Positions 1 through 64,000 of a DNA stretch of 64,000 nucleotides are shown here, one piece after another. The position numbers were made by a program, and so were the translations under genes. Below the pieces are notes generated by a model. It was not told where the DNA came from. It was given only the letters and a program-made list of their open reading frames with translations, and searched no databases. Source of the stretch: Nocardioidaceae bacterium (GTDB lineage: Bacteria > Actinomycetota > Actinomycetes > Propionibacteriales > Nocardioidaceae); contig DASTWW010000212.1 of NCBI GenBank assembly GCA_035765755.1, positions 4,929-68,928 of the forward strand, in the 5' to 3' direction. How positions within the stretch are numbered: the first letter of the stretch is position 1; each line of letters starts with the position of its first letter.

Positions 1-390
1 CTGCCGCGCGACCCCGCGGCCGACGCGCTCAGTGAAGGCCGCGCCGCCACCGACGTGGTGCGCGCCCACCCGGAGTCGCCGCTGGCCTGGGCGACCCTCG
101 CCGAACAGGCGCTCGCCGACGTGGAGGCGGGCTCCGCCGACGAGGTGACCGCCTACGCCTACGCACGGGTTGGCTACCACCGGAGCCTGGACCTGCTGCG
201 CCGCAACGGCTGGAAGGGGCACGGCCCGGTGCCCTGGGAGCACGAGCCCAACCGCGGCTTCCTGCGCGCACTCGCCGCGCTGGCCCAGGCCGCCGAGCGG
301 ATCGGCGAGGCGCCGGAGGCGGAGCGCTGCGCGGACTTCCTGCGCGACTCCAGCCCGGCGGCGTACGACGAGCTGCTGCGCCGGCCCTGA
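1..390 (+). CDS. DUF3151 domain-containing protein (5' end cut by window edge)
   Basis: Frame 1 is open from nt 1 to the TGA at 388-390. The translation (HPESPLAWATLAEQAL...YARVGYHRSLDLLRRNGWKGHGPVPWEHEPNRGFLRAL) matches my memory of the actinobacterial DUF3151 family found near fba/purA. Confidence 0.7.
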   Translation: MPRDPAADALSEGRAATDVVRAHPESPLAWATLAEQALADVEAGSADEVTAYAYARVGYHRSLDLLRRNGWKGHGPVPWEHEPNRGFLRALAALAQAAERIGEAPEAERCADFLRDSSPAAYDELLRRP

Positions 391-401
391 CGCCTGGCCT
401 T

Positions 402-459
402 TACCGACAACGTGTCGCTATCGCGACCCATACGTCGCGGTAGGCATACCAATATCGGT
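402..459 (+). repeat. Intergenic 45-bp-unit repeat family, locus A (1 unit plus 13-nt terminal half-unit)
   Basis: TACCGACAACGTGTCGCTATCGCGACCCATACGTCGCGGTAGGCA followed by TACCAATATCGGT. It shares the unit seen at 19142, 31398 (reverse) and 37457. It contains the CGCGAC-N6-GTCGCG hairpin and starts 11 nt after the upstream stop codon. Confidence 0.85.
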
Positions 460-494
460 TTGTTTGGGGGGACGAGGGGCGGGTACGGCCAGGC

Positions 495-734
495 ATGACC
501 ACGAACGGCGAGCCCGAGGTCGAGACCGACTTCGAGGAGATCAAGCGCGAGGTGGCCGACCAGGAAGAGGCCGACCGCGAGTCGAGCGTCGGCCCGGCCG
601 AGGGTACGACGGAGGTGGGGGTCGAGACCCCGATCGCGGACGTCGACTACCTTCCCGTCGAGCCGGGTCCGGCCGCCTCTGTCGAGGACTACGACCCGCT
701 GGACGTCGACCCCGAGGACGTCGACGACAAGTAG
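495..734 (+). CDS. small, highly acidic hypothetical protein (79 aa, D/E/P-rich)
   Basis: ATG ORF with a GGGG-rich stretch upstream and high GC3. I do not recognise a family. Confidence 0.5.
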   Translation: MTTNGEPEVETDFEEIKREVADQEEADRESSVGPAEGTTEVGVETPIADVDYLPVEPGPAASVEDYDPLDVDPEDVDDK

Positions 735-1014
735 CGCTCTTCAGCGCCGCGTCCATGATGCGCGAAGCGGGAAAAGTGGCGGGAACCGATCCGATCCAGC
801 GCCCGCGAACGCGCCGCCTTCCACCACTTTCCTCGCCCAACCGGGTCCGGCGACCTCTGTCGGGACTGCGAACCGTTGGACGTCGCCCCGGACATGGGCG
901 GAGCGCCGAAATCGTCCCCTGCTGCGATTCCGGCGCTCCGACGTAGAACCAGAGTGTCGCACCTGCAAGGGACAATGTGTGGCCACTGAATGCCACTGAC
1001 ACTATGCTGCCACG

Positions 1015-2004
1015 GTGACCCGACAATTCCCGTCGCCGATGGCCGTCCTGGGGATCGACACCGCCGGTGAGCAGTTGTACCGGATGGCCCTCCGCAACTC
1101 CGGGGCGAGCAGTCAGGCGCTGGCGGACAAGCTGGGCTGGCCGCTGGAGCAGGTGGCCTCCGGAGTGGCCAAGCTGGACGCGCTGGGCCTGGTCGACGTG
1201 GACGGCGACGAGGTGCGCACCGTCTCTCCCGATCAGGCCGTCGAGCGGCTGATCGCCACCGAGGCCAGGAGGCTCGCCTCGCTCTCGGCACAGCTGGACT
1301 CGGTGCGCGCCACGCTGCCGTCGCTGATGGCCGAGCACTGGGCGGCGCAGGCCCCGCAGGGCAGGCCGGTGACCGTCGAGGCCGTGGAGGGTGGGGACGT
1401 GTCAGGCCTGATCCGCGCCCTGAGCGCCACCTCGGAGGGCGACCTGATGTGGATCCGCCCCGACCAGTGGCGGTTCGCCGCGGGCCAGGAGATCGACACC
1501 TGGGTCAAGCACCTGGTGGCCTCGGGCCGCAAGTCACGGGCAATCTATCCCGCGCGGGTGTTCGAGGAGGCCCCGGACGTGGTCCGCGGCCGCGCGGAGG
1601 TCGGCGAGCACGTGCGGGTGCTCGCCGAGGTGCCTTCGCGGGTGGCCATCATGGGCACCTCCGCGGTGCTGGTGCCGGAGATGTGGGGCAAGAACACCGG
1701 CCGCCGGCTCGTCGTACGCCAGCCTGCGATCATCGCCGCCTTCACGATGCTCTTCGAGGCGTTGTGGGAGCGGGCGATGGCGATCCCCGGCCTGGACGGG
1801 CCGGTGCAGACCGACGACCGCAGCAACGACCGGCGGCTGCTGATGGACCAGCTGGCGAACGGGGCCAAGGACGAGCAGATCGCGCGCACCCTCGGGATCA
1901 GCCTGCGCACCGTGCGCCGCCGTGTCGCCGACATCCTCGACGAGCTGGGCGTGAACTCCCGGTTCCAAGCTGGGGTGGAGGCGGTACGACGGGGGTGGGT
2001 CTGA
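1015..2004 (+). CDS. LuxR-family transcriptional regulator (TrmB-like N-terminal wHTH plus C-terminal LuxR-type HTH)
   Basis: The C-terminus (DEQIARTLGISLRTVRRRVADILDELGVNSRFQAGVEAVRRGWV) is a typical LuxR/GerE HTH. The N-terminus resembles TrmB-type wHTH domains. Confidence 0.8.
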   Translation: MTRQFPSPMAVLGIDTAGEQLYRMALRNSGASSQALADKLGWPLEQVASGVAKLDALGLVDVDGDEVRTVSPDQAVERLIATEARRLASLSAQLDSVRATLPSLMAEHWAAQAPQGRPVTVEAVEGGDVSGLIRALSATSEGDLMWIRPDQWRFAAGQEIDTWVKHLVASGRKSRAIYPARVFEEAPDVVRGRAEVGEHVRVLAEVPSRVAIMGTSAVLVPEMWGKNTGRRLVVRQPAIIAAFTMLFEALWERAMAIPGLDGPVQTDDRSNDRRLLMDQLANGAKDEQIARTLGISLRTVRRRVADILDELGVNSRFQAGVEAVRRGWV

Positions 2005-2005
2005 C

Positions 2006-2887
2006 CTACGGCAGCGACATCGAGAACGCGCCGGGCTCGAGGTGCCACCCGCGGTTGCGCTCCGGACCGAACAGCTCCCCGTCCGCGGAGCAGTAGAACC
2101 CCTGCCCGGACACGGTGACCTGGGTGCCTCGCACGTACGTGACGTCGGTGCGCTCGTGGTGCCGGCCCTGGCCGAGCCTTGCGGCGTACCCGATCCGGGC
2201 CGGCAGCCCGACCGCGTAGGAGACCAGCACGTCCATCTTCCCGTCGCGGGGCATCGCCTCCGGGGTCAGCGCGGTGCCGCCGCCGACCCGGGCGCCGTTG
2301 CCGATGGCCACCTGGAGCACCGGCTGGTCGATGTCGGTGACCACGTCACCATCCACCTCGACCCGTAGCCGCACGAACGGCGGGTTCACCGCGGCCACCG
2401 CCGCGCCGAGGAGGTAGCCGGCCCGGCCCAGCTTCTCCTTCCATCGGTGGGCGTTGCGGCTGGCCTCCGCGCCGACCCCGATGTGCACGTTGTTGACCAC
2501 GATCTCGCCGAGGCAGTCCACGATCAGGTCCACCTCGCGGACGTTGCCGTCCAGGACGATCCGCGCGGCCTCTTCGATGTCCAGGGGGATGCCCACGCCG
2601 CGGGCGAAGTCGTTGCCGGTGCCCAGCGGCAGCAGCGCGAGGGTCGTCTCGCCGAGCTCGTGGCGGCGGTGCAGCGCGGAGATCACGGCGTGCAGGCTGC
2701 CGTCTCCGCCGGCCACCACCACCCGGCGCCCCCCGCGGCGGTGCAGCACGCCGTCGAGCTCGCCCTGGTCTCCGGTGTGGCAGACCTCCACGTCACCGCG
2801 CTCGCGCAGTACCGCGAGCGCCCGTTCGAGCTCGCTGTCGTCATTGCCGCCGGCCCCGGCGTTGGTGATCAGCAGCAGTGGTTCCAC
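2006..2887 (-). CDS. diacylglycerol/lipid kinase family protein
   Basis: DAGK catalytic motifs are present: LLLITNAGAGG, VVVAGGDGSLHAVISAL, LPLGTGNDFARGVGIP. The start is set at GTG 2887 (VEPLLLITN...). The track ORF extends to a TTG at 2938. Confidence 0.8.
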   Translation of the reverse strand: MEPLLLITNAGAGGNDDSELERALAVLRERGDVEVCHTGDQGELDGVLHRRGGRRVVVAGGDGSLHAVISALHRRHELGETTLALLPLGTGNDFARGVGIPLDIEEAARIVLDGNVREVDLIVDCLGEIVVNNVHIGVGAEASRNAHRWKEKLGRAGYLLGAAVAAVNPPFVRLRVEVDGDVVTDIDQPVLQVAIGNGARVGGGTALTPEAMPRDGKMDVLVSYAVGLPARIGYAARLGQGRHHERTDVTYVRGTQVTVSGQGFYCSADGELFGPERNRGWHLEPGAFSMSLP

Positions 2888-2925
2888 GGGTCGGACCCTA
2901 CATCGGCCCCGGGACCCTCTGATAA

Positions 2926-5543
<2,618 letters not shown>

Positions 5544-5552
<9 letters not shown>

Positions 5553-5591
5553 GGAGTGAACGAAGTGATGGTGGTTGAGGAGTGAACGAAG
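5544..5591 (+). repeat. 26-bp-period tandem duplication of the purD-stop/RBS/purB-start junction
   Basis: GGTGGTTGAGGAGTGAACGAAG occurs at 5544-5565 and again at 5570-5591, separated by TGAT. Confidence 0.9.
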
Positions 5592-7033
5592 CGAGCGTCT
5601 CGAAACCCGTCTCGAGACCCATCCCCAACGTCCTCGCCCACCGCTACGCCGCCGCTGACCTGGTCCGGATCTGGACCCCGGAGCACAAGATCGTGCTGGA
5701 GCGGCAGCTGTGGCTGGCCGTGCTGCGGGCCCAGAAGGAGCTGGGCGTCGACGTGCCGGACGGCGTGATCGAGGACTACGAGAAGGTGCTCGACCGGGTC
5801 GACCTGGAGTCGATCGCGGCCCGGGAGCGGGTCACCCGGCACGACGTGAAGGCGCGCATCGAGGAGTTCTGCGCGCTGGCCGGCCACGAGCACATCCACA
5901 AGGGGATGACCTCGCGCGACCTGACCGAGAACGTCGAGCAGCTGCAGGTGCGCTCCTCGCTGCTGCTGGTCCGCGACCGGATCGTGGCAACCTTGGCCCG
6001 GCTGGGCCGGCTGGCCTCGGAGCACCAGGCGCTGGTGATGGCCGGTCGTTCGCACAACGTCGCGGCGCAGGCAACCACCCTCGGCAAGCGGTTCGCCACC
6101 GTCGCCGACGAGATGTTGGTGGCGCTGGAGCGGCTGGAGGACCTGGTCGGGCGGTACCCGCTGCGCGGCATCAAGGGCCCGGTCGGCACCGCCCAGGACA
6201 TGCTCGACCTCCTCGACGGGTCCACCGACCGGTTGGCCGAGCTCGAGCAGCGGGTCGCCTCCCACCTCGGGTTCGAGCGGGTGCTGAGCAGCGTGGGTCA
6301 GGTGTACCCGCGCTCCCTGGACTTCGACGTGGTCTCCGCGCTCGTGCAGGTGGCCGTCGGGCCGTCCAACCTGGCCACCACCATGCGGCTGATGGCCGGC
6401 AACGAGCTGGTCACGGAGGGCTTCAAGGAGGGCCAGGTCGGCTCCTCGGCGATGCCGCACAAGATGAACACCCGTTCCTGTGAACGCGTGAACGGGCTGG
6501 CCGTGGTGCTGCGCGGGTACCTGTCCATGGTCGGCGAGCTGGCCGGCGACCAGTGGAACGAGGGCGACGTCTCCTGCTCGGTGGTACGACGCGTCGCCCT
6601 GCCGGATGCGTTCTTCGCCTGCGACGGGCTGTTCCAGACCTTCCTCACCGTGCTCGACGAGTTCGGCGCGTTCCCCGCGGTGATCCAGCGCGAGCTGGAC
6701 CGCTACCTGCCGTTCCTGGCCACCACCAAGGTGCTGATGGCCGCGGTCCGCAACGGGGTGGGTCGGGAGACCGCGCACGAGGCGATCAAGACCGCCGCGG
6801 TCGGCGTGGCCCTCGACATGCGCCGTGGCGCGGCCGAGAACGACGTGTTCGACCGGCTCGCCGCCGACTCCCGTCTCGGGCTCTCCCGCGCCCAGCTCGA
6901 TGCCCTCGTCGCCGAGCCGATCGCGTTCACCGGTGCCGCGGTGGAGCAGGTGCAGTCCGTCGTACGACGGGTCGACGCGGTCGTCGCGCAGCATCCCGAC
7001 GCCGCGTCGTACGCCCCCGGCGCGATCCTCTAG
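5582..7033 (+). CDS. purB: adenylosuccinate lyase
   Basis: IPNVLAHRYA..., GMTSRDLTENVEQLQ, SSAMPHKMNTRS signature. GTG start at 5582 follows GAGGAG. Confidence 0.95.
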   Translation: MNEASVSKPVSRPIPNVLAHRYAAADLVRIWTPEHKIVLERQLWLAVLRAQKELGVDVPDGVIEDYEKVLDRVDLESIAARERVTRHDVKARIEEFCALAGHEHIHKGMTSRDLTENVEQLQVRSSLLLVRDRIVATLARLGRLASEHQALVMAGRSHNVAAQATTLGKRFATVADEMLVALERLEDLVGRYPLRGIKGPVGTAQDMLDLLDGSTDRLAELEQRVASHLGFERVLSSVGQVYPRSLDFDVVSALVQVAVGPSNLATTMRLMAGNELVTEGFKEGQVGSSAMPHKMNTRSCERVNGLAVVLRGYLSMVGELAGDQWNEGDVSCSVVRRVALPDAFFACDGLFQTFLTVLDEFGAFPAVIQRELDRYLPFLATTKVLMAAVRNGVGRETAHEAIKTAAVGVALDMRRGAAENDVFDRLAADSRLGLSRAQLDALVAEPIAFTGAAVEQVQSVVRRVDAVVAQHPDAASYAPGAIL

Positions 7034-9495
7034 GCACCGAGCCGGCGCGCGAGGTACGGCGCGGTGCGGCCGGTGCCCGAAGCGGCGAGCTCCGCCGGTG
7101 TGCCCTCGACGACCACCCGGCCGCCCTCCGCACCGCCGCCGGGGCCAAGGTCGATCACCCAGTCGGCCCCGGCGACCACGTCCAGGTCGTGCTCCACCAC
7201 GACTACCGTGCTGCCCGCGTCGACCAGCGCGTGCAGCTGGCGGGTGAGCAGCGCGACGTCGGCCGGGTGCAGGCCGGTGGTCGGCTCGTCGAGGACGTAC
7301 AACGTGTGCCCGCGCCGGGTCCGCTGCAGCTCGGAGGCCAGCTTGATGCGCTGCGCCTCGCCGCCGGAGAGCTCGGTGGCCGGCTGGCCCAGGCTCAGGT
7401 AGCCCAGACCGACCGCGTCCAGCGTCTCCAGGCTGCGCGCCACCGGCGGCACGTCGGCGAAGAACTCCCGGGCGTCCTCGACCGTCATCGCCAGCACCTC
7501 GGCAACGTTCTTGTCGTGGTAGCGGACCTCCAGCGTCCCGGGCTCGTAGCGGTCCCCGTGGCACACCGGGCAGGGCGCGTAGGTGCCGGGCAGGAACAGC
7601 AGCTCCACGGCCACGAACCCCTCGCCGCGGCAGTTCTCGCAGCGACCGCCGGCGACGTTGAAGGAGAACCGGCCGGCGTTCCAGCCGCGCTCGCGGGCCA
7701 GGTCGGTGGCCGCGAACAGCTTGCGGACCCCGTCGAACAGGCCGGTGTACGTCGCCAGGTTGGACCGCGGCGTGCGGCCGATCGGCCGCTGGTCGACCTG
7801 CACCAGCCGGTGCACCAGGTCCAGCCCCTGGGTGGGCACTGTTCGGGCCGGTCCGCTGATTGCGTCGTACTCCTCCTCGGCCGGCTCCTCCTCGTCCAGC
7901 ACCGGCGCGGCCGCCGCCCCGAGGTGGTCGCGGACGGTCTCGGCCAGCACCTGGCTGACCAGCGTGGACTTGCCCGAGCCGGAGACGCCGGTCACCACGG
8001 TGAACACGCCGAGCGGCAGCGTCACGTCCAGGTCGCGCAGGTTGTTGCGGGTGATGCCGTGCAGCAACAGCTCGCCGGTGCGGGCGCGGGGCTCGCGGGG
8101 CTTGGGCGGTGCGGTGGGGAAGAGGTACGGCGCGGTGGCGGACCCCTCCACGCCGGCCAGCTCGGCCACCGGCCCGCTGTGCAGCACCCGACCGCCCCGG
8201 GTGCCGGCGCCCGGACCGACCTCGACCAGCCAGTCGGCCCGCCGGATCACGTCCACGTCGTGCTCCACGACCAGCAGCGAGTTGCCGGCCTCGCGGAGCC
8301 GGTCCAGAACGCCCAGCAGCGGCTCGGTGTCCGCCGGGTGCAGTCCGGCGGACGGCTCGTCCAGCACGTAGACGACCCCGAACAGCTGCGACCGCAGTGC
8401 GGTGGCCAGCCGCACCCGCTGCAGCTCGCCGGCCGACAGGGTGGTCGTGGGCCGGGCACTGGCCAGGTAGCCCAGGCCCAGCTCGGTGAGCACCTCCAGC
8501 CGGGCCAGCGCGTCCGGGATGATCGACGCGGCGACGTCCCCACCGCCCTCGAGCGCGTCGGCCAGCACGTCCTCGAGGTCGGTCAGCGGCAGGCCGGTCA
8601 GGTCACTGATGGTGCGGCCGGCGAAGGTGACCGCCAGCGCCTCCGGCCGGAGCCCGGCTCCGCCGCAGCTCGGGCAGGGGCGCGTCTCGACGTACTGCAG
8701 CACCCGGCGGCGCAGGGTGGCGCTCGCGGTGTTCGCCAGCGTGTGCAGCACGTAGCGGCGGGCGCTCTGGTAGGTGCCCTGGTAGGGCCGCTGGATCCGG
8801 TGCGCCTCGCGCTGCGCGTGAACGGTGACGACCGGCTGCTCGTCGGTGAGCAGGATCCAGTCCCGGTCGGCCTGGGGCAGGTCGCGCCACGGCTTGTCCA
8901 CGTCGTACCCGAGGGTGGCCACGATGTCGCGGTAGTTCTTGCCCTGCCAGGCGCCCGGCCACGCGGCGATCGCGCCCTCGCGGATGCTCAGCGACGGATC
9001 CGGCACCAGCGAGTCCTCGGTGACCCGGTGCACCCGGCCCAGGCCGTGACACTCCGGGCAGGCGCCGGCCGGCGTGTTGGGGGAGAACGCGTCGGAGTCC
9101 AGCCGCGGAGCGCCCCGCGGGTAGGTCCCGGCGCGGGACAGCAGCATCCGCAGTGAGTTCGACAGCGTGGTGAGCGTGCCGACGGTGGAGCGGGCGGTCG
9201 GCACGCCGCGGGCCTGCTGGAGCGCCACGGCCGGCGGCAGGCCGGTCACTTCACGGACCCGCGGGGGGCCGACCTGGTGCAGCAGCCGGCGGGCGTAGGG
9301 CGCGACCGACTCCAGGTAGCGCAGCTGCGCCTCGGCGTAGATGGTGCCGAACGCCAGCGACGACTTCCCGGAGCCGGACACGCCGGCCACCGCCACGAAC
9401 GCGTCCCGCGGCACGTCGACGTCGACATCGCGCAGGTTGTGCTCGCGGGCGCCGCGGACGCGGATGAACCCGTCCGGGTCCGGGGCCGGGATCAG
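7030..9495 (-). CDS. UvrA-like ABC-ATPase paralogue (short class, apparently lacking the UvrB-binding domain)
   Basis: Two ABC modules (GVSGSGKSSLAFGTIYAEAQ, GVSGSGKSTLV, LSGGEAQRIKLA, YVLDEPTTGLH) and Zn-finger cysteines. At about 820 aa it is shorter than canonical UvrA at about 950 aa. The conserved N-terminal FIRVRGAREHNLRDVDVDV is encoded at 9415-9471, upstream of the first GTG (9414). I therefore extend the CDS to the in-frame CTG at 9495-9493, which overlaps the MFS stop. Confidence 0.85.
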   Translation of the reverse strand: MIPAPDPDGFIRVRGAREHNLRDVDVDVPRDAFVAVAGVSGSGKSSLAFGTIYAEAQLRYLESVAPYARRLLHQVGPPRVREVTGLPPAVALQQARGVPTARSTVGTLTTLSNSLRMLLSRAGTYPRGAPRLDSDAFSPNTPAGACPECHGLGRVHRVTEDSLVPDPSLSIREGAIAAWPGAWQGKNYRDIVATLGYDVDKPWRDLPQADRDWILLTDEQPVVTVHAQREAHRIQRPYQGTYQSARRYVLHTLANTASATLRRRVLQYVETRPCPSCGGAGLRPEALAVTFAGRTISDLTGLPLTDLEDVLADALEGGGDVAASIIPDALARLEVLTELGLGYLASARPTTTLSAGELQRVRLATALRSQLFGVVYVLDEPSAGLHPADTEPLLGVLDRLREAGNSLLVVEHDVDVIRRADWLVEVGPGAGTRGGRVLHSGPVAELAGVEGSATAPYLFPTAPPKPREPRARTGELLLHGITRNNLRDLDVTLPLGVFTVVTGVSGSGKSTLVSQVLAETVRDHLGAAAAPVLDEEEPAEEEYDAISGPARTVPTQGLDLVHRLVQVDQRPIGRTPRSNLATYTGLFDGVRKLFAATDLARERGWNAGRFSFNVAGGRCENCRGEGFVAVELLFLPGTYAPCPVCHGDRYEPGTLEVRYHDKNVAEVLAMTVEDAREFFADVPPVARSLETLDAVGLGYLSLGQPATELSGGEAQRIKLASELQRTRRGHTLYVLDEPTTGLHPADVALLTRQLHALVDAGSTVVVVEHDLDVVAGADWVIDLGPGGGAEGGRVVVEGTPAELAASGTGRTAPYLARRLGA

Positions 9496-11063
9496 TGGCC
9501 CATCATCGCGGCCGCGGAGGCCTGCTCGCCGGACTGCTCGGCCCGGAGCTTCTTGCGGGGCAGCATCAGCGCCGGGATCAGCGTGAGCACCACCAACACC
9601 CAGGCCACCCAGTAGGTCTGCGCGAACGCGCTCGCGGCGCCCTCCAGCCCCTTCGCCACTGCAGCCGGGCCGCCGATCTTGTCGATCAACGACGGGTCAT
9701 GCTGCGTGGCGATCGCCGGAAGGGCGAGCGGCGAGGCCTTGAGGTGGTTGGTCAGCAGCACCGACATGACCGCGACCCCGATCGAGCTGGCCACCTGCTG
9801 GGTGATGTTCAGCAGGGTCGAGCCCCGCGCCACCTGATGCGGCCGAAGCGTCTTCAGGGCTGCGGTGAACAGCGGCATCATCGTCGCGCCCATGCCCAGG
9901 CCCATCACGAACAGCTCCGCGATCAGCAGGGTGTACGACGTGTCGGCGGTCACCTGGGTCAGCCCGAACATGCCGATCACGATGATCACCAGCCCGACCG
10001 GCACGATCCGGCCGATCGGAAGGCGGTCGGCGAGCGCGCCGGCGATCGGCATGGTCATCATCGCGCCGATGCCCTGCGGGGCCACCAGCAGGCCGGCGTC
10101 GAGGGTGGACTCGCCGCGCACCTCCTGGAAGTACGTCGGCACCAGCAGCAGGCCACCGAAGAAGGCCGCCGCGAACAGGAACATCGTGATCACCGAGACG
10201 GTGAGGTTGCGATCCTTGAACAGCCGCAGGTCCAGCAGTGGATGCGCCGGCTTGAACGAGCGGAGCACGAAGACCGCCATCAGCACGAAGCCGATGAGCA
10301 TGGAGACCCAGACGCGCGGCGCCGATACGCTGCCCTGGCTGGGGATCGAGGAGACGCCGAACAGGAACAGCGCCAGGCCGGGGGACATGAGCGCCATGCC
10401 CACGAAGTCGAAGGACTCCGACGGCTCGGGACGGTCCTTGTCCAGGACCAGCCAGGAGTAGACGAGGGCTGCCGCGCCGATCGGCACGTTGATCAGGAAC
10501 ACCCAGTTCCAGCTGGCCACCTCGATCAGCCAGCCGCCGAGGATCGGGCCCAGGATGGGGCCGAGCAGCATCGGCACGCCGAGGATGGCCATCAGCCGGC
10601 CCATCCGGTGCGGCCCGGCGGCCCGGGTCATGATCGTCATGCCCAGCGGCATCAGCATGCCGCCGCCGAGGCCCTGCAGCACCCGGAAGGCGATCAGCAC
10701 GTTGATGTCCCAGGCGGTCGCGCACAGTGCGGATCCGATCGTGAACAGCGCGATCGCAGTCATGTACAGCCGCTTGGTGCCGAACCGGTCCGCCGCCCAT
10801 CCCGAGAGCGGGATGACCGTGGCCAGCGCCAGGGTGTAGCCGGTGACCGTCCAGGCGACGGTGGAGTACGGCACCGGGTGCCCCGCCGTCCCGAACACCA
10901 CCTGGAAGGTCGGCAGCGCGACGTTCACGACGGTGATGTCCAAGATGGACATGATTGCGCCGAGAACAACGACGCCGGCGACCTTGAGGACGGCGGCGTC
11001 GATCTTGTCGGGCAGGTCGGGGCTGGCGCCCGGGCTGTGGCCGGGACTGGTCTCGAGGCTCAT
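9492..11063 (-). CDS. MFS transporter, DHA2 (EmrB/QacA-like, 14-TMS) drug:H+ antiporter family
   Basis: 523 aa and strongly hydrophobic. Motifs typical of DHA2 efflux pumps (ALPTF, GWAADRFGTKRLY, LQGLGGGMLMP). Confidence 0.9.
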   Translation of the reverse strand: MSLETSPGHSPGASPDLPDKIDAAVLKVAGVVVLGAIMSILDITVVNVALPTFQVVFGTAGHPVPYSTVAWTVTGYTLALATVIPLSGWAADRFGTKRLYMTAIALFTIGSALCATAWDINVLIAFRVLQGLGGGMLMPLGMTIMTRAAGPHRMGRLMAILGVPMLLGPILGPILGGWLIEVASWNWVFLINVPIGAAALVYSWLVLDKDRPEPSESFDFVGMALMSPGLALFLFGVSSIPSQGSVSAPRVWVSMLIGFVLMAVFVLRSFKPAHPLLDLRLFKDRNLTVSVITMFLFAAAFFGGLLLVPTYFQEVRGESTLDAGLLVAPQGIGAMMTMPIAGALADRLPIGRIVPVGLVIIVIGMFGLTQVTADTSYTLLIAELFVMGLGMGATMMPLFTAALKTLRPHQVARGSTLLNITQQVASSIGVAVMSVLLTNHLKASPLALPAIATQHDPSLIDKIGGPAAVAKGLEGAASAFAQTYWVAWVLVVLTLIPALMLPRKKLRAEQSGEQASAAAMMGH

Positions 11064-11220
11064 GAGCGTGGGGTCTCCGTTTCTGGCAGCCAGGTCAGCC
11101 TAACGAGGCCCACCCCCCGGGCCGAGCGAGTTTCCTCACCCTGCGAAGTAAGTCACACCCCCGCCGCGCCTGGTGTCTAGACGCTCCAGGACGAGAGGTG
11201 GACGGCACGCGGCGAAGGCG

Positions 11221-11826
11221 CTAGATGAGGGCCTCGCCGTCGTGGGTGGCCAGGTGGTCGGCGACGTGCTTCAGGTCAGCGCGCCACACGTCCTCCGGGA
11301 CCGGCGGCAGCATCTCGTTCCACTCGATCGCCATGCTTCCGACGATGTGCGGCAACCGGGCGGTGCGGGCGATGAACCACAGGTGCATGTGCGCCGTACC
11401 GTCGCCCCACTTGCACACATGCACCCGGCCGATGTTCGGCATGTGCTCCATGATCCGGTGCAGCCAGTTGCTGATCCGGCCGTACTCCGCCGCCTGCTCG
11501 TCGTCCATGTCGGAGAAGTCGAAGTGCTCGAACGGCTGCAGGATCAGGATCAGCGGCAGCCCGCCCGGCTTCTCGAAGGAGCGGACCATCCAGCGCTCGT
11601 TGCGCCAGATCACCTGCTCCGGCGCGCGCTGAGCGCACCAGCACGGCCGGTCGCCCTCGCCCACGCGCGGCGTCTCCTCGGCGAGGGGAGGCTGCACCAC
11701 CTTCGGGCGCATGTCGCCCTCCCAGGGGAACATGTCCCACTCGTGGGTCGGTGGCATCGGCAGCCGGCCGTCCTCCCCGACGGCCTGGGTCACGCGGACG
11801 TAGATCTCCTCGGCTGACTCTGGCAT
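11221..11826 (-). CDS. hypothetical protein, possibly HIT/GalT-like superfamily
   Basis: 201-aa ORF with good coding character. GDGTAHMHLWFIAR resembles a degenerate HIT HxHxH motif. The assignment is tentative. Confidence 0.45.
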   Translation of the reverse strand: MPESAEEIYVRVTQAVGEDGRLPMPPTHEWDMFPWEGDMRPKVVQPPLAEETPRVGEGDRPCWCAQRAPEQVIWRNERWMVRSFEKPGGLPLILILQPFEHFDFSDMDDEQAAEYGRISNWLHRIMEHMPNIGRVHVCKWGDGTAHMHLWFIARTARLPHIVGSMAIEWNEMLPPVPEDVWRADLKHVADHLATHDGEALI

Positions 11827-11859
11827 GGCGACAGCCTGCCAGAGAATCGGGCCGGAGAA

Positions 11860-12462
11860 TCATGGGAGCGCGGTGCGCGCCAGCAGCTCATCGAGCTTCG
11901 CCTCCAGCCGGGCAACCGTCTCGCCTTCCACCAGCCGCAGCCGAGCCGCTAGCCGGTCGACGTCGGCCTTGGTGGGTGTCTGGTACTCCGGGGCCACCGT
12001 GGCCACCACCGCACCACCGGGCTCGATCGTGACCCGCTCGGCCTCCGAGACATCGTTGGCGTTCTGGCGGCGCAGGGCGGCCTCCACGTCGGCCTGGCGC
12101 AACCCGAGACGACGCAACGTCTGCGTGTCCCAGCTGCCGTCCCGAGCCAGCACGGTCGGGGTGCCTTCCATGACTCGGAACGTGCGATCGGAGCGCACCG
12201 ACAGCCGGACCATGAGGGCGTTGAACCCCACCAGCACGGCCGCGCCGAGGAGGCCGCCGGCCAGCGAGTCGTCCGGCCCGATCACGGCGTTCTGCACCAC
12301 GTTCGACAGCAGCAGCATGACGACGAGGTCGAAGGAGTTGAGCTGGGCGAGGTCCCGTTTTCCTGCCAGCCGGAGCAGTACCGCGAGTGCGACGTACACG
12401 ACGATCGTCCGGAGGATCTTCTCCGGCGCGCTCACGCCGAGGTTGATGAGGTCGTTCCACAT
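11860..12462 (-). CDS. DUF421 (YetF-like) membrane protein
   Basis: Typical N-terminal TM helices followed by the LAQLNSFDLVVMLLLSNVVQNA motif. The start is set at ATG 12462, because the longer track ORF would overlap the purC start. Confidence 0.75.
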   Translation of the reverse strand: MWNDLINLGVSAPEKILRTIVVYVALAVLLRLAGKRDLAQLNSFDLVVMLLLSNVVQNAVIGPDDSLAGGLLGAAVLVGFNALMVRLSVRSDRTFRVMEGTPTVLARDGSWDTQTLRRLGLRQADVEAALRRQNANDVSEAERVTIEPGGAVVATVAPEYQTPTKADVDRLAARLRLVEGETVARLEAKLDELLARTALP

Positions 12463-12523
12463 GGCCTCATGGTCCACTCCGTGCCGCCCACCTGGTGGGA
12501 TCTCGACGCCGTAGGATCTGCCC

Positions 12524-13405
12524 ATGGCGAGCCCTGCGACCAGAACGGACACGATCGACGGTGCGGTGCACGTGCACTCCGGGAAGGTGCGCGACCTCTA
12601 CCGGTACCCCGACGGCCGACTGCTGATGGTGGCCAGTGACCGGATCTCCGCCTACGACTTCGTGCTCGACACCACGATCCCCGACAAGGGCGCGATCCTC
12701 ACCCGGATGTCGCTGTGGTGGTTCGAGCAGCTCGCCGACCTGGTGCCCAACCACGTGCTGTCCTCCGACGTACCTCCCGACGTGACCGGCCGCGCGGTGA
12801 TCTGCGAGAGCCTTTCCATGTACCCGGTCGAGTGCGTGGCCCGCGGCTACCTCACCGGGTCCGGGCTGCTGGACTACCAGGCCACCGGCCAGGTGTGCGG
12901 CATCCCGCTTCCCGACGGCCTCGAGGACGGCAGCCGACTGCCCGAGCCGGTGTTCACGCCCGCGACCAAGGCGGCGCTGGGCGAGCACGACGAAAACGTC
13001 TCGTACGACGCGGTGGTCGCTGAGGTGGGGGCCGAGGCCGCGGAACGACTGCGTGACCTCACGTTGCAGGTCTACCGGAGGGCTGAAGCGCTGGCGAAGG
13101 ACCGCGGCATCGTGCTCGCCGACACCAAGCTGGAGTTCGGCTCCCGCGACGACGGCACCATCGTGCTCGCCGACGAGGTGCTCACCCCGGACTCGTCACG
13201 GTTCTGGCCGGTCGACGAGTGGCAGCCCGGCCGACCCCAACCGTCGTACGACAAGCAGATCGTTCGCAACTGGCTGACCTCCCCCGCCAGCGGCTGGGAC
13301 CGCGGCTCGGGCACCCCGCCCCCGCCGCTTCCGGAGGAGGTCGTGGCGCGCACTCGGGCTCGCTACATCGAGGCCTACGAGCGGCTCACCGGGGAGCGCT
13401 TCTAA
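12524..13405 (+). CDS. purC: phosphoribosylaminoimidazole-succinocarboxamide (SAICAR) synthase
   Basis: GKVRDLY..., [15 protein letters not shown] motifs; 293 aa, the long actinobacterial form. Confidence 0.95.
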
Positions 13406-13421
13406 CCGAGAGGAGTACGAC

Positions 13422-14972
13422 GTGCTGAACCTGTCCCTGTTCCTGGAAGACTCCGCCCGCTCCCACCCGGACCGGGACGCCGTCGTGCTCGGGGACACGC
13501 GGCTGACCTATGCGCAGGTGGACGGGTTCGCCAACCGGGTCGCCAACCTGCTGTGCTCGCGAGGCGTCCGTCCTGGTGACAAGGTCGCGCTCTCGTGCCC
13601 GAACCTGCCGTACTTCCCGATCGTCTACTACGGGATCCTCAAGGCCGGCGCGGTCGTCGTACCTCTCAACGTGCTGCTGAAGGGCCGCGAGATCGCCTAC
13701 CACCTCGGCGACTCGGACGCGAAGGCGTATTTCTGCTTCGAGGGCACCCCCGACCTGCCGATGGGGCAAGAGGGCGCTGTCGGGTTCGAGCAGGCAGACG
13801 GCTGCGAGCAGTTCTTCCTGATCACCGCCGACCCGACCGCCGCCTCGCCGATCGACGGCGTGCAGACGCTCGGCCAGGCGGTCGCCGACCAGCCGGCCAC
13901 GTTCGAGTCGGTGGCCACCGAGGCGACCGACACCGCGGTGATCCTCTACACCAGCGGTACGACGGGGCAGCCGAAGGGCGCGGAGCTCACCCACTCCAAC
14001 ATGGTGATGAACGCGATCACCAGCAACCGGTTGTTCGACACCGTGGCCAGCCAGCACGACACCCACCTGCTGACCCTGCCGCTGTTCCACTCGTTCGGAC
14101 AGACGGTGAACATGAACGCCGGCTTCGCCGTCGGCGCCACCATGGTGCTGCTGCCGCGGTTCGAGGCCAAGCAGGCGCTGGCGCTGATGCAGAAGGAGGA
14201 CATCACCTTCTTCGCCGGCGTGCCGACGATGTACTGGGGGCTGCTCGGCGCGCTCAGCGACGACGTCGACGTGAAGCGGATCGCCGGCAACCTGCGGCGT
14301 GCCGTCTCCGGCGGCTCGGCGCTGCCGATGGAGATCCTCAAGCAGTTCGAGACCAAGTTCGGGGTGCAGATCCTCGAGGGCTACGGGCTGTCCGAGACCT
14401 CGCCGGTGGCCACCTTCAGCGACCCGGACCGGGACCCCCGGCCCGGGTCGATCGGCGTGCCGATCTGGGGCGTCTGGATGAAGCTGGTCGACCCGGACTG
14501 GAAGACGATCGAAGGCGCCGACGAGGTGGGCGAGATCGCGATCCGTGGTCACAACATCATGAAGGGCTACTTCAACCGGCCGGAAGCGACCGCCGAGGTG
14601 CTGCGCGACGGCTGGTTCCGCACCGGCGACCTGGCCCGCCGCGACGAGGACGGCTTCTACTACATCGTCGACCGCGCCAAGGACATGATCATCCGCGGTG
14701 GCTTCAACGTGTACCCACGGGAGATCGAGGAGGTGCTGATGACGCATCCCGCCGTCTCGCTGGCCGCGGTCGTCGGTGTCCCGCACGAGAGCCACGGCGA
14801 GGAGATCAAGGCGTTCGTGATCCTCGAGCAGGGTCAGTCGATCACGTCCGAGGAGCTCATCGACTGGGGCAAGGAGCAGATGGCGAACTACAAGTACCCC
14901 CGCATCGTCGAGGTCGTCGACTCCCTGCCCATGACCGCCACCGGCAAGATCCTCAAGCGCGAGCTGTCCTGA
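13422..14972 (+). CDS. long-chain-fatty-acid--CoA ligase / AMP-dependent synthetase
   Basis: AMP-binding signature ILYTSGTTGQPKGAELTH, GYGLSETSP, TGDLARRDEDGFYYIVDRAKD. GTG start after GAGAGGAG. Confidence 0.9.
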   Translation: MLNLSLFLEDSARSHPDRDAVVLGDTRLTYAQVDGFANRVANLLCSRGVRPGDKVALSCPNLPYFPIVYYGILKAGAVVVPLNVLLKGREIAYHLGDSDAKAYFCFEGTPDLPMGQEGAVGFEQADGCEQFFLITADPTAASPIDGVQTLGQAVADQPATFESVATEATDTAVILYTSGTTGQPKGAELTHSNMVMNAITSNRLFDTVASQHDTHLLTLPLFHSFGQTVNMNAGFAVGATMVLLPRFEAKQALALMQKEDITFFAGVPTMYWGLLGALSDDVDVKRIAGNLRRAVSGGSALPMEILKQFETKFGVQILEGYGLSETSPVATFSDPDRDPRPGSIGVPIWGVWMKLVDPDWKTIEGADEVGEIAIRGHNIMKGYFNRPEATAEVLRDGWFRTGDLARRDEDGFYYIVDRAKDMIIRGGFNVYPREIEEVLMTHPAVSLAAVVGVPHESHGEEIKAFVILEQGQSITSEELIDWGKEQMANYKYPRIVEVVDSLPMTATGKILKRELS

Positions 14973-15095
14973 CAAGTCGCTGTGATTACGTAGTCCACCG
15001 GATACCGGTTCTCCGTCGGCACAGCGAGCCTTGAGGGCACGGCGCGACGCGGATCGGCTTCGTCGGGCCGTTCATCGCCCATCGAAGGAGAACCC

Positions 15096-15743
15096 ATGTC
15101 ATCACGATCTCGCGCAGGAGCCGCCTGCCTGGTGATCGGCCCGCTGCTCGGCCTCGTCGCCATGCTCATCACGCACTCCGTGTCGCACCATGCCGCCGAC
15201 CAGGCGGCCGCGTTCACCGCCCACCCCACCGCGGCGCGGCTCGGGCTGGGTATCGGAGCGCTGGCAGTCGTCCTGCTCGCCGGCGGCCTGGTCTGGCTGG
15301 CCTGGATGACGCACGAGAGGTCACCGGGGCTCGCCTTCGCCGGCGGCGTGCTCGGTGTGCTCGGCAGCTTCTCCGTGGTCGCCGACGACCTCGTGCATCT
15401 GTCCGGTGCCCTGATCGCCAACGGACACAGCGTCACGCAGGCCACGTCTCTGATCGACCCGCTGTACTCCGGAGGTGTCGTGGCGGTCGGTCCGCTCTCC
15501 GAGCTCGGTGACCTCGGGACCATCCTGCTCGTCGTGGCCGCGCTGCGGATCGGGGCGCCGCGATGGGCGGCCGCGGTCGTCATCGTCGGAGTGCTCGTCG
15601 AGGGCGCCGGCTTCGGGATCGGCACCCGGTACCTGGCCGCTGTCGGGTTCGTTCTGGCCTTCGTGGGCTTCGCCGCGATCGTGCGGGCCCTGCTCAGCGG
15701 CCAGCCCGCGGTCGAGCCAGCGATGGCCGCCCAGCACGTCTGA
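15096..15743 (+). CDS. hypothetical integral membrane protein
   Basis: 215-aa ORF with about 6 hydrophobic segments and a strong RBS (GAAGGAGAA) before the ATG. Confidence 0.6.
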
Positions 15744-15753
15744 CCGCTCCTGA

Positions 15754-15797
15754 GTTGCCAGGCGCTGGACCGGCTATGGCCGGTCACCGGCCTGGCA
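15754..15797 (+). terminator. nested GC-rich stem-loop between the membrane-protein gene and purS (putative terminator or leader structure)
   Basis: TTGCCAGGC (15754-62) pairs with GCCTGGCAA (15789-97). Inside it, GACCGGC (15767-73) pairs with GCCGGTC (15778-84). There is no U-tract. Confidence 0.4.
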
Positions 15798-15851
15798 AGT
15801 CGGCGACTAGACTGAGCCGCGCCGGATCCCCCGTTTCACAAGGAGCCTTTC

Positions 15852-16106
15852 GTGGCCCGTGTCGTCGTCGACGTCATGCTCAAGCCCGAGATCCTCGACC
15901 CGCAGGGCAAGGCCGTTCAGGGCGCGCTGCCCCGGCTCGGCTTCGAGGGGATCAGCGACGTACGCCAGGGCAAGCGCTTCGAGCTCGAGGTGGACGGCGA
16001 GCTCACCGAGCAGCGGCTGGCGGAGGTGCGCGAGATCGCCGAGAAGCTGCTGTCCAACCCGGTGATCGAGGACTTCACGGTGCACACCGACGGGGCCGGC
16101 GCGTGA
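15852..16106 (+). CDS. purS: phosphoribosylformylglycinamidine synthase subunit PurS
   Basis: 84 aa; [19 protein letters not shown]...[11 protein letters not shown] is typical of PurS. Sits directly upstream of purQ. Confidence 0.9.
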
Positions 16107-16768
16107 AGGTCGGCGTTGTCACCTTCCCCGGTTCCCTCGACGACGTCGACGCCCGGCGGGCCGTCGTGCTCGCCGGCCACGAGGCCGTCGCGCTCTGGCA
16201 CGGCGACCACGACCTGCGCGGCGTGGACGCGGTGATCCTGCCGGGCGGGTTCTCCTATGGCGACTACCTGCGCTGCGGGGCGATCAGCCGGTTCTCCCCG
16301 GTGATGACCGAGGTGGTCGCGGCCGCCGAGCGCGGCATGCCGGTGCTCGGGATCTGCAACGGCTTCCAGGTCCTGTGCGAGTCGCACCTGCTTCCTGGTG
16401 CGCTGATCCGCAACAACCACCAGAAGTTCGTCTGCCGCGACCAGCGGCTGCGGGTGCAGAACAACAAGACCGCGTGGACCTCCTCGTACGACGAGGGCGT
16501 CGAGATCACCGTGGTGCTCAAGAACGGCGAGGGCAGCTACGTCGCCGACGCGGCGACCCTCGACATGCTCGAGGGTGAGGGCCGGGTCGTCGTGCGGTAT
16601 CTCGACGTGAACCCGAACGGGTCGCTGCGCGACATCGCGGGGATCACCAACGAGCGCGGCAACGTGGTCGGTCTGATGCCGCATCCCGAGCACGCCGTGG
16701 AGGACCTGTGCGGTCCGGGCACGGACGGGCTCGGGTTCTTCACCTCGCTGCTCGCGCCGGTCGGCTAG
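16103..16768 (+). CDS. purQ: phosphoribosylformylglycinamidine synthase, glutaminase subunit PurQ
   Basis: [10 protein letters not shown]..., GICNGFQ (catalytic Cys), MPHPE motifs. The GTG overlaps the purS stop (GTGA). The longer track ORF start (15563) is an artefact. Confidence 0.95.
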
Positions 16769-16819
16769 CACGGGCTGGCCCCGAGGAGCCTCGGTGGGTA
16801 GAGGCCCCTCGGGGGTCTG

Positions 16820-19018
16820 TCAGCCTGCGGCCCGCTCGACCCGGGCGATGAGCCGTCGCACCTGCCTGGTCAGCGAGTCCGCGCGGCGGACGTCCACCGG
16901 CTGGCCGTGGAACTCGGCGTTCTCGAGCACGTTGCCGATCTGGTTGGCGAGGTGGTTGCGGCTCTCCAGCCAGGAGCGGAGCCGGTGCTGGGTCTGCTCG
17001 TAGTACGAGTCGTCGTCCGTCGTACCGCTGGACAGGGCCCTGGTCGAGACCGCCAGGCTGGCCCGGCCGAGCCTGCCGAACGGCGCGTCGAGCTGCTTGT
17101 ACGCCGCTCCCAGCCTGCGGAGCACTCGGCCATGGGTCTGCAGACTGCGGGGGGCCGAGGTCCGGTCGAGGACCTGGGTGATGGTGCGGCCGTCGTGGGC
17201 GTAGTCGTCGCGCAGCCGCAGCAGGTCCAGCATGGTCGGCCGCACGTCCGTGTGGTCGGTCCACACCTTTCCGGTCTGCCCCAGGTTGCGCACGCCCGGG
17301 CCGACGAAGCCCAGCCAGGTGTTGGCGATCTCCGGATCGATGTCTCCGTGGTTCCAGGCGTAGGCGGAGTTGATGCAGGTCTCGCAGGTATTGCTCGGGA
17401 AGTCGGTCAGGAAGTAGTTCGGGTCGCCGAAGAACGCGAACGAGGCGTTCCGGTCCGGGTCCCCGGCGGTGTACATGTGCAGCAGCCGCATCTCCGCGTG
17501 ACCGGCCATCCGCACCATCAGCTTGTCGGTGTTGCCGGTGTACGGGTTGACGGCGGTCAGGCCGGAAGTGGCTCGCTCGAAGGCACGGGTCGCCGGGTCG
17601 CTCTGGCCCGGGTTGCCGGACAGGTAGAACGTCGGGGCGTCGTCACCGTGCACGGTGAACTTGGTGGTGATTTCCGGGTACTGGTTGGCCATCAGCGTGT
17701 CGATGTTGGCGTTGATCTCGCCGATGTTGCCGGTCCAGTCGCATGGCTCGGTGACGCCGTCGCAGCCGGGGTTGTTCGGGGCGCTGCCGACGAAGTGGTC
17801 GCCCTCGTCGACGGTGAACACGAACAGCGTGTTGTGCTTGGTGATCCCGTCGTGGCGCAGCCGCTTGAAGAACGCGGCGAAGGCGTCGTCGTACGCCTTC
17901 AGTTGGGCGACGTACCCCTCGCTGCCGGGGCCGTAGGCCTCGTGCGCGTTGCCGGAGGTGCCGTGGAAGTCGTGCGCGTCGGAGATGTAGGCGTAGGTGA
18001 CCGGGATGCCGGCCTCCTGCATCTGCGCGGAGTAGGCCAACGACACGGCCGCGGACATGCCGTCGAAGCCGGGGAAGCCGGGGTTGCCGTACGGGTCGGT
18101 GATCGGGTTGCCCGCCAGGTCGGTGACCGGGGCGCTGGCGTCCTGGCCGGTGAGCAGCGGGTCGACCTCCTGGGCGCCGAACAGCCCCTTGAACCCGGTG
18201 TAGCCGCCCGGCTCCTCGGGCAGCGCGTCGGTCTGCCCGTTGGCGCAGGTCGCCGAGTGGCGGGCGCAGTGCACCGCGAAGCCGACGAAGTCCGCCTGCG
18301 GCTTGGCGTGCGTCTTCGGATCCGTCTTGGGGTCGACGGCGGCGTCGTCCTTCGCCTCGTTCCACTGCGGCGATCCCTCGCCGAAGACCGCGGTCATGTC
18401 GCCGGTCGGACTGGTGCTGGTGTTCTCCAGCACGGTGTTCGCGGTGGCGACCTCGCCGACGTCACAGCCCGAGCGGGTGAACGGCACCCAAGGAGCCGGC
18501 GGGTTGGTGCCGTCCGCGGTGACCATGTTCGGGATGCCGGGCGCGACCGGGTCGGTCCAGTAGCCGAAGGAGCTCTTGAAGTCGAACCCGTCGCCGTTGT
18601 AGCGGACGTAGCTGTTGCTGACCGTCTGGCCGTGCCGGTCCGGGTAGACGCCGGTCAGCGAGGACAGGATGCCGCCGGCGGTGTGCGAGATCAGGATCGT
18701 GTGGTCGTTGGAGAGCAGCGTGCCGTTGCGCTTCATGAAGGTCAGCAGGTGCGGCATCTGCTCGAGGTCGGAGGGCACGTTCGGCAGGTCCCGCCGCAGG
18801 TGGGTGTTGTCGAACTGCACGTAGATCACGTGCTTGACGGCGCCGCGCTTGCCGAGGACGCAGCCCCCGTTGGCGGCGGGTGCCTGCGGCGCGCGGGTGT
18901 GGTGCCGGGCGGAGGCGGTCGCCGGAGCGGCCCCGAGCAGCGCGGTGGCGGCCGCTGCCCCGGTCAGTGTGGCGGTGAGTACGGCGGTGGCGCGACGGGC
19001 GCCCGGACCAAGCTTCAC
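16820..19018 (-). CDS. secreted alkaline-phosphatase-superfamily phosphoesterase (NPP/AlkP-core-like)
   Basis: Signal peptide after GTG 19018 (RBS GGGGAGAG). Metal and nucleophile-like motifs VQFDN, ISHTAGG, SDAHDFHG, WNHGD. The family call is from motif memory only. Confidence 0.65.
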   Translation of the reverse strand: MKLGPGARRATAVLTATLTGAAAATALLGAAPATASARHHTRAPQAPAANGGCVLGKRGAVKHVIYVQFDNTHLRRDLPNVPSDLEQMPHLLTFMKRNGTLLSNDHTILISHTAGGILSSLTGVYPDRHGQTVSNSYVRYNGDGFDFKSSFGYWTDPVAPGIPNMVTADGTNPPAPWVPFTRSGCDVGEVATANTVLENTSTSPTGDMTAVFGEGSPQWNEAKDDAAVDPKTDPKTHAKPQADFVGFAVHCARHSATCANGQTDALPEEPGGYTGFKGLFGAQEVDPLLTGQDASAPVTDLAGNPITDPYGNPGFPGFDGMSAAVSLAYSAQMQEAGIPVTYAYISDAHDFHGTSGNAHEAYGPGSEGYVAQLKAYDDAFAAFFKRLRHDGITKHNTLFVFTVDEGDHFVGSAPNNPGCDGVTEPCDWTGNIGEINANIDTLMANQYPEITTKFTVHGDDAPTFYLSGNPGQSDPATRAFERATSGLTAVNPYTGNTDKLMVRMAGHAEMRLLHMYTAGDPDRNASFAFFGDPNYFLTDFPSNTCETCINSAYAWNHGDIDPEIANTWLGFVGPGVRNLGQTGKVWTDHTDVRPTMLDLLRLRDDYAHDGRTITQVLDRTSAPRSLQTHGRVLRRLGAAYKQLDAPFGRLGRASLAVSTRALSSGTTDDDSYYEQTQHRLRSWLESRNHLANQIGNVLENAEFHGQPVDVRRADSLTRQVRRLIARVERAAG

Positions 19019-19141
19019 GGTCTCTCCCCGTTCGTAGGCCGGCGAGCCCGCCGGCCGAGACTGGCTGGTGAGGCCACACGTTAGACCGGTTCGCGAGGTT
19101 TGGGAATAGTCACACGTCTGCGCCGCATCTCCGCCGGTTCT

Positions 19142-19245
19142 TACCGACGTCGTGTCGATATCGCGACGTATAGGTCGCGCTCGACGTACCGACAACGTGT
19201 CGATATCGCGACGTATAGGTCGCGCTGGACGTACCGATATCGGTA
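19142..19245 (+). repeat. Intergenic 45-bp-unit repeat family, locus B (2 units plus 14-nt palindromic terminal half-unit)
   Basis: Units at 19142-19186 and 19187-19231 (TACCGACrwCGTGTCGATATCGCGACGTATAGGTCGCGCTsGACG), then TACCGATATCGGTA at 19232-19245. Confidence 0.9.
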
Positions 19246-19261
19246 CGACGGGGGAGGTGAC

Positions 19262-20275
19262 TCAGGCGGTGTAGGCCTTGGCGATCAGCTCGTAGGACAG
19301 CCGGCGCTCCGCGGGGTCGTGCACCTGGGTGGTGATGATCAGCTCGTCGGCATCGGCCTCGCGACGCCGGCGCTCCAGGTCGTCGCGGACCTGCTCCGGG
19401 GTGCCCACCGAGATGAACCGGCGCCGCCCGGCAGCGGCCTGCCGCTCGTCTGGGGTCCACGGATGCGCCGCGGCCTCCTCCGGCGTGGGCACCGGGCCGG
19501 GCCGGTTCTGCCGCAGCCGCAGGGTGGCCAGGTCGTTGGCCAGCGCGAGCTGCTCGGCGCGCTCCTCGGTCTCCGCGGCGATCGCCGCCACCCCGAGCAT
19601 CACCTTGGGCGCGGCCAGCCGCGACGACGGCTCGAACCGCTCCCGGTAGATCCCCACCGCCTCGCCCGGGTCGGCCGACCCGAAGTGCCCCGCGAAGGCG
19701 AACCCGGTCCCGAACGCAGCGGCCGCCTGCCCGCCGTACAGGCTGGACCCGAGGATCCACAGCGGCGGCAGGGGTACGTCGTCAGGGATCGCGGTCAGTG
19801 GCTTGAACGGGTGGTCGTCGGGGAAGCCGTCGACGTAGGCCAGTAGCTCGGCGAACTGCTGCGGGAACTCCTCGGGGTCGACCCGGCCGCGGCGCAGCGC
19901 GAACGCGGTGAGCTGGTCGGTGCCCGGCGCGCGGCCGATACCGAGGTCGATCCGGCCGGGGTGCAGGCCCTCGAGCACCCGAAAGCTCTCCGCCACGGCG
20001 AGCGGCGCGTGGTTGGGCAGCATGATGCCGCCGCTGCCGACCCGGATCGTGCTGGTGTGCGCGGCCACCGTCGCGATCATCACCATCGGCGCGCTGCTCG
20101 CGACACTGGGGATGTTGTGGTGCTCGGCCAGCCAGTACCGCTCGTAGCCGTAGGACTCCGCCGCCTTCGCCAGCGCAATCGTGTCGTGCAGCGCCGACGA
20201 CGGCGGCCGGCCGGCGGGGATCGGGGACAGGTCCAGGACGGAGAGCTGCACGGTGGTGGTCACGTTTGCCCCCAA
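19262..20275 (-). CDS. LLM-class (luciferase-like) flavin-dependent oxidoreductase
   Basis: LSVLDLSP..., YERYWLAEHHN, GSGGIMLPNHAPL, GIGRAPGTD are typical of this family. Confidence 0.85.
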   Translation of the reverse strand: MGANVTTTVQLSVLDLSPIPAGRPPSSALHDTIALAKAAESYGYERYWLAEHHNIPSVASSAPMVMIATVAAHTSTIRVGSGGIMLPNHAPLAVAESFRVLEGLHPGRIDLGIGRAPGTDQLTAFALRRGRVDPEEFPQQFAELLAYVDGFPDDHPFKPLTAIPDDVPLPPLWILGSSLYGGQAAAAFGTGFAFAGHFGSADPGEAVGIYRERFEPSSRLAAPKVMLGVAAIAAETEERAEQLALANDLATLRLRQNRPGPVPTPEEAAAHPWTPDERQAAAGRRRFISVGTPEQVRDDLERRRREADADELIITTQVHDPAERRLSYELIAKAYTA

Positions 20276-20319
20276 CGCCCGATGTCCGCGTCGGATTCCC
20301 CGGGGGTAGCGTCGGAGCC

Positions 20320-20688
20320 GTGGGCAAGGTCACCGTGCAGCGCGTCCGGGAGTACGTCGGACAGGGCGATCGCCCTGCGCGCACGGCGGTGTTCCTCGTC
20401 GACCGGGTCTGGCCGCGCGGACTGTCGAAGGCCGACCTGGACGCGGTCTGGGCCAAGGAGGTCGGCCCGAGCACCGAGCTGCGCAAGTGGTTCGGCCACG
20501 ACCCGCAGCGTTGGCAGGAGTTCACGAAGCGCTACCGCGCCGAGCTCGACGAACGCCCCGAGAGCGCGGCACCGCTACGCGAAGCGCTGGCCAAGCAGGA
20601 CGTGCTGCTGCTCTTCGACGCCAAGGACACCGAGCACAACCAGGCCGTGGTCCTCGCCGGCTGGCTGCGCCAGCAGTCCTCGTCCTGA
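20320..20688 (+). CDS. DUF488 (YeaO-like) family protein
   Basis: VDRVWPRGLSKADL...WAKEVGPSTELRKWFGHDPQRWQEFTKRY is the DUF488 signature. GTG 20320 chosen as start (122 aa). Confidence 0.75.
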   Translation: MGKVTVQRVREYVGQGDRPARTAVFLVDRVWPRGLSKADLDAVWAKEVGPSTELRKWFGHDPQRWQEFTKRYRAELDERPESAAPLREALAKQDVLLLFDAKDTEHNQAVVLAGWLRQQSSS

Positions 20689-20755
20689 TATCCGATCACG
20701 TCAGGGTGGACAAGCGCCCCGCGGCTATCGTGACCGTCGAGGAGGGCAGAGCAGG

Positions 20756-21580
20756 ATGCCGGACGACGTCTACACGCATGGGCACTCGGAGTCGGTCCTT
20801 CGTTCCCATCGATGGCGCACCTTGGAGAACTCCGCCGGCTACCTCGCCCCGCGCCTGGACGGCGGCGCAGAGGTTCTGGACGTCGGGTGCGGCCCGGGGA
20901 CGATCACCCTGGACCTCGCGCGGACGGTGCCTCGGGGACGGGTTACCGGCCTGGACCGGTCCGCGGTCGTGATCAGCGAGGCGAGCCAGGCCGCCGAGCA
21001 GGCCGGTCTGGCCAACGTGGGCTTCCAGACCGGAGACGTGTACTCCCTCGGCTTCGACGACGACAGCTTCGACGTCGTGCACGCGCACCAGGTTCTGCAG
21101 CACCTAAGCGAGCCGGTCGAGGCGCTGCGCGAGATGGGTCGCGTCTGCCGACCCGACGGGGTGGTGGCAGCGCGCGACGCCGACTACGCCGCGTTCACCT
21201 GGTGGCCCGAAGTTCCCGAGCTCGACGAATGGCTCGGGCTCTACCGAGCCGTGGCCCGCTCCAACGGGGCCGAGCCCGACGCGGGCAGACGCCTCCAGTC
21301 ATGGGCGCGCCGCGCAGGGCTCGAGGTCATCGCGTCGACGGCGGACGTGTGGTGCTTCGCGTCGCCGGATGACGTCTCCTGGTGGGGCGGGCTGTGGGCA
21401 GACCGGGTGCTGGTCTCGGACATGGCCGAGCAGGCGAAGGAACGCGGCCTGGCCAGCGGTGCCGACCTCGAACGGCTCGCGGCGGGGTGGCGCGCCTGGA
21501 GCGCGTCCCCGGACGCCTGGTTCGCGGTTCTGCACGGCGAGGTCCTGTGTCGTCCGCCTGCTTCGGCTTCAGCTCTTTAG
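20756..21580 (+). CDS. class I SAM-dependent methyltransferase
   Basis: Motif I VLDVGCGPGTITLDLA and post-I GLDRS. ATG 20756 follows GGAGGGCAGAGCAGG. The upstream part of track ORF 19961 is antisense shadow of the LLM gene. Confidence 0.85.
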   Translation: MPDDVYTHGHSESVLRSHRWRTLENSAGYLAPRLDGGAEVLDVGCGPGTITLDLARTVPRGRVTGLDRSAVVISEASQAAEQAGLANVGFQTGDVYSLGFDDDSFDVVHAHQVLQHLSEPVEALREMGRVCRPDGVVAARDADYAAFTWWPEVPELDEWLGLYRAVARSNGAEPDAGRRLQSWARRAGLEVIASTADVWCFASPDDVSWWGGLWADRVLVSDMAEQAKERGLASGADLERLAAGWRAWSASPDAWFAVLHGEVLCRPPASASAL

Positions 21581-23085
21581 GCGGACACGGACACGGCCGG
21601 CCGTTGCCTGCGCGTCACCAGCCGCGAGACGAACGGACTGAGCATCACGCCTGCGCACACCAGCACCAGGACCAGCGACACCGGCCGGTCGACGAACGAG
21701 ACGAGGTCGCCGCCGGAGATCTGCAGGGCCCGTCGCAGGTTCGTCTCGAGCAGAGGCTCGAGCACGAGCGCGAGCACCGCCGGCGCCAGGGGGACCCCGG
21801 TCTCCTCCATCAGGAAGCCGATGAGGCCGAGTACCAGGAGCGTGAGCATGCTGAACAGGCTGAAGCTGAGGGCGTAGGCACCCAGCACCACGAACGCGAG
21901 CACACCGGAGAACAGCAGCGGTGTGGGGATGCTCAGCAGCTTGATGAAGATGCCCACCAGCGGCAGGTTCAGCGCAAGGAGTACGGCGTTGCCGACGTAC
22001 ATGCTCGCGATGATGGCCCAGACCAGCCCCGGGTTGCTCTGGAAGAGCAAGGGTCCTGGCTGCAGGCCGTACATCATGAACACGAACAGGAGCAGCGCGG
22101 TGGTGGCTGACCCGGGAATGCCCAGGCTCAGCAGCGGAACCATGGCTCCGCCGACGCCCGCGTTGTTGGCGGCTTCCGGGCCGGCCACGCCTTCGATCGC
22201 GCCCTTGCCGAACTCGTCCTTGTGCTTCGAGATCCGCTTCTCCAGCACGTAGGACATGAACGCAGCGAGCGACGGGCCGATGCCGGGAAGCACGCCGATG
22301 ATGAAGCCCAGCACGGATCCGCGCGCGTAGGGGCCGCGCGAACGCCGCCAGTCCTCGCGGCTCATCCACAGACCGCCCTGCACCTTCATCGGCTTCACGG
22401 CCTTGCCACGGTGGGCGAGGTTGTTGACCGCTTCCGGGATGGCGAACAGCGCCATCGCGAAGATCGCGAAGTCGATACCGTCCTGCAGCTGAAGGATGCC
22501 GAACGTCTCCCGTGGCGTGCCGGTCTGCGGGTCCAGCCCGATGACGCCGACAGCGAGCCCCAGCAGGGTGGCCGTCCAGGCCTTGAGGCGCGAACCCGTG
22601 GTGAGCGTGGAGGCCATCATCAGCGCCAGCAGCATCAGCAGGAAGTACTCCTGGGCGCCCAGGAACACCGCCACCTTCACCAGGACCGGCGACAGCAGCA
22701 TCAGGCCGACCACGGCCGCGGTGCCGGCGATGAACGAGCCGACCGCTGCGGTCGCGAGCGCTGGGCCGGCACGGCCGCGCCGGGCCATCTCATAGCCGTC
22801 GATGGCGGTCACGACGCTGGCCACTTCGCCGGGCGTTCGGATCAGGGTGGCGGTGATGGAGCCGCCGTACATCGACCCGTAGTAGATCGCCGACAGCAGG
22901 ATCAGGCCGTGCACCGGTTCCATCCCGAACGAGAGTGGGATCAGCAGCGCGATAGCAGTGATGGGCCCGATGCCCGGCAGGACGCCGATGATCGTGCCGA
23001 TCATGACGCCGATGCACGCGAACATCAGCGCCTGCGGGCTGAGAGCCAGAGCGAACCCGGAAGCCAGGCCGGAGAACATGTCCAT
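21577..23085 (-). CDS. tctA: tripartite tricarboxylate transporter permease TctA
   Basis: 503 aa, polytopic. MDMFSGLASGF..., GVLPGIGP repeated twice, typical of TctA. ATG 23085 with AGGGGAAAG RBS. Confidence 0.9.
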   Translation of the reverse strand: MDMFSGLASGFALALSPQALMFACIGVMIGTIIGVLPGIGPITAIALLIPLSFGMEPVHGLILLSAIYYGSMYGGSITATLIRTPGEVASVVTAIDGYEMARRGRAGPALATAAVGSFIAGTAAVVGLMLLSPVLVKVAVFLGAQEYFLLMLLALMMASTLTTGSRLKAWTATLLGLAVGVIGLDPQTGTPRETFGILQLQDGIDFAIFAMALFAIPEAVNNLAHRGKAVKPMKVQGGLWMSREDWRRSRGPYARGSVLGFIIGVLPGIGPSLAAFMSYVLEKRISKHKDEFGKGAIEGVAGPEAANNAGVGGAMVPLLSLGIPGSATTALLLFVFMMYGLQPGPLLFQSNPGLVWAIIASMYVGNAVLLALNLPLVGIFIKLLSIPTPLLFSGVLAFVVLGAYALSFSLFSMLTLLVLGLIGFLMEETGVPLAPAVLALVLEPLLETNLRRALQISGGDLVSFVDRPVSLVLVLVCAGVMLSPFVSRLVTRRQRPAVSVSA

Positions 23086-23096
23086 GCAGCTTTCCC

Positions 23097-23636
23097 CTAT
23101 CCGAGCAGTCCGGGTGGCAGCTGCACCTGGAGACCGCGCGTGAAGACCAGATAGACCACCACTGCGAAGGCAGCGGCGAACAGCGAGTTGCGAAGCACCT
23201 TCCGTGGCTCGGTGTACGTCGTCAGAGCCACCAAGAACGCGAACGTCGACACGACGTACCCCAGCGGGATGAACACCAGGACGTACCCGGTGAGCAGCCC
23301 GAACGTCACGATGAGCCGTTGGTGCGTCCGCCACGAGGAGCCGGCGGACTCCTCGTCAGCGTCGCCGTCCGACATCGATGCGGTCGTTCGGATCTCGTCC
23401 GGAGGCGCAGGCTGTTCCTCCGGACGAGATCCGGGACGCAACCCCCGCACCACGAGAGCGATCGACACGAGCACCGCCGCGGCGCCGATGATGAGCGGAG
23501 CCACCCGGGGTCCGAGCACCTTGAACGCAGACGGATCCGGGGTGATGGTCAGGGCTCCGATGACGAAGACCAAGCCGAGAAGGCCGGTCACGCCGCCGAG
23601 AGCCACGTCTCGAGGTATGGGTCGGTTGTCATTCAT
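23097..23636 (-). CDS. tctB: tripartite tricarboxylate transporter TctB family small membrane subunit
   Basis: 179-aa 4-TM protein located between tctC and tctA. Confidence 0.75.
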   Translation of the reverse strand: MNDNRPIPRDVALGGVTGLLGLVFVIGALTITPDPSAFKVLGPRVAPLIIGAAAVLVSIALVVRGLRPGSRPEEQPAPPDEIRTTASMSDGDADEESAGSSWRTHQRLIVTFGLLTGYVLVFIPLGYVVSTFAFLVALTTYTEPRKVLRNSLFAAAFAVVVYLVFTRGLQVQLPPGLLG

Positions 23637-23646
23637 GTGTCGTCCT

Positions 23647-24672
23647 TCAGCTGATGGCGCCGGTGTCCTTCAGCCCCTCCTTGATGTCCTCGTTGGCCTT
23701 GGCCAGGTAGGAGTTCATGTCGTCACCGATCAGGTAGAGCTCCTGCCACTGGTTGCGCTTGGCCAGCTCGTCCCACGTCGGGGTGGCCAGGGTCTGCTTG
23801 AGCTTGTCCTGCCAGTAGCTGATCGCGTCCTGGCTCATCCCCGGAGGGCCGTAGATGCCTCGCCAGTTGCCGAGGGTCACGTCGTAGCCCAGCGACGGAG
23901 CGGTGGGGATGTTGTCGAGCGGCGGGTCGAGGGGCTTGTCCCGCATCACGGCGAGGCCCTTCAGGTCGCCCGACTCGATCTGGCCGCGGAACTCGCTGAC
24001 GCCGGCAACCGCGGCGGACACGTCACCGTTGAGCAGAGCGGTGATCTCGTCGCCGCCGCCCTCGTACTCGATGAAGTTGATCTTCGACGGGTCACCGCCC
24101 GCCGCCTTGACCAGGAGAGCGAAGGGAAGCTGGTCGTCGCCCGACGCCGCCACCGGCACCGACTGGGGATCCTGCTTGATCGCTGCCAGCAGGTCGTCCG
24201 CGGACTGGTACTTGGAGTCCGAGGGCACGACAAGCAGGTAGTTCTCCACCATGATCGTCGCGATCATGCTGACCTCGTGGTAGTTGTGGTCGCACTCGCC
24301 GCGGAGGTACGTCGACAGGATCGGTGTCGAGGTGACGGCGATGTTGTAGTCATCGCCCTTGTGGGCGTTCACCATCTGACCGAGCCAGACGCACCCCGTA
24401 GCGCCGGTGCGGTTCTGCACCGGGATCGGGCTGTCGGCCAGGTCCTCCTTGTCCATCGCCTCGACGAGCGCCCGCGCGGTGGTGTCCCAGCCGGAGCCGG
24501 GGTCGGCAGGAGCGGTGAGGGTCACCGGCTGGCTGGGGTAGTTGCTGTCCCCCGAGCCGGAGTCACCGCTGGATGCGTTCGACGAGCCGCAACCTGCCAC
24601 CAGCAGGGCCACGCACGCCGCCACAGCCACCCGGGCCGGGGCCCCACCCAGACCCTGTAGTTTCGGCCTCAT
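23647..24672 (-). CDS. tctC: tripartite tricarboxylate transporter substrate-binding protein (Bug/TctC family), lipoprotein
   Basis: Lipobox LLVAGCGSS after ATG 24672. The body resembles the Bug/TctC fold (PAGSGWDTTARAL..., GNWRGIYGPPGM). Confidence 0.85.
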   Translation of the reverse strand: MRPKLQGLGGAPARVAVAACVALLVAGCGSSNASSGDSGSGDSNYPSQPVTLTAPADPGSGWDTTARALVEAMDKEDLADSPIPVQNRTGATGCVWLGQMVNAHKGDDYNIAVTSTPILSTYLRGECDHNYHEVSMIATIMVENYLLVVPSDSKYQSADDLLAAIKQDPQSVPVAASGDDQLPFALLVKAAGGDPSKINFIEYEGGGDEITALLNGDVSAAVAGVSEFRGQIESGDLKGLAVMRDKPLDPPLDNIPTAPSLGYDVTLGNWRGIYGPPGMSQDAISYWQDKLKQTLATPTWDELAKRNQWQELYLIGDDMNSYLAKANEDIKEGLKDTGAIS

Positions 24673-24730
24673 CTTCACTTCTACTCCGTTCCGCGTCGCT
24701 AAGCCGTGACGCTTGGTTGAGTCCGCAGCC

Positions 24731-25726
24731 CTACTTCTGGAGCTGCTGGCCTGATGGGGAAGGGTGCAGGACCCACGAGGGGGCGGCACGACTGAGAGAG
24801 CTCTCGAGCGGGTGGTCGACGACCGGCGCCACCTGGTTCCTGGCGATCGCCGTGAGGGCGTCCAGATCCACGCCGGTCTCCACACCCATCAGCTCGAGCA
24901 TGTGCACCAGGTCCTCGGTGGCGATGTTGCCGGTGGCGCCCGGTGCGTAGGGGCACCCGCCCAGCCCCCCGACCGAGGAGTCGAAGTCTTTGATGCCGGC
25001 GGCCATGCCGGCGATCACGTTCGCCAACCCCAGTCCGCGGGTGTCGTGCAGGTGCAGGGCGAAGGTGATGTCCGGGAAGTCCCGCACCAGGCGGCTGGAG
25101 AGCTCGTGGACGTGTGCGGGGTCCGCCACGCCGGAGGTGTCCGCGGCGGTGACGCGACGCACGCCCATGTCGTGGTAGGCGCCGACGACCCAGCTGACGC
25201 GGTCGTAGCCCATCCGCCCCTCGAACGGGCAGCCGAGCGCGGTGGCCATGCCGCCCACGACCTCGACGCCGAACTCCTGGGCGAGGGCCACGACGTCGCG
25301 CATGGTCTCGAGCGCGTCGGCGGTGGGGCGGTTGGCGTTGGCGAGGCTGTGGGCGTCGCTGACCGAGAGCATCGTCTCCCAGACGTCTGCCTCGTGGGGC
25401 AGGGCTCGTTGTGCGCCCTTGAGGTTGGGCACCAGCACGGCATAGCTGACGCCGGGGGCCCGGGTGATGCCCGCCATCACCTGCTCGGCGTCCTGCAGCT
25501 GCGGCACCGCCTGTGGCCGCACGAAGGAGGTCGCCTGCACGTGCGCCAGTCCGGTGGCGGACAGGGCGTCGATGATCTGGATCTTCGTGGCGGTGTCGAT
25601 GACGGTCTTCTCGAGCTGGAAGCCGTCCCGGGGGCCCACTTCGTTGACGTCCACCCGAGCGGGCAGCTCGAACGGGAGGCTCCCGGGCCGTCCGACGTAC
25701 GCCGAGGGCGTCAGCACGCGCGTCAT
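24731..25726 (-). CDS. HMG-CoA-lyase-like (HMGL family) acyl-CoA lyase
   Basis: VNEVGPRDGFQ, TSFV, HLHDTRGLGLANV, GGLGGCPYAPGATGN motifs. The ATG lies 1 nt after the CoA-transferase stop. Confidence 0.85.
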   Translation of the reverse strand: MTRVLTPSAYVGRPGSLPFELPARVDVNEVGPRDGFQLEKTVIDTATKIQIIDALSATGLAHVQATSFVRPQAVPQLQDAEQVMAGITRAPGVSYAVLVPNLKGAQRALPHEADVWETMLSVSDAHSLANANRPTADALETMRDVVALAQEFGVEVVGGMATALGCPFEGRMGYDRVSWVVGAYHDMGVRRVTAADTSGVADPAHVHELSSRLVRDFPDITFALHLHDTRGLGLANVIAGMAAGIKDFDSSVGGLGGCPYAPGATGNIATEDLVHMLELMGVETGVDLDALTAIARNQVAPVVDHPLESSLSRAAPSWVLHPSPSGQQLQK

Positions 25727-25727
25727 C

Positions 25728-26951
25728 TCAGATGATTCCTTTCTCAGCCAGTGCGGCGATGTCGTCGGGCGACAGCCCCACCTCGGTGAACACCTCGTCG
25801 TTGTGCTCGCCCAGGCCCGGGCTGGGACGGTGAACGCCCCCCGGGGTTCGGCTGTACTTCGGGGTGACGCCGGGCAGGCGCAGGCTGCCCAGGGTTGGGT
25901 GCTCGATCTGCACGAGCATCTCCCTGGCCTGGTAGTGCGGGTCCTCGAAGATCTGCGCGATGTCGTTGACCGGTGAGACGGGGACGCCGTGGGCGTTGCA
26001 GATGTCCTGGATCTCCGCGGTTGGGTGCTCGGCGAACCAGGCGCCGACGATCGCGTCGACCTCCTCCCGGCGTTCCAGGCGAGCACGGTTGGTGCTGTAG
26101 CGGGGGTCGGTGACCATGTCGGGACGGTCGATCGCGGCGGCCAACCGGTTGAAGGTGCGGTCCGTGCTGGTGGTGAGCACGAGCCAGTCGCCGTCCTTGG
26201 ACTCGTACATCCCGGCGGGCACGGACGCGGAGAGCTGGTTTCCCGCACGCTGACGGACGACCCCGAGCTGGTCGTGCTCGCTGACCAGGCCCTCGAGCAG
26301 GCGGAACATCGACTCGTAGAGGGTGACGTCCACCTCCTGGGCCACCCCTCCGCGCGCGTCGCGCAGGTACAGGGCGGCGAGCGCCCCCACGGCGGCGAAC
26401 ATCCCCGTGGCGTAGTCGGCGAGCGAGATCGGCGGCAGGATCGGCGGCCGGTCGGCGTACCCGCTGATGTAGGCGTAGCCACTGAACGCGGTGGCGGGGG
26501 TCCCGAAGCCGGCGCGGTCCCGGTAGGGCCCGGTCTGGCCGAAGCCGCTGACCCGGACCACGATGATGTCCGGGTTGGCCTCGCGCAGCCGGTCGAGCCC
26601 GAGACCCCAGCGGTCCATGGTGCCCGGCCGGAAGTTCTCGATGAGCACGTCGCTGGCGGCCAGCAGCCGGCAGAACACCTCTTGTCCTTCGGCGGACTTC
26701 AGGTCGAGGGTGACGCCTCGCTTGTTGCGCGCCGAGGCAGCCCACACGAGGGACTCGTCACCCTGGAAGGGTCCCAGCGCGCGAAGCGGGTCTCCGCTCC
26801 CGGGCTTCTCGACCTTGATGACGTCCGCGCCCATGTCACCGAGCAGCGCGGCCGCGAAGGGGCCGGCGTACACGGTGGCGATGTCCAGCACCCGCATTCC
26901 CGACAGCGGACCGCGCGAGGGTGCCTCCCGGCCGGTGGTCTTACCGCTCAT
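25728..26951 (-). CDS. class III (CaiB/BaiF family) CoA-transferase
   Basis: GPLSGMRVLDIATVYAGPFAAALLGDMGADVIKVE is a typical family III N-terminus; 407 aa. Confidence 0.9.
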   Translation of the reverse strand: MSGKTTGREAPSRGPLSGMRVLDIATVYAGPFAAALLGDMGADVIKVEKPGSGDPLRALGPFQGDESLVWAASARNKRGVTLDLKSAEGQEVFCRLLAASDVLIENFRPGTMDRWGLGLDRLREANPDIIVVRVSGFGQTGPYRDRAGFGTPATAFSGYAYISGYADRPPILPPISLADYATGMFAAVGALAALYLRDARGGVAQEVDVTLYESMFRLLEGLVSEHDQLGVVRQRAGNQLSASVPAGMYESKDGDWLVLTTSTDRTFNRLAAAIDRPDMVTDPRYSTNRARLERREEVDAIVGAWFAEHPTAEIQDICNAHGVPVSPVNDIAQIFEDPHYQAREMLVQIEHPTLGSLRLPGVTPKYSRTPGGVHRPSPGLGEHNDEVFTEVGLSPDDIAALAEKGII

Positions 26952-27724
26952 GTCGCGTCCGCCTGGGTGCGGGCGCCCGCGTAGCCGATCGCCGCGGAGG
27001 TCCGCGCCGCGGCCTCGAGGATGGCTTCACGTGCCGAGGAACGGACTTCCGGATCCACGAACCGGGTGGTCGGACCGGACAGCACCATCGCGGCGACCAC
27101 CGACCCGGTGTGGTCGCGCACCGGCGCCGCGATCGAGCTGACTCCGTCCTCCCGTTCGCCGTCGCTCTCCGCCCATCCGCACTCGCGGGTGTGGGTGAGC
27201 TCCTGCTCCCAGGCCGCGGCGTCGAAGGCGGACCGGTGCGGCTCCGCGCGGTGGCTCGCGTTGGCGAGCGAGCGCCGCTCCGGAGACGGCAGCCAGGCGA
27301 GCAGCACCTTGGAGCTGGCACCGACATGAACCGGGAAGGGCACGCCGACCTGGCCCATGGGCCGGAGGTTGCGGGGGCTGGCCATCACCTCGATCGGCAC
27401 CCGGGTGTGGCCGTGCAGGAGATGCAGCTCGGCGTTCTCCGAGGTGGTGTCCCTCAGCCATGCGAGGTGCGGCCGCGCCAGGTGGTACAGGTTCAGTCCG
27501 TCCGTGACCCGGGCTCCGAGGTGGAGCAGCTCGACCCCGAGCCGGTAGCCGGTGGCGTCGTACCCGAGAAGACCGTGCTCGGCCATGCTCTTCATCAGCC
27601 GGTAGGCGGTCGGCTGGGAGATCCCGAGCTGCTCGGCGATCTCCGGCGGCTGCAGCCGAGCTGCGCCGTCCGGGAAGGCGTGCAGGATCGCCATGACCTT
27701 GTCGAGAACCCCGACCTGCCCCAC
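26948..27724 (-). CDS. IclR-family transcriptional regulator
   Basis: N-terminal wHTH (VLDKVMAILHAF...EIAEQLGISQPTAYRLMKSM) plus an IclR effector domain. The stop overlaps the CoA-transferase start (ATGA). Confidence 0.9.
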   Translation of the reverse strand: MGQVGVLDKVMAILHAFPDGAARLQPPEIAEQLGISQPTAYRLMKSMAEHGLLGYDATGYRLGVELLHLGARVTDGLNLYHLARPHLAWLRDTTSENAELHLLHGHTRVPIEVMASPRNLRPMGQVGVPFPVHVGASSKVLLAWLPSPERRSLANASHRAEPHRSAFDAAAWEQELTHTRECGWAESDGEREDGVSSIAAPVRDHTGSVVAAMVLSGPTTRFVDPEVRSSAREAILEAAARTSAAIGYAGARTQADAT

Positions 27725-27840
27725 CGACTTCCTCCATTATTTGGAGAGTTGTTCGAAATGTGGAGGGGAGTTTGTACGGATTCGTGTGAGCGGCGCAACA
27801 CTCACGTCCGGATCGTGAGACCTGCGTCACACGACGTGCG

Positions 27841-28953
27841 TCAGAGCGCGACCCGGAAGATCCGGTCGTCCGCGGCAGCCGGGGAGCCTCGCCCGTCCCG
27901 GTTGGACGTGCCGAACCACAGTGATCCGTCCGGCGCCGCCTTGACCATCCGCAGTCGGCCGAACCGCCCGGCGAAGAACCGGTGATGGCGGTGCGGCTTG
28001 GCGAGGCCCACCGAGTACAGGCACTCGCCCTGCAGCGTGGCTAGCCAGGCCCGACCGCCCAGCACGGCCACCCCGCTGGGCGAGCAGCGGTCGGTGGGCC
28101 ACTGGGCGACCGGGTCGCGGTAGCCACCCGGACCGTCCCGCCCCTCGACGTACGGCCACCCGTAGTTGCCGCCGCGCACGATGCGGTTCAGCTCGTCGTG
28201 CGCGCTCGACCCGAGCTCGCTGGCCCACAGCCGACCGGTGCGGTCGAAGGCGAGGCCCTCGACGTTGCGATGCCCGTAGCTCCACACCGGGCTGCCGAAC
28301 GGGTTGTCGGCGGGCACGGCCCCGATCGGGGTGACCCGCAGGATCTTGCCGCTCAGGGAGTGCTTGTCCTGGGCGAGGGAGGACTGTTCGGCGTCGCCGG
28401 TGGAGATGTAGAGCATCCCGTCCGGCCCGAACGCGAGGCCGCCGCCGTTGTGGTCCACCGCGGTGCGGATGCCCTTGAGCACCAGCTGCGGCCGGCCGAG
28501 AGCGCCGTTCGTGAAGGGCATCCGCACGACCCGGTTGTCGACGTGGGTGGTGTGGTAGGCGTACAGCCAGCTTCCGCGCAGCGCCAGCCCGAGCAGCCCG
28601 CCCTCGCCGCCGAGCGGCTCCGTGCTCACCACGCCGGGCACCTCCCCGACCGGCCGATAGCCGCCGTGCGGGTGCACCAGGACGATCCGCGCCCGGTCGC
28701 GCTCGGCGACCAGGGCACCGCCGCCGGGCAGGAACGCGATGCCCCAGGGCACCGCGAGCCCGTGGGCCAGGACGTCGGTGATGCGGGGCACGCCAGCCGC
28801 CGGGCTCGCGGTGGAGCCGGGTCGGGCCGGCGATCCGGCGGTCGCGGGGGACCGGGTGGCGGGTGGGGCAGCCGAGCGGCCGGACGTGGTGCACCCCGCG
28901 GCAAGCGCGGCGGGAGCCGCGAGCGCGATGTGGAGCAGTCTACGTCGCTGCAC
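27841..28953 (-). CDS. PQQ-dependent sugar (glucose/sorbosone) dehydrogenase family protein, exported lipoprotein
   Basis: Tat-like and lipobox leader MQRRRLL...LAAGC. Beta-propeller motifs ([43 protein letters not shown]). Confidence 0.8.
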
Positions 28954-29091
28954 CGGCCGTCCCTCCGTCGTACTCCTCGACGCTGCCCACGCTCACACCC
29001 CGCGCCGGTCGCGGCAAGGGCCCGCCCTTGTAGATTTGGTTCGCCGCAACACTGCAGCACCTCACCCGTTCGACCCGGAAGCCACGACTCG

Positions 29092-31392
<2,301 letters not shown>

Positions 31393-31397
31393 TCCTG

Positions 31398-31455
31398 ACC
31401 GACATCGGTGCGTCCACCGCGACGTATGGGTCGCGTTATCGACACGATGTCGGTA
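31398..31455 (-). repeat. Intergenic 45-bp-unit repeat family, locus C (1 unit plus terminal half-unit, reverse orientation)
   Basis: The reverse complement reads TACCGACATCGTGTCGATAACGCGACCCATACGTCGCGGTGGACG then CACCGATGTCGGT. It lies between the convergent stop codons of purL and the DUF1906 gene. Confidence 0.85.
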
Positions 31456-31459
31456 AAGA

Positions 31460-32770
31460 TCAGCGGGCGCCGGACTGGAACTCGGCCCAGGTGTCCGAGG
31501 CGACCACGCCGGTGGCCGGCAGGCCGAGCGACTTCTGGTAGTCGCTGACGGCGGCAGTGGTGGCCCGGTCGAAGATGCCCGTGACGTCCAACCGGGCGCC
31601 GGTCGCCGCGTTGAGGGCGCGTTGCACCCGTCGTACGGCGTCGCTCGCCGACCCCTGCTTGAGCACCGGGGAGGATCCCGCCGACAGCAGCGCGGTCCAG
31701 GTGCTCGCCGTCATCGCCCCGGACACCCGCAGGTGCCGGCTGCGCTGGAACCCTCGGGTGGCGCGCACGGTCGGCCGGGTGAACCGGCCGGTGATCCGTC
31801 CGACGTCGAAGCCGTGCTGCCGGAGCAGACACTGCGCCGCCTTCACCTGACCGCTGCGGGCGCCGCGGGTCAGCAGGCGGTAGCGGGCGAAGTCGACCCG
31901 CACTCCGCAGGTACGACGCGGGGACGGGGCCACCGAGCCGCGTCCGACATCCATGAAGCTGCGATCGATCGACAGGGTCACCCCGCCGTACGTCGCCGAG
32001 CGGTCCAGCCGGAACTGGTGGATGCGCCGGTGCGGTGCCCAGCTGGACGGACGCACCCAGCTGCGGCGGATCCAGGTGTCGGCGCGGCCGTTGTCCCAGG
32101 CGTACCAGACCTGGTCCGGCTCGACGTAGGCCGTGGGTGACACCTTGTCGGCGAAGTCGATGGACGCGATGGCCGCGGCGACGTTCGCGTAGACCCCCGA
32201 GACGAAGCCAAGCTGGTGCAACCGTCGGCTCCACGAGGACAGGAAGTTCAGCACCGACCGGCGGCAGTCGTCGCCGGCGAGCGGGTAGTCCTCCATGTCG
32301 TACCAGAGGGTGCTGCCCGCCGGGATACCGAGAGCGCGGGCGGCCTGGACGGCGTGGAATGCCTGGCGGCGCCCCTCTCGCCGGGCGGCCCGGTAGCCGC
32401 CTGCGGGCTCGGGGCTCACGACAGAGGCGTACTCCCGCTGCGCGCACGATGCCTGCGGACCCACCCAGATCGGCAGCACCCGCCACCCCCGACGCGACTG
32501 CCGGCGCACCCAGCCGGCGTCCAGGTAGGTCTGGTCCTTGCACTGCCTGTTGCTGCCGCCGATGTAGACACCGACACCCCAGAACGGCGACCCGGTCCGC
32601 CAGGCGTCCATCTCCGCGTTCGACGGCGCGCAGCGGGTGTCGAACGCGACCCCGGTGAACGAGCCGGGCGTGGGTCGCGGCGCCGACACGGCCGAGGAGG
32701 CCGGGGCGAGCGCGCCGAGCACGGCAAGGGTCAGCGCGCCCGCGAAGGCGCCCAGGGTACGACGGGACAC
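31460..32770 (-). CDS. secreted DUF1906 (Rv2525c-like glycoside-hydrolase-like) protein with two C-terminal peptidoglycan-binding domains
   Basis: Signal peptide; GVAFDTRCAPS...WGVGVYIGG...RQCKDQ core. Two PG_binding_1-like repeats (VKAAQCLL...GRFTRPTVRATRGFQ and VRRVQRAL...GIFDRATTAAVSDYQ). Confidence 0.75.
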   Translation of the reverse strand: MSRRTLGAFAGALTLAVLGALAPASSAVSAPRPTPGSFTGVAFDTRCAPSNAEMDAWRTGSPFWGVGVYIGGSNRQCKDQTYLDAGWVRRQSRRGWRVLPIWVGPQASCAQREYASVVSPEPAGGYRAARREGRRQAFHAVQAARALGIPAGSTLWYDMEDYPLAGDDCRRSVLNFLSSWSRRLHQLGFVSGVYANVAAAIASIDFADKVSPTAYVEPDQVWYAWDNGRADTWIRRSWVRPSSWAPHRRIHQFRLDRSATYGGVTLSIDRSFMDVGRGSVAPSPRRTCGVRVDFARYRLLTRGARSGQVKAAQCLLRQHGFDVGRITGRFTRPTVRATRGFQRSRHLRVSGAMTASTWTALLSAGSSPVLKQGSASDAVRRVQRALNAATGARLDVTGIFDRATTAAVSDYQKSLGLPATGVVASDTWAEFQSGAR

Positions 32771-32781
32771 GGGCGGTTACG

Positions 32782-34629
32782 TTACCGCCGAGTCCACAAG
32801 TTCGGCGACACCAGACGGACCCGGAGCACCTGCTCGCGCTCCCGCGCCTCCTGCTGGTCACGCTGCCGGGCGGCGAGCAGCTGGGTCAGCGACACGATGC
32901 CGATCACCTTGGTCGGGTCGTCGCGGTCCACGACCGGCATCCGGTTCACCTCGGCCTGCGACATCAGCTCGGCGACGTACCGCAGCGTCTGGTCGCCGTG
33001 CGTGACCGCCACCGGCTCGCGCATCAGCTCCTTGAGCGGTGTGGTGCCGTCGCCCTGACTGTTGGCCCGGAACAGGGACCGGCGGGTGACCACGCCCTGC
33101 AGCTGACCGGGCGGGTCGACCACCGGGTACAGCCGCTGCCGCCAACCGGTGTCCACCTCCAGCGGCGAGCCGAGCGCCTCGACCGCCTCAGCGACGGTCA
33201 GGTCGGTCTCCAGCTCGAGCACGTCATCGGACATCACCTCGCTGGCGAACTGGATCTCCAGCGGGTCCACGTCGTACTCCCGGCTGAGGTGGTAGCCCCG
33301 CCGAGCGATCTTCTCGGTCAGCACCGACCGCTTGAGCAGCAGCACCGACAGCCCGAACGCGGTGGTGGCCCCGATGATCAGCGGCAGGATCGCGTCGTAC
33401 TGGTGGGTCAGCTCGATCGCGAAGACCACGCCGGTGAACGGCGAGCGCATCACCCCGCCGAGCACACCGGCCAGCGCGATCAGCGCCCAGAAGCCGGCGC
33501 CGACGTGCGGGAAAAACTGCGCCTCCAGCGCGCCGAGCGCGCCACCGATCATGAACATCGGCGCGAGCACGCCGCCGGAGGTGCCCGAGCCCAGCGACAG
33601 GGACCAGATCAGCGTCTTCACGATGAGCACGCCGGCGACCAGCCCGAGCCCGATCGAGCCGGTGAGCTCCATGTGGATGATGTTGTAGCCCACGCCGAGC
33701 GCCTGCGGCACGAACAGGCCGCCGATGCCGATGATCAGACCCCCGATGGCCGGCCACCACATCCAGTGGATCGGCAGCTTCCGGAACGCGTCCTCGGAGG
33801 CGTACACCAGTCCGGTCGCCAGGATGGCCAGCAGCCCGGAGATGAGTCCGGACACCACGCACAGCCCCATCGAGGTGGCGGTCAGGTGCAGCGCCGCGTG
33901 CGCGGGGAACAGCGGCCCGGTGCCGAGGATGGCGTGGCGGACGACGGTGGCCACGCAGACCGCCGCCGCGACCGGGACCAGCGACCGTGGCCGCCACTCG
34001 AAGAGCAGCAGCTCCACGGCGAGCACCAGCGCTGCGAGCGGGGTGTTGAAGGTGGCCGCCATGCCGGCCGTCGAACCGGCGACCAGCAGCGTCTTGCGCT
34101 CGTCGGCGGTCAGGTGCAGGAACTGTGCGAACAGCGAACCGAACGCGCCACCGGTCATGATGATCGGCCCCTCGGCACCGAACGGGCCGCCCGTCCCGAT
34201 CGCGACGGCTGACGAGACCGGCTTGAGCACCGCGACCCGCGGCTGCACCTTGCTGCCGCCCATCAAGATCGCCTCGATGGCCTCCGGCATCCCGTGGCCG
34301 CGGATCTTCTCCGAGCCGTAGCGCGCCATCAGCCCGATCACCAGACCACCCACGGTCGGGGCGACCAGGATCAGGAGCGGATTGTGGTGGACGGCTCCCG
34401 GAGCGACCAGGCTGGTGTCCACCCGCTGGTAGAACACTGCGTTGGTGATCAGGCCGATCAGCCTCAGCAGCGCCCAGGCGACGACCGCGCTCACCGCGCC
34501 GATCGGGATCGCCAGCGCGGTGATCAGCAGGACGCGGGAGGTCGTCGAGAAGTCGCCGAGGTGGCGGACGTCACGGGGAGGAACAGGTTGGGCAGGGGAC
34601 ACGTCAGTGGTTACCTTTGAGGGAAACAT
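32782..34629 (-). CDS. ClC-family voltage-gated chloride channel/antiporter with C-terminal CBS pair
   Basis: GSEKIRGHGMPE, GGPFGAEGPII, GSGTSGGVLAPMF selectivity motifs, plus a CBS-like C-terminus. The start is uncertain: ATG 34629 has no obvious SD, and the alternative is GTG 34602. Confidence 0.85.
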   Translation of the reverse strand: MFPSKVTTDVSPAQPVPPRDVRHLGDFSTTSRVLLITALAIPIGAVSAVVAWALLRLIGLITNAVFYQRVDTSLVAPGAVHHNPLLILVAPTVGGLVIGLMARYGSEKIRGHGMPEAIEAILMGGSKVQPRVAVLKPVSSAVAIGTGGPFGAEGPIIMTGGAFGSLFAQFLHLTADERKTLLVAGSTAGMAATFNTPLAALVLAVELLLFEWRPRSLVPVAAAVCVATVVRHAILGTGPLFPAHAALHLTATSMGLCVVSGLISGLLAILATGLVYASEDAFRKLPIHWMWWPAIGGLIIGIGGLFVPQALGVGYNIIHMELTGSIGLGLVAGVLIVKTLIWSLSLGSGTSGGVLAPMFMIGGALGALEAQFFPHVGAGFWALIALAGVLGGVMRSPFTGVVFAIELTHQYDAILPLIIGATTAFGLSVLLLKRSVLTEKIARRGYHLSREYDVDPLEIQFASEVMSDDVLELETDLTVAEAVEALGSPLEVDTGWRQRLYPVVDPPGQLQGVVTRRSLFRANSQGDGTTPLKELMREPVAVTHGDQTLRYVAELMSQAEVNRMPVVDRDDPTKVIGIVSLTQLLAARQRDQQEAREREQVLRVRLVSPNLWTRR

Positions 34630-34656
34630 CGCAATACGACATTTTAGGGTTCCACC

Positions 34657-35040
34657 GTGCCCAGCGACAAAGACTACGAGCACCTGCTCGCCTTCCGGAC
34701 CCGGCTCCGGCGGTTCGACCAGTGGAGTCGGACCGCAGCGGAGGACCACGGTCTGACCCATGCACAACACCAGCTATTGCTGGCGATTCGCGGTTTCCTG
34801 GGGCCGCAGGGACCCACTATCGGAGACGTTGCCGAACTGCTGCTTGTGAAACACCACACAGTCAGCGAACTGGTGGACCGCACGCAGGTGACCGGGCTCA
34901 TCGAGAGGGTCCGCGACACCGTCGACAACCGCCGGGTGCACCTGGTCCTGACCAAGAAGGGGCAGGACGTGCTGCGGCAGCTGACCGACAAGCACCTCGA
35001 GGAGCTGCGCCGGCTGGCACCGCTGCTCGGCGAGCTGTGA
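34657..35040 (+). CDS. MarR-family transcriptional regulator
   Basis: 127 aa; LTHAQHQLLLAI...TIGDVAELLLVKHHTVSELVDR...DRRVHLVLTKKG is a typical MarR wHTH. Confidence 0.85.
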   Translation: MPSDKDYEHLLAFRTRLRRFDQWSRTAAEDHGLTHAQHQLLLAIRGFLGPQGPTIGDVAELLLVKHHTVSELVDRTQVTGLIERVRDTVDNRRVHLVLTKKGQDVLRQLTDKHLEELRRLAPLLGEL

Positions 35041-35109
35041 GCGTGCCACGCGTCAGAGCCGTCGCTTGTGGCCGGCCAGCACGCTGAAGGGTCGGCGCCG
35101 CCCGCGATA

Positions 35110-35478
35110 ATGGGCGCCATGCCGGTCCGCCTCCGCCCCGCCGATCCCGCCCTCGTGGCGCAGGCCGTCGACCGGTTCCGGGAAGGCGAGGCGAGCGACG
35201 AGGACCTGCGACTGCTCACCAGGCACCTGCTCGCGCTGCTGGTGAGACGGGCCCCGGGTGGGGCGCTCGAGGTCCGGGTGCCGCCGTACGCCGTCGCGCA
35301 GTGCGTCGAAGGCACCCGGCACACCCGGGGCACCCCGCCGGCCGTCGTGGAGATGGATCCGTCCACCTGGGTCGGGCTCGCGCTCGGCGACCTGGCCTGG
35401 GACGAGGCCGAGCGGGGTGGCCGGCTCATCGCGTCCGGGGAGCGCTCCGACTTCAGCGCGCTGCTGCCACTGCTGTAG
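35110..35478 (+). CDS. sterol-carrier (SCP2-like) family protein
   Basis: EVRVPPYAVAQCVEGTRHTRGTPPAVVEMDPSTW...ASGERSDFSALLPL resembles the actinobacterial 'sterol carrier family protein'. Start ATG 35110 or 35119. Confidence 0.65.
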   Translation: MGAMPVRLRPADPALVAQAVDRFREGEASDEDLRLLTRHLLALLVRRAPGGALEVRVPPYAVAQCVEGTRHTRGTPPAVVEMDPSTWVGLALGDLAWDEAERGGRLIASGERSDFSALLPLL

Positions 35479-35630
35479 CAGCGTGCTACCCCTCGGCGCA
35501 CAGCTCCTCGGTTGCGGCAGGCTCCGCCGTCAGCGCAGCGGCTTCGGCCTGCCAGACCGCGGGCCGCGGCACGCTTCGCACCGTCCGGCTCAGGGTGACC
35601 ACCAGCGCCGCAACGGCGGTCAGCGCGCCC

Positions 35631-36071
35631 ATGGCGGCGACCGCTGCGGGCCCTCCCACGGCAGCCATCAGCGCTCCCGAGGAGGCGCGGGACCGGCGGG
35701 ACCGGGTGTGGCGGGCCACCTCTCCGGACGGCCTACGGCTCAGCCTGGACCAGCTCAAAAAACAGCCCGGCGGACGGGCCGCGGTCTCGGTGTGGCAGCG
35801 CCAGGCCAGCGCCTGGGCCCATCAGCTCGTCGACCAGGCCCACTACGGCGAACGCCAGAAGGACACCGAGGTGGTGATCGAGGAGACCTCGCTGCGGCTG
35901 ACCAAGGACCAGGCCATGAAGCTGTCCGAGGAGCTCGACCAGGTGCTCAAGACGTGGAGGAGGACTGTCGAGCCTGCCGAGGGGGCGCGCACCTACAGCC
36001 TCTACCTGATGCTCCAGCCCTACCCCGACGTCCGCTCCGAAGGTGACGACGGCGCCGACGAGCCGGCCTGA
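35631..36071 (+). CDS. hypothetical protein; the C-terminal part resembles the non-HTH half of ArsR-like regulators
   Basis: The 3' two-thirds (from about 35700) have good coding character (RVWRATS...LRLTKDQAMKLSEELDQVLKTWRR...GARTYSLYLMLQPYP). No wHTH can be read in any plus frame upstream. The start is very uncertain (ATG 35631 or GTG 35706), and an antisense small TM ORF (35486-35668) competes for the 5' part. Confidence 0.35.
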   Translation: MAATAAGPPTAAISAPEEARDRRDRVWRATSPDGLRLSLDQLKKQPGGRAAVSVWQRQASAWAHQLVDQAHYGERQKDTEVVIEETSLRLTKDQAMKLSEELDQVLKTWRRTVEPAEGARTYSLYLMLQPYPDVRSEGDDGADEPA

Positions 36072-36093
36072 GGCGGGCGGCATAATCGCGGCC

Positions 36094-37455
36094 ATGACTG
36101 ACGCGCCCGCCCGCAAGTCCACCGACCAGCTCCGTGCCGCCTTGCAGAAGGTGCTGCCGTCGGTGCGCGCCGACCTCGAGAGGCTCGTGCGCATCCCGTC
36201 GGTGAGCGCCGACCCGGCCCGGGCCGAGGACGTACGCCGCTCGGCGGACCTGACCGCAGAACTGTTCCGCAACGAGGGCTTCGACGACGTGCGCATCCTC
36301 TCCAGCGCCGGCGGCGGTCCCGCCGTGGTGGCCCGGAAGCCCGCGTCGGAGGGCGCGCCCACCGTGCTGCTGTACGCCCACCACGACGTGCAGCCGGTCG
36401 GCGACCTGGACGCGTGGGACAGCGACCCGTTCGAGCCGACCGAGCGCGGTGACCGGCTCTACGGACGCGGCGCCGCCGACGACAAGGCCGGCATCGCCGC
36501 GCACCTGGCCGCAATCCGCAGCCACGCCGGCGACCTGCCGGTGGGCGTGACGGTGCTCGTCGAGGGCGAGGAGGAGCTCGGCTCCCCGACCCTCGCGCCG
36601 TTCCTGGCCGAGCACCAGGACCTGCTGGCCGCCGACGTGATCGTGATCGCCGACTCCGGGAACTGGGACATCGGCATCCCCGCGCTGACCACCACACTGC
36701 GCGGCAATGTGGACGTGTTCGTCGAGGTGGCCACCCTCGACCACGGCGTGCACTCGGGCATGTGGGGCGGCCTGGTGCCGGACGCGATGATGGTGCTGGT
36801 CCGGCTGCTGGCCACCCTGCACGACGACCAGGGCAACGTCGCCGTCGAGGGCCTGGTCTCCGGCCCGGCGGCGGACCTGGACTACCCCGAAGACCGGATC
36901 CGCGCCGAGTCCTCGGTGCTCGGCGGCGTCGAGCTGATCGGCTCTGGGTCGTACGTCGAGCGGCTCTGGACGAAGCCCTCGATCTCGATCATCGGCCTGG
37001 ACACCACCCGCACCGCCGAGGCCAGCAACACGCTGATCCCCAAGGCGAAGGCCAAGGTCTCCCTGCGGCTGGCACCCGGCGACCACGCCGAGTCGGCCAT
37101 CGAGAAGCTGATCTCGCACCTGGAGTCGCACGTCCCCTGGGGCGCGCGCATCACCATCACCAAAGGTCGCGAGAGCGGAGAGCCCGGCGTCATCGACGCC
37201 GAGGGTCCGGTGTACGACGTGGCGCGGGCCGCGTTCAAGGAGGCCTGGGACGGCACCGACCCGGTCGACATGGGAGTCGGCGGGTCGATCCCGTTCATCG
37301 CGGCCTTCCAGGGCGCATTCCCCGACGCCGCCGTACTCGTCACCGGTGTCGAGGACCCCGACACGCGCGCCCACGGCGCCAACGAGGGACTGCACCTCGC
37401 CGAGTTCGAACGGGTCTGCCTCGCCGAGGCGCTGCTGCTCAACAACCTCGCCTGA
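36094..37455 (+). CDS. M20-family dipeptidase
   Basis: LVRIPSVSAD, LLYAHHDVQPVG, RLYGRGAADDKAG, VLVEGEEELGSP motifs. Start ATG 36094. Confidence 0.85.
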   Translation: MTDAPARKSTDQLRAALQKVLPSVRADLERLVRIPSVSADPARAEDVRRSADLTAELFRNEGFDDVRILSSAGGGPAVVARKPASEGAPTVLLYAHHDVQPVGDLDAWDSDPFEPTERGDRLYGRGAADDKAGIAAHLAAIRSHAGDLPVGVTVLVEGEEELGSPTLAPFLAEHQDLLAADVIVIADSGNWDIGIPALTTTLRGNVDVFVEVATLDHGVHSGMWGGLVPDAMMVLVRLLATLHDDQGNVAVEGLVSGPAADLDYPEDRIRAESSVLGGVELIGSGSYVERLWTKPSISIIGLDTTRTAEASNTLIPKAKAKVSLRLAPGDHAESAIEKLISHLESHVPWGARITITKGRESGEPGVIDAEGPVYDVARAAFKEAWDGTDPVDMGVGGSIPFIAAFQGAFPDAAVLVTGVEDPDTRAHGANEGLHLAEFERVCLAEALLLNNLA

Positions 37456-37456
37456 C

Positions 37457-37607
37457 GTACCAATATCGTGTCGATATCGCGACCTATGCGTCGCGGTAGG
37501 CGTACCGACATCGTGTCGATATCGCGACCTATGCGTCGCGGTTGACGTACCGACATCGTGTCGATAACGCGACCTATGCGTCGCGGTAGGCGTACCGACA
37601 TCGGTGC
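37457..37607 (+). repeat. Intergenic 45-bp-unit repeat family, locus D (3 units plus 16-nt terminal half-unit)
   Basis: Units at 37457-37501, 37502-37546 and 37547-37591 (GTACCGACATCGTGTCGATATCGCGACCTATGCGTCGCGGTAGGC, 2-4 differences between units), then GTACCGACATCGGTGC at 37592-37607. It starts 2 nt after the M20 stop and ends 29 nt before the purF start. Confidence 0.95.
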
Positions 37608-37635
37608 AGAACGGGCGGACCCCTACACTGAGGTA

Positions 37636-39180
37636 GTGCCTCGGACCCGCGGAGACGGACGCCTCACCCACGCCCTCGACCCGCACGACCTCGGACCGCA
37701 GGACGCGTGCGGCGTGTTCGGGGTCTGGGCGCCCGGTGAGGACGTCGCGAAGCTGACCTACTACGGGCTGTACGCCCTGCAGCACCGCGGTCAGGAGTCC
37801 GCAGGGATCGCGGTGAGCAACGGCCGCCAGATCCTGGTCTTCAAGGACATGGGCCTGGTCTCCCAGGTCTTCGACGAGGCCACGCTCGAGTCCCTCAAGG
37901 GGCACGTCGCGATCGGCCACGCGCGCTACTCCACCACCGGCGCCAGCACCTGGCACAACGCGCAGCCGACGTTCCGGCCGACCGCGACCGGCTCCCTCGC
38001 CCTGGCCCACAACGGCAACCTGACCAACACCCACGAGCTGGCTGAGCGGGTGCAGGGACTGGCCCCGCTGAACGGCGAGCTGGACCTACCGATGCGCAAC
38101 CAGCACAACTCCACGAACGACACGAGCCTGGTGACCGCGCTGCTCGCCCACCACCCGGACACCAGCCTGGAGGAGAACGCCGCCGCAGTCCTGCCCACCA
38201 TCCGGGGCGCGTTCTCATTCGTCTGGATGGACGAGAACACCCTCTACGCCGCTCGCGACCCGCAGGGCATCCGCCCGCTGGTCCTCGGCCGGCTCGAGCG
38301 CGGCTGGGTGGTCGCCTCGGAGACCGCCGCCCTCGACATCGTCGGCGCCTCCTTCATCCGCGAGGTGGAGCCCGGCGAGCTGGTCGCCGTCGACGAGGAC
38401 GGGCTGCGCAGCCGCACCTTCGCCGACCCGGCGCCGAAGCACTGCCTGTTCGAGTTCGTCTACCTGGCCCGCCCCGACACGCTGATGAGCGACCAACGGG
38501 TGCACAGCGTGCGCGTCGAGATAGGCCGGCGGCTGGCCCGCGAGTTCCCCACCGAGGCGGACCTGGTCATTCCGGTCCCCGAGTCCGGAACGCCCGCCGC
38601 CATCGGGTACGCCGAGGAGTCCGGGATTCCCTACGGCTCCGGGCTGGTCAAGAACTCGTACGTCGGACGGACGTTCATCCAGCCTTCCCAGACGATCCGG
38701 CAGCTCGGCATCCGGCTGAAGCTCAACCCGCTGCGCGACGTCATCGAGGGCAAGCGGCTCGTCGTGGTCGACGACTCGATCGTGCGCGGCAACACCCAGC
38801 GCGCGCTGGTCCGGATGCTGCGCGAGGCGGGCGCCCGCGAGGTGCACGTGCGGATCTCCAGCCCGCCGGTGAAGTGGCCGTGCTTCTACGGCATCGACTT
38901 CGCCAGCCGCGCCGAGCTGATCGCCAACGGACTGTCCAGCGACGAGATCTGCCGCTCCATCGACGCCGACTCGCTGGGCTACATCTCCCTCGACGAGCTC
39001 GTCGAGGCCACCGGCGTGCCCAAGAACAACCTGTGCCGGGCCTGCTTCGACGGGGTGTACCCAGTGCCGCTGCCCGAGCCGGAGCACCTCGGCAAGCACC
39101 TGCTCGAACCGGCCGTCGTCGGCCCGAAGCTGCCTCTCACCCTGGGCGGCGGGGCCTCCGACGCCCTCGGACGTCCCTGA
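37636..39180 (+). CDS. purF: amidophosphoribosyltransferase
   Basis: ACGVFGVWAPGEDVAKLTYYGLYALQHRGQESAGI (Ntn Cys after a propeptide) and the PRTase motif VVVDDSIVRGNT. The start is set at GTG 37636, outside the repeat array. The track start at 37558 lies inside the repeats. Confidence 0.9.
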   Translation: MPRTRGDGRLTHALDPHDLGPQDACGVFGVWAPGEDVAKLTYYGLYALQHRGQESAGIAVSNGRQILVFKDMGLVSQVFDEATLESLKGHVAIGHARYSTTGASTWHNAQPTFRPTATGSLALAHNGNLTNTHELAERVQGLAPLNGELDLPMRNQHNSTNDTSLVTALLAHHPDTSLEENAAAVLPTIRGAFSFVWMDENTLYAARDPQGIRPLVLGRLERGWVVASETAALDIVGASFIREVEPGELVAVDEDGLRSRTFADPAPKHCLFEFVYLARPDTLMSDQRVHSVRVEIGRRLAREFPTEADLVIPVPESGTPAAIGYAEESGIPYGSGLVKNSYVGRTFIQPSQTIRQLGIRLKLNPLRDVIEGKRLVVVDDSIVRGNTQRALVRMLREAGAREVHVRISSPPVKWPCFYGIDFASRAELIANGLSSDEICRSIDADSLGYISLDELVEATGVPKNNLCRACFDGVYPVPLPEPEHLGKHLLEPAVVGPKLPLTLGGGASDALGRP

Positions 39181-39205
39181 CCAGCAGCCGACAGCGAGGA
39201 CCCAG

Positions 39206-40294
39206 ATGACCGACCAGCAGGGCGCGACCTACGAGTCCGCCGGGGTGTCCATCGACGCCGGCGACAAGGCCGTCCAGCTGATGAAGGTGTGGGTGGAGAA
39301 GGCCCGCCGGCCGGAGGTGATCGGCGGCATCGGCGGGTTCGCCGGCCTCTTCGACGCCAGCGGCCTCAAGGACTACAAGCAGCCGCTGCTGGCCACCTCC
39401 GCCGACGGCGTAGGCACCAAGGTCGCGATCGCCCAGGCGATGGACCGCCATCACACCATCGGCTTCGACCTGGTCGGCATGCTCGTCGACGACCTGGTGG
39501 TCTGCGGGGCCGAGCCGCTGTTCCTCACCGACTACATCGCCACCGGCCGCGTAGTACCCGAACGCATCGCCGCGATCGTGCAGGGCATCGCCGAGGCGTG
39601 CGTGCAGGCTGGCTGCGCGCTGGTCGGCGGGGAGACCGCGGAGCACCCTGGGCTGCTCGGCCCCGAGGAGTACGACGTGGCGGGCTCGACCACCGGGGTG
39701 GTGGAGGGCAGCGACGTGCTGGGCCCGGGAAGGGTCCGGCCCGGTGACGTGCTGATCGCGATCAGCTCCAGCGGCTTGCACTCCAACGGCTACTCGCTGG
39801 TGCGGCACGTGCTGCTCGGCTCGGAGGACGGTGGGGCCGGCTGGAGCCTGGACCGCGAGGTCCCCGAGCTCGGTCGGCCGCTCGGCGAGGAGCTGCTCGA
39901 GCCCACCCTCATCTACGCCAAGGCGTGCCTGGACCTGGCCCGGCGCACCCGCACCCACGCAATGTCGCACGTCACCGGCGGCGGGCTGGCCGACAACCTG
40001 GCGCGGGTGCTGCCGGTGGAGCTGGCCGCGGAGGTCGACCGGAGCACCTGGAACCCGCAGCCGATCTTCGACCTGGTCCGAAAGGTCGGCAACGTCGAGC
40101 TGGCCGCCCTGGAGCGCACCCTGAACTGCGGGGTCGGCATGGTCGCGGTCATCGACCCGGCGGACGCCGACCGGGCGGTCGCGCTGCTGGAGGGCCACGG
40201 GCTGCGCGCCTGGCCGGCCGGCCGCGTGAGCGCCGCGAGCGAGGACCGGCCGGGCGGCTCGGTCACCCTGGTGGGGCGCCACCCCGGCTGGTGA
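39206..40294 (+). CDS. purM: phosphoribosylformylglycinamidine cyclo-ligase (AIR synthetase)
   Basis: YESAGVSIDAGDKAV, GIGGFAGLF, SADGVGTK, DLVGMLVDDL, GGETAEHPG motifs. Confidence 0.95.
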   Translation: MTDQQGATYESAGVSIDAGDKAVQLMKVWVEKARRPEVIGGIGGFAGLFDASGLKDYKQPLLATSADGVGTKVAIAQAMDRHHTIGFDLVGMLVDDLVVCGAEPLFLTDYIATGRVVPERIAAIVQGIAEACVQAGCALVGGETAEHPGLLGPEEYDVAGSTTGVVEGSDVLGPGRVRPGDVLIAISSSGLHSNGYSLVRHVLLGSEDGGAGWSLDREVPELGRPLGEELLEPTLIYAKACLDLARRTRTHAMSHVTGGGLADNLARVLPVELAAEVDRSTWNPQPIFDLVRKVGNVELAALERTLNCGVGMVAVIDPADADRAVALLEGHGLRAWPAGRVSAASEDRPGGSVTLVGRHPGW

Positions 40295-40481
40295 ACCGGC
40301 GATTCCGGGGCAACTCGACGGGCCGGGTGTGCGGGAACAGCCAGCGGGCGGGTATCGTTGACACCACGAGAAACCAGAGGAGAGACCGGACGCGCGGGTG
40401 TCCCTTTCCGTGAGCCTCGCCAACGGAGGTCACGGGGGGTGCAGACGTGACTCCGGCCAAGTGTGCGAGGGGGTCGACCCT

Positions 40482-40673
40482 ATGGGGCGCGGCCGTGCGA
40501 AGGCCAAGCAGACCAAGGTTGCCCGTGACCTGAAGTACCGCTCCCACGAGACGGACTTCGGCGCGTTGGCCCAGGAGCTGCATGGCGATCAGAGCTCCGA
40601 CAGTTCCCACGACGATGGTGAGTCGGACGAGTACGACGAGTGGGCGGACTACTCCCAGTCCCGGAGCGACTGA
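40482..40673 (+). CDS. DUF3073 domain-containing protein
   Basis: MGRGRAKAKQTKVARDLKYRS... followed by an acidic tail. This is the conserved small actinobacterial protein usually found next to purM. Confidence 0.8.
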   Translation: MGRGRAKAKQTKVARDLKYRSHETDFGALAQELHGDQSSDSSHDDGESDEYDEWADYSQSRSD

Positions 40674-40707
40674 CTCAGGGTCGACCGCGCTGGGCCACCC
40701 TGACGGA

Positions 40708-40725
40708 CCAGCCCGTCTGGGCTGG
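40708..40725. terminator. 7-bp-stem hairpin between convergent DUF3073 and vdh genes
   Basis: CCAGCCC-GTCT-GGGCTGG, a perfect stem with no U-tract. Confidence 0.35.
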
Positions 40726-40755
40726 CCCGTCCAGTGGTCTAGGACAAATTTCTCG

Positions 40756-41856
40756 CTACCCCAGCCAGATGCCGCGCAGCCGGCCGATCTCGGTCATCCT
40801 GCGTTCGGCCAGCCGGTCGGCGGCCACGGCCGGAGGGACGCCCTCCTCGGCGGCTAGCGCGAAGACCCGGTGCGCGGTCTCGAAGATCTTGCCGGCGCGC
40901 TGCTTGGCGCGGTCGAAGGAGAACCCTTCGAGCTCGTCGGCGACCTGGATCAGTCCACCGGCGTTGACCAGGTAGTCGGGTGCATAGAGCACGCCGCGGT
41001 CCTGCAGCTGCTTCTCGATCCCGTCGTGGGCGAGCTGGTTGTTGGCCGCTCCGCACACAATCTTGGCGCTGAGGGTGGCCACCACGGAGTCGTTCAGGGC
41101 GCCACCGAGGGCGCACGGCGCGTACACGTCGAGCTGGCTGGCCACCAGCGCATCGGCGTCGGGGACCACCCGCACGTCGGGGTGCTCGGCCTGTACCCGA
41201 GCCACCGCGTCGGGGTCCACGTCGGTGACCACGACACTGGCGCCGTCCTCGATCAGGTGGCTGACCAGGTGATGCCCGACCTTGCCCACCCCGGCGACTC
41301 CGATCGTCCGGCCGTGCAGGGTGGGTGCTCCCCAGGTGACCTCCGCGGCCGCGCGCATGCCCTCGAACACGCCGTACGCCGTGAGCACCGAGGAGTCGCC
41401 GGCGCCGCCGTGGGACACGCTCCGGCCGGTCACGTACGAGCACTCGTGGCAGATCTGGTCCATGTCGGCGGAAAAGGTGCCGACGTCGCAGGCGGTGTAG
41501 TACCGCCCGTGCAGCGACTGCACGAACCGGCCGTAGGCGCGCAGCAGCGCCTCGGTCTTGAGCTTGGTCGGGTCACCGATGATGACGGCCTTGCCGCCGC
41601 CGAGGTCGAGGCCGGCCAGCGCGGCCTTGTAGGCCATCCCCTTGGAAAGGTTCAGCACGTCGGCGAGCGCGTCCTGCTCGTTGGCATAGGGGTAGAAACG
41701 AGTGCCGCCCAGGGCCGGGCCCAGGGCGGTGGAGTAGATGGCGATGATCGCGCGCAGGCCGGTCGGCTCGTCATGGCAGAACACGACCTGTTCATGGCCG
41801 GTGGCCTGGGCGAAGACGCCGGGGCCGGAGCTAGTAGATACCGAGGCTTCGGTCAC
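40756..41856 (-). CDS. vdh: Leu/Phe/Val dehydrogenase family (valine dehydrogenase-like)
   Basis: [59 protein letters not shown] Rossmann motif. GTG start after GGAAGG. Confidence 0.85.
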
Positions 41857-42204
41857 GGTGGTGGCCTTCCGTTCGGGCCCGCGAGGGTGTGCGGGCGAGG
41901 TAGGGTGCCCACTGGGTGGATGAGCGCCTGCTCACAGGGTACGAAGGCCGCGAGTCAATGTCCCAGAGGGGCCATCCGGACCGGTATGCCGCACGCGCAG
42001 ACGTGCCACGCCAAGGCCGCCATGTCCACCGGAAGAGCCACAATTCCGGTCCGAAATGACTAGTCCAGCCGGTTAGTGACTCATATAGGCCATTGTCGCA
42101 AATTTTGCGCCCGGTAGTCTCGAACGTGACACACTGGTATGGGGATGTGCCAGCGGACCATCTGTTGGCACATCGGTGGGTATCTACAGTGAGGGAGGGT
42201 CGCT

Positions 42205-42420
42205 ATGAACACGCGACCGCCTGAGTCCGAACCGCTGCTGACTCCTGCAGAGGTCGCGGCCATGTTCCGGGTGGACCCGAAGACGGTCACCCGGTGGGCC
42301 AAGGCCGGCAAGCTCAGCTCGATCCGGACTCTCGGAGGACATCGCCGTTACCGCGAGTCCGAAGTACGCGACCTGCTGACCGGGATGCTTCCCGAGCAGC
42401 GCCGTGGAGGGGATCTTTAA
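42205..42420 (+). CDS. bldC: BldC-family (MerR/excisionase-like HTH) developmental regulator
   Basis: EPLLTPAEVAAMFRVDPKTVTRWAKAGKLSSIRTLGGHRRYRESEVRDLL is near-identical to Streptomyces BldC as I remember it. A long AT-richer upstream region precedes it. Confidence 0.85.
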   Translation: MNTRPPESEPLLTPAEVAAMFRVDPKTVTRWAKAGKLSSIRTLGGHRRYRESEVRDLLTGMLPEQRRGGDL

Positions 42421-42490
42421 GAGCTAGGGGGTCAGCGACGCTGCCGGGGTCCCAGGTCCGGTGGCAGACAACTCGCTCCAGATCATCGGC

Positions 42491-42530
42491 GAGGAAACGG
42501 ATCCGTGAGGATCGGTTCCTCGTCGTTTTA
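42491..42530 (+). terminator. putative intrinsic terminator downstream of bldC
   Basis: GAGGAAACGGATC-CGTGAG-GATCGGTTCCTC imperfect hairpin, followed by GTCGTTTTAC. A T-tract is rare in this GC-rich sequence. Confidence 0.5.
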
Positions 42531-42646
42531 CTTCCTGGGGGTCTTTCGCCCGGCAGGACGGAAGGCCCCCAGGGAGCCCTCGACGGTCGGTCCGGTCTCC
42601 TAGGGCGCCCAGCCGCTGGTTAGGGTGGCCCGACGGAGGTGGGGTC

Positions 42647-43858
42647 ATGACCGAGCGACAGCTGCCCAACTGGTCGAAGCTTCGTCCGCTGCTGCGGCCA
42701 CGCCCGTGGCAGCCGAACCCGACCGACAGGCGACTGGCCCGCGCGGTGACGATCGCCGATCTGCGCCGGGCGGCGCGACGCCGTACTCCCCGGCCGGTGT
42801 TCGACTACACCGACGGGGCCGCGGAGGCCGAGGTCAGCCTGCGCCGGGCCCGCGAGCTGTTCGCGAACCTGGAGTTCCGGCCGCAGATCCTCACCGACGT
42901 CACCGACGTCGACCCGGGCGTGACCCTGCTCGGGTCGCGCGCCGAGCAGCCCTTCGGCTTCGCACCCACGGGGTTCACCCGGATGATGCAGCACGAGGGC
43001 GAGACCGCCGTGGTGCGGGTGGCCGAGCGGGTCGGCATCCCGTACACCCTGTCGACCATGGGCACCACCTCGATCGAGGAAGTCGCCGCCGCAGCCCCGA
43101 AGGCCCGCACGTGGTTCCAGCTGTACGTCTGGCGGGACCGCGACGCCGCCGACGACCTGATCGCCCGGTCACGCGCGGCCGGCTACGAGGCGCTGGTGCT
43201 GACCGTGGACGTGCCGGTGGCCGGCGCCCGGCTCCGCGACGTGCGCAACGGCTTCTCGATCCCGCCGGCGCTGACCTCCAAGACTGTGCTCGACATCGCC
43301 GGCCATCCCGCGTGGTGGGGCAACCTGCTCACCACACGGCCGTTGGAGTTCGCCTCCCTGACGTCGTGGGAGGGCACCATCGCGGAGATGATCGACACGC
43401 TGTTCGACCCGTCGATGACGATGGCCGACCTGGAGTGGATCCGGTCTCGCTGGGACGGTCCGCTGGTGATCAAGGGCATCCAGACCGTGCGGGACGCCCG
43501 TGCGGTCGTCGACGCCGGCGCGGACGCCATCGTGCTGTCCAACCACGGCGGCCGGCAGCTGGACCGGGCGCCGGTGCCGCTGCGGCTGCTGCCCGAGGTG
43601 GTGGACGCGGTCGGGGACCGCACCGAGGTGCTGCTGGACACCGGCGTGATGAGCGGTGGCGACGTGGTGGCCGCGCTCGCGCTGGGTGCCAAGGCGGTGC
43701 TGGTCGGCCGGGCCTACCTCTACGGGCTGATGGCCGGCGGGGAGCGTGGCGTGCAGCGGGCCGCGGACATCCTGGCAGCAGAGGTACGACGGACGATGGC
43801 GCTGCTCGGGGCCCGCACCGTCGCGGACCTCGGCCCGCAGCACGTGCGGCTGCCCTAG
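42647..43858 (+). CDS. FMN-dependent alpha-hydroxy-acid dehydrogenase/oxidase (L-lactate dehydrogenase LldD-like)
   Basis: FDYTDGAAE..., TVDVPVAGARLRD, SNHGGRQLD, GRAYLYGL motifs. Confidence 0.85.
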   Translation: MTERQLPNWSKLRPLLRPRPWQPNPTDRRLARAVTIADLRRAARRRTPRPVFDYTDGAAEAEVSLRRARELFANLEFRPQILTDVTDVDPGVTLLGSRAEQPFGFAPTGFTRMMQHEGETAVVRVAERVGIPYTLSTMGTTSIEEVAAAAPKARTWFQLYVWRDRDAADDLIARSRAAGYEALVLTVDVPVAGARLRDVRNGFSIPPALTSKTVLDIAGHPAWWGNLLTTRPLEFASLTSWEGTIAEMIDTLFDPSMTMADLEWIRSRWDGPLVIKGIQTVRDARAVVDAGADAIVLSNHGGRQLDRAPVPLRLLPEVVDAVGDRTEVLLDTGVMSGGDVVAALALGAKAVLVGRAYLYGLMAGGERGVQRAADILAAEVRRTMALLGARTVADLGPQHVRLP

Positions 43859-43934
43859 ATTCGATCCGCCGGCGCGGGGTTACCGCCCGGGTGGGCGGGT
43901 ACCCGTCCCGGAACCCCCACAGGAAGGAAGGCTC

Positions 43935-44432
43935 ATGAAGTTCGCGCGCCTGGTCGCCCGCCTGATCATCGGCATCCTGTTCATCGGGCACGGCACCCAG
44001 AAGCTGAAAGGCTGGTTCGGGGGACCGGGGATCGAGGGCACGACCGGGATGATGGAGTCCCTGGACCTGCACCCGCCCCGCAGGCACGCGATGGCCGCCG
44101 GTGTTGCCGAGACCGCGGGCGGCGCCCTGCTGGCGGCCGGTCTGCTCACCCCCCTGGCCAGCGCGAGCCTGATCGGCGTGATGATCACCGCGATCCGCAC
44201 CGTGCACGCGCCCAAGGGTCTCTGGTCCACGCAGGGCGGCTACGAGTACAACTTGGTCCTGATCGCGGCGCTGCTCGCCCTCGCCGAGGAGGGTCCGGGC
44301 AATCTCTCGCTGGACAACGCGCTCGGGCTGCGCACCAGCGGGGTGCCGTGGTCGCTCGGCGCGCTCGCGCTCGGCACCGCCGCGTCCATCGCCACCGTCG
44401 AGACCGGGCGTTCCTCCGGCGCGCACGCCTGA
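43935..44432 (+). CDS. DoxX-family membrane protein
   Basis: RLIIGILFIGHGTQKL...; 4 TM segments. ATG after AGGAAGGAAGG. Confidence 0.8.
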   Translation: MKFARLVARLIIGILFIGHGTQKLKGWFGGPGIEGTTGMMESLDLHPPRRHAMAAGVAETAGGALLAAGLLTPLASASLIGVMITAIRTVHAPKGLWSTQGGYEYNLVLIAALLALAEEGPGNLSLDNALGLRTSGVPWSLGALALGTAASIATVETGRSSGAHA

Positions 44433-44494
44433 CCGGCATAGCCGCTCCTGCCGCGGGTACCACGCCTCCAGACGCACGAGGAGGTGTTCGCGAC

Positions 44495-44896
44495 ATGCCC
44501 GCGAAGAAGGAAATGCCCTCGACCATCCAGCGCTCGCCCAAGAAGGCGCAGCGCACCTGGGCCGAGGCGCACGACTCGGCCGTCGACGAGTACGGCGAGG
44601 GTGAGCGCGCACATCGCACGGCCTACAGCGCCCTCAAGCACGGCTTCGAGAAGGTCGGCGACCACTGGGAGGGCAAGGACCGCAAGGGCCCTTCCGACAA
44701 GCAGGCCAAGAAGCGTGGCGCAGCGGCCCGCCGCGGCGGCGAGACGGCCGAAGGCGTCGACGCCAACTCCTCCAAGAGCCACCTGTACGACGTGGCGAAG
44801 AAGCTCGACATCGCCGGCCGCTCCAGCATGAGCAAGTCCGAGCTCGTGGACGCCATCAAGAAGGCGAACCGGAAGCAGACCCGCAAGAGCCGGTGA
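44495..44896 (+). CDS. ChaB-family protein with C-terminal Rho_N/SAP-like domain
   Basis: PSTIQRSPKKAQRTWAEAHDSAVDEYGEGERAHRTAYSALKHGFEK (ChaB) and LYDVAKKLDIAGRSSMSKSELVDAIKK (Rho-N-like). ATG after GAGGAGG. Confidence 0.75.
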   Translation: MPAKKEMPSTIQRSPKKAQRTWAEAHDSAVDEYGEGERAHRTAYSALKHGFEKVGDHWEGKDRKGPSDKQAKKRGAAARRGGETAEGVDANSSKSHLYDVAKKLDIAGRSSMSKSELVDAIKKANRKQTRKSR

Positions 44897-45068
44897 CCGA
44901 GAGCCGGCCAGGCGGTGCCGGCCCGGGCTCGGCGGGAGCGGTGGACCGGCCGTGTGCTGGACCGGAAGCGCCGCCCCCGCCGAACGAAGGTGGGCCGGCC
45001 GCGCATGCGAGGTGCGCCGTTACCCCTGGTCGGTCCGGCCCATGCGTCGTCGCCGGTCCGGTGATCGC

Positions 45069-48000
45069 CTACTGGCTCGGGGGCCGCTCAGCCGGCCGTG
45101 AGCACGCACCACACGGACTTGCCGTGCTCGGTGCCCCGGGTGCCCCATCGGAGGCGAGCGCGGCGACGATCTGCAGCCCCCGGCCGTGCTCGTCGTCGGG
45201 GGTGGGCCGCAGCCGGCGCGGCTGGTAGGTGGCCCGGTCCAGCACCTCGACCATCACCTCCGTGTCCCGGGTGCGCAGCCGCAGCTCCAGCGGGCCCGCG
45301 CCGTGCAGCACCGCGTTGGTGACCAGCTCGCTGGTGGCGAGCACGGTGTCCTCGGCGAGCCGCTCGGGAAGGTCGTGGTCGGCCAGGTGCCGGCCGACGA
45401 TGCTGCGGGCCTGGTGCGCGGCGGTCTCGGTGGCCTCGAGCCGTTGGATCAGGATCGGGTTCTCTTCGGTGGGGTCGACCCGGGCGATCAGGATCGCCAC
45501 GTCGTCATCCGGGCCTTCCGGCAGCAGCGCGTCCACCAGCCGTTCCGGCATCCCCGACGTCGCGCCCTCCAGCCCGCCGGCCAGCCGGGCCAGCGTGGTG
45601 ATGCCCCGGTCCAGGTCCTCGCCCCGTCGCTCCACCAGCCCGTCGGTGTAGAGCACCGCCATCCCGCCGGCCTCCAACCGGACGTCGCGCTGGGCCAGCG
45701 TGAACGGCCCGGTGCCCAGCGGCGGGTCGGCTGCTCCGGTGAGCACCCGGGACGCGCCGTCGGCACTGACCAGGATCGGGGGCAGGTGCCCGGCGTTGGC
45801 GATGCGCAGCACCCGGTCGGCCGGGTCGAAGACCGCGTACAGGCAGGTGACGATCTGGTTCTCGTCCAGGTCGCGGACGATCCCGTCGAGGTACTCCAGC
45901 ACGTCGGCCGGCGGCAGGCCGAGCCGCGCATAGGCCCGGGTCGCGGTGCGGAGCTGCCCCATCACCGCAGCCGCCTGCACGCCGCGGCCCATCACGTCGC
46001 CCACCACGAGGGCGGTCCTGCCCGCGCCGAGCTGGATCACGTCGTACCAGTCACCGCCGACCTGAGTGCCCTCGACCCCCGCCCGGTAGAAGGTGGCCAC
46101 CTCCAGGTGCTCGAGGTCGAAGGAGGTCTCGGGCAGCAGGCTGCGCTGCAGCTGGTCGGCGATGGCGTGCTCGCGGGCGGCCGCCTCCGCGTTCGCGGTC
46201 GCCAGGGCCAGCGCCTCCTCCGCGGCGCGGCGCTCGGTGATGTCCTGCACCGAGCCGCGGATCGCCTCGACCTCGCCGTCCTCGTCGCGCAGCACCTCGG
46301 CCCGCACGCTGACCAGCACCGCGCTGCCGTCGGGGTGGACCATGCGGGCCTCGTAGGTGATCGGCTCTCCGGCGACGCCGGCGTCGAAGGCGCGCTGCAC
46401 CATCGCCCGGTCGTCAGGGTGCACCAGCTCGTTGATCAGCTCCGGGTAGCGCAGCGCGGCCACCTCCTCGGCGGTGCGGCCGGCGATCCGCAGGTACTCC
46501 TCCGAGACGTGGACCGCACCGGTGCGCAGGTCGATCTCCCAGCTGCCCACCTGGGCAAGCCGCTGGGCCTGGTCCAGGAGGGTGCGTCCGCGCTCGAGCT
46601 GGCGCCGGATCCGGCGGGCCCGGTCGAGCTCCAGGTTGGCGCGCACCCGTGCCTTCAGCTCCCGGGCGGTGAACGGCTTGATCAGGTAGTCGTCCGCGCC
46701 CCGGTCCAGGCCCTCGAGCATCCCCTCCTCCCCGGCGCGTGCGGAGAGCATCACGACCGGCACGCCCACCGTGGCCGGATCCCCCTGCAGGGCGGCGAGC
46801 AGCTCGAAGCCGTCCATCCGCGGCATCATCACGTCGGTGAGCACGAGGTCGGGGTGCAGCACCCATGCCTTGGTCAGTGCGTCCGCCCCGTCCACGGCGG
46901 TGTCCACGTGGTACTCGTCGGCCAGCACCCCGGCGACGTACTCCCGGATGTCGGCGTTGTCGTCGACGACCAGGACCCGTGGCGCCGGTCCCTCGTGCTG
47001 CGCCGGCCAGGACGGCGCCCAGGTAGGGCCGGAGGACAGTTGGAGAGCCTCCTCCACGGAGCCCTCGGTGTCGCTCGGTGTGGCCGAGGAGGCGCCGCCG
47101 GTGGTCACTGCGTCGCACGGCAGGTGGTCGGGCCCGAAGGGGACGCGGACGCAGAAGGTGCTGCCCACCCCGAGCACGCTGGTCACCGTGGCGGTGCCGC
47201 CGTGCAGCTCGGCCAGCTCCCGGACCATCGCGAGCCCGATGCCGGAGCCCTCGTGGGTCCGGGACGCGGCTCCGTGCACCCGGCGGAACCGCTCGAACAG
47301 GTGCGGGATCTCCGGCTGAGGAATGCCGGTCCCGGTGTCGACGACGGCCAGCTCGACCTGCCCGTCGACCTGGCGCAGGTGCACCTCGATGCCGCCGGAA
47401 AAAGTGAACTTCAGCGCGTTCGACAGCAGGTTGAGCACCATCTTCGCCCACAGCTCGGCGTCGACGTACACCGGGTCGGGCAGCGGCGGACAGTCGACGG
47501 TCAGCGACAGTCCGAGCCGCTCGGTGGCCGCGTCGAACATGCTGGCCAGCTCGCGGGTGTACTGCGCCAGGTCGATGGGCGCGAACTGTGCCTCGGTGCG
47601 GCCGGACTCCAGCCGGGAGAAGTCCAGCAGGGTGTTGACCAGCTTGAGCAGCCGCTGACCGTTGCGCAAGATCACCTCGACCCGGCCGCGCTGCCGATCC
47701 GGCAGCGGCAGCTGGGGGTCGGCGAGCGCGTCCTCCGCCGGCCCGAGCAGCAGCGTCAACGGGGTGCGGAACTCGTGGCTGATGTTGGTGAAGAAGTCGG
47801 TCTTGGCGTGGTCGAGCTCGGCGAGGGTCTCTGCGCGAGCGCGCTCGAAGTCGAAGGCGCGGCCCTCGGTGATGACGGAGGTGAGCTGACCCGCGACCAG
47901 GTCCAGGAAGTCGCGGTAGCCGCGGTCGAGCGGTCGGTAGCGGTTCACCGCGGCGACCAGGAAGCCGTACGGGCTCGCCTGCCCGCTCTGGGCCAGCGGC

Positions 48001-48821
48001 AGCACCACCGCCGACACCGGAGGGTCCACCCACCGGCCGGTGGGCAGGTCGGCGAACCGGGGCGGCAGGTCGACCAGCACGCTTCGGCCGGCCAGCGCCT
48101 CACCGACCGGCCAGGGGTGCTGCGCGTCCAACGGCAGCTCGGCCGGGGCGGCCGGGTGGCCGCCCGTGAACCCCGCGCTGCCGGCGAGTCGGGCGACGCC
48201 GGCCGGCTCGTCGTACAGGTAGACCAGGCTGAACGGGAGCGCGTCCGTCGCCTCGTCCAGCTGCCGGCAGGACGCGGCGACCATCTCGGCCTCACCGAGG
48301 CTGACGCTGGACCGGGCGCCGAGGTCCCGCAGGATGCTCATCCGCCGCCGACCGATCACCTCCTGGGTGTCCTCGGTGACTACGCACAGCATCCCGGCGA
48401 TCTTGCCGCCGTCGTCGAACAGCGGGCTGTAGGAGAACGTGTGGTAGGTCTCCTCGACGTACTCGTTGCGCTCGAGGAACAGCAGCAGCGACTCGTCCCA
48501 GGTGGCGACCCCGGTGGTGAGCACCTTCTCGATGCGCGGGCCGATGTCGTGCCAGATCTCCGACCACACCTTCGAGGCCGGCTTGCCCAGGGCCCACGGA
48601 TACTTCTTGCCAAGCGTGTCGCGGCGGTAGGCGTCGTTGCAGAAGAAGGTCAGCTCCGGGCCCCACGCCATCCACATCGGGAACCGCGACGTGAGCACCA
48701 TGCGTACGACGCTCTGCAGGCTGCGCGGCCAGCTGTCCAGGGGACCGAGCGGTGTTGCGGACCAGTTGACGTCGAGCAGGTCACGACCCACCCCGCCGAT
48801 CCTCTCGAACATCTCCCGCAT
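45069..48821 (-). CDS. multidomain sensor: PAS-GAF-HisKA-HATPase_c-REC-PAS-PP2C(SpoIIE)-HATPase_c_2 (RsbW-like); apparent 1-nt frameshift near the 3' end
   Basis: H-box SHEFRTPL; N/G boxes LLSNALKFT, DTGTGI, GSGIGLAMV. Receiver VLVVDDN...LTDVMMP...GADDYLIKPF. PP2C GGDWYDV...GDVMGRGVQAA...LYTDGLVERRG. RsbW-like ELVTNAVLHG...EHGRGLQIVAALAS. Start ATG 48821 has an AGGAGA RBS. The canonical ending WGTRGTEHGKSVWCVLTAG* is readable only in another frame (45147-45088). Confidence 0.85.
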   Translation of the reverse strand: MREMFERIGGVGRDLLDVNWSATPLGPLDSWPRSLQSVVRMVLTSRFPMWMAWGPELTFFCNDAYRRDTLGKKYPWALGKPASKVWSEIWHDIGPRIEKVLTTGVATWDESLLLFLERNEYVEETYHTFSYSPLFDDGGKIAGMLCVVTEDTQEVIGRRRMSILRDLGARSSVSLGEAEMVAASCRQLDEATDALPFSLVYLYDEPAGVARLAGSAGFTGGHPAAPAELPLDAQHPWPVGEALAGRSVLVDLPPRFADLPTGRWVDPPVSAVVLPLAQSGQASPYGFLVAAVNRYRPLDRGYRDFLDLVAGQLTSVITEGRAFDFERARAETLAELDHAKTDFFTNISHEFRTPLTLLLGPAEDALADPQLPLPDRQRGRVEVILRNGQRLLKLVNTLLDFSRLESGRTEAQFAPIDLAQYTRELASMFDAATERLGLSLTVDCPPLPDPVYVDAELWAKMVLNLLSNALKFTFSGGIEVHLRQVDGQVELAVVDTGTGIPQPEIPHLFERFRRVHGAASRTHEGSGIGLAMVRELAELHGGTATVTSVLGVGSTFCVRVPFGPDHLPCDAVTTGGASSATPSDTEGSVEEALQLSSGPTWAPSWPAQHEGPAPRVLVVDDNADIREYVAGVLADEYHVDTAVDGADALTKAWVLHPDLVLTDVMMPRMDGFELLAALQGDPATVGVPVVMLSARAGEEGMLEGLDRGADDYLIKPFTARELKARVRANLELDRARRIRRQLERGRTLLDQAQRLAQVGSWEIDLRTGAVHVSEEYLRIAGRTAEEVAALRYPELINELVHPDDRAMVQRAFDAGVAGEPITYEARMVHPDGSAVLVSVRAEVLRDEDGEVEAIRGSVQDITERRAAEEALALATANAEAAAREHAIADQLQRSLLPETSFDLEHLEVATFYRAGVEGTQVGGDWYDVIQLGAGRTALVVGDVMGRGVQAAAVMGQLRTATRAYARLGLPPADVLEYLDGIVRDLDENQIVTCLYAVFDPADRVLRIANAGHLPPILVSADGASRVLTGAADPPLGTGPFTLAQRDVRLEAGGMAVLYTDGLVERRGEDLDRGITTLARLAGGLEGATSGMPERLVDALLPEGPDDDVAILIARVDPTEENPILIQRLEATETAAHQARSIVGRHLADHDLPERLAEDTVLATSELVTNAVLHGAGPLELRLRTRDTEVMVEVLDRATYQPRRLRPTPDDEHGRGLQIVAALASDGAPGAPSTASPCGACSRPAERPPSQ

Positions 48822-49087
48822 GTTCCGTCTCCTGGCGTCGCGGGTCGGTTCAGTGCAGTCAATCATGGGACTGACCTGTTCCGCAGTCCCCAAAACAGGC
48901 CGTGAACTGCGGCTTTGCCCACATTGGGCGGCTTCGTTCCCCACCGGGCTCGCCACGCCTGCTGGTGCTGGTCCTGACCAGCAGCACTACTTCGGGGAAA
49001 CGGGTTTCGGCCGGTCCGGTGAGGGCTACGTCCGAGCCTTCCGGGCGCTCGCGCCCCGGACGACAACCGCTCGAAGGGAGCAAGGAC

Positions 49088-49825
49088 ATGGCATGCAGCG
49101 GGGTCCGGGGGGCGATCGTGACAGCGCTGGTCGGCGCGACGTGTGTGGCGGCGGGGGTGACGGCCTCCGTCGCCAGCGCAAGCCCGGCCCGCATCCAGCG
49201 GCCGCCGGCGTCGGCGTTCACCAATGGCCGGGTCACCAACCAGTGGTTCCCGCTCAGGCCGGGAACGCGGATGGTCTACGTCGGCGTCAAGGACGGGAAA
49301 CGCGCGGTGGACGTCTTCTACGTGACGCGCAAGACCAAGAAGATCGAGGGGGTGACCTGTCGGGTGGTCCACGACAAGCTGCGGCTGGCCGGCGTGCTGG
49401 AGGAGCGGACCTCCGACTGGTACGCCCAGAGCCGGAGCGGCGATGTCTGGTACTTCGGCGAGCGCACCGCCTCGCTCGGCCCGCACGGCAAGGTGCTCAC
49501 CCGGGACGGCTCGTGGATGGCCGGTCGGAGCGGCGCCCGGGCGGGGATCTACATCACCGGCGCCCCGAGCGACGGCCAGTCCCGGCCCCAGGAGCTGTTC
49601 CCCGGCCACGCCGAGGACCACTTCCAGGTCATGGACACCTCCGCCCGCGTGCGGGTGCCGCTCGTCAGGTCCTCGCACGCGCTGCTCACCAAGGAGTGGA
49701 CGCCCCTGGAGCCGCACGTCGTCGACCACAAGTACTACATGCGCGACATCGGCGTGGTCAGCGAGCAGTCGGTCAGCGGCCCGCTCGAGACCGGACGGCT
49801 GGTATCGATCACTCACAAGGGGTGA
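49088..49825 (+). CDS. secreted hypothetical protein
   Basis: Signal peptide (ALVGATCVAAGVTASVASA), then 245 aa of coding-like sequence. ATG after GGGAGCAAGGA. Confidence 0.55.
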   Translation: MACSGVRGAIVTALVGATCVAAGVTASVASASPARIQRPPASAFTNGRVTNQWFPLRPGTRMVYVGVKDGKRAVDVFYVTRKTKKIEGVTCRVVHDKLRLAGVLEERTSDWYAQSRSGDVWYFGERTASLGPHGKVLTRDGSWMAGRSGARAGIYITGAPSDGQSRPQELFPGHAEDHFQVMDTSARVRVPLVRSSHALLTKEWTPLEPHVVDHKYYMRDIGVVSEQSVSGPLETGRLVSITHKG

Positions 49826-49897
49826 GGCGGGCTCATCCGTCTGGCGGAGGTTGGTTGGTCTATGCCGCTTTAGTTTGACCCGATCAGGGGGCGTCCT

Positions 49898-52180
49898 ATG
49901 TCGGGTATCGGGTCATCGCGGAAGTACACGAGCGCCGCCCGGGCCGGCGTACTGCTCAGGATCGGCACGCTGCTCGCCATGGTCGCGGGCCTGTTGGTCA
50001 GTACGGCGGCCGGGGCGGACGCTGCCACCGGTTTGGACGTGTACGTCGGCTACATGGACACGCACACGCGGGCCACCAGCACTCAGCAGCCGAACCCCTG
50101 GCCGTACACCGACTCGTCCCGGTACGTGGGCACGCCCTGCCCGAACTACGGCAGCACCAACGCGTGCTGGGACGCCAGCGCGCTGATGTTGAAGAACAAC
50201 GGCGACACCGATGTGACCGGCATCCACGTGGTGGTCATGATGGGGACCCACAAGTACGACCTCTGGGGTCCCGACTTGAGGGTGGCAGCACACGACTATC
50301 TGGTGCTGACGGAGACCGGGTCGTCCCCGAACTCGGAGAACTTCGACGGCTCGGACTTCTCGCCGAACGCCTACAACGGCGGCCTGGAGGCCTCCTGCAT
50401 CGACTCCGGAGCACGTCCGACTGTGAGCGTGACCATCGGCGGCGCCACCACGTCGTACTCCGACACCGGGCAGGTGCTGAACGCCGGTGGGGTGGACGGC
50501 GGGCACTGCGTGGACGGAGTGTTCGTGCCCGGTCGGATGGACGAGTCTCATCCCTGGGTGCTGATCGGCACTGCTCCGGCCGGTGGTGGTGGTGGCGGCA
50601 CGGCGGCAACCGCGCCTGCTGCACCGACGAACCTGAAGGCCACCGCGGGCGACGGCTCGGTGAAGCTGACCTGGACGGCGCCCGCCGACGGCGGGTCGGC
50701 GATCACCGGCTACCGGGTGCTGCGAGCCACGACGCGTGGCGGGGAGTCCATCCTCACCACCGTGAGCTCGACCAGCTTCACCGACACCGGCGTGACGAAC
50801 GGGACGACGTACTACTACACGGTCGTCGCGGTGAACGGCATCGGGCCGTCGCCGCAGTCGAACGAGGCCTCGGCGACCCCGCAGCCCGCGACTCCGGCGC
50901 CGACCCCGCCTTCCGCGCCGACGAACCTGAAGGCGATGGCGGGAGACGGGTCGGTGACGCTGAGCTGGACCGCGCCAAGCGGCGGCTCAGCTCCAACCAG
51001 CTACAGCATCTACCGGGGTGCGACGGCGGGCGGCGAGTCGAGTACCCCGGTCAAGGCGGTGACGTCGACGAGCTGGACAGACACGGGACTCACCAACGGA
51101 ACGCCGTACTTCTACACGGTCGTGGCGGTGAACGACATAGGGCCGTCGCCGCAGTCGAACGAAGCCTCGGCGACGCCGCAAACCACCACGCCACCGTCTG
51201 GTGGCTCTGGTGGAGGTTCTGGCGGTGGCTCCGGGCCGACCCCGGACCCCGGGCCGTCACCTGTTCCGCAGCCTTCGCCGGCGACCGCGCCCTCGGCCCC
51301 CGCAAGGCTGGCCGCCTCCGTCGCGAACGGGGCGATCCGGCTCACCTGGTCCTCGCCGGCCTCGGATGGCGGCGCGCCGGTCACCGGCTACCAGCTCTAC
51401 AGAGGTACGACGGGGGGAGGCGAAGCCCCGACCCCGGTGATCACCGGGATCGTGACCACGACGTTCACCGACACCGACGTGCGCCCCGGGACGACGTACT
51501 TCTACACAGTGGCTGCGGTCAACGCGGTGGGCACCTCTGCCCCGTCCGCCGAGGCCTCCGCCCAGGTGAGCTCACCGAACAGGCGGGGGATCTGTGCTGG
51601 GCTGGCCCGCTGCCACGTGACGGCTCGCGCCGACGTGAACGGTGACGGCCACCGCGACGTGATCGCGATGGCCCGGCGGGGCGGCCGCCTCGGGTCGACG
51701 GGCGCGGTGATCCTGCGGGTCAAGACAGGCCCGCACCACGTCGTACAGACTCGTCGGCGCCTGGAGAACTGGTCCCGGTCCCCGTGGGTCGGTGTCGCCC
51801 GGCTCGACCGGCGGCCCGGCAAGGAGATCGTGCTCGGCCGGCTCTCCGGAGCGGCGGCGACCTTCTACCAGTCGATCACGTGGCGGCGCGGCCACCTGGT
51901 GCTGCTCGACGCTCCGGGCCGCGGCCGGTGGTGGCCGCTCGACTTCTCCGCCACCCTGCAGGCGGGCTGGCAGCGACGAGCGGCCGACCCCGTCGGCACT
52001 ATTCGGCAGCGCATCGCCACGCACCCGAGCAGCGACGGGACCTACCGCGGCAGGATCAAGATCTACCGCTGGACCAGATCCGGATGGCACCTGGTCCGCA
52101 CCAGGACGAACGGCTCCGTGCCGCTGCAACGGGCGCAGCGCTGGGGCGGCTTCCATGTGCCCGGGCTGCCGCGGTTCTGA
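49898..52180 (+). CDS. secreted protein: unknown N-terminal domain, three fibronectin type III domains, and a C-terminal FG-GAP/VCBS-like region
   Basis: Signal peptide; three FN3 units (PTNLKATAGDGSVKLTWTAP...YYYTVVAVNGIGPSPQSNEASATP and two more); DVNGDGHRDV motif near the C-terminus. Confidence 0.8.
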   Translation: MSGIGSSRKYTSAARAGVLLRIGTLLAMVAGLLVSTAAGADAATGLDVYVGYMDTHTRATSTQQPNPWPYTDSSRYVGTPCPNYGSTNACWDASALMLKNNGDTDVTGIHVVVMMGTHKYDLWGPDLRVAAHDYLVLTETGSSPNSENFDGSDFSPNAYNGGLEASCIDSGARPTVSVTIGGATTSYSDTGQVLNAGGVDGGHCVDGVFVPGRMDESHPWVLIGTAPAGGGGGGTAATAPAAPTNLKATAGDGSVKLTWTAPADGGSAITGYRVLRATTRGGESILTTVSSTSFTDTGVTNGTTYYYTVVAVNGIGPSPQSNEASATPQPATPAPTPPSAPTNLKAMAGDGSVTLSWTAPSGGSAPTSYSIYRGATAGGESSTPVKAVTSTSWTDTGLTNGTPYFYTVVAVNDIGPSPQSNEASATPQTTTPPSGGSGGGSGGGSGPTPDPGPSPVPQPSPATAPSAPARLAASVANGAIRLTWSSPASDGGAPVTGYQLYRGTTGGGEAPTPVITGIVTTTFTDTDVRPGTTYFYTVAAVNAVGTSAPSAEASAQVSSPNRRGICAGLARCHVTARADVNGDGHRDVIAMARRGGRLGSTGAVILRVKTGPHHVVQTRRRLENWSRSPWVGVARLDRRPGKEIVLGRLSGAAATFYQSITWRRGHLVLLDAPGRGRWWPLDFSATLQAGWQRRAADPVGTIRQRIATHPSSDGTYRGRIKIYRWTRSGWHLVRTRTNGSVPLQRAQRWGGFHVPGLPRF

Positions 52181-52205
52181 GCGAGGGCGCTGAGCCGGCA
52201 CCTGG

Positions 52206-53039
52206 CTACGCGCTGCCGTCCGCGTCCTTCGCCGTCGCCTTCCGCGTGGCCTTGGCCGCCTTCTTCGCAGCCGTCTTGGTGGCCTGCTTGACCGCTGTCT
52301 TGGACGATGTCCGTTCGGCGGGTCGGCGTCGCTTCACGCGGACCCACAACTGCCCGCGCCCGCCTGGCCCGGTGACCGTCTTGGTCTCGACGAACGGCTG
52401 CTCCTTGACCAGGTCGCTGAGCTTGCCGAGCCCGTAGGTGCGGGGGTCGAACGACGGGTCGGTGCGGTTGAGATGGTTCGCTACCGCGCTGAGCGAGGCC
52501 CAGTCTTCGTCGTCGGTGGCGACCTTGTTCAGCGCCTTGGTGAGCACGCTCTGGATCGGCTTCGGCTGGTCGTCCTTCGCCTCCGCGCTTGCACCCCCGT
52601 CGCCGGCGAGGACCTCGAGGAACACGAACCTCTCACAGGCCTCCACGAAGGCCTTCGGGGTCTTCCGCTGGCCCACGCCGATGACCCGCTTGCCCGACTC
52701 GCGGAGCCGGGTGGCCAACGGCGTGAAGTCGCTGTCGCTGGAGACGATGGCGAAGCCCTCCACGTTGCCGGAGTAGAGCAGGTCCATCGCGTCGATGATC
52801 AGTGCAGAGTCCGTGGCGTTCTTGCCGTAGGTGTAGGCGAACTGCTGCTGCGGGGAGATCGCGTTGCCGAGGAGGACGTCGCGCCAGCCGTTGAGGTGGG
52901 GATTCGTCCAGTCGCCGTACGCCCGCTTGACGGTGATGGTCCCGTAGCTGGCCAGCTCCTCGAACATCTCCTGGATCAGCTTCGAGGAAGTGTTGTCGGC
53001 GTCGATCAGGACGGCGAGGCGGTGAGTGTCATCGGCCAT
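52206..53039 (-). CDS. NYN (LabA-like) domain protein with OST-HTH/LOTUS domain and Lys/Ala-rich tail
   Basis: LAVLIDADN...VKRAYGDW...FAIVSSDSDFTPLATRLRESGKRVIGVG (NYN) and DEDWASLSAVANHL...YGLGKLSDLVK (LOTUS). ATG 53039 after GAGGAGA. Confidence 0.8.
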   Translation of the reverse strand: MADDTHRLAVLIDADNTSSKLIQEMFEELASYGTITVKRAYGDWTNPHLNGWRDVLLGNAISPQQQFAYTYGKNATDSALIIDAMDLLYSGNVEGFAIVSSDSDFTPLATRLRESGKRVIGVGQRKTPKAFVEACERFVFLEVLAGDGGASAEAKDDQPKPIQSVLTKALNKVATDDEDWASLSAVANHLNRTDPSFDPRTYGLGKLSDLVKEQPFVETKTVTGPGGRGQLWVRVKRRRPAERTSSKTAVKQATKTAAKKAAKATRKATAKDADGSA

Positions 53040-53358
53040 GCGGGGTGGTCTCCTCATTCCGTTGCTGCATCTCCCAGGCAAGGTCGATGGCCATGCGCAC
53101 GGCACCGGGGTCCGCACGATCAAGGTAGGCCTCGACCTTGTGGTGTGCCTCCATGCGAGGCGGGACCCCGAAGCTGTCCGGGTTGGCCTCGAGCAGCGAC
53201 TCTCGCTTGCTCAGCGGGACGCGGATCACCACCGTGGTCTGGTCCTGCAGGCGCACGACCAGGCGGTCGTGGACGTACCACGCCGGACGAGACTCGGTGC
53301 CCTTGCGCTTGACCTGCGGCAGCGACTCCGCATACCGGCCAACTTCTTCGGGGGTCAC
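53029..53358 (-). CDS. MmcQ/YjbR-family DNA-binding protein
   Basis: Size and sequence (VGRYAESLPQV...RPAWYVHDRLVVRL...EANPDSF...HKVEAYL) fit the YjbR fold family. The start is set at GTG 53358; the track start 53400 would leave only 6 nt to the divergent MFS gene. The stop overlaps the NYN start by 11 nt. Confidence 0.65.
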   Translation of the reverse strand: MTPEEVGRYAESLPQVKRKGTESRPAWYVHDRLVVRLQDQTTVVIRVPLSKRESLLEANPDSFGVPPRMEAHHKVEAYLDRADPGAVRMAIDLAWEMQQRNEETTPHGR

Positions 53359-53406
53359 ACGCTGAAGCGTAGGCCAGCGCCCGGCGCGCGGGGCTAGCAT
53401 CCGACC

Positions 53407-54639
53407 ATGGAGACCCAGGTGCGGGTGTACGCCTACCGCTGGGTGGTCCTCGCCGCCTTCATGGCGGTCAACCTGACGATCCAGGTGCTCTGGATCAGCT
53501 ACGCCCCGGTGACGACAGCCGCCTCGAGCTACTACAGCGTCGGTGACGTCGGCGTCGGCGCGCTGGCCATGACGTTCATGATCGTCTACCTGCCGCTGTC
53601 GATCCCCGCGTCGTACCTCATCGACCGGCGCGGCCTGCGGATCGCCTCCGGTTTCGGCGCCCTGCTCGCGGGCGTGGCCGGCGTCGCGCGTGGCTTGGCG
53701 GGGGACCGCTACGGGCTGGTGCTGGCCGCCACGGTGGGCGCGGCGATCGCCCAGCCGTTCCTGCTCAACGCGTGGACCACGGTGTCCGTGCGCTGGTTCC
53801 CGCGGTCGCAGCGCGCCACCGCCGTCGGCCTGGTGACGCTGGCGAACCTGGTCGGTGCCGGGATCGGGATGGCGCTCACGCCGGTGCTAGCCGGGTCGAT
53901 GACGCTGGCCGCGATCCAGCTGATGTACGGTGCGGCGGCGCTCGTCGCAGGGCTGGCGTTCGTGCTCGTCGTACGGGACCGACCGCCCAGTCCTCCGGAC
54001 GCAGGCGCGGCGCAGGACCGCGCGCTGGTGCTCGACGGCCTGCGCCATGCCGTGCGGGTGCGACCGTTCCTGGTCTTCCTCGCGCTGGTGTTCGTGGGGA
54101 TGGGGGTCTTCAACGGGGTGTCCACCTGGGTGGCCGAGATCCTCCGGCCGCGCGGGTTCAGCTCCACCGACGCCGGGACCATGGGCGCTCTGCTGCTGCT
54201 CGGCGGTGTCCTGGGCGCGGTGGTGCTGGCCGCGATGTCGGACCGGTCGGGGCGTCGGATCCCGTTCCTGGCGCTGGCGTTCGGGGCCGCCGCGCCGGCG
54301 TTGCTGCTGCTGGCGGTGGCCCGTACGACGGCGGTGCTGCTCGTCGCGGCCTTCGTGCTCGGCTTCTTCCTGGTCAGCGCCATGCCGATCGGCATGCAGT
54401 ACGCCGCGGAGATCACCGCGCCCACGCCCGAGGGCACCTCGAACGGCGTGGTGCAGCTGGTCGGGCAGGCCTCGGTGGTGTTCGTGTACCTGATGGCGCT
54501 GACCCCCACCTCCGGCGGGTCGTTCCTGCCCTCGCTGGCCGCGCTCGCCGTGCTGCTGCTGGCCGGCGGTGTCGTGGCACTCCGCCTCCCCGAGCCGGTG
54601 CCTACTGGTCGATCTGCCCAGGTGGCCGGGGTGCGTTGA
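53407..54639 (+). CDS. MFS transporter (12-TMS)
   Basis: 410 aa, polytopic, with an MFS loop motif around DRRGLRIASG. Confidence 0.85.
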   Translation: METQVRVYAYRWVVLAAFMAVNLTIQVLWISYAPVTTAASSYYSVGDVGVGALAMTFMIVYLPLSIPASYLIDRRGLRIASGFGALLAGVAGVARGLAGDRYGLVLAATVGAAIAQPFLLNAWTTVSVRWFPRSQRATAVGLVTLANLVGAGIGMALTPVLAGSMTLAAIQLMYGAAALVAGLAFVLVVRDRPPSPPDAGAAQDRALVLDGLRHAVRVRPFLVFLALVFVGMGVFNGVSTWVAEILRPRGFSSTDAGTMGALLLLGGVLGAVVLAAMSDRSGRRIPFLALAFGAAAPALLLLAVARTTAVLLVAAFVLGFFLVSAMPIGMQYAAEITAPTPEGTSNGVVQLVGQASVVFVYLMALTPTSGGSFLPSLAALAVLLLAGGVVALRLPEPVPTGRSAQVAGVR

Positions 54640-55234
54640 GGCCGTAGCGCACTCCGATCATCCGGATGCCGAAACAGGCAACCGCGGCGCCCACCGCCGC
54701 GGGGATGCCGTAGACGCCCGTCCTGGTGGTGATCACCGTGATGGCCGCTCCGACCAGGGCCGGGATGGCGTACAGCTCGCTGCGCAGCACGGTCGGGATC
54801 CGTTGCAGCATGGCGTCGCGCACCGTTCCGCCACCGACTCCGGTGATGCACCCGAGGATGACGGCCTGTGCAGGGCCGAGCCCGAGCTCGAGGGCCTTGC
54901 TGGCGCCGGTGACCGCGAACAGGCTCAACCCCGCCGCGTCGAGGACGAGGATGGCCCGGTTCAGCCGGTCCAGCCGCAAGCCGAAGCCGAAGGCGATCAG
55001 GCTGCCGGCCGCGGCCACGGCGAGGTAGCGCCAGTCGCTGAACGTTGCCGGTGGGAGGGAGTCGATGAGGACGTCTCGGATGATCCCGCCGCCCAGCGCG
55101 GTGATCATGCCGAGGGTGACCACGCCGACGATGTCCAGCCGGGCGACCCGCACGGCGGTGAGGGCGCCGTTGAGCGCGAACGCGAACGTACCGGTCAGGT
55201 CCAGGGCCAGTAGCAGCGTCGGCTCGGTGCTCAC
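54602..55234 (-). CDS. trimeric intracellular cation channel (TRIC/UPF0126, YadS-like) family protein
   Basis: Two UPF0126 repeats with GGGIIRDVL and GGGTVRDAM motifs. Confidence 0.8.
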   Translation of the reverse strand: MSTEPTLLLALDLTGTFAFALNGALTAVRVARLDIVGVVTLGMITALGGGIIRDVLIDSLPPATFSDWRYLAVAAAGSLIAFGFGLRLDRLNRAILVLDAAGLSLFAVTGASKALELGLGPAQAVILGCITGVGGGTVRDAMLQRIPTVLRSELYAIPALVGAAITVITTRTGVYGIPAAVGAAVACFGIRMIGVRYGLNAPRPPGQIDQ

Positions 55235-55262
55235 CTGAGATTTCTACCCTGCGCGCGGGGCC

Positions 55263-56531
55263 TCACGGGCGCGGCCCTCCGAGCCAGGCCAGGGCAGCCA
55301 CCACCAGTGCCGTGGTCCCGGTGTCGAGAGTCGGCTGCAGCACCGGCGCGAACTGCGCCGAGTGGTTGACTGGGATGTCCTGGGACAGCCGACCGGCGGC
55401 CTCGGCCTGCTGATAGCGGTCCGGGTCGATGCCGCCGATGCCCCAATAGGTGTACGGCGCGCTGAGCGCGGTCGGGATGTCGCTGAAGTCCTCGCTGGCC
55501 GTCTGCAGCGGCAGCTGCTCGGCCTGGTCGCCGAAGTGGTCGGCGAACGCGGCGGCGACCCGGTCGGTGACGTCGGCGTCGTTGTCGGTGACCGGGAACT
55601 GGTCGAAGAGCTCGAACTCCGGTTGCTTCGGTGACCGCGAGGCGGTGCACTCCGCGGTCACGATGCGCTCGATGGCGTTCAGGATCGCGGCTCGGGTCTG
55701 TTCGTCGTACGTGCGGATGTTCAGCAGGATAGTGGCGGCGTCGGGGATGACGTTGCTCTTGGTGCCTGCCTGGATGCTGCCCACCGTGAGCACCGCCGGC
55801 TCGCCGGGTCGGGTCTCGCGGGAGATCACCGTCTGCAGCCGGACCACGATCATCGCCGCGAGCACGACCGGGTCGACCGAGGCCTGGGGCATCGACCCGT
55901 GGGCACCGCGTCCGTGCACCGTGATCCGCATGCTGTCGGCGGCCGACAGCGCCGGGCCGGGACGAGTTGCGACGCGGCCGGCCGGCAACGCCAGCACGTG
56001 CTGGCACAGGGCGACGTCGACCTTGCCGACCAGCTTCGCCAAGCCGTCCTCGACCATCCCCCGTGCTCCATCGGACACCTCCTCCGCAGGCTGGAACACC
56101 GCCACCGCGGTGCCTTGCCAGTGCGCCGTGGATCCGGCCAGCAGGTCCACGGCCCCGAGCAGACAGGTGACGTGGACGTCGTGGCCGCACGCGTGCATCA
56201 CCGGCACTTCGCTGCCCTCGGAGGTGGTTGCGGTCACCGTGCTGGCGTACGGCAGCCCGGTCGCCTCCCGGACCGGCAGCGCGTCCATGTCGGCTCGCAG
56301 CAGCACCACCGGACCTTCGCCGTTGCGCAGCACCGCGACGACGCCGGTGCCGCCCACGCCGTCGTGCACCTCGCAGCCGGCGGCTCGCAGGCGGTCGGCG
56401 ACGTTGCCGGCGGTACGCCGCTCCTGGTGGGACAGCTCCGGATGGGCATGCAGATCGCGGTAGAAGTCCTCCTGCCAGCCGCGAACGCGCTCCAAACCGT
56501 CCAACACCAGTGAGGCGGACGAAGCTGTCAT
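55263..56531 (-). CDS. M20D-family amidohydrolase (hippurate hydrolase / aminoacylase-like)
   Basis: DLHAHPELSHQE, LRADMDALP, MHACGHD, FQPAEE motifs. ATG 56531 after GAGGAG. Confidence 0.85.
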   Translation of the reverse strand: MTASSASLVLDGLERVRGWQEDFYRDLHAHPELSHQERRTAGNVADRLRAAGCEVHDGVGGTGVVAVLRNGEGPVVLLRADMDALPVREATGLPYASTVTATTSEGSEVPVMHACGHDVHVTCLLGAVDLLAGSTAHWQGTAVAVFQPAEEVSDGARGMVEDGLAKLVGKVDVALCQHVLALPAGRVATRPGPALSAADSMRITVHGRGAHGSMPQASVDPVVLAAMIVVRLQTVISRETRPGEPAVLTVGSIQAGTKSNVIPDAATILLNIRTYDEQTRAAILNAIERIVTAECTASRSPKQPEFELFDQFPVTDNDADVTDRVAAAFADHFGDQAEQLPLQTASEDFSDIPTALSAPYTYWGIGGIDPDRYQQAEAAGRLSQDIPVNHSAQFAPVLQPTLDTGTTALVVAALAWLGGPRP

Positions 56532-56683
56532 GGTCGCTCCTCGGTCGGCGGTCGGCGCCCGGCCCCAACGACAGGGACGGACCTTTTCACCCTGCTCCGG
56601 ACACGGCGTCGCCACAAGGGGCACCGTCCACACCCGCGGTTGGGACGTTGTCCCCTGTCGGCCAGAGCAGCCGTTCGCCTAGC

Positions 56684-58012
56684 GTGCCCCGCGTGCGCCC
56701 CGGACCGGCTTCGCAGGTGCGCCGCGGTCACTCCGCGCTGAAAGCGGTGGACGCGGTCCTGTTCGTGTACGCCGGACTCTCCGCCGTCTGGCTGGCGTAC
56801 CTCGTGCTGGTCGAGAGCCTGCAGCTGAACTGGCGCCTGCTCTTCCTCGTCGTGTTCTGGCTGCTGGCCGCCTACCTGGTGCTGCCCCGGATCCACCGGG
56901 CGTTGACCTACATCTACGTGCCGAACTACTTCATCGGCCGCACCCGGACCAGCGACGGCCTGCTGGGCGACCCGGTCAACCTGGCCCTGCTCGGCGACGA
57001 GGCACAGGTCCACGCCGCCATGACTGCGGCGGGCTGGGTGCGCGCCGACGACGTGACACCGGCCAGCAGCCTCTGCATCGTCCGCACCACGGTGTCGCGG
57101 CGCAGCTACCCGGAGGCGCCGGTGAGCCCGCTGCACCTGTTCGAGCGGCCGCAGGACTTCGCCTACCAGCAGGAGGTCAGGGGCAATCCGTCGCAGCGGC
57201 ACCATGTCCGGTTCTGGCGCTGCCCCGAGGGCTGGCGCCTGCCCGGCGGGTACGCCGTGGACTGGGTCGCCGCGGGCACCTACGACCGCAGCGTCGGATT
57301 GTCGCTGATGACGTTCCAGGTCACCCATCGCATCGCCAAGGACATCGACGTCGAGCGCGACCACATCGTCGCCAGCGTGACGAAGGCCGATCCGGAGGTG
57401 GGAGTGCACCAGATCCGGCACTTCGCGAGCGGCTACCACGCGCGCAACGGGGGCGGGGACGAGATGGTCACCGACGGGCACCTTCCCGTGCTGGACCTGC
57501 GCGCCGTCCCGGCGTCCACCCGGGCCGGGGAGGCGAGACCGCTCACCGACAGCCGGGACCGGCGTCCCGCCTCCGTCACCTTCAGCGCGTCCGTCGCCTG
57601 CCTGCGCGGCCTGCTGGGCGTGGCGCTGGGCTGCCTGATCCTCGTGGACCCGAACCTGCTCTCGGACGTGCCCCACGACGCCGGGCTCAGCGCGGCGTTC
57701 GTCACGGTCACGGCCGTCGGCTTCCTGGTCGTCGCGGCGATCGACCTCGGGCTGGGGGTGGCCACCTTCCAGGGCCGCAACTGGGCCCGGCTGCTGCTGA
57801 TGCTGGACTGCGCCGCGTCGATCCTGGTTGCCTTCGCGGCCACCACCGGCGGAGGTCCGCTGCCTTCGCTGGGCTCCGGGCTTCCGCATGTCGCGCTGGG
57901 CATCCTGGTGCTGCTCGCGCTGACCAGTCCGCGGGCCCGGCGCTATGCGACCCGGGGTCGTCCCGTCGTACTCCTCGCCCCCGCGGCCGAGCCCGAGGTC
58001 AGGGCCCGGTGA
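56684..58012 (+). CDS. membrane protein with LssY C-terminal-like domain
   Basis: N-terminal TMs, then DPVNLALLGDEAQVHAAMTAAGW...HHVRFW...GTYDRSVGL (LssY_C-like from memory), then C-terminal TMs. Start GTG 56684 or 56693. Confidence 0.6.
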   Translation: MPRVRPGPASQVRRGHSALKAVDAVLFVYAGLSAVWLAYLVLVESLQLNWRLLFLVVFWLLAAYLVLPRIHRALTYIYVPNYFIGRTRTSDGLLGDPVNLALLGDEAQVHAAMTAAGWVRADDVTPASSLCIVRTTVSRRSYPEAPVSPLHLFERPQDFAYQQEVRGNPSQRHHVRFWRCPEGWRLPGGYAVDWVAAGTYDRSVGLSLMTFQVTHRIAKDIDVERDHIVASVTKADPEVGVHQIRHFASGYHARNGGGDEMVTDGHLPVLDLRAVPASTRAGEARPLTDSRDRRPASVTFSASVACLRGLLGVALGCLILVDPNLLSDVPHDAGLSAAFVTVTAVGFLVVAAIDLGLGVATFQGRNWARLLLMLDCAASILVAFAATTGGGPLPSLGSGLPHVALGILVLLALTSPRARRYATRGRPVVLLAPAAEPEVRAR

Positions 58013-59372
58013 GCGGCGCGCCGGTCCGGACCGACACGACCACCTGGTGGATCGCCCGGCCGACCGCGGCGGCGTGAACCGGGTTGTCCATGAGCGACTG
58101 GTGGGTCGCGCCCGGCACGGAGCGATGCCGGCTGTTGGTCGACAAGGTGGCCAGCTCGTCCTGGGCTCGGTTCCATTGCTCGTCGTGTCCGAGGCCGGCG
58201 GTCAGGACCACCAGTGGCTTCACGTGCAAGGTCGCGAGCCGGCCGGCCTCGCTCGCGGAGCGGTTCGCGACGCCGAACTCGTCGACGAAGCTCGCCATCT
58301 CCTTGCCGGTGGCGGCGCTGGCACGTGCCTCGACGCGCGACTGCGGCGGCAGGTCCGCGAAGCTGAGCTGGGCGATCAGGCGGCCGACGCCCAGGCGAGA
58401 GGTCGTCGCCACCAGTGCGGACAGGTGCTTGACGAAGCTGTAGGAGCCCGGGTTCTGCGGGGGCACGGGGGTGGACCGGGGCGCGGTGGAGTCGACGAGC
58501 ACCAGGCCGGCGACCTGGCCGGGGTACTGGTCGGCGAAGCTCATCACGTACAAGCCGCCGAAGGAATGGCCGGCCAGCACGTACGGGCCCGGGACGTGCG
58601 CTCGGGTCAGCAGCGTGTGCAGGTCGCTCGCGATCTGCGCGCCGTCCTGCGGGGTCGGGGCGGCGTCACTCCACCCGCGCCCGGCCCGGTCGTAGACGCA
58701 CACCCTGGTGGTCCGGGCCACGGCGGGGGCGACCCAGCCCAGGGTCGCCGCGGACGCTCCGCCGCCGGGCTCGAGAATCACGGTCGGCCGGCCGGAGCCG
58801 GCGCACTCGAGGTGCAGTCGGTAGGGCCCCACGTCGACCAGCCGGCCGTGCATGGTGGGCTGGTGCTCAACCGATCGGCTGACCGTCTCATATCCCCCGG
58901 CCAGCGCGACGACCACCAGGATGGCCAGCACCGGGTTGAGCAGCCAGGCCCTGGTCCTGCTGCGCAGGTCCCGCCTCGCACGGAGGAACACCCAGACCAC
59001 CAGCACGAGCAGCGCCGGCGGCCAGACCCAGCCGAGCGCATCGACCACGGTGTCCGGGACGAGGAGCACGAGGACCCCGGCCAGCCCCATGAAGACGGCC
59101 GGAGCCACGGCCCAGCGCTGTGGTTGGTCGGTGAGCCGGGTGGAGAGGACGGCCAGAAACGCCCACCCGAGCGTGAACCCGATCAGCACCATCCCGGTGG
59201 CGAAGTTCTCGTCCACCGTGGCGACCGGGAGGAAGGGCAGGACCAGCGCAGCCACCAGACCCGCGGCCAGCGACCCCGCAACGATCCCGGCGATGCCGAT
59301 GCGGCTCGGCTTCGGTGCGGTGCCGAGCTCTGGATCATCGTTCCGGGTCGCGGTTCCACTGCGCCAGCTCAT
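57999..59372 (-). CDS. membrane-anchored alpha/beta hydrolase
   Basis: About 5 N-terminal TMs, then PTVILEPGGG..., the nucleophile elbow GHSFGG, and LVLVDST. Confidence 0.8.
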   Translation of the reverse strand: MSWRSGTATRNDDPELGTAPKPSRIGIAGIVAGSLAAGLVAALVLPFLPVATVDENFATGMVLIGFTLGWAFLAVLSTRLTDQPQRWAVAPAVFMGLAGVLVLLVPDTVVDALGWVWPPALLVLVVWVFLRARRDLRSRTRAWLLNPVLAILVVVALAGGYETVSRSVEHQPTMHGRLVDVGPYRLHLECAGSGRPTVILEPGGGASAATLGWVAPAVARTTRVCVYDRAGRGWSDAAPTPQDGAQIASDLHTLLTRAHVPGPYVLAGHSFGGLYVMSFADQYPGQVAGLVLVDSTAPRSTPVPPQNPGSYSFVKHLSALVATTSRLGVGRLIAQLSFADLPPQSRVEARASAATGKEMASFVDEFGVANRSASEAGRLATLHVKPLVVLTAGLGHDEQWNRAQDELATLSTNSRHRSVPGATHQSLMDNPVHAAAVGRAIHQVVVSVRTGAPLTGP

Positions 59373-59472
59373 GAGGAGCACCTCGTCTCGCCGGGTGTGA
59401 TGAGCAGCCCCCCGTCCAGCATGCGCGCGCCCGACGAGCGTGGGACATAGCCCGAACGTGGTGACCGCGACG

Positions 59473-61623
59473 TCAGGGGCTGGTCAGGATGACCAGTCGT
59501 TGGGTGGCTCTCGTCATCGCGACGTAGCGGTCGACCGCTGCCTCGATGCCCGTGCCGAACGCCTCGGGGTCGACGAGCACGACCAGGTCGAACTCGAGCC
59601 CCTTGCACAGCTCCGGGGTCAGCGATCGGACACGGTCCGTGGCCTGGAACGTGGGATCTCCGATGACACAGGCGACCCCCTCGGCGTGGGCGGCCCGCCA
59701 GGGGTCCAGGATCGTGTCCAACTGCGAGCGGGACTCGTGGGCGACCGGCACCCCGCTCTTCCGGATGGAGGTCGGCACGTTGGCGTCCGGGATGACAGCG
59801 CGGATGACCGGCTCGGCCTCGGTCATGACCTCCGCCGGGGTCCGGTAGTTGATGGTCAGCGACGACAGGCTGACCTGACCGAGCCCGACTCGCTCGAGCC
59901 GCTCCTGCCAAGGCTCGGTGAACCCGTGCCTGGCCTGGGCCCGGTCCCCGACGATGGTGAAGCTCCGGGACGGGCAGCGCTGCAGCAGCATCTGCCACTC
60001 CGCGTCGGTGAGCTCCTGGGCCTCGTCGACCACGATGTGCGCGAACGGACCGGCCAGCGGGTCGGGGTCGGCGGCCGGGAGCCCGGCGTCGTCGACCAGG
60101 GCGCCCCGCAGGTCCTCCCCGCGCAGCATTGACATCACCAGCATCTCGGAGTCGTCGGCGGCGACCAGGTGGTCCACGACCCTGGACATCTCCTCGCGCT
60201 CCGCAGCGACCGCCGTTTCGTGCCGGCGTCTGCGCCGTGAGGCCTCCGGGTCGCCGAGCCGCCGCCGTGCCGCGTCGAGCAGCGGGAGGTCGGCGATCGT
60301 CCAGGCCAGCGGGTCCTCGCGCTGCAGCGTCCGGACCTGGTCGCGGTCGAGCCAGGGAGCGCACAGCCGCAGGTACGCCGGCACCGACCACAGGTCTCCG
60401 ACCAGGTCGACCGCGTCGATCATCGGCCAGGCACGGTGTAGCGCCTCGATAAGGGCAGCGTTTTGCCGGAGGGAGGCGCGGACCATCTCGGCGGGCACGC
60501 CCTCGTCGTCGTGCTTGTCGACGAGGATGGCGAGCAGCTCCTCCCAGATGTCGTCGCGCGCCTCGTTGTGCGGGGTGCCGGGCTCGGCCGCTCGGAAGGC
60601 CTCGGCCCAGTCGTCGGCGCTGAGCCGGAGGTCGGACCAAGGGGTCTCGACGACCATTGTCTCGGTGGGCGGCTCCTCGTAGAAGCGGACGGCCGGCTCG
60701 ATCGCCCCGACCATGCCGGCGTCGGACTTCAGCCGGGCCACGTCCGGGTCCGGCTCAGGGGCCGCCGACGCACCTTCTGGGACCAGGTCCCGCAGCGTGC
60801 AGGTCTGCACGCCCTCCTCGCCCAGGCTGGGGAGGACGTCGCCGACGTACGCCAGGTAGGGCTGGTGCGGGCCGACGAACATCACGCCGCCACGTCGGTG
60901 GCCGAGGCGAGGGTCGGAGTAGAGCAGGTACGCCGCGCGGTGCAGGGCGACCACGGTCTTCCCGGTGCCCGGGCCGCCGTCCACGACGAGCGCTCCGCGG
61001 GAACCGGCGCGGATGATCGCGTCCTGGTCGGCCTGGATGGTGCCGAGCACGTCGCGCATGCGGCCCGACCGGTGGCCGCCGAGGCTGGCGATGAACGCGG
61101 ACTGGTCGTCGAGCGCGGCGTGCTGCGCCAGGCCGTCCTCGGTGAACACCTCGTCCCAGTAGTCGCTGATCCGCCCGCCGGTCCAGCGGTAGCGACGGCG
61201 GCTGGCCAGGCCCATGGGCGTTCCGTGGGTGGCGCCGAAGAACGGCTCGGCCGCCGGGGAGCGCCAGTCGACCAGCAGCGGGCGGCCCGCATCGTCCTTG
61301 AGGCCGAGCCGTCCGACGTACACCGGCTCGGCGCCGTCCGCGAACACCATGTGGCCCAGGCACAGGTCCAGCCCGAAGCGGCGCAGGGTGCGCAGCCGGG
61401 CAGTCAACCGGTGCACCTCCAGGTCCCGGTCCATGGCCTGCTGGCCCGCGCCGCCCGGTGCGCGGCGGGTCTCGTCCAGGCGCGCGGACAGCTCGGCGAC
61501 CGACCGTTCGAGGCTTTCCGCGATGGCCGCGAAGTGCCGCTCGTCGGCCTCGGTCAGCGCGGGGTCGGCCTTCGCGGCGAGGTGGTCGGGAAGGTCGAAC
61601 GCACTGGTGTGCGGGAGGTTCAC
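59473..61623 (-). CDS. helD: HelD-type (UvrD-like) RNA-polymerase-associated ATPase, candidate HelR
   Basis: Actinobacterial class-2 HelD-like N-terminus (YVGRLGL...LLVDWRSPAAEPFF), Walker A GGPGTGKT, and C-terminal CKGLEFDLVVLVD. GTG 61623 after GGAG. The track start 61728 lies inside the upstream palindrome. Confidence 0.85.
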   Translation of the reverse strand: MNLPHTSAFDLPDHLAAKADPALTEADERHFAAIAESLERSVAELSARLDETRRAPGGAGQQAMDRDLEVHRLTARLRTLRRFGLDLCLGHMVFADGAEPVYVGRLGLKDDAGRPLLVDWRSPAAEPFFGATHGTPMGLASRRRYRWTGGRISDYWDEVFTEDGLAQHAALDDQSAFIASLGGHRSGRMRDVLGTIQADQDAIIRAGSRGALVVDGGPGTGKTVVALHRAAYLLYSDPRLGHRRGGVMFVGPHQPYLAYVGDVLPSLGEEGVQTCTLRDLVPEGASAAPEPDPDVARLKSDAGMVGAIEPAVRFYEEPPTETMVVETPWSDLRLSADDWAEAFRAAEPGTPHNEARDDIWEELLAILVDKHDDEGVPAEMVRASLRQNAALIEALHRAWPMIDAVDLVGDLWSVPAYLRLCAPWLDRDQVRTLQREDPLAWTIADLPLLDAARRRLGDPEASRRRRRHETAVAAEREEMSRVVDHLVAADDSEMLVMSMLRGEDLRGALVDDAGLPAADPDPLAGPFAHIVVDEAQELTDAEWQMLLQRCPSRSFTIVGDRAQARHGFTEPWQERLERVGLGQVSLSSLTINYRTPAEVMTEAEPVIRAVIPDANVPTSIRKSGVPVAHESRSQLDTILDPWRAAHAEGVACVIGDPTFQATDRVRSLTPELCKGLEFDLVVLVDPEAFGTGIEAAVDRYVAMTRATQRLVILTSP

Positions 61624-61713
61624 GTGATCAGCTCCGATCGAGCAGCAGCGGCGCGGCCACCGTCGCCGCGGAAGGCACTGCTTGCCATCGGCGTGTGATT
61701 GTGAGGCACCACC

Positions 61714-61734
61714 GGGGTCTTGCCGCAAGACCCC
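61714..61734. promoter_or_regulatory. perfect 21-nt palindrome resembling the rifamycin-associated element (RAE)
   Basis: GGGGTCTTGC-C-GCAAGACCCC lies about 90 nt upstream of the HelD-type gene, in the divergent intergenic region. The match to the RAE consensus is from memory. Confidence 0.6.
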
Positions 61735-61794
61735 CTGTGCGCTATACGTTGAAAGTGGAGAGGGAGCACCTCTCCTCTTTCATGAGGGGGAGCA

Positions 61795-62700
61795 TTGGGA
61801 GCGGTCGCCGGCCGGCCGATGAGATGCTTCCTCGCCGGATTCACGCTGTTGCTGGTCGCCGGGTGCTCGGCGTCGAAGGCCAGCCAGGTGAACGGCGATC
61901 CTGTTCTGGGCTACGCCGACGCGCCCAGAGCCGTGCGGACCCTGCTGGACAAGAGCGGGATGGAGCCGGAGCTGAAGGCCGCCGGCGCCCGCCTGGCGGT
62001 GGGCCGGCACGTCGTCGTGGCCGGCGACGTCGGCGACACCGCCCTGTCCGAGATGGCGCACATCGGTGACGCCGCGGTGGCCGAGGTCGACGACCTGGCC
62101 GGACAGACCTCGCATGGTCGCGTGCTGATCCTGGCTCCGCAGACCCAGAGCGACTTCGCCTCCTGGGGCGGCGCCGGCTACGACGATGTCTACGGCCTGA
62201 CCCAGCCACCGTCCTGGAAGGACGCCCCCAGCGTCATCACGCTGGACCTCGCGAACGCCGGTCTGGGCGCCGTCACCTTGGAGGCGGACGGCAACCTGCT
62301 CCGCCACGTGATCGCTCACGAGATGTTCCACGCGCTCACCTTGCCGGTCGGCGGCTCGAAGGTGCCCCTGTGGCTCACGGAGGGGTTCGCCGAGGTGGCC
62401 GGGGAACGGATGCGGGACATCCCGCACCCGGAGGTCACCTGGCAGGCCGCGCTCCCCACGGACGCACAGTTCGACGCCGATCCCCAGAACGCGTACTTCC
62501 TGGCCTGGCAGCTCGCCGCCTACCTGCAGCGCCACGAAGGGCCCGCACGCGCCATGCGCTTCTACTTCGCTGCGCTGTCACCGTATCGCCACGCGTCGCT
62601 GAACGTGTTGAGCCGCCGCGACCTCGGCACGCCGCTGAAGGCACTGGTACGGCGCTGGAAGCACACCTACGACGCCAAGGGACCCATCGGCGTCTACTGA
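61795..62700 (+). CDS. lipoprotein with HExxH zinc-metallopeptidase motif
   Basis: Lipobox LLLVAGCSAS and VIAHEMFHAL...TEGFAE (HExxH plus a downstream E). TTG 61795 after GAGGGGGAG; the alternative start is ATG 61819. Confidence 0.6.
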   Translation: MGAVAGRPMRCFLAGFTLLLVAGCSASKASQVNGDPVLGYADAPRAVRTLLDKSGMEPELKAAGARLAVGRHVVVAGDVGDTALSEMAHIGDAAVAEVDDLAGQTSHGRVLILAPQTQSDFASWGGAGYDDVYGLTQPPSWKDAPSVITLDLANAGLGAVTLEADGNLLRHVIAHEMFHALTLPVGGSKVPLWLTEGFAEVAGERMRDIPHPEVTWQAALPTDAQFDADPQNAYFLAWQLAAYLQRHEGPARAMRFYFAALSPYRHASLNVLSRRDLGTPLKALVRRWKHTYDAKGPIGVY

Positions 62701-62826
62701 CCACCGACGGTCGCCTCGATCCCCGCGGACAGCACGCCCGGCGCGTGGTCCAGGACCCGGGACAGGCCGTGCCACGGGGACGCCGCCACGCACGGTCGCT
62801 GCCCTCATGGCTGGGGGTCGGAACAG

Positions 62827-63696
62827 TCACTTGGACGCGGCACGCCGTTGCCGGCGCTCCTCGCGCTGCTCGGGCGTCAGCGAGTCGAACCACTCGGCGA
62901 CCTCTTCGAGCTCGGAGAGGTGCTCGGTCATCACGTTGCGAATTCGTCGCTCGTTCCGGCTGCGGAGCGCGGCGAGCGTCGCCTCGTGGATGTGCACCGT
63001 GTTGTCGAAGTCGGTGTAGCTCTCGTCGAAGCCGTCGAGCACGATCGCGAGCTCCTCCATCACCTCGTGGCTGAAGTACGCGAGGGGCTCGTTGTCGGCT
63101 GCCTTCGCGATCGTGTAGTGGAAGAGGTTGTTCGCGTGGATCCACTCGGCCGGGTGGCCGCGGGCAGGCACGAGCATGTCGACCGCCCTCTGGAGCTCGG
63201 CGAACTGCTCGTCGGTCGCGTGCTGGCTCGCAAGGCGCGCCAGCTCCATCTCGACGACGCGGCGAGCGTCGACGAGCTGCCTGAGCGGGACGTCGAACCT
63301 ACGCCCCGACAGACGCATCAGATCCGCGGGGATGGCCGGCGAAACCACCTCGGTCCCCCCGGTTGCACCGCGGTGTACCCGCACCACGCCGTAGGTGGCC
63401 AGCACCCTCATCGCCTCACCTACGGTCGGTCGGCTCACGCCCAGGCGGTTGGCCAGAGCGTCGACCGTGGGCAGACGGCTCCCCGGAGGGTAGACACCTG
63501 CGCGGATCACGTAGGTCATCTGGTCGATGATCTCCTGGAAGGCGCGAGAGGCGTTGATCGGGCGAAAGGCCTGGAGCCTTTCGTCTTCGGCGGCACTGGC
63601 GCTCGAGTCGTTGCCGGCCTGGCCGGGGGCACGTCCGCCTCGACCGCGGGGCTCGGGCTCGGCGCTCTCGGTGTCTGTGGTGCGATCCTTCACCAT
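62827..63696 (-). CDS. GntR-family (FadR/FCD subfamily) transcriptional regulator
   Basis: wHTH GSRLPTVDALANRLGVSRPTVGEAMRVLATYGVVRVHRG plus an FCD-like helical C-terminal domain, with a low-complexity N-terminal extension. Confidence 0.85.
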   Translation of the reverse strand: MVKDRTTDTESAEPEPRGRGGRAPGQAGNDSSASAAEDERLQAFRPINASRAFQEIIDQMTYVIRAGVYPPGSRLPTVDALANRLGVSRPTVGEAMRVLATYGVVRVHRGATGGTEVVSPAIPADLMRLSGRRFDVPLRQLVDARRVVEMELARLASQHATDEQFAELQRAVDMLVPARGHPAEWIHANNLFHYTIAKAADNEPLAYFSHEVMEELAIVLDGFDESYTDFDNTVHIHEATLAALRSRNERRIRNVMTEHLSELEEVAEWFDSLTPEQREERRQRRAASK

Positions 63697-63720
63697 CGCT
63701 ATCTCCCCGTCCTGTGTAAG

Positions 63721-64000
63721 TCAGGCCCTGACACCGGGCTCGTCGATCCAGAGTTCCTGCTTGTCAGCATCCAGTGTGGCGGTGACTCCCAGCGGGATGG
63801 TCGCCAGGTGGGAGCCGTGACCGAGCGGGAGGCCGTAGAGAACCGGGACGCCAAGAGGCTCCAAGTAGTACTCGAGCACGTCCTCGAGGGACTTCGTGTT
63901 CGGGGTCCAGGCGCGCTCACGCGACCACTCGCAGCCGGCCATCTCGCCGACCACCACCCCCACCACCTGCTGCAGCTTCCCCGCATGGGTGAGCTGGGAG
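63721..64000 (-). CDS. LD-carboxypeptidase (S66, MccF-like), C-terminal part; 5' end beyond the window
   Basis: GVVVGEMAGCEW...VLYGLPLGHGSHLATIPLGV is typical of the S66 C-terminal domain (catalytic His region). The frame is open to the window edge. Confidence 0.7.
   Translation of the reverse strand, partial: SQLTHAGKLQQVVGVVVGEMAGCEWSRERAWTPNTKSLEDVLEYYLEPLGVPVLYGLPLGHGSHLATIPLGVTATLDADKQELWIDEPGVRA

Follow-up and report, generated by a model that had tools for sequence, protein, structure and literature searches.

A short asymmetric DNA-level word over-represented throughout a Nocardioidaceae genome, tentatively read as a self-DNA tag

The genome of the soil Nocardioidaceae bacterium under study (G000) carries a word, GTACGNCG, on which selection or drive acts at the double-stranded DNA level, and composition, codon usage, amino-acid usage and a repeat element each fail to produce it. 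A search of the window (the whole 64-kb stretch of DNA that was analysed) for GTACGACG returned 48 copies between positions 363 and 57971, 23 on the plus and 25 on the minus strand, exactly as a preliminary description of this DNA had counted them; its figure of about 230 GTAC tetramers is corrected here to 215. Dinucleotide-preserving shuffles of the window predicted 2.60 copies (sd 1.55, largest 7) and none of 100 shuffles reached 48. The over-representation extends to the whole genome (87.5% complete), as that description implied: under a first-order Markov model GTACGACG is the top-ranked 8-mer by z, with 2115 copies against 130 expected, and it is carried by either strand, in all reading frames and in intergenic DNA. 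This corresponds to one copy per 1.7 kb, or one per 0.65 kb for the word family. No published description of the GTACGACG word was found in a literature search.

Of the 48 window sites, by our own gene calls, 21 lie in ordinary frames (16 Tyr-Asp and 5 Ser-Tyr), in line with the earlier estimate of about half, 18 lie in rare-codon frames (GTA CGA CG 5, xGT ACG ACG 3, CGT CGT AC 4 and GTC GTA C 6) and 9 fall outside the gene calls. Both palindromes reported previously are present (CCGTCGTACGACGG at 6957, GTCGTACGAC at 13243). The sites, located by GTACGACG search, are listed below with observations from the relatives used for site-by-site comparison (G001, G002, G003 and G007); "earlier" marks a frame or position given in the preliminary description.

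363..370, plus: Tyr-Asp in frame (xxG TAC GAC G)
604..611, plus: outside gene calls; earlier GGT ACG ACG
1710..1717, minus: GTC GTA C, rare Val codon; reads CGTCGTAC on the plus strand
1984..1991, plus: GTA CGA CG, Val-Arg-Arg, two rare codons; G001 GTACGCCG, G007 GTCCGGCG
3960..3967, plus: Tyr-Asp in frame; retained in G002, G001 and G007
4886..4893, minus: GTC GTA C frame
5477..5484, plus: Tyr-Asp in frame; leading G gained, since relatives read CTAC...
6584..6591, plus: GTA CGA CG; gained by synonymous change to rare codons, since G001, G003 and G007 read GTS CGN CG
6958..6965, minus: GTC GTA frame, left half of palindrome CCGTCGTACGACGG (6957-6970); retained in G002, G001, G003 and G007
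6962..6969, plus: GTA CGA CG, right half of CCGTCGTACGACGG; N changed to A in this genus (G003 and G007 have GTACGTCG)
7005..7012, minus: xCG TCG TAC, Ser-Tyr; N variant in G001 and G007
7863..7870, minus: Tyr-Asp in frame, UvrA-like gene (minus-strand)
8901..8908, minus: Tyr-Asp in frame, minus-strand gene
9933..9940, plus: Ser-Tyr frame, MFS gene (minus-strand)
13003..13010, plus: Tyr-Asp in frame; G gained, since G001 reads CTACGACG
13242..13249, minus: Ser-Tyr frame, within GTCGTACGAC (13243-13252)
13415..13422, plus: intergenic, directly upstream of AMP-binding gene start
13655..13662, minus: GTC GTA C frame
13957..13964, plus: xGT ACG ACG frame
16486..16493, plus: outside gene calls
17018..17025, minus: xGT ACG ACG frame, minus-strand gene
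17887..17894, minus: Tyr-Asp in frame, minus-strand gene
19243..19250, plus: intergenic, abuts end of 45-bp hairpin repeat array (...TCG, then GTACGACGG)
27556..27563, minus: Tyr-Asp in frame, minus-strand gene
28966..28973, minus: 5' part of over-long purL ORF call, frame uncertain; earlier an RBS-to-start spacer
29426..29433, minus: Ser-Tyr frame, purL; retained in G002, G001 and G007
30856..30863, minus: CGT CGT AC frame, purL
31629..31636, minus: GTA CGA CG, minus-strand gene
31911..31918, plus: CGT CGT AC frame, minus-strand gene
32757..32764, plus: CGT CGT AC frame, minus-strand gene
33270..33277, minus: Tyr-Asp in frame, CLC channel gene
33393..33400, minus: Tyr-Asp in frame, CLC channel gene
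37212..37219, plus: Tyr-Asp in frame
39670..39677, plus: Tyr-Asp in frame, purM
40631..40638, plus: outside gene calls
43784..43791, plus: GTA CGA CG; G002 and G001 have GTACGTCG
44785..44792, plus: Tyr-Asp in frame
46040..46047, minus: Tyr-Asp in frame, sensor kinase gene
48209..48216, minus: Tyr-Asp in frame, sensor kinase gene
48704..48711, plus: GTC GTA C frame, sensor kinase gene (minus-strand)
50451..50458, minus: outside gene calls
51405..51412, plus: outside gene calls; earlier GGT ACG ACG
51739..51746, minus: outside gene calls; earlier GTC GTA
53609..53616, minus: Ser-Tyr frame
53967..53974, minus: GTC GTA C frame
54323..54330, plus: xGT ACG ACG frame
55703..55710, minus: Tyr-Asp in frame, minus-strand gene
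57964..57971, minus: outside gene calls; earlier GTC GTA

Across G000, 26 copies of GTACGACG adjoin a repeat array.

The genes of G000 contain 1626 copies of GTACGACG, compared with 499.5 +/- 16.8 (maximum 541) in 30 codon-preserving synonymous shuffles, the null proposed earlier, and 240 in codon-order shuffles. Over all frames these two types of shuffle fall short by 3- to 7-fold, and in the rare frames by 20- to 70-fold. Both GTA (2.2% of Val codons) and CGA (5.5% of Arg codons) are rare in G000, as had been supposed; the four rare-codon frames nevertheless hold 677 copies against 24.0 expected, and on this measure GTACGACG is the unique top 8-mer. All six frames are enriched, as is true intergenic DNA (80 copies in 987 short gaps against 5.5-8.5 expected, 10- to 15-fold), which agrees with the proposal of a DNA-level word independent of frame and orientation. 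Ordinary Tyr-Asp or Ser-Tyr codon pairs account for about 58% of the genic copies, and the peptides encoded by the word are enriched 1.4-1.9x. A weak but pervasive directional force makes GTACGNCG at synonymous sites via rare codons and in spacers, and the same force moves amino-acid usage towards peptides able to carry it.

The extended consensus first put forward, rGGTACGACGGrg, is refined here to the asymmetric GTACGNCG followed by a weak GR tail, with flanks that are one-sided around GTAC; the form preferred in this genus is GTACGACGGR. In every frame class except the ordinary W2 and R1, G follows the word in 0.49-0.73 of sites, with A or G as the second base in 0.70-0.87 (0.81 outside genes), and beyond this two-base tail the flanks of the G000 sites are not conserved and hold no signal. 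When one-off neighbours were compared, co-enrichment was limited to position-5 variants of the word, and at synonymous sites G at position 0 is coupled with CG at positions 6-7 (G fraction 0.67 vs 0.32). The word is one unit of 8-10 bp. Depleted neighbours include GTACGAGG (61 vs 218), TTACGACG (9 vs 37) and GGACGACG (about 0.5x); the depletion of GTACGATG is not word-specific because that of CTACGATG is equal. No per-contig strand skew of GTACGACG was observed in G000 (chi2 79.5, 101 contigs/df, p 0.94), so that the earlier rejection of a strand-skewed Chi or KOPS word holds, and in a complete relative 200 kb of sequence carry 44 and 42 words on the two strands. Spacing between G000 sites is near-exponential, i.e. 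random (CV 1.09), and overlapping palindromes number 67 against 101 predicted under independence, palindromic doublets not being favoured. This indicates that terminator-like inverted pairs are absent.

Comparison between relatives, a check that the preliminary description proposed, shows that sites are retained at synonymous positions. A 92%-identical relative had 171 of 214 sites identical, compared with 55% of matched generic 8-mers (p 4e-14); of the G001 words 16 of 17 are kept, against a generic 8-mer identity of 32%, and of the aligned G007 words 5 of 5, against 15%. Once present, a GTACGNCG copy lasts roughly tenfold longer than an ordinary 8-mer. Outgroup comparison revealed words gained via synonymous changes to rare codons, and codon-aligned orthologues upheld the rare-frame sites. 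Mobile islands are without the word, and the longest word-free stretch in G000 carries two integrases and an IS110 transposase.

The word is not private to its source organism: within the class Actinomycetia it occurs patchily in many families, whereas elsewhere in the phylum the excess is weak or absent. Among cultured Nocardioides, N. islandensis and N. aquiterrae are enriched. Out of 151 Actinomycetia genomes, 36 contain GTACGACG at least 4x as often as its control and 73 have no excess, the enrichment being a continuum from 1x to 20x and not present or absent. This continuum would fit a universal reader of varying strength equally well. Because G077 (same family, GC 72.1%) and G120 (GC 69.2%) are at baseline in the same pipeline, the word is not a by-product of GC content. 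Preference at N varies between families, forming dialects, and G014 additionally uses GTACTNCG.

The most likely mechanism, which we propose tentatively and by analogy, is that the word may be a self-DNA tag akin to the uptake sequences of Pasteurellaceae (USS) and Neisseriaceae (DUS). These too (PMC1939737; PMC2817400) are short asymmetric words that recur every 1-2 kb or so, unskewed between the strands, in spacers as well as in genes of any frame, that roughly double the peptides they encode, accumulate and are retained at sites, are missing from recently acquired DNA and have lineage variants (DUS dialects). For the peptides, Findlay and Redfield 2009 (PMC2817400) report "approximately doubled", compared with 1.4-1.9x here. 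The present motif differs in being shorter (8-10 bp) with one free position, in lacking inverted pairs that serve as terminators and in its graded occurrence over many families. To our knowledge, known uptake sequences are confined to one family each, and the spread of the present word is far wider since its core recurs in many families of the class. ComEC and TadE uptake genes were found in G000; however, ComEC is present in 147 of the 151 genomes, including non-enriched G077 and G120, and TadE in 5 of 5, so that the competence genes tested do not track the word. We know of natural transformation in few actinobacteria and in no Nocardioidaceae. Biased repair, or weak selection for a binding site of any kind, would likewise predict word-free islands, retention and gain.

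The word could instead be a site, kept by weak, lineage-varying selection, that binds or controls a conserved DNA-processing protein of the chromosome, which we regard as possible but doubtful; candidate readers include a topoisomerase, a nucleoid-organising protein and, if the word acts like Chi, the AdnAB end-resection motor. Distant families use the same core GTACG-CG, site retention is strong, enrichment is graded and proteins typically recognise asymmetric motifs of this kind, 8-10 bp long with a single free position, yet no candidate protein was found, and the lack of excess in 73 of 151 genomes, a same-family, same-GC genome among them, would be odd for a core function. Chi of RecBCD/AddAB is likewise an over-represented, frame-independent asymmetric octamer with wide taxonomic conservation and variants, whereas the present word has no orientation bias or strand/replichore skew, and the Chi and KOPS words characterised so far are all skewed. 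We know of no Chi for the actinobacterial AdnAB enzyme. RecBCD was rejected as the reader because RecC, whose presence does not follow enrichment, was found in just 11 of the 36 genomes whose ratio is at least 4, and in none of six f30 and seven f21 genomes.

We consider it unlikely that biased repair or gene conversion of the very-short-patch style, with a putative mismatch enzyme turning near-cognate sequences into a functionless word, is responsible. Gains at synonymous sites do run against codon preference, spacers and genes are equally enriched, GTACGAGG, TTACGACG and GGACGACG are depleted and the patchy distribution is compatible with a mobile gene; a comparable directional DNA-level bias creates the Dcm/Vsr words of E. 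coli regardless of coding and depletes some neighbours. However, the GTACGATG depletion is not specific, an asymmetric specificity of 8-10 bp is unusual for very-short-patch-type mismatch enzymes, and Vsr was not found in G000 (87.5% complete) nor in 5 of 5 enriched g19 genomes but was found in non-enriched G077 and G120. The C5, N4/N6 and N6 methyltransferase families searched likewise gave no match in G000 at this completeness, and the sole methyltransferase of its sister G002 lies within a 2.5 kb insertion missing from G000; C5 methyltransferase, like Vsr, was found in non-enriched controls and not in enriched relatives. Neither Vsr nor these three families track the word, which leaves the methylation- or Vsr-driven option raised earlier unsupported. 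The asymmetry of the word is at odds with the HIP1-like option suggested alongside: HIP1 (GCGATCGC, cyanobacteria) is also a hyper-abundant, lineage-wide DNA-level octamer of genes and spacers, but it is a palindrome linked to methyltransferases, whereas here palindromic doublets are not favoured and the three families are unmatched in G000.

A protein-free mutational context effect, either a cold spot or a hot spot creating the word, is very improbable: although a word-like family occurs in many high-GC lineages and, by sequence reasoning, GTAC is the only NTAN tetramer that is GC-rich and stop-free on both strands, such an effect does not account for coupling across 7 bp or for the absence of excess in same-family genomes of equal or higher GC, 80-94% retention is not expected from a hot spot, and by our estimate a 3- to 19-fold lower loss rate alone cannot yield rare-frame enrichment of 30- to 70-fold. 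It is hardly credible that the pattern is an artefact produced by codon or amino-acid usage, miscalled genes or a dispersed repeat, despite the majority of ordinary codon pairs among genic copies, the crude gene finder used here and the array beside 26 copies, given the shortfall of both shuffles, the intergenic enrichment, the unconserved flanks, the rare frames upheld by orthologues and the control genomes without excess in the same pipeline.

If the word is a self-DNA tag, a putative sequence-specific protein of a DNA-exchange pathway would favour word-bearing DNA, at uptake or in the recombination that comes after it, and word-gaining alleles would therefore be over-transmitted through homologous recombination, a molecular drive opposed by coding constraints. 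The specificity determinant may be gained, lost or retuned between lineages, which would explain why the distribution is patchy and graded and why preferences at N differ. In all, GTACGACG looks like a genome-wide recognition tag with a putative reader.

The preliminary description had counted 23 plus-strand and 25 minus-strand copies of the octamer GTACGACG (hereafter the word) in the window. All 48 were recovered, each at exactly the coordinate it was said to occupy, against 2.60 expected (sd 1.55, largest 7) in 100 dinucleotide-preserving shuffles. By frame they divide into 16 Tyr-Asp and 5 Ser-Tyr copies (the ordinary frames), 18 copies in frames that use rare codons and 9 outside gene calls. 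The window (G000:C212:4929-68928) belongs to an assembly of 3.68 Mb in 295 contigs with 71.2% GC (G000), a MAG from an uncultured organism that is 87.5% complete with 5% contamination. The best matches of its PurM are Nocardioidaceae MAGs (82% identical), with Nocardioides species at 74-78%, and by this protein sequence the organism is placed among uncultured Nocardioidaceae. Public runs containing the window DNA are soil and rhizosphere metagenomes and one biogas-fermenter metagenome (24 runs listed). The enrichment proposed from the window extends to the whole genome, where k-mer statistics gave 2115 copies (1052 + 1063). Under a first-order Markov model the word is the top 8-mer by z (130 expected, 16.3x, z 174), the next unrelated 8-mer reaching z 97, and against the third-order expectation of 336 copies it is still enriched 6.3x.

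To examine how the word sits in coding sequence we called genes with a home-made, crude GC3-based ORF finder, which returned 2606 ORFs covering 75.6% of G000 and whose non-genic class includes missed genes. The codons regarded as rare in the preliminary description are rare in this genome, GTA being 2.2% of Val codons and CGA and CGT 5.5% and 6.7% of Arg codons; GGT makes up 9.8% of Gly codons. Synonymous shuffles, which preserve each protein and the codon usage of each gene, produced 499.5 +/- 16.8 copies (max 541, n=30) and codon-order shuffling 240 +/- 15.6, compared with 1626 copies seen in genes. All six coding frames are enriched.

Copies of the word in G000 genes by coding frame, observed and expected
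GTA CGA CG: 160 observed, 2.3 expected
xGT ACG ACG: 127 observed, 5.7 expected
CGT CGT AC: 116 observed, 4.0 expected
GTC GTA C: 274 observed, 13.2 expected
TCG TAC (Ser-Tyr): 358 observed, 82 expected
TAC GAC G (Tyr-Asp): 591 observed, 392 expected

The four least expected frames together hold 677 copies versus 24.0 expected, the largest such excess among all 8-mers, and the runners-up are the word's own shifts and its position-5 variants. Across genomes the word reaches up to ~20x its control (the reversed word), and 30-70x in rare-codon frames. Per kb, genes of G000 contain 0.58 copies and short spacers 0.75. In the 987 short gaps between neighbouring predicted genes (107 kb), a test free of the problem of missed genes, we found 80 words where Markov models of the gaps predict 5.5-8.5. 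Proteins are affected as well, since peptides able to carry the word occur in excess when compared with proteins of shuffled residue order (YD[GAVDE] 1.86x, [SPTA]SY 1.86x, VRR 1.5x and RRT 1.37x); 160 of the 935 VRR tripeptides are spelled GTA CGA CGN. An artefact of composition or codon usage is ruled out by the failure of both kinds of shuffle to reproduce the counts and by two control genomes that have no excess. G077, which is complete, belongs to the same family and has 72.1% GC, contains 12 words in 200 kb, none of them outside predicted genes and 11 in ordinary frames (7 vs 8.4 and 4 vs 3.0 expected), and this stretch contains neither a rare-frame excess nor any other outstanding word. 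G120, from family f40 and with 69.2% GC, has 11 words in 200 kb. Taken together, G077 and G120 decisively contradict an effect of composition.

When the 24 one-letter variants of the word were compared, frame-independent excess was confined to changes at position 5, so the enriched unit is the family GTACGNCG, with position 5 (N) free. Among 22,037 GTAC half-sites, GTAC is followed by GACG 2114 times, GGCG 1333 times, GTCG 1108 times and GCCG 1107 times. The remaining variants are at or under expectation, as for GTACGAGG (61 vs 218) and TTACGACG (9 vs 37); GTACGATG is strongly depleted, but CTACGATG is depleted to the same degree, so this depletion is not particular to the word. At synonymous sites the two end letters are coupled across 7 bp: TAC is preceded by G in 67% of cases when GNCG follows and in 32% otherwise. 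In rare-codon frames and outside genes, position +8 is G at a pooled frequency of 0.61 (0.49-0.73 by rare frame), and position +9 is A or G at 0.70-0.87 in rare-codon frames and 0.81 outside genes. The Tyr-Asp and Ser-Tyr classes show a conspicuous bias only towards G at +9. These biases give the extended form GTACGACGGR, and 754 of the 2115 copies have the GR tail. Beyond +9 the flanks show codon-phase signal only, which indicates that no longer repeat contains the word; a dispersed element of the REP or MITE type is excluded by these unconserved flanks and because only 26 copies adjoin a repeat array. An iterated palindrome of the HIP1 type is likewise rejected, as GTACGNCG is asymmetric and its flanks are one-sided: GTAC with CGNC upstream and GNCG downstream occurs 414 times versus 727 if the sides were independent, and the 12-mer palindrome 67 times versus 101. 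The word is an asymmetric, protein-sized recognition word of 8-10 bp with one free position.

Some intergenic copies lie at the ends of arrays of a 45-bp tandem repeat.

Arrays of the 45-bp tandem repeat family
19142-19250 of the window
31398-31455 of the window
further arrays genome-wide, for example on G000 contigs C26, C53, C35, C19 and C30

Each unit consists of a hairpin (CGCGAC-N6-GTCGCG) followed by GTAG and, further on, by CGACACGATGTCGGTA, and the family comprises ~150 units in G000 (51 internal junctions and 99 array ends). Internal junctions read GGTACG[T/G/C]CTAC, which is 7 of the 8 letters of the word family. Out of the 99 array ends, 33 are GTAC and 26 of these are exact GTACGACG, compared with ~10% of GTAC half-sites genome-wide, and 18 of the 80 intergenic words are located at array ends. 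The arrays often adjoin the 3' ends of genes. The word may be an insertion target or boundary of the arrays, or one protein may bind both.

The absence of strand bias that had been noted in the window was confirmed on the assembly: per-contig strand counts are not over-dispersed across 101 contigs, each carrying 8 sites or more (chi2 79.5, 101 df, p 0.94). In 200 kb of G014, a replichore-sized stretch of a complete genome of family f3, 44 words lie on one strand and 42 on the other, with gene orientation at 78 versus 46. The word family occurs once per 649 bp in G000 with near-exponential gaps between sites (CV 1.09), the only short-range excess being that of overlapping palindromes. There are also word-free stretches of 6-11 kb, far longer than chance allows (per-gap P 1e-4 to 4e-8) and slightly lower in GC. 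In the longest family-free stretch (G000 C88:1-11050, 11 kb) lie genes for two tyrosine recombinases, a transposase of the IS110 family and a permease resembling FtsX, and the stretch was probably acquired recently as a mobile island; another word-free stretch contains a glycosyltransferase and unknown genes.

Conservation of the word was examined at orthologous sites. From ~450 kb of G002, a sister genome of the same genus, 354 kb aligned at 91.9% identity and included 214 of the 2115 sites. In this comparison, of a kind that the preliminary description had suggested as a check, the word is conserved beyond its surroundings: 171 of the 214 sites are identical in G002, compared with 55.3% of generic 8-mers matched by frame class (binomial p 4e-14), and the excess is seen in each class, rare frames and non-genic DNA included. 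Of the 43 changed sites, 14 differ solely at N. A three-way alignment of 34.8 kb of the window with G002 and a further relative, G001, contains 15 sites common to all three, 16 common to G000 and G002 only and 1 private to G001. Hence 16 of 17 G001 words are retained in the G000/G002 lineage, for a generic 8-mer identity of 32%, and all five aligned words of G007, from another genus (76% identity; generic 8-mers 15%), are also words in G000. Outgroup-polarised gains in the G000 lineage include GTS CGN CG to GTA CGA CG at 6584, CTAC to GTAC at 5477 and 13003, and N to A at 6962 and 7005. By rough estimate the loss rate is 3- to 19-fold below background and gain is raised; this combination points to a weak directional force and not to a mutational cold spot.

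To determine how widely the word is shared, we tallied the ratio of word to control word in 151 Actinomycetia genomes, which are related and so not independent, the reversed word being a rough control only. The tallies include the unpublished genomes G039, G044 and G051, none of which is the sole basis of a claim.

Ratio of word to control word in Actinomycetia
Ratio of at least 4: 36 of 151 genomes
Ratio of 2-4: 42 of 151 genomes
Ratio below 2: 73 of 151 genomes
Family f30: 5.9-19.8
Family f1 (that of G000): 1.8-13.5
Family f34: 7.8-12
Family f21: 4.6-9.6
Genus g41 (7-9 Mb genomes): 1.5-4.2
Family f40 (6 Mb genomes): 1.0-1.3

Within f1 the genera g18 and g19 contrast in enrichment, and families f20, f13, f17, f25 and f36 are likewise split. 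Five named Nocardioides genomes contain 1146-2007 words for 168-240 control words; Nocardioides islandensis KCTC 19275 and N. aquiterrae JCM 11813 are enriched species in culture. In other classes of the phylum GTACGNCG is found at 0.1-3.7x, against 6.3x in G000; this survey includes the unpublished genomes G175, G191, G219, G238 and G256, again without any individual claim on one of them alone. In samples of 40-200 kb from each genome, frame-independent excess was also observed in G165 and G095 (f30), G014 (f3), G049 (f34), G091 (f21) and G143 (f18), and weakly in G093 (f27; 10 vs 1.7). The preferred letter at N differs between these genomes: C in G049, G091 and G143, C and G in G014, where GTACTNCG is used too, and A only in the genus of G000, A being about equal with G in G165. 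In G120 (G120:C1:1000001-1200000, L069-L078) another word, ACTCGACG/CGTCGAGT, ranks highest for frame-independent excess, with 21 copies vs 2.5 in its rare frames, and may be a weaker word used by a different lineage.

Two actinophages, Microbacterium phage Moleficent (4 words in 50 kb, GC 59.8%) and Streptomyces phage LazerLemon (3 words in 50 kb), show no excess of the word, the enrichment of their hosts not being established by name. The 14-mer palindrome is present in only 64 IMG/VR stretches, of unassigned host, with 0.09 further words/kb (0.12/kb at GC of at least 66%); G000 alone has 13 copies. These are only hints that viral DNA is without the word. No Nocardioides plasmid replicon was found among the best 25 matches. 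Two repeats were observed in viral sequences. The viral contig IMGVR_UViG_3300021400_000715 (37.6 kb; L220, L229, L259 and L283), one measured locus of which, L259, has 32% GC, contains the GC-rich 14-mer palindrome CCGTCGTACGACGG at least six times; these copies resemble a repeat private to the contig, with no relation to the word of actinobacteria. LazerLemon (MH229865.1, L174) has 37 copies of the octamer GTGTAAAC/GTTTACAC in 50 kb versus 0.2 expected; this phage word is strongly repeated and could be a repeat of the promoter or operator type.

The analysis shows a word that a directional force, blind to coding, builds into double-stranded DNA and holds there. Mobile DNA does not carry it, and from one lineage to another it is turned on, turned off or retuned. 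To our knowledge no uptake sequence is spread as widely as this word is across the class. Like the uptake sequences (USS and DUS), it is hyper-abundant on both strands equally, in genes and in spacers, and it is shared by lineages with dialects and missing from foreign DNA. In all these respects it behaves like the described Pasteurellaceae and Neisseriaceae uptake sequences (PMC1939737, PMC2817400). On this likeness we rank first, tentatively, a molecular drive linked to DNA exchange, which would maintain the word. The competence genes suggested as a place to look are present (ComEC in 147 of 151 genomes, TadE in 5 of 5) whether or not a genome is enriched, and being near-universal they are uninformative as discriminators.

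Weak selection for the site of a conserved DNA-processing protein would account for the wide sharing of the core, but the word is absent from genomes of the same family and has no strand skew, and we consider this candidate rather improbable. A biased repair resembling VSP, carried out by a candidate sequence-specific enzyme, is a little more doubtful still, being weakened by the negative results for Vsr and methyltransferases. The Vsr-like endonuclease that the preliminary description had proposed to search for (PF03852) was not found in G000 (87.5% complete), G002 or G134, nor in any of five genomes of the enriched genus g19, and the C5 methyltransferase PF00145 was not found in G000 (at the same completeness), G002 or G134. 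Canonical VSP repair, with a word driven by Vsr and Dcm, is rejected since Vsr and C5 methyltransferase were not found in G000, G002 or G134 and are both present in the non-enriched G077 and G120. As for the orphan methyltransferase also proposed, G000 gave no match to PF01555, PF02384 or PF00145, so that, for three Pfam families in an 87.5% complete genome, a methyltransferase-linked word is not supported. The single PF01555 gene of G002 (an N4/N6 DNA methyltransferase) lies inside a 2.5 kb insertion (L068:142-2621, G002:C133) that is absent at the matching locus G000 C84:29918-29968, and tblastn found no copy of the enzyme elsewhere in G000. A motif-regex for methyltransferases in six-frame ORFs gave 51 matches and was too unspecific to use. 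A RAYT/IS200-type (Y1) transposase (PF01797), considered as a protein that might read the word or the neighbouring hairpin arrays, was found in 0 of 5 genomes.

RecBCD-Chi is excluded by the lack of strand skew in the 101 contigs and in 200 kb of G014, and because the presence of RecC does not follow enrichment: RecC (PF04257) occurs in 52 of the 151 genomes but in only 11 of the 36 with a ratio of at least 4, and Vsr in 10 of these 36, tallies in which G122 and the 79-85 genomes without listed matches are counted as lacking the family. RecC was found in none of the 6 f30 and 7 f21 genomes and is present in the non-enriched families f40, f41 and f2. An architecture-imparting sequence of the KOPS type is dismissed for the same absence of strand polarity.

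The exchange-linked reading may be stated more broadly: many Actinomycetia families could share one genome-wide self-DNA word, GTACGNCG, with dialects, read by a sequence-specific component of DNA exchange or recombination, a proposal that we put forward with some reserve. USS, DUS, Chi and KOPS have each brought to light a chromosome-reading machine, and we know of no hyper-abundant word of known meaning in the Actinomycetia, a class that includes Streptomyces, Nocardioides and mycobacteria. Our literature search returned no description of the word, its complement, its variants or degenerate forms, and nothing on such a word in actinobacteria; Tables S1 and S2 of Davenport and Tummler 2010 (PMC2843746), which list abundant octamers per genome, may bear on this novelty. 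The word costs the cell rare codons and a shifted protein composition, it is long retained, and it is on or off between sister genera. The question of its reader is directly testable by comparing an enriched cultured Nocardioides with a genus of the same family without the word. In these genomes the word separates native from recently acquired DNA, and it may matter for transforming and engineering these bacteria. If the proposal is true, the word would be the phylum's first signal of an uptake-sequence-like or Chi-like kind, and it could define which soil actinobacteria swap chromosomal DNA.

Follow-up and report, generated by a model that had tools for sequence, protein, structure and literature searches.

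Three tandem copies of a palindromic 45-bp sequence lie between an M20-peptidase gene and purF in a Nocardioidaceae genome, and further copies occur between other genes of the same region. What kind of sequence is this, how did it come to lie between these genes and does it act on their expression? The window analysed here is a 64-kb chromosomal stretch with 70.8% G+C. It covers a purine-biosynthesis neighbourhood (purA, purD, purB, purC, purS, purL, purF and purM), and the product of its purF is 96% identical to that of a soil Nocardioidaceae MAG (GCA_035690905.1) and 84-87% identical to those of Nocardioides mesophilus, N. guangzhouensis, N. scoriae and Marmoricola. The four intergenic loci of the window are real copies of a small palindromic repeat. 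Copies of this repeat are dispersed to unrelated loci, are polymorphic for presence and change in module number. The repeat has apparently gone undescribed so far, and it is of a familiar kind (REP, BOX, TRIT) rather than a new kind of system.

The element and its four loci in the window

Seven 45-bp units are found at four intergenic loci, A to D, in numbers of one, two, one (reversed) and three, which agrees almost to the base with a preliminary description of this DNA. TRF assigns a period of 45 to loci B and D, the former with 2.1 copies and the latter with 3.3 (93% matches). A relaxed pattern for the second stem gives 15 strand-hits in the window, namely the seven sites on both strands and one chance match; shuffled sequences give a mean of 1.39, and none attained 15. 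With a profile built from the seven units, all of them score E = 1e-14 to 1e-16, and the rest of the window yields no match.

Locus A is a single-module element at 398..462 (plus strand, outer left end included). Its unit (402-446) has the loop CCATAC and is followed by the closing palindrome TACCAATATCGGT at 447-459. The unit starts 11 nt after the stop codon of a DUF3151 gene (TGA, 388-390), and a small ORF begins on the far side (ATG, 495). Locus B is a two-module element at 19138..19249 (plus strand) with units at 19142-19186 and 19187-19231, both with the loop GTATAG, and its closing palindrome (19232-19245, TACCGATATCGGTA) is a perfect 14-bp palindrome. The neighbours, a luciferase-like gene and then a phosphodiesterase-like gene, are on the minus strand, with the element on the opposite strand. 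Here the stop codon (TCA, 19262-19264, minus strand) of the luciferase-like gene is 16 nt past the right end of the element, and to the left of the element comes the start of the following minus-strand gene.

Locus C is a single-module element in reversed orientation (31393..31459, minus strand), with its unit at 31411-31455 (loop CCATAC on the element strand) and its closing palindrome at 31398-31410. It fills the entire gap between the convergent stop codons of purL (TGA, 31390-31392) and an Rv2525c-like hydrolase gene (TCA, 31460-31462); counted from the closing palindrome and the unit, the purL TGA is 5 nt before the element and the hydrolase-gene TCA 4 nt after it. Locus D is a three-module array at 37456..37609 (plus strand), with units at 37458-37502, 37503-37547 and 37548-37592, all with the loop CTATGC, and the closing palindrome TACCGACATCGGT (37593-37605, plus strand). 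The stop codon of the M20-peptidase gene (TGA, 37453-37455, plus strand) lies 2 nt before the array. Downstream, 28-30 nt separate the end of the array from the purF GTG at 37636, in accord with the 29 nt reported before. The truncated unit said to end each array is present at all four loci as a 13-14-nt palindrome, TACCGAyrTCGGT(A). The statement that every array starts near a stop codon, by comparison, holds for loci A (11 nt), C (5 nt) and D (2 nt) but is true of locus B only from its right end.

The spacer that follows array D carries a -10-like hexamer, TACACT, followed by 6 nt and the GTG start of purF (37624..37638, plus strand). This TA(C/G)ACT-N6-GTG arrangement is kept in the window and in four relatives (L112-L115), and a consensus scan upstream of purF detects no sigma-70-type site. 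To judge from actinobacterial promoters in general, purF is probably transcribed leaderless, from a promoter that starts just past array D. Array D would thus lie just upstream of the core promoter and would not form a purF leader. The arrangement suggests that the M20-peptidase and purF genes are transcribed separately. Among the ~48 window proteins scanned, no transposase, RAYT or other candidate mobilising protein was found.

Elements contain one to four tandem 45-bp modules, and each module has three parts. The first is hairpin S, TACCGAYR-TCG-TGTCGATA, which has one C-A mismatch. The second is hairpin H, CGCGAC-CYATRC-GTCGCG, in which 9 bp are possible with T20/G39/A41, and the third is a 7-nt linker. 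In position tables drawn from 63 left and 48 right ends, the two termini mirror each other, with conservation reaching 4 nt outward of TACCGA, and form terminal inverted repeats of 14-15 bp. The left repeat reads (T/C)C(T/G)T-ACCGAYRTCG and the right repeat ACCGATATCGGT-A(A/C)G(A/G); the latter is itself a 14-nt palindrome, TACCGATATCGGTA-(A/C)G(A/G). Over ~67 independent loci the end-to-end consensus is yCkTACCGAYRTCG ... CGAYRTCGGTAmGr, and the element end sequence is TCTTACCGAYRTCG. In a subset of elements, similarity extends outward as CCCCCGTCG / CGACGGGGG or CTGATCCT / AGGATCAG. Terminal inverted repeats had been noticed in the preliminary description, but at a length of ~10-12 bp, which is too short, and the element extends ~4 nt further on each side. 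Arrays close with the short palindrome in 48 cases and with a long form of the first hairpin in 13.

The single-module element at locus C and its flanks fold through the element ends into one long hairpin that encloses both stop codons (-46 and -50 kcal/mol on the two strands; z = -5.4 and -5.8). Multi-module arrays have many alternative folds, with modest z values of -1.5 to -2.5. At 47 loci there is no excess of direct repeats that would mark a target-site duplication (k = 2-5, any offset, compared with permuted pairings). Related loci totalling 720 kb were searched for a parent insertion sequence, and neither a full-length element with these ends nor isolated or far-separated pairs of ends were found; the only end matches there are ACC-GAC-type chance matches in coding sequence.

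Dispersal, placement and variation of the family

A strict 20-base pattern was searched in one genome per species across 185,579 species. Real matches are restricted to four soil MAGs, three of them Nocardioidaceae and the fourth represented by a Pedococcus-binned contig. Genomes of cultured species in this set have no match to the strict pattern, and by the same scan the element is absent from Mycobacterium genomes. The contig of the 'Pedococcus' MAG (L009) is only 4 kb long and may be mis-binned. The strict pattern is also found in 101 soil-metagenome contigs. Outside the window, a profile search of metagenome and MAG contigs yields 190 full units in 112 arrays (48 of one unit, 51 of two, 12 of three and one of four), which reduce to ~67 independent loci. 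The repeat alone is common to the window and the other contigs, and the flanks are unrelated. The repeat is therefore a genuine dispersed family and not a coincidence of this window, as had been proposed from its four loci.

The copy number of the family is reflected in eight soil or rhizosphere metagenome runs in which this region is present. Words within the unit reach 80-340x the depth of the single-copy flanks, and loose ends at the unit lead to many different flanks. In short-read assemblies, contigs that encode an identical M20 or hydrolase protein break inside the repeat, which is expected of a high-copy repeat. Empty alleles at loci C and D are not seen among metagenome contigs, which break in the repeat. 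As far as the strict pattern can tell, the family appears confined to an uncultured soil Nocardioidaceae lineage. Its true range may be wider, since diverged variants such as that of L113 would escape the strict pattern.

Database searches are in keeping with the earlier view that the element is not a named family. Rfam has 0 matches to the whole window at the gathering threshold, and a permissive Rfam scan of locus D returns two far-below-threshold chance matches only. A plasmid database has no match. Viral contigs give two matches, both by chance within unrelated sequence, and 0 matches with the variant pattern. No description of the element was found in the literature searched.

The placement of the family is narrow. 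Counts were made with a simple third-position-GC gene caller on the ~67 loci. A gene tail adjoins 31 of 43 left ends and 37 of 51 right ends, and convergent contexts outnumber divergent ones by 18 to 3. Co-directional contexts show no bias in orientation (5 vs 7), and a polarity of the element relative to the upstream gene, which had been a first impression from the raw flanks, is unsupported by the counts. In ~70% of the ends next to a gene tail, no more than 9 nt separate the stop codon from the TACCGA core, and on either side the commonest distance is 4 nt. These 4 nt are the conserved outer end bases, so many elements adjoin TGA or TCA directly; the outermost bases TCCT / AGGA do so (next to TGA / TCA) at no fewer than eight independent loci on each side. 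Elsewhere in the window, the stops of convergent genes lie 1 nt apart in one case (2004/2006) and overlap by 4 nt in another (7030-7033). An element that lands between convergent stops of this kind adjoins both of them automatically. The element is present at only one of ~9 convergent junctions in the window.

Orthologous sites differ in the presence of the element. Locus B is filled in the window and empty in L113, which has an unrelated 73-nt spacer. At locus C the element is present in the window and L112; L113 lacks it and has a 16-nt spacer between the same stop positions. Locus D is filled in the window, in L116 and, in variant form, in L113, and it is empty in L112, L114 and L115 (N. 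mesophilus). The variant in L113 consists of one module with short palindromes on both sides, whereas L116, whose M20 protein is identical, has the same array D, and its contig breaks inside the array. Relatives that lack the element thus have an unrelated spacer of 16-73 nt at the sites compared (B, C and D), and no clean empty site is found at these loci. Because the spacers are unrelated, the boundaries of the insertion and the direction of change, gain or loss, are unproven. The more distant L113 shares a filled locus D with the window, yet in L112, the closest relative, the site is empty, a pattern that needs two insertions or one loss. The element does not supply the stop codons of its neighbours, as the purL, hydrolase and M20 genes end at the same codon in relatives without it. 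Replacement of a native terminator hairpin by the element was likewise rejected, as shuffled sequences fold as well as the spacers at empty sites do (z -2.0 to +1.4).

Module number also varies at orthologous sites, as judged from short-read metagenome assemblies, which can collapse tandem repeats. L023 and L032 have one and two modules between flanks that are 100% identical over 345 nt, and L034 and L037 have one and two modules between flanks that are 99.7% identical. The single module of locus A corresponds to two modules in L013 and L086 (flanks 93.6% identical), and that of locus C to two modules in L055. The VNTR behaviour that had been suggested is thus observed between contigs with 99.7-100% identical flanks.

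Sequence variation was described in a set of 144 distinct units. The six pairs of hairpin H (CGCGAC/GTCGCG) are essentially invariant in this set, an invariance partly imposed by the search pattern. Another 24 distinct units fail the pattern, and their mismatch is almost always at positions 17-19 and not in the stems. The variable sites among the 144 units are the linkers, four of the six loop positions, and positions 7 and 8. In a community pile-up, variants above 10% occur at one loop position and two linker positions only. The loops CTATAC, CCATAC and CTATGC account for most units. The 6-nt loop sequences given previously for the four loci (CCATAC at A and C, GTATAG at B, CTATGC at D) are correct, but the loop is not free to vary, with its central A and T fixed in 142 of the 144 distinct units.

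Whether this conservation reflects structure or sequence is a separate matter. The H stem never varies among the 144 units and shows no covariation. In the S stem one arm only varies, with C/T at position 7 and A/G at position 8, changes that on the unit strand would still allow G-U pairs. In the closing palindrome the frequent G-to-A change is compatible on the other strand only. The changes in S and in the closing palindrome fit opposite strands, and no strand-specific structure can therefore be deduced from them; covariation between the left and right ends is also absent. The preliminary description combined structural constraint with local amplification. Its first part, drawn from the invariant stem, is neither confirmed nor refuted, as stems that do not vary offer no covariation. 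The fixed loop bases and the near-palindromic loop would fit sequence-specific recognition equally well. Its second part is upheld. Units within an array are 93% identical, compared with 86% between loci, and the same loop is shared by 54% of within-array pairs, compared with 20% between loci. Units are thus more alike within arrays, which indicates that arrays grow in place. Read as its reverse complement, the locus B loop GTATAG equals the commonest loop, CTATAC. G27 and G32 co-occur far above independence, and an intermediate loop, CTATAG, is present in 11 units. The locus B loop could equally well stem from an inverted loop or from a pair of point changes that passed through CTATAG within one subfamily.

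Evidence for transcription comes from metatranscriptomes. In assembled metatranscriptome contigs, which carry no strand or end information, units are joined to the 3' ends of upstream genes, indicating that they are transcribed as 3' regions. Locus D has no U-tract or terminator-like site of the canonical intrinsic type, and the right flanks of the family are G-rich (48 right ends). Mycobacterial RNA polymerase has been reported to require a U-tract (PMC3993855). By analogy with REP, SPRITE and TRIT, a role as a bidirectional barrier, an insulator or a 3'-end protector would be plausible (PMC3733652, PMC3049150, PMC3152330). An operator or regulon role is unlikely, given unrelated neighbours and a location at 3' ends.

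Relation to known repeats

In the BOX elements of Streptococcus pneumoniae, boxA and boxC are 50-59 bp long and boxB is 45 bp long. BOX is the nearest known system in design, with pairing ends that enclose variable tandem modules folding independently of the ends (PMC3049150). Like the element, BOX varies in module number between strains, is enriched downstream of genes and has no evident target-site duplication, and it is regarded as MITE-like (PMC3049150). The resemblance is one of design only, and no sequence relationship is claimed. BOX is hosted by low-GC streptococci, whereas the element has GC-rich stems and resides in a high-GC actinobacterium. The ends of the element (14-15 bp) are much shorter than boxA and boxC. 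Unlike in BOX, each module opens with 11 nt that it shares with the left end, so that the array repeats its own terminus.

TRIT, the 'Tuberculosis Rho-independent terminator' motif of Mycobacterium, is the nearest system in host and placement. It is an actinobacterial, conserved, multi-copy and mostly bidirectional palindrome at gene 3' ends (PMC3152330). As with the element, its distribution around stop codons is unusually narrow, and it has been proposed as a terminator despite being non-canonical (PMC3152330). However, TRIT is reported to be restricted to Mycobacterium and overlaps the end of the coding sequence (~-8) (PMC3152330), whereas the element is found 0-9 nt after the stop codon. 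The element is further set apart from TRIT by its tandem modules and terminal inverted repeats.

In likely mechanism, the nearest systems are REP/BIME and REPIN with RAYT, which are extragenic GC-rich palindromes present in hundreds of copies (PMC3733652). REP and REPIN share with the element the lack of target-site duplications, the tandem clusters and the placement at 3' ends or between convergent genes, and roles in termination and mRNA stabilisation have been proposed for them (PMC3733652). The element is, as REP is defined, a short GC-rich extragenic imperfect palindrome in high copy. REP and REPIN have a cognate RAYT (Y1/HUH transposase) gene in the same genome, usually with REPs on its sides, and none was found among the ~48 window proteins. 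The 5' GTAG/CGTC tag of REP, on the other hand, is not consistently present. GTAG is found 3' of hairpin H in 83 of the 144 units (position 41 being A), is replaced by GTTG, GCTC and others in the remaining units and is absent at locus B, and the leftmost hairpin of the element is preceded by yCkT instead of the REP tag. Moreover, REP is a single palindrome of 20-40 bp, whereas the element is built from a two-hairpin 45-bp module with defined terminal inverted repeats.

MITEs are, like the element, small, non-coding and multi-copy sequences with terminal inverted repeats, capable of forming a long hairpin and polymorphic for presence or absence (PMC10969869, PMC3184786). The element has the terminal inverted repeats of a MITE but not the target-site duplication. 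It also differs from MITEs in that no parent insertion sequence with matching ends was found (720 kb), in being GC-rich and not AT-rich, and in its internal tandem module. Taken together, the terminal inverted repeats, the placement at gene 3' ends and the VNTR character substantiate the REP/MITE-like behaviour that the preliminary description had considered. Like the element, the MIRUs of the Mycobacterium tuberculosis complex are 45-100-bp tandem repeats between genes that behave as VNTRs and have a length divisible by 3. MIRUs share the orientation of their operon and carry putative small coupling ORFs. The element, in contrast, is orientation-independent and palindromic and lies mostly between convergent genes.

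Competing explanations and their bearing

On this evidence, the repeat is probably a non-autonomous mobile palindromic element of the REP/BOX/MITE-like kind, with a slippage-driven module number, that is tolerated and possibly useful at gene 3' ends. Such an element would have moved as DNA, with an enzyme from another part of the genome acting on it in trans. The lack of target-site duplication points to a REP/RAYT- or IS200-like mechanism, in which a single-strand hairpin would be the substrate, rather than to a classical DDE MITE. Copies would persist chiefly in the very short intervals that follow stop codons, where an insertion harms least, and slippage during replication or unequal exchange would alter module number. 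As transcribed 3' ends of genes, the GC-rich hairpins would probably, by analogy, serve as bidirectional barriers in termination, insulation or protection from 3' exonucleases. Array D would then separate transcription of the M20-peptidase gene from the purF promoter. A counterpoint to this mobile origin is the high conservation of both stems, which could reflect selection for a host function.

The counterpoint leads to a possible, though clearly less probable, explanation, that the repeat is a host-selected and sequence-defined bidirectional terminator or a stabiliser of mRNA 3' ends. In this view it would correspond, in Nocardioidaceae, to TRIT, would possibly have a dedicated factor and would have become dispersed only secondarily. 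TRIT too is a bidirectional palindrome with a narrow placement at stops, present in 147 copies (PMC3152330), and the narrow distance to stop codons on both sides, the preference for convergent pairs, the stable hairpin that encloses both stops at locus C and the invariant stems between variable linkers would all suit such a role. At all three compared loci, a relative without the element has another spacer sequence in its place. However, these spacers are not exceptionally structured (z -2.0 to +1.4), the element has no U-tract and its presence differs between close relatives. Furthermore, eight or so of the ~9 convergent junctions in the window, two of them with stops 1 nt apart or overlapping, do without it, so most genes manage without the element.

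The near-palindromic character of S and H also admits a quite improbable reading in which S (TACCGATATCGGTA) and H (6-9-bp arms with a 6-bp centre) are candidate sites for a dimeric DNA-binding protein or a site-specific recombinase, and arrays such as D would regulate genes such as purF. S is a perfect 14-bp palindrome at locus B, H including its loop (C-YATR-C) is near-palindromic with its central AT fixed in 142/144 units, the sequence itself is conserved and not pairing ability alone, and array D adjoins the purF core promoter. Yet the flanking genes are functionally unrelated, copies lie mostly at 3' ends and between convergent genes instead of at promoters, and no candidate regulator was identified. 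Polymorphism for presence upstream of an essential gene, purF, also speaks against regulation by the array. An explanation as MIRU-type repeats, whose 45-bp (15-codon) units would be translated and would couple flanking operon genes, is scarcely credible. The unit is tandem, VNTR-like and a multiple of 3 in length, and a reading of the consensus leaves two of its three frames open. The arrays nevertheless occur in both orientations relative to flanking genes and mostly in convergent contexts, begin past the upstream stop codon and, from a reading of the sequence at loci A-D, end without a start codon that overlaps the next gene; a probable purF promoter follows array D. The MIRU analogy of the preliminary description consequently fails, as the copies lie in both orientations, mostly between convergent genes, and no coupling ORF can be read in the sequence.

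If the element is indeed a mobile palindromic repeat, it gives a widespread uncultured soil Nocardioidaceae lineage a well-defined repeat family, explains the intergenic fragmentation of short-read assemblies of these genomes and offers VNTR markers for strain tracking in soil metagenomes. It would also be a second actinobacterial conserved palindrome tightly placed at stops, after TRIT. This bears on the long-standing question of transcript termination in high-GC actinobacteria, where U-tract terminators are few. Two further possibilities are together rather unlikely: an unrecognised mechanism, free of target-site duplication, that places palindromic DNA precisely between or after stop codons, or a lineage-specific, sequence-defined terminator read by a dedicated protein. 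For TRIT, a dedicated reading protein was reportedly once proposed. Either of the two, a new mobilisation mechanism or a dedicated terminator, would, if true, make the element more than another selfish repeat. For annotation, the family calls for caution against ORF calls through arrays. On one contig (L063), an ORF with no Pfam match is flanked by two inverted elements.

Element ends and neighboring stop codons

In many independent loci among the approximately 67 related ones, the outermost conserved bases of the element directly adjoin stop codons on both sides, in the arrangement cTGA-TCCT-TACCGA ... TCGGTA-AGGA-TCAg. Examples of direct abutment are found in the related loci L023, L049, L055, L090, L097, L103, and L111, and in the window at 31390-31462, between the purL and hydrolase genes. 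In three others (L009, L045, and L020), the stop codon TAA arises within the element end itself (TCTAACCGA). The abutment may be explained by the tiny convergent spacers of this lineage. Alternatively, it may reflect targeted insertion next to stop codons.

Convergent junctions of the genome are very compact. The stops of an HTH/LuxR-type gene and a diacylglycerol-kinase-like gene lie 1 nt apart (2002-2008), and those of purB and a UvrA-like gene overlap by 4 nt (7030-7033).

Variant elements and the purF upstream region

The spacer between the M20 peptidase gene and purF in the relative L113 holds a variant element (9834-9900) with the layout CACCGATGTCGGGT ... CGCGAC-ATGGAC-GTCGCG ... TACCGACATCGGT. 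Here, a short palindrome stands on each side of hairpin H, and the long S hairpin is therefore missing. The left end of the L060 element (about 4926-4971) resembles that of this variant. Because the strict pattern used to count the family misses variants of the L113 type, its true extent probably exceeds the count.

A hexamer TA(C/G)ACT precedes the GTG start codon of purF, with 6 nt between them, at 37624-37638 in the window and near 9990-10003 in L112, L113, L114, and L115 (N. mesophilus). The retention of this arrangement in all five genomes suggests that the purF mRNA is leaderless. The element's final bases, TCGGTG, precede the hexamer by exactly 17 nt in the window as well as in L113, a position expected for a -35 element.

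Loop bases of hairpin H

Across all loci, 113 distinct units have C..C as the two outer loop bases of hairpin H (positions 27 and 32 of the 45-bp unit). Another 16 have G..G, compared with about 4 predicted if the two positions were independent. In the window, these positions correspond to 19168/19173 and 19213/19218 in the two units of locus B, whose loop is GTATAG. Either the loop flipped within the palindromic stem in the G..G units, or these units form a subfamily derived by two point changes with CTATAG as the intermediate.

Bracketed gene, assembly breakpoints, and other window genes

A 332-aa ORF in L063 (216-1214) is the sole gene among the sampled loci bracketed by two inverted elements (123-1263). 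This bracketing led to its consideration as a candidate cognate gene of the element; nothing spoke in its favor, and a Pfam search of the ORF at E = 0.01 gave no match.

Among sequencing runs, the window stretches 31100-31800 and 36900-38200, which include loci C and D, had matches in soil metagenomes only. The element is also an assembly breakpoint in soil metagenomes. Three short-read contigs encoding the exact M20 or hydrolase protein of the window end inside the repeat (L116 at 4363-4448, and the ends of L117 and L118).

Elsewhere in the window, the minus strand encodes a 1295-aa multidomain signaling protein (45072-48956) with GAF, HisKA, HATPase_c, receiver, PAS, SpoIIE-type phosphatase, and anti-sigma-kinase-like HATPase_c_2 domains. 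A further minus-strand gene (52209-53123), whose product combines an NYN nuclease domain with an OST-HTH/LOTUS domain, adjoins the gene for a 760-aa fibronectin-type-III repeat protein (49898-52180).

What the first reader, a model, noticed from the sequence alone, without database searches (positions are those of the whole stretch)
59473..61775. RAE-like perfect palindrome upstream of a HelD-type ATPase: candidate rifamycin-inducible HelR target-protection locus
A perfect 21-nt palindrome lies at 61714-61734. Read in the gene's orientation it is GGGGTCTTGCGGCAAGACCCC. It sits about 90 nt upstream of the GTG start (61623) of a 716-aa HelD-type protein with Walker A GGPGTGKT and C-terminal GLEFD.

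From memory, this matches the rifamycin-associated element (RAE). The RAE is a ~19-bp inverted repeat found upstream of rifamycin resistance genes (arr, rph, rox, rgt, helR) in actinomycetes. HelR-type HelD proteins are reported to displace rifamycins from RNA polymerase.

The element lies in a divergent intergenic region shared with an HExxH lipoprotein gene (61795-62700). That gene could therefore be co-regulated. A second 7-bp-stem hairpin (GGAGAGG-gagca-CCTCTCC, 61757-61775) lies between the palindrome and that gene.
Basis: partly seen in the sequence, partly recalled or inferred. Interest (0 to 1): 0.7.

Follow-up and report, generated by a model that had tools for sequence, protein, structure and literature searches.

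The report
Rifamycin-responsive element upstream of helR
This is an ordinary new example of a known actinobacterial rifamycin-resistance locus (the RAE DNA element in front of the RNA-polymerase-protecting ATPase HelR), but comparing it with about 120 other copies shows that the element sits at the centre of a larger conserved two-way promoter module, which may help explain how bacteria sense the drug.

Summary
A perfect 21-nt palindrome lies at 61714-61734, unique in the window. It is 90 nt upstream of a 716-aa gene (59473-61623, minus strand).

The protein scores 1292.8 bits on NCBIfam motor_HelR (cutoff 750). NCBI already names this exact protein HelR, in a Nocardioidaceae MAG.

A scan of GTDB genomes with the same 19-mer returned almost only Actinomycetota. 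The genes downstream were HelR (42), rifampin monooxygenase (36), Rph (13) and Rgt-like glycosyltransferases (7). The locus is a new member of a known kind.

Across about 110 loci the RAE is flanked symmetrically by a sense -10-like hexamer (CANAAT) and an antisense TANNNT. The antisense hexamer is followed by a covarying hairpin that often carries a T-tail.

In M. smegmatis arr, a published minus-strand TSS falls exactly 7 nt past that antisense hexamer.

The RAE mechanism was still described as unknown in January 2026. This back-to-back promoter architecture gives a testable hypothesis for it. Induction and resistance were not tested.

The parts
59473..61623 (-). helR: 716-aa class II HelD-type RNA polymerase-associated ATPase (GTG start, stop included)
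   Evidence: NCBIfam NF041254 motor_HelR scores 1292.8 bits against a cutoff of 750, residues 9-714 on model positions 1-706. PDB best hit is 6yxu_H, M. smegmatis HelD, E = 2.6e-100. The exact sequence is NCBI HEU5045231.1, 'RNA polymerase recycling motor ATPase HelR [Nocardioidaceae bacterium]'. Motifs are listed. The PCh-loop equivalent is about residues 455-510, with an acidic tip at D490-D491 that aligns to M. smegmatis D482-D483 (PMC7749160).
61632..61635 (-). Shine-Dalgarno GGAG, 8 nt before the GTG
   Evidence: Read directly from the sequence. The block GATCGGAGCTGA-N3-4-GTG/ATG is conserved in front of helR in L001, L002, L003 and L005.
61634..61670 (-). Remnant of the 3' end of an rgt-like glycosyltransferase gene inside the helR leader
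   Evidence: A local alignment places this stretch on L005 3733-3770, which lies inside the rgt-like gene 2561-3802 (…TDGATVAAKLLLDAV…). In Nonomuraea polychroma that gene sits between the RAE and helR.
61698..61703 (-). Sense -10-like hexamer CACAAT, 19 nt downstream of TTGCGG in the RAE; predicted helR TSS about 61689-61692
   Evidence: NANNNT occupies this fixed position (+30..+35 from the RAE 19-mer) in 116 of 118 modules and almost nowhere at neighbouring offsets. This is consistent with the published M. smegmatis helD P2, whose -35 overlaps the RAE (PMC10719064). The TSS position is inferred.
61714..61734 (.). RAE: perfect 21-nt palindrome (19-mer core 61715-61733; GGGTCTTGCGGCAAGACCC in gene orientation)
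   Evidence: It matches 18 of 19 positions of the consensus GGGgCTTGCgGCAAGaCCC re-derived from 109 loci, and 17 of 19 of the M. smegmatis arr RAE. Regulon test.
61739..61758 (+). Conserved box GCGCTATACGTTGAAAGTGG containing the antisense -10-like hexamer TACGTT (61745-61750); predicted antisense TSS about 61757
   Evidence: TANNNT occupies this fixed position in 115 of 118 modules, with only positions 3-4 variable. In M. smegmatis the equivalent hexamer TATAGT lies at -12..-7 of the published minus-strand TSS 1290484.
61750..61785 (+). Hairpin (core GGAGAGG-gagca-CCTCTCC, extendable to 13-14 bp) plus T-rich tail TCTTTCATGA: terminator-like on the + strand, antisense to helR
   Evidence: Covariance model R1 (box plus hairpin) hits the window only here: 61739-61784, 38.6 bits, E = 1.9e-7 with filters off. 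Covariation across 72 loci is.
61819..62700 (+). Divergent neighbour: HExxH lipoprotein of unknown function. It is not a conserved partner of the module.
   Evidence: No Pfam hit. PGAP calls it 'hypothetical protein', HEU5045232.1, 293 aa. No informative PDB hit. L001 keeps only its first 6 codons. Upstream neighbours of RAE modules are co-directional in 42 loci and divergent in 40.

Best explanation
**What it is.** The locus is an RAE-controlled helR gene in a Nocardioidaceae genome.

**What HelR does (from published work on close homologues, not shown here).** HelR is a class II HelD-type SF1 ATPase. It binds RNA polymerase through the secondary and primary channels. Using ATP, it displaces bound rifamycin and frees stalled polymerase.

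**How it is expressed.**
- Transcription starts from a weak promoter. Its -10-like hexamer is CACAAT (61698-61703, minus strand). Its -35 (TTGCGG) lies inside the RAE palindrome.
- Transcription is expected to rise on rifamycin exposure, as shown for RAE-linked helR, arr, rox and rph in Streptomyces and mycobacteria.

**Architecture of the module.**
- The RAE is the centre of a roughly 100-bp conserved module.
- A second, better -10 (TACGTT, 61745-61750) lies on the opposite strand, placed symmetrically about the palindrome.
- That second hexamer fires away from helR, straight into a hairpin with a T-rich tail.

**Shown here.**
- Family membership of the protein.
- Identity of the palindrome with the RAE, by regulon.
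- Conservation and covariation of the module.
- Coincidence of the antisense hexamer with a published TSS in M. smegmatis.

**Inferred.**
- Both promoters in this organism.
- Inducibility.
- The resistance phenotype.
- Any role of the antisense promoter in sensing.

**Origin.** The arrangement probably arose from an RAE-rgt-helR operon by deletion of rgt.
For: **Protein.**
- NF041254 scores 1292.8 bits against a cutoff of 750.
- 6yxu aligns full length at E = 2.6e-100, with the PCh-loop region present and DD aligned to the Mg-contacting D482/D483 (PMC7749160).
- DWR, Walker A and DEAQ motifs are present.
- It is 74.6% identical to an RAE-linked Streptomyces HelR.
- NCBI's annotation already names it HelR.

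**RAE.**
- The palindrome is unique in the window.
- Downstream genes were HelR 42, Rox 36 (NF033145 825.5 vs cutoff 800), Rph 13 (NF041857 1610.7 vs cutoff 999) and Rgt-like 7.
- Homologous helR loci L001, L002, L003 and L005 all carry it.

**Module.**
- Consensus from 109 loci.
- Hexamers at fixed symmetric positions in 115 and 116 of 118 modules, and in all 98 modules linked to resistance genes.
- The hairpin model hits only next to RAEs in 840 kb.
- 96.6% of cells are paired vs 86.9% in shuffles; 56 vs 16.1 cells have changes on both sides; 0 of 500 shuffles reach the observed values.
- The T-tail has at least 5 T in 10 nt in 47 of 105 modules in antisense orientation, against 6 of 105 in sense orientation.
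- M. smegmatis TSS 1290484 (-) maps to module position -24, 7 nt past TATAGT. No + strand TSS for arr is listed in log phase.

**Literature.**
- 10.1101/2021.05.10.443488
- 10.1101/2021.05.10.443476
- PMC10719064

**Deletion origin.**
Against: - There are no expression or MIC data for this organism, which is an uncultured MAG.
- The typical conserved leader (CGGCCGAGGCCAGAACCTGCGGAAAT…) found after the sense -10 in most modules is missing or remodelled here, because of the rgt deletion. Regulation could therefore be altered.
- The hairpin's T-tail in the window is weak (TCTTTCATGA).
- No arr, rox, rph or rgt homologue and no second RAE lie in these 64 kb. The usual pairing with an inactivating enzyme is not seen locally.
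- The published RAE logo (Spanogiannopoulos 2014) could not be read. The comparison is with a consensus re-derived here.
- Module orientation was first assigned from flank motifs, which partly pre-selects those motifs. The gene-direction check mitigates this.
Confidence: 0.85

Rival explanations
1. **Mechanism rival A, the standard view.** The RAE is the operator of an unidentified dimeric transcription factor that binds rifamycins. The flanking hexamers are simply the promoters it controls. The antisense promoter and hairpin are a by-product that is insulated by a terminator.
For: - The palindrome is highly conserved in sequence, including the outer GGGG/CCCC. These bases lie in the promoter spacers and are not explained by -35 function alone.
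- Reviews favour a transcription factor (PMC10719064; PMC12802891).
- Deleting half of the RAE abolishes induction (10.1101/2021.05.10.443476).
Against: - No factor had been found more than ten years after the RAE was described; the mechanism is stated as unknown in January 2026 (PMC12802891).
- Positions 4 and 16 of the 19-mer do not covary. They carry an orientation-specific asymmetry (G..A in 43 loci, G..G in 24).
- The antisense promoter, whose -35 lies inside the RAE, is active in uninduced M. smegmatis. A repressor sitting on the RAE in uninduced cells is therefore unlikely.
- The antisense -10 and its flanks are more conserved than the sense -10. That is odd for a by-product.
Confidence: 0.45
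2. **Mechanism rival B.** There is no dedicated factor, and RNA polymerase itself is the sensor. The stronger antisense promoter and the weaker sense promoter share overlapping -35 boxes in the palindrome (TTGCSGCAA). Rifamycin-bound polymerase changes the balance between them. This would be analogous in logic to the B. subtilis helD/pps dual-promoter alarm and to the M. smegmatis rpoB tandem promoters.
For: - The geometry is symmetric: both hexamers lie 21-26 bp from the palindrome centre, each with a 19-nt spacer.
- The antisense TSS has been mapped experimentally in M. smegmatis arr, while no arr TSS is listed in uninduced cells.
- In half of the modules the antisense transcript would end at once in a terminator. 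It would be a promoter with no cargo.
- Precedents exist: PMC12802891, and Zhu 2018 as cited in PMC10719064.
Against: - With predicted TSSs only about 66 bp apart and pointing away from each other, the two polymerases should exclude one another. A rifamycin-arrested polymerase on the antisense promoter would then block the sense promoter rather than free it. No worked-out kinetic scheme gives induction.
- The geometry differs from the convergent B. subtilis system, whose TSSs are 39 bp apart.
- The published M. smegmatis helD map reports two sense promoters (PMC10719064).
- GGGG/CCCC conservation is unexplained.
Confidence: 0.3
3. The gene is a housekeeping HelD (general RNAP recycling), and the palindrome is a chance or unrelated element such as a terminator or REP-like repeat.
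For: Actinobacteria carry up to five helD paralogues, most of them not linked to resistance (PMC8655204). Perfect palindromes of about 20 nt occur elsewhere in the window.
Against: - The protein scores above the HelR-specific cutoff and below the HelD_MYCSM cutoff.
- The exact 19-mer, with its flanks, recurs in front of four rifamycin-resistance gene families.
- No T-run follows the palindrome, and it is not repeated in the window.
Confidence: 0.04
4. The divergent HExxH lipoprotein gene is co-regulated with helR through the shared intergenic region.
For: The module's antisense promoter-like element (TACGTT 61745-61750) points at this gene. Its ATG (61819) lies only 37 nt beyond a hairpin with a weak T-tail, so read-through is conceivable. 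In M. smegmatis the homologous antisense TSS is annotated as a start for the divergent gene MSMEG_1220.
Against: - Upstream neighbours of RAE modules are unrelated and randomly oriented.
- The nearest relative with a different context keeps only six codons of this gene.
- The hairpin is terminator-like in exactly this direction.
- If the antisense promoter is the uninduced-state promoter, expression would not parallel helR.
Confidence: 0.15

Closest known systems
HelR of Streptomyces venezuelae (SVEN_6029) and its RAE (Surette et al., 10.1101/2021.05.10.443488; NCBIfam NF041254)
   Same: Same protein family above the curated cutoff. Same motifs (DWR, Walker A, DEAQ) and a PCh-loop region. An RAE lies upstream in the same orientation. 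The host is an actinobacterium.
   Different: The host family is Nocardioidaceae and the genome is an uncultured MAG. The RAE is a perfect palindrome (T..A at the variable positions), where most RAEs are imperfect. The leader is a deletion remnant of an rgt gene. Nothing has been tested experimentally.
Mycobacterial HelR/HelD (M. abscessus MAB_3189c, M. smegmatis MSMEG_2174; PDB 6yxu) and the arr RAE
   Same: Class II HelD fold at sequence level (E = 2.6e-100). The RAE core is nearly identical (17 of 19 positions vs M. smegmatis arr). The sense CACAAT and the antisense TANNNT sit at the same distances from the RAE.
   Different: The window protein is below the cutoffs of the mycobacterial models (417 vs 1100; 388 vs 1051). 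The mycobacterial modules lack the canonical TATAGCGCA box and the GGCAAGGAG-type hairpin. In M. smegmatis the antisense TSS is annotated as serving a real divergent gene.
Bacillus subtilis helD/pps dual-promoter rifampicin alarm (PMC12802891)
   Same: A rifampicin-resistance gene is preceded by a weak sense promoter and a stronger opposite-strand promoter. No dedicated regulator is known.
   Different: The B. subtilis promoters are convergent, with TSSs 39 bp apart. Here the hexamers are back to back (divergent) and share overlapping -35 boxes in a palindrome. The antisense transcript runs away from the gene into a terminator. The authors explicitly set the actinobacterial RAE apart as unresolved.
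RAE-rgt-helR operons (e.g. Nonomuraea polychroma, locus L005)
   Same: Orthologous helR (78% identity), the same RAE module, and the same helR ribosome-binding block.
   Different: The window has lost the glycosyltransferase gene and keeps only about 37 nt of its 3' end. This brings the RAE to 90 nt from helR.

Membership tests
HelR (RAE-associated class II HelD) | Score above the curated cutoff of the HelR-specific profile | tested here: met
   NF041254 scores 1292.8 bits against a cutoff of 750, over the full-length model. NF041258 scores 417 (<1100) and HelD_MYCSM 388 (<1051).
HelR (RAE-associated class II HelD) | SF1 ATPase motifs needed for function (Walker A; Walker B DEAQ, whose Asp is essential in HelR-Sv) | tested here: met
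   GGPGTGKT at 216-223 and DEAQ at 533-536. The D533A loss of function is reported in 10.1101/2021.05.10.443488. Residue equivalence rests on the motif, not on an alignment to the S. venezuelae protein.
HelR (RAE-associated class II HelD) | N-terminal DWR (Trp-cage) motif common to all HelD | tested here: met
   DWRSP at 119-123. The motif is described in PMC8655204.
HelR (RAE-associated class II HelD) | Class II-specific primary-channel (PCh) loop with an acidic tip | tested here: met
   The alignment to 6yxu runs without interruption through M. smegmatis residues 448-503. Window D490-D491 align with D482-D483 (PMC7749160). This is sequence-level evidence only; no structure was predicted.
HelR (RAE-associated class II HelD) | Rifamycin-inducible, confers resistance/tolerance, displaces rifamycin from RNAP | not testable with these tools
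   Needs RT-qPCR, MIC or time-kill assays, and biochemistry.
Rifamycin-associated element (RAE) | 19-bp inverted repeat matching the RAE consensus | tested here: met
   18 of 19 positions match the consensus re-derived from 109 loci. 17 of 19 match the RAE upstream of M. smegmatis arr. Both differences fall at the two variable positions. The published logo itself could not be read.
Rifamycin-associated element (RAE) | Lies within a few hundred bp upstream of a rifamycin-resistance gene, in an actinobacterium | tested here: met
   It is 90 nt upstream of helR. The host is a Nocardioidaceae MAG.
Rifamycin-associated element (RAE) | The same motif recurs upstream of arr, rox, rph, rgt or helR in other genomes | tested here: met
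   Downstream genes were HelR 42, Rox 36, Rph 13 and Rgt-like 7 among 114 ORFs. arr was seen in M. smegmatis and relatives.
Rifamycin-associated element (RAE) | Required for rifamycin induction of the downstream gene | not testable with these tools
   Needs reporter or deletion experiments.
Extended RAE module (defined here) | Antisense TANNNT at -12..-17, sense NANNNT at +30..+35, and a box plus hairpin upstream | tested here: met
   The window has TACGTT, CACAAT and a hit of model R1 at 38.6 bits, E = 1.9e-7.
B. subtilis-type dual-promoter rifampicin alarm | Two convergent promoters with TSSs about 39 bp apart upstream of the gene | tested here: not met
   The hexamers point away from each other. 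Predicted TSSs are about 66 bp apart and divergent (geometry of the known system).
MerR-type activated promoter | Operator dyad centred in a 19-20-bp spacer between -35 and -10 | tested here: not met
   The spacers are 19 nt, but the palindrome centre lies about 33 bp upstream of either predicted TSS, on the -35 boxes and not in the spacer.
Intrinsic terminator (for the second hairpin) | G+C-rich stem followed by a T-run on the transcribed strand | tested here: inconclusive
   The window is flagged on the + strand (stem of 7 pairs, tail TCTTTCATGA). Across loci the tail has at least 5 T in 10 nt in 47 of 105 modules in antisense orientation, against 6 of 105 in sense orientation. The window's tail is weak.

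The most novel reading that the evidence does not exclude
The RAE may not be merely the operator of a still-unknown rifamycin-binding regulator. It may be the shared -35 core (TTGCSGCAA) of two back-to-back promoters.

- One is a strong antisense promoter that is active without drug and, in most lineages, transcribes only a terminator hairpin.
- The other is the weak sense promoter of the resistance gene.

Rifamycin-loaded RNA polymerase at this pair would be the signal. On this reading, actinobacteria and Bacillus sense rifamycins by the same principle (promoter interplay read out by polymerase itself) with different geometry.

The first half, that the antisense promoter exists and is conserved, is well supported here. 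The second half, that it is the sensor, is conjecture.
Probability: 0.3. Interest if true: 0.75.

Novelty: new member of a known kind. Interest (0 to 1): 0.42.

Why it matters
- **The locus itself.** It adds one more RAE-helR pair, in an uncultured Nocardioidaceae bacterium. It shows that NCBI's HelR call is backed by the cis element, and it documents how an rgt-helR operon can collapse to RAE-helR.
- **The comparative by-product.** Rifamycin-induced arr and helR are what make rifampicin useless against Mycobacterium abscessus. Blocking their common induction has been proposed as a therapeutic route, yet the RAE mechanism was still called unknown in 2026.
- **Concrete targets.** The conserved architecture is a symmetric promoter pair plus an antisense terminator, with one experimentally mapped antisense TSS. 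It gives point mutations and in vitro transcription experiments that could decide between a hidden regulator and polymerase-intrinsic sensing.

Tried and rejected
- **Rfam.** A scan of 61500-61900 at E <= 1 found no family.
- **Sigma-70 scan.** The consensus scan found no promoter. It requires near-E. coli hexamers, so comparative positions were used instead.
- **RNAalifold on a plain MAFFT alignment** of 102 hairpin regions gave no structure, because variable loops misaligned the 3' arms. It was replaced by a covariance-model alignment.
- **Leader peptide.** ATG…TAG spans the hairpin and box in the window, and a TTG ORF spans the RAE. This was rejected: the frame is broken by 1-nt indels in L001 and L002, and conservation shows no 3-nt periodicity.
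- **MerR-like spacer operator.** Rejected on geometry.
- **Convergent geometry as in B. subtilis.** Not met.
- **Other resistance genes.** tblastn found no arr, rox, rph or rgt in the window.
- **arr in L002.** It has no RAE within 3 mismatches.
- **Published RAE paper.** The 2014 PNAS paper is not held.
- **M. smegmatis helD TSS rows.** They are cut from the stored supplement. The reported 'P1' about 20 bp upstream of the helD RAE could therefore not be compared with the antisense TSS position.
- **Exact Arr-ms look-up.** The PDB-derived sequence failed. The problem was solved through cluster members.
- **Lipoprotein.** No Pfam family, and no PDB hit that says anything about function.
- **Structure prediction of HelR.** Judged unnecessary and not run.


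Full report
**Observation.**
- The + strand at 61714-61734 reads GGGGTCTTGCCGCAAGACCCC, a perfect 10+1+10 palindrome.
- It is the only match in the 64-kb window even with three mismatches, against 0.01 expected from shuffles. A looser core pattern also hits only here.
- Palindromes of this length are not unique in the window: a 20-nt one lies in a CDS at 38988-39007. The case therefore rests on the sequence, not on the symmetry.
- Ninety nucleotides away, on the minus strand, a GTG at 61623 opens a 716-aa ORF ending at 59473. GGAG lies 8 nt upstream of the GTG.

**The protein.**
- NCBIfam's HelR-specific profile NF041254 matches residues 9-714 over its whole length with 1292.8 bits (cutoff 750).
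- The mycobacterial HelR_2 and HelD profiles stay far below their cutoffs.
- The best solved relative is M. smegmatis HelD (6yxu), aligned from residue 36 to 713 at E = 2.6e-100.
- That alignment runs through the class II-specific primary-channel loop (M. smegmatis 448-503; PMC7749160). It puts window D490-D491 opposite the Mg-contacting D482-D483.
- DWR (119), Walker A (216-223) and DEAQ (533-536) are present.
- The identical sequence is already in NCBI as 'RNA polymerase recycling motor ATPase HelR' from a Nocardioidaceae MAG. The protein annotation is therefore not new.

**Is the palindrome an RAE?**
- The original paper could not be read, so I tested the definition empirically.
- Four helR homologue loci at 78-90% protein identity all carry GGGGNCTTGC(G/C)(G/A)CAAGNCCC upstream.
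Nearly all were Streptomyces, Nocardia, Nonomuraea, Micromonospora, Rhodococcus and other Actinomycetota.
- After orienting each site, the first long ORF downstream fell into four large clusters. NCBIfam identified them as follows:

| Family | Loci | NCBIfam model | Bits | Cutoff |
|---|---|---|---|---|
| HelR | 42 | NF041254 | 1283 | 750 |
| Rifampin monooxygenase (Rox) | 36 | NF033145 | 825.5 | 800 |
| Rifamycin phosphotransferase (Rph) | 13 | NF041857 | 1610.7 | 999 |
| Rgt-like glycosyltransferase | 7 | NF000354 | 507.6 (best hit) | 800 (not reached) |

- This is the published RAE regulon (10.1101/2021.05.10.443488).
- The RAE upstream of M. smegmatis arr, a characterised case (10.1101/2021.05.10.443476), reads GGGGCTTGCGGCAAGGCCC. 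The window's core differs at two positions, both the variable ones.

**The module around the RAE.** Aligning 109 oriented loci on the RAE gives this consensus:

cCttgCCacTcTCAAc.TATAGCGCAccg-GGGgCTTGCgGCAAGaCCC-cgGtcgTGcCGCAgAATC

Three points follow.

*First, the two variable RAE positions do not covary.* G..A occurs in 43 loci and G..G in 24. Most RAEs are imperfect and asymmetric relative to the gene. The window's T..A version is one of the few perfect ones.

*Second, two -10-like hexamers sit symmetrically, 21-26 bp either side of the palindrome centre.*
- On the gene side the hexamer is CAGAAT or CACAAT, present in 116 of 118 modules.
- On the opposite strand it is TANNNT (TACGTT, TAAGTT, TATGTT and others), present in 115 of 118 modules. 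Only its third and fourth positions are free.
- Almost no such matches occur at neighbouring offsets.
- Each hexamer is 19 nt from a TTGC(G/C)G inside the palindrome.
- All 98 modules linked to HelR, Rox, Rph or Rgt-like genes have both hexamers.
- Divergent mycobacterial, Rhodococcus and Williamsia modules were not selected by my flank score, yet they keep them.

*Third, a hairpin follows the antisense hexamer at fixed distance, and its sequence varies.*
- There are 95 distinct arms among 109 loci, and 103 loci have at least 7 pairs.
- A covariance model of box plus hairpin, built from 13 loci, found 64 full-length matches in 840 kb. Every one lies next to an RAE. The window matches uniquely at 61739-61784 (38.6 bits, E = 1.9e-7).
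- On that alignment 96.6% of cells pair, against 86.9% in shuffles. Cells with changes on both sides number 56 against 16.1, and 0 of 500 shuffles reach the observed values. Sliding the partners destroys pairing. Caveat: the alignment is fitted to the structure.
- The hairpin has at least 5 T in the next 10 nt in 47 of 105 loci when read antisense to the gene, but in only 6 of 105 when read in the gene's direction.
- The antisense RNA folds better in 72 loci against 36.
- Upstream neighbours are co-directional in 42 loci and divergent in 40. The hairpin therefore cannot be a neighbour's terminator; it belongs to the module.

**An experimental anchor.**
- Martini et al. (PMC6448022, Table S2) list a minus-strand primary TSS at 1290484 in M. 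smegmatis, seen in both data sets. They list no plus-strand TSS for arr (MSMEG_1221, 1290581-1291009) in log phase.
- Locus L129 comes from an M. smegmatis assembly and encodes the identical Arr. Its three genes match MSMEG_1220, 1221 and 1222 with one constant offset.
- In L129 the RAE is at 1428-1446. The antisense hexamer TATAGT is the reverse complement of 1411-1416. The published TSS maps to 1404.
- The TSS is exactly 7 nt past the hexamer, which therefore occupies -12 to -7. This is module position -24, as predicted from the other genomes.
- The antisense promoter of the RAE module is thus real in at least one characterised RAE locus, and it is active without drug.

**How the window's locus is built.**
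- In gene orientation the order is: hairpin, TCAACGTATAGCGCA box, RAE, GGTGGTGCCT, CACAAT. A 66-69-nt leader then runs to the GTG.
- The usual conserved leader (CGGCCGAGGCCAGAACCTGCGGAAAT…) is absent.
- Instead, 61634-61670 aligns to the 3' end of the rgt-like gene that lies between the RAE and helR in Nonomuraea polychroma.
- Streptosporangium (L003) and an ENA contig (L002) keep a truncated 5' piece of rgt (MRVLLSTYGSRGDVEP…).
- The simplest history is an RAE-rgt-helR operon from which rgt was deleted.
- No arr, rox, rph or rgt and no second RAE occur in the window. The neighbourhood is ordinary chromosome: alpha/beta hydrolase, LssY_C, glycine transporter, MFS, NYN and a GntR/FCD regulator. 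It is partly syntenic with the 90% relative L001.

**The lipoprotein gene.**
- PGAP starts it at ATG 61819 and calls it hypothetical. It has no Pfam family and no PDB hit that says anything about function.
- L001 keeps only its first six codons before a different gene, so it is not a conserved partner.
- Even so, the module's antisense promoter points at it, and the hairpin's tail is weak here. Some read-through is possible but unproven.

**Mechanism.**
- What HelR does is taken from the literature on homologues. It binds RNAP, depends on ATP hydrolysis, and displaces rifamycin with the involvement of the PCh loop (10.1101/2021.05.10.443488; 10.1101/2021.05.10.443476; PMC7749160).
- How the RAE senses the drug is stated to be unknown as late as January 2026 (PMC12802891).
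- My data fit the reported M. smegmatis helD P2, whose -35 overlaps the RAE (PMC10719064). They add a conserved antisense promoter and terminator.
- A repressor that occupies the RAE in uninduced cells is hard to reconcile with an antisense promoter that uses the RAE as its -35 and is active uninduced.
- A polymerase-intrinsic switch is attractive by analogy with B. subtilis and with M. smegmatis rpoB. But the geometry is divergent, not convergent, and I have no kinetic scheme that yields induction. Conservation of the outer GGGG/CCCC still suggests that something recognises the DNA.
- I therefore rank 'unknown factor at the RAE' slightly above 'polymerase itself is the sensor', and mark both as inference.

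**Verdict.**
- The finding is correct and is a new member of a known kind. The protein is already annotated.
- Its intrinsic interest is modest.
- The extended, symmetric promoter-terminator architecture of the RAE was not found described in the literature I could search. I could not check the original 2014 paper.
- This architecture raises the value of the finding, because it turns an open mechanistic question into specific experiments.

Noticed in passing
window 61634-61670 (-); L005 3733-3770; L002 and L003 about 3850-4000: The helR leader contains a roughly 37-nt remnant of the 3' end of an rgt-like glycosyltransferase gene. Relatives show the full gene (L005) or a truncated 5' piece encoding MRVLLSTYGSRGDVEP… (L002, L003) between the RAE and helR. 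This implies stepwise decay of an RAE-rgt-helR operon.
   Followed up: yes
L001 about 3790-3830 vs window 61819-61840: A relative whose HelR is 90% identical keeps only the first six codons (MRCFLA) of the lipoprotein gene. A different, oppositely oriented SBP gene follows. This marks a rearrangement breakpoint right beside the RAE module.
   Followed up: partly
L029, L034, L110, L020 (RAE positions): RAE 19-mers occur in assemblies labelled Candidatus Dormiibacterota, Acidobacteriaceae, Chloroflexia and the gammaproteobacterium Marilutibacter maris. L029, L034 and L020 also have recognisable flanking module sequence. This could reflect horizontal transfer or mis-binning. The gene downstream in L034 was not identified.
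   Followed up: no
Modules in most rox/rph/rgt loci, positions +36..+80 from the RAE (consensus): A further conserved leader block, CGGCCGAGGCCAGAACCTGCGGAAATGGGGG, follows the sense -10. Its CTGCGG is complementary to the CCGCAG that overlaps the -10. The block is absent from the window. Its function is unknown.
   Followed up: no
L002, L003, L005, L010, L017, L078, L103, L112, L122; about -75..-95 from the RAE: Many modules have a second small inverted repeat, GTCCG-N5-7-CGGAC (…CAGCGGACGA…), beyond the hairpin's T/A tract. It is not present in the window.
   Followed up: no
L055 (Actinoplanes aureus), L121 (Nocardia sp.): Well-formed RAE modules lie in front of a DHA2-family MFS efflux pump (TIGR00711 212 bits, below its cutoff of 230.2) and of a large ORF that was not searched against any family library. 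These are possible additional members of the RAE regulon.
   Followed up: partly
L002 1467-1895: An Arr-ms (rifampin ADP-ribosyltransferase) gene lies 2 kb upstream of an RAE-helR locus. It has no RAE within 3 mismatches of its own.
   Followed up: partly
L129 1404 (= NC_008596 1290484, minus strand): The published TSS assigned to the ABC-permease gene MSMEG_1220 (151-nt leader) is the antisense promoter of the arr RAE module. Expression of that transporter gene may therefore be coupled to the RAE.
   Followed up: partly
window 38988-39007: A 20-nt perfect palindrome, CCTCGACGAGCTCGTCGAGG, lies inside a coding region.
   Followed up: no
window 45069-48956 (-): A 1295-aa multidomain signalling protein: GAF, HisKA, HATPase_c, receiver, PAS, SpoIIE phosphatase and an anti-sigma-like HATPase_c_2 in one chain.
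   Followed up: no
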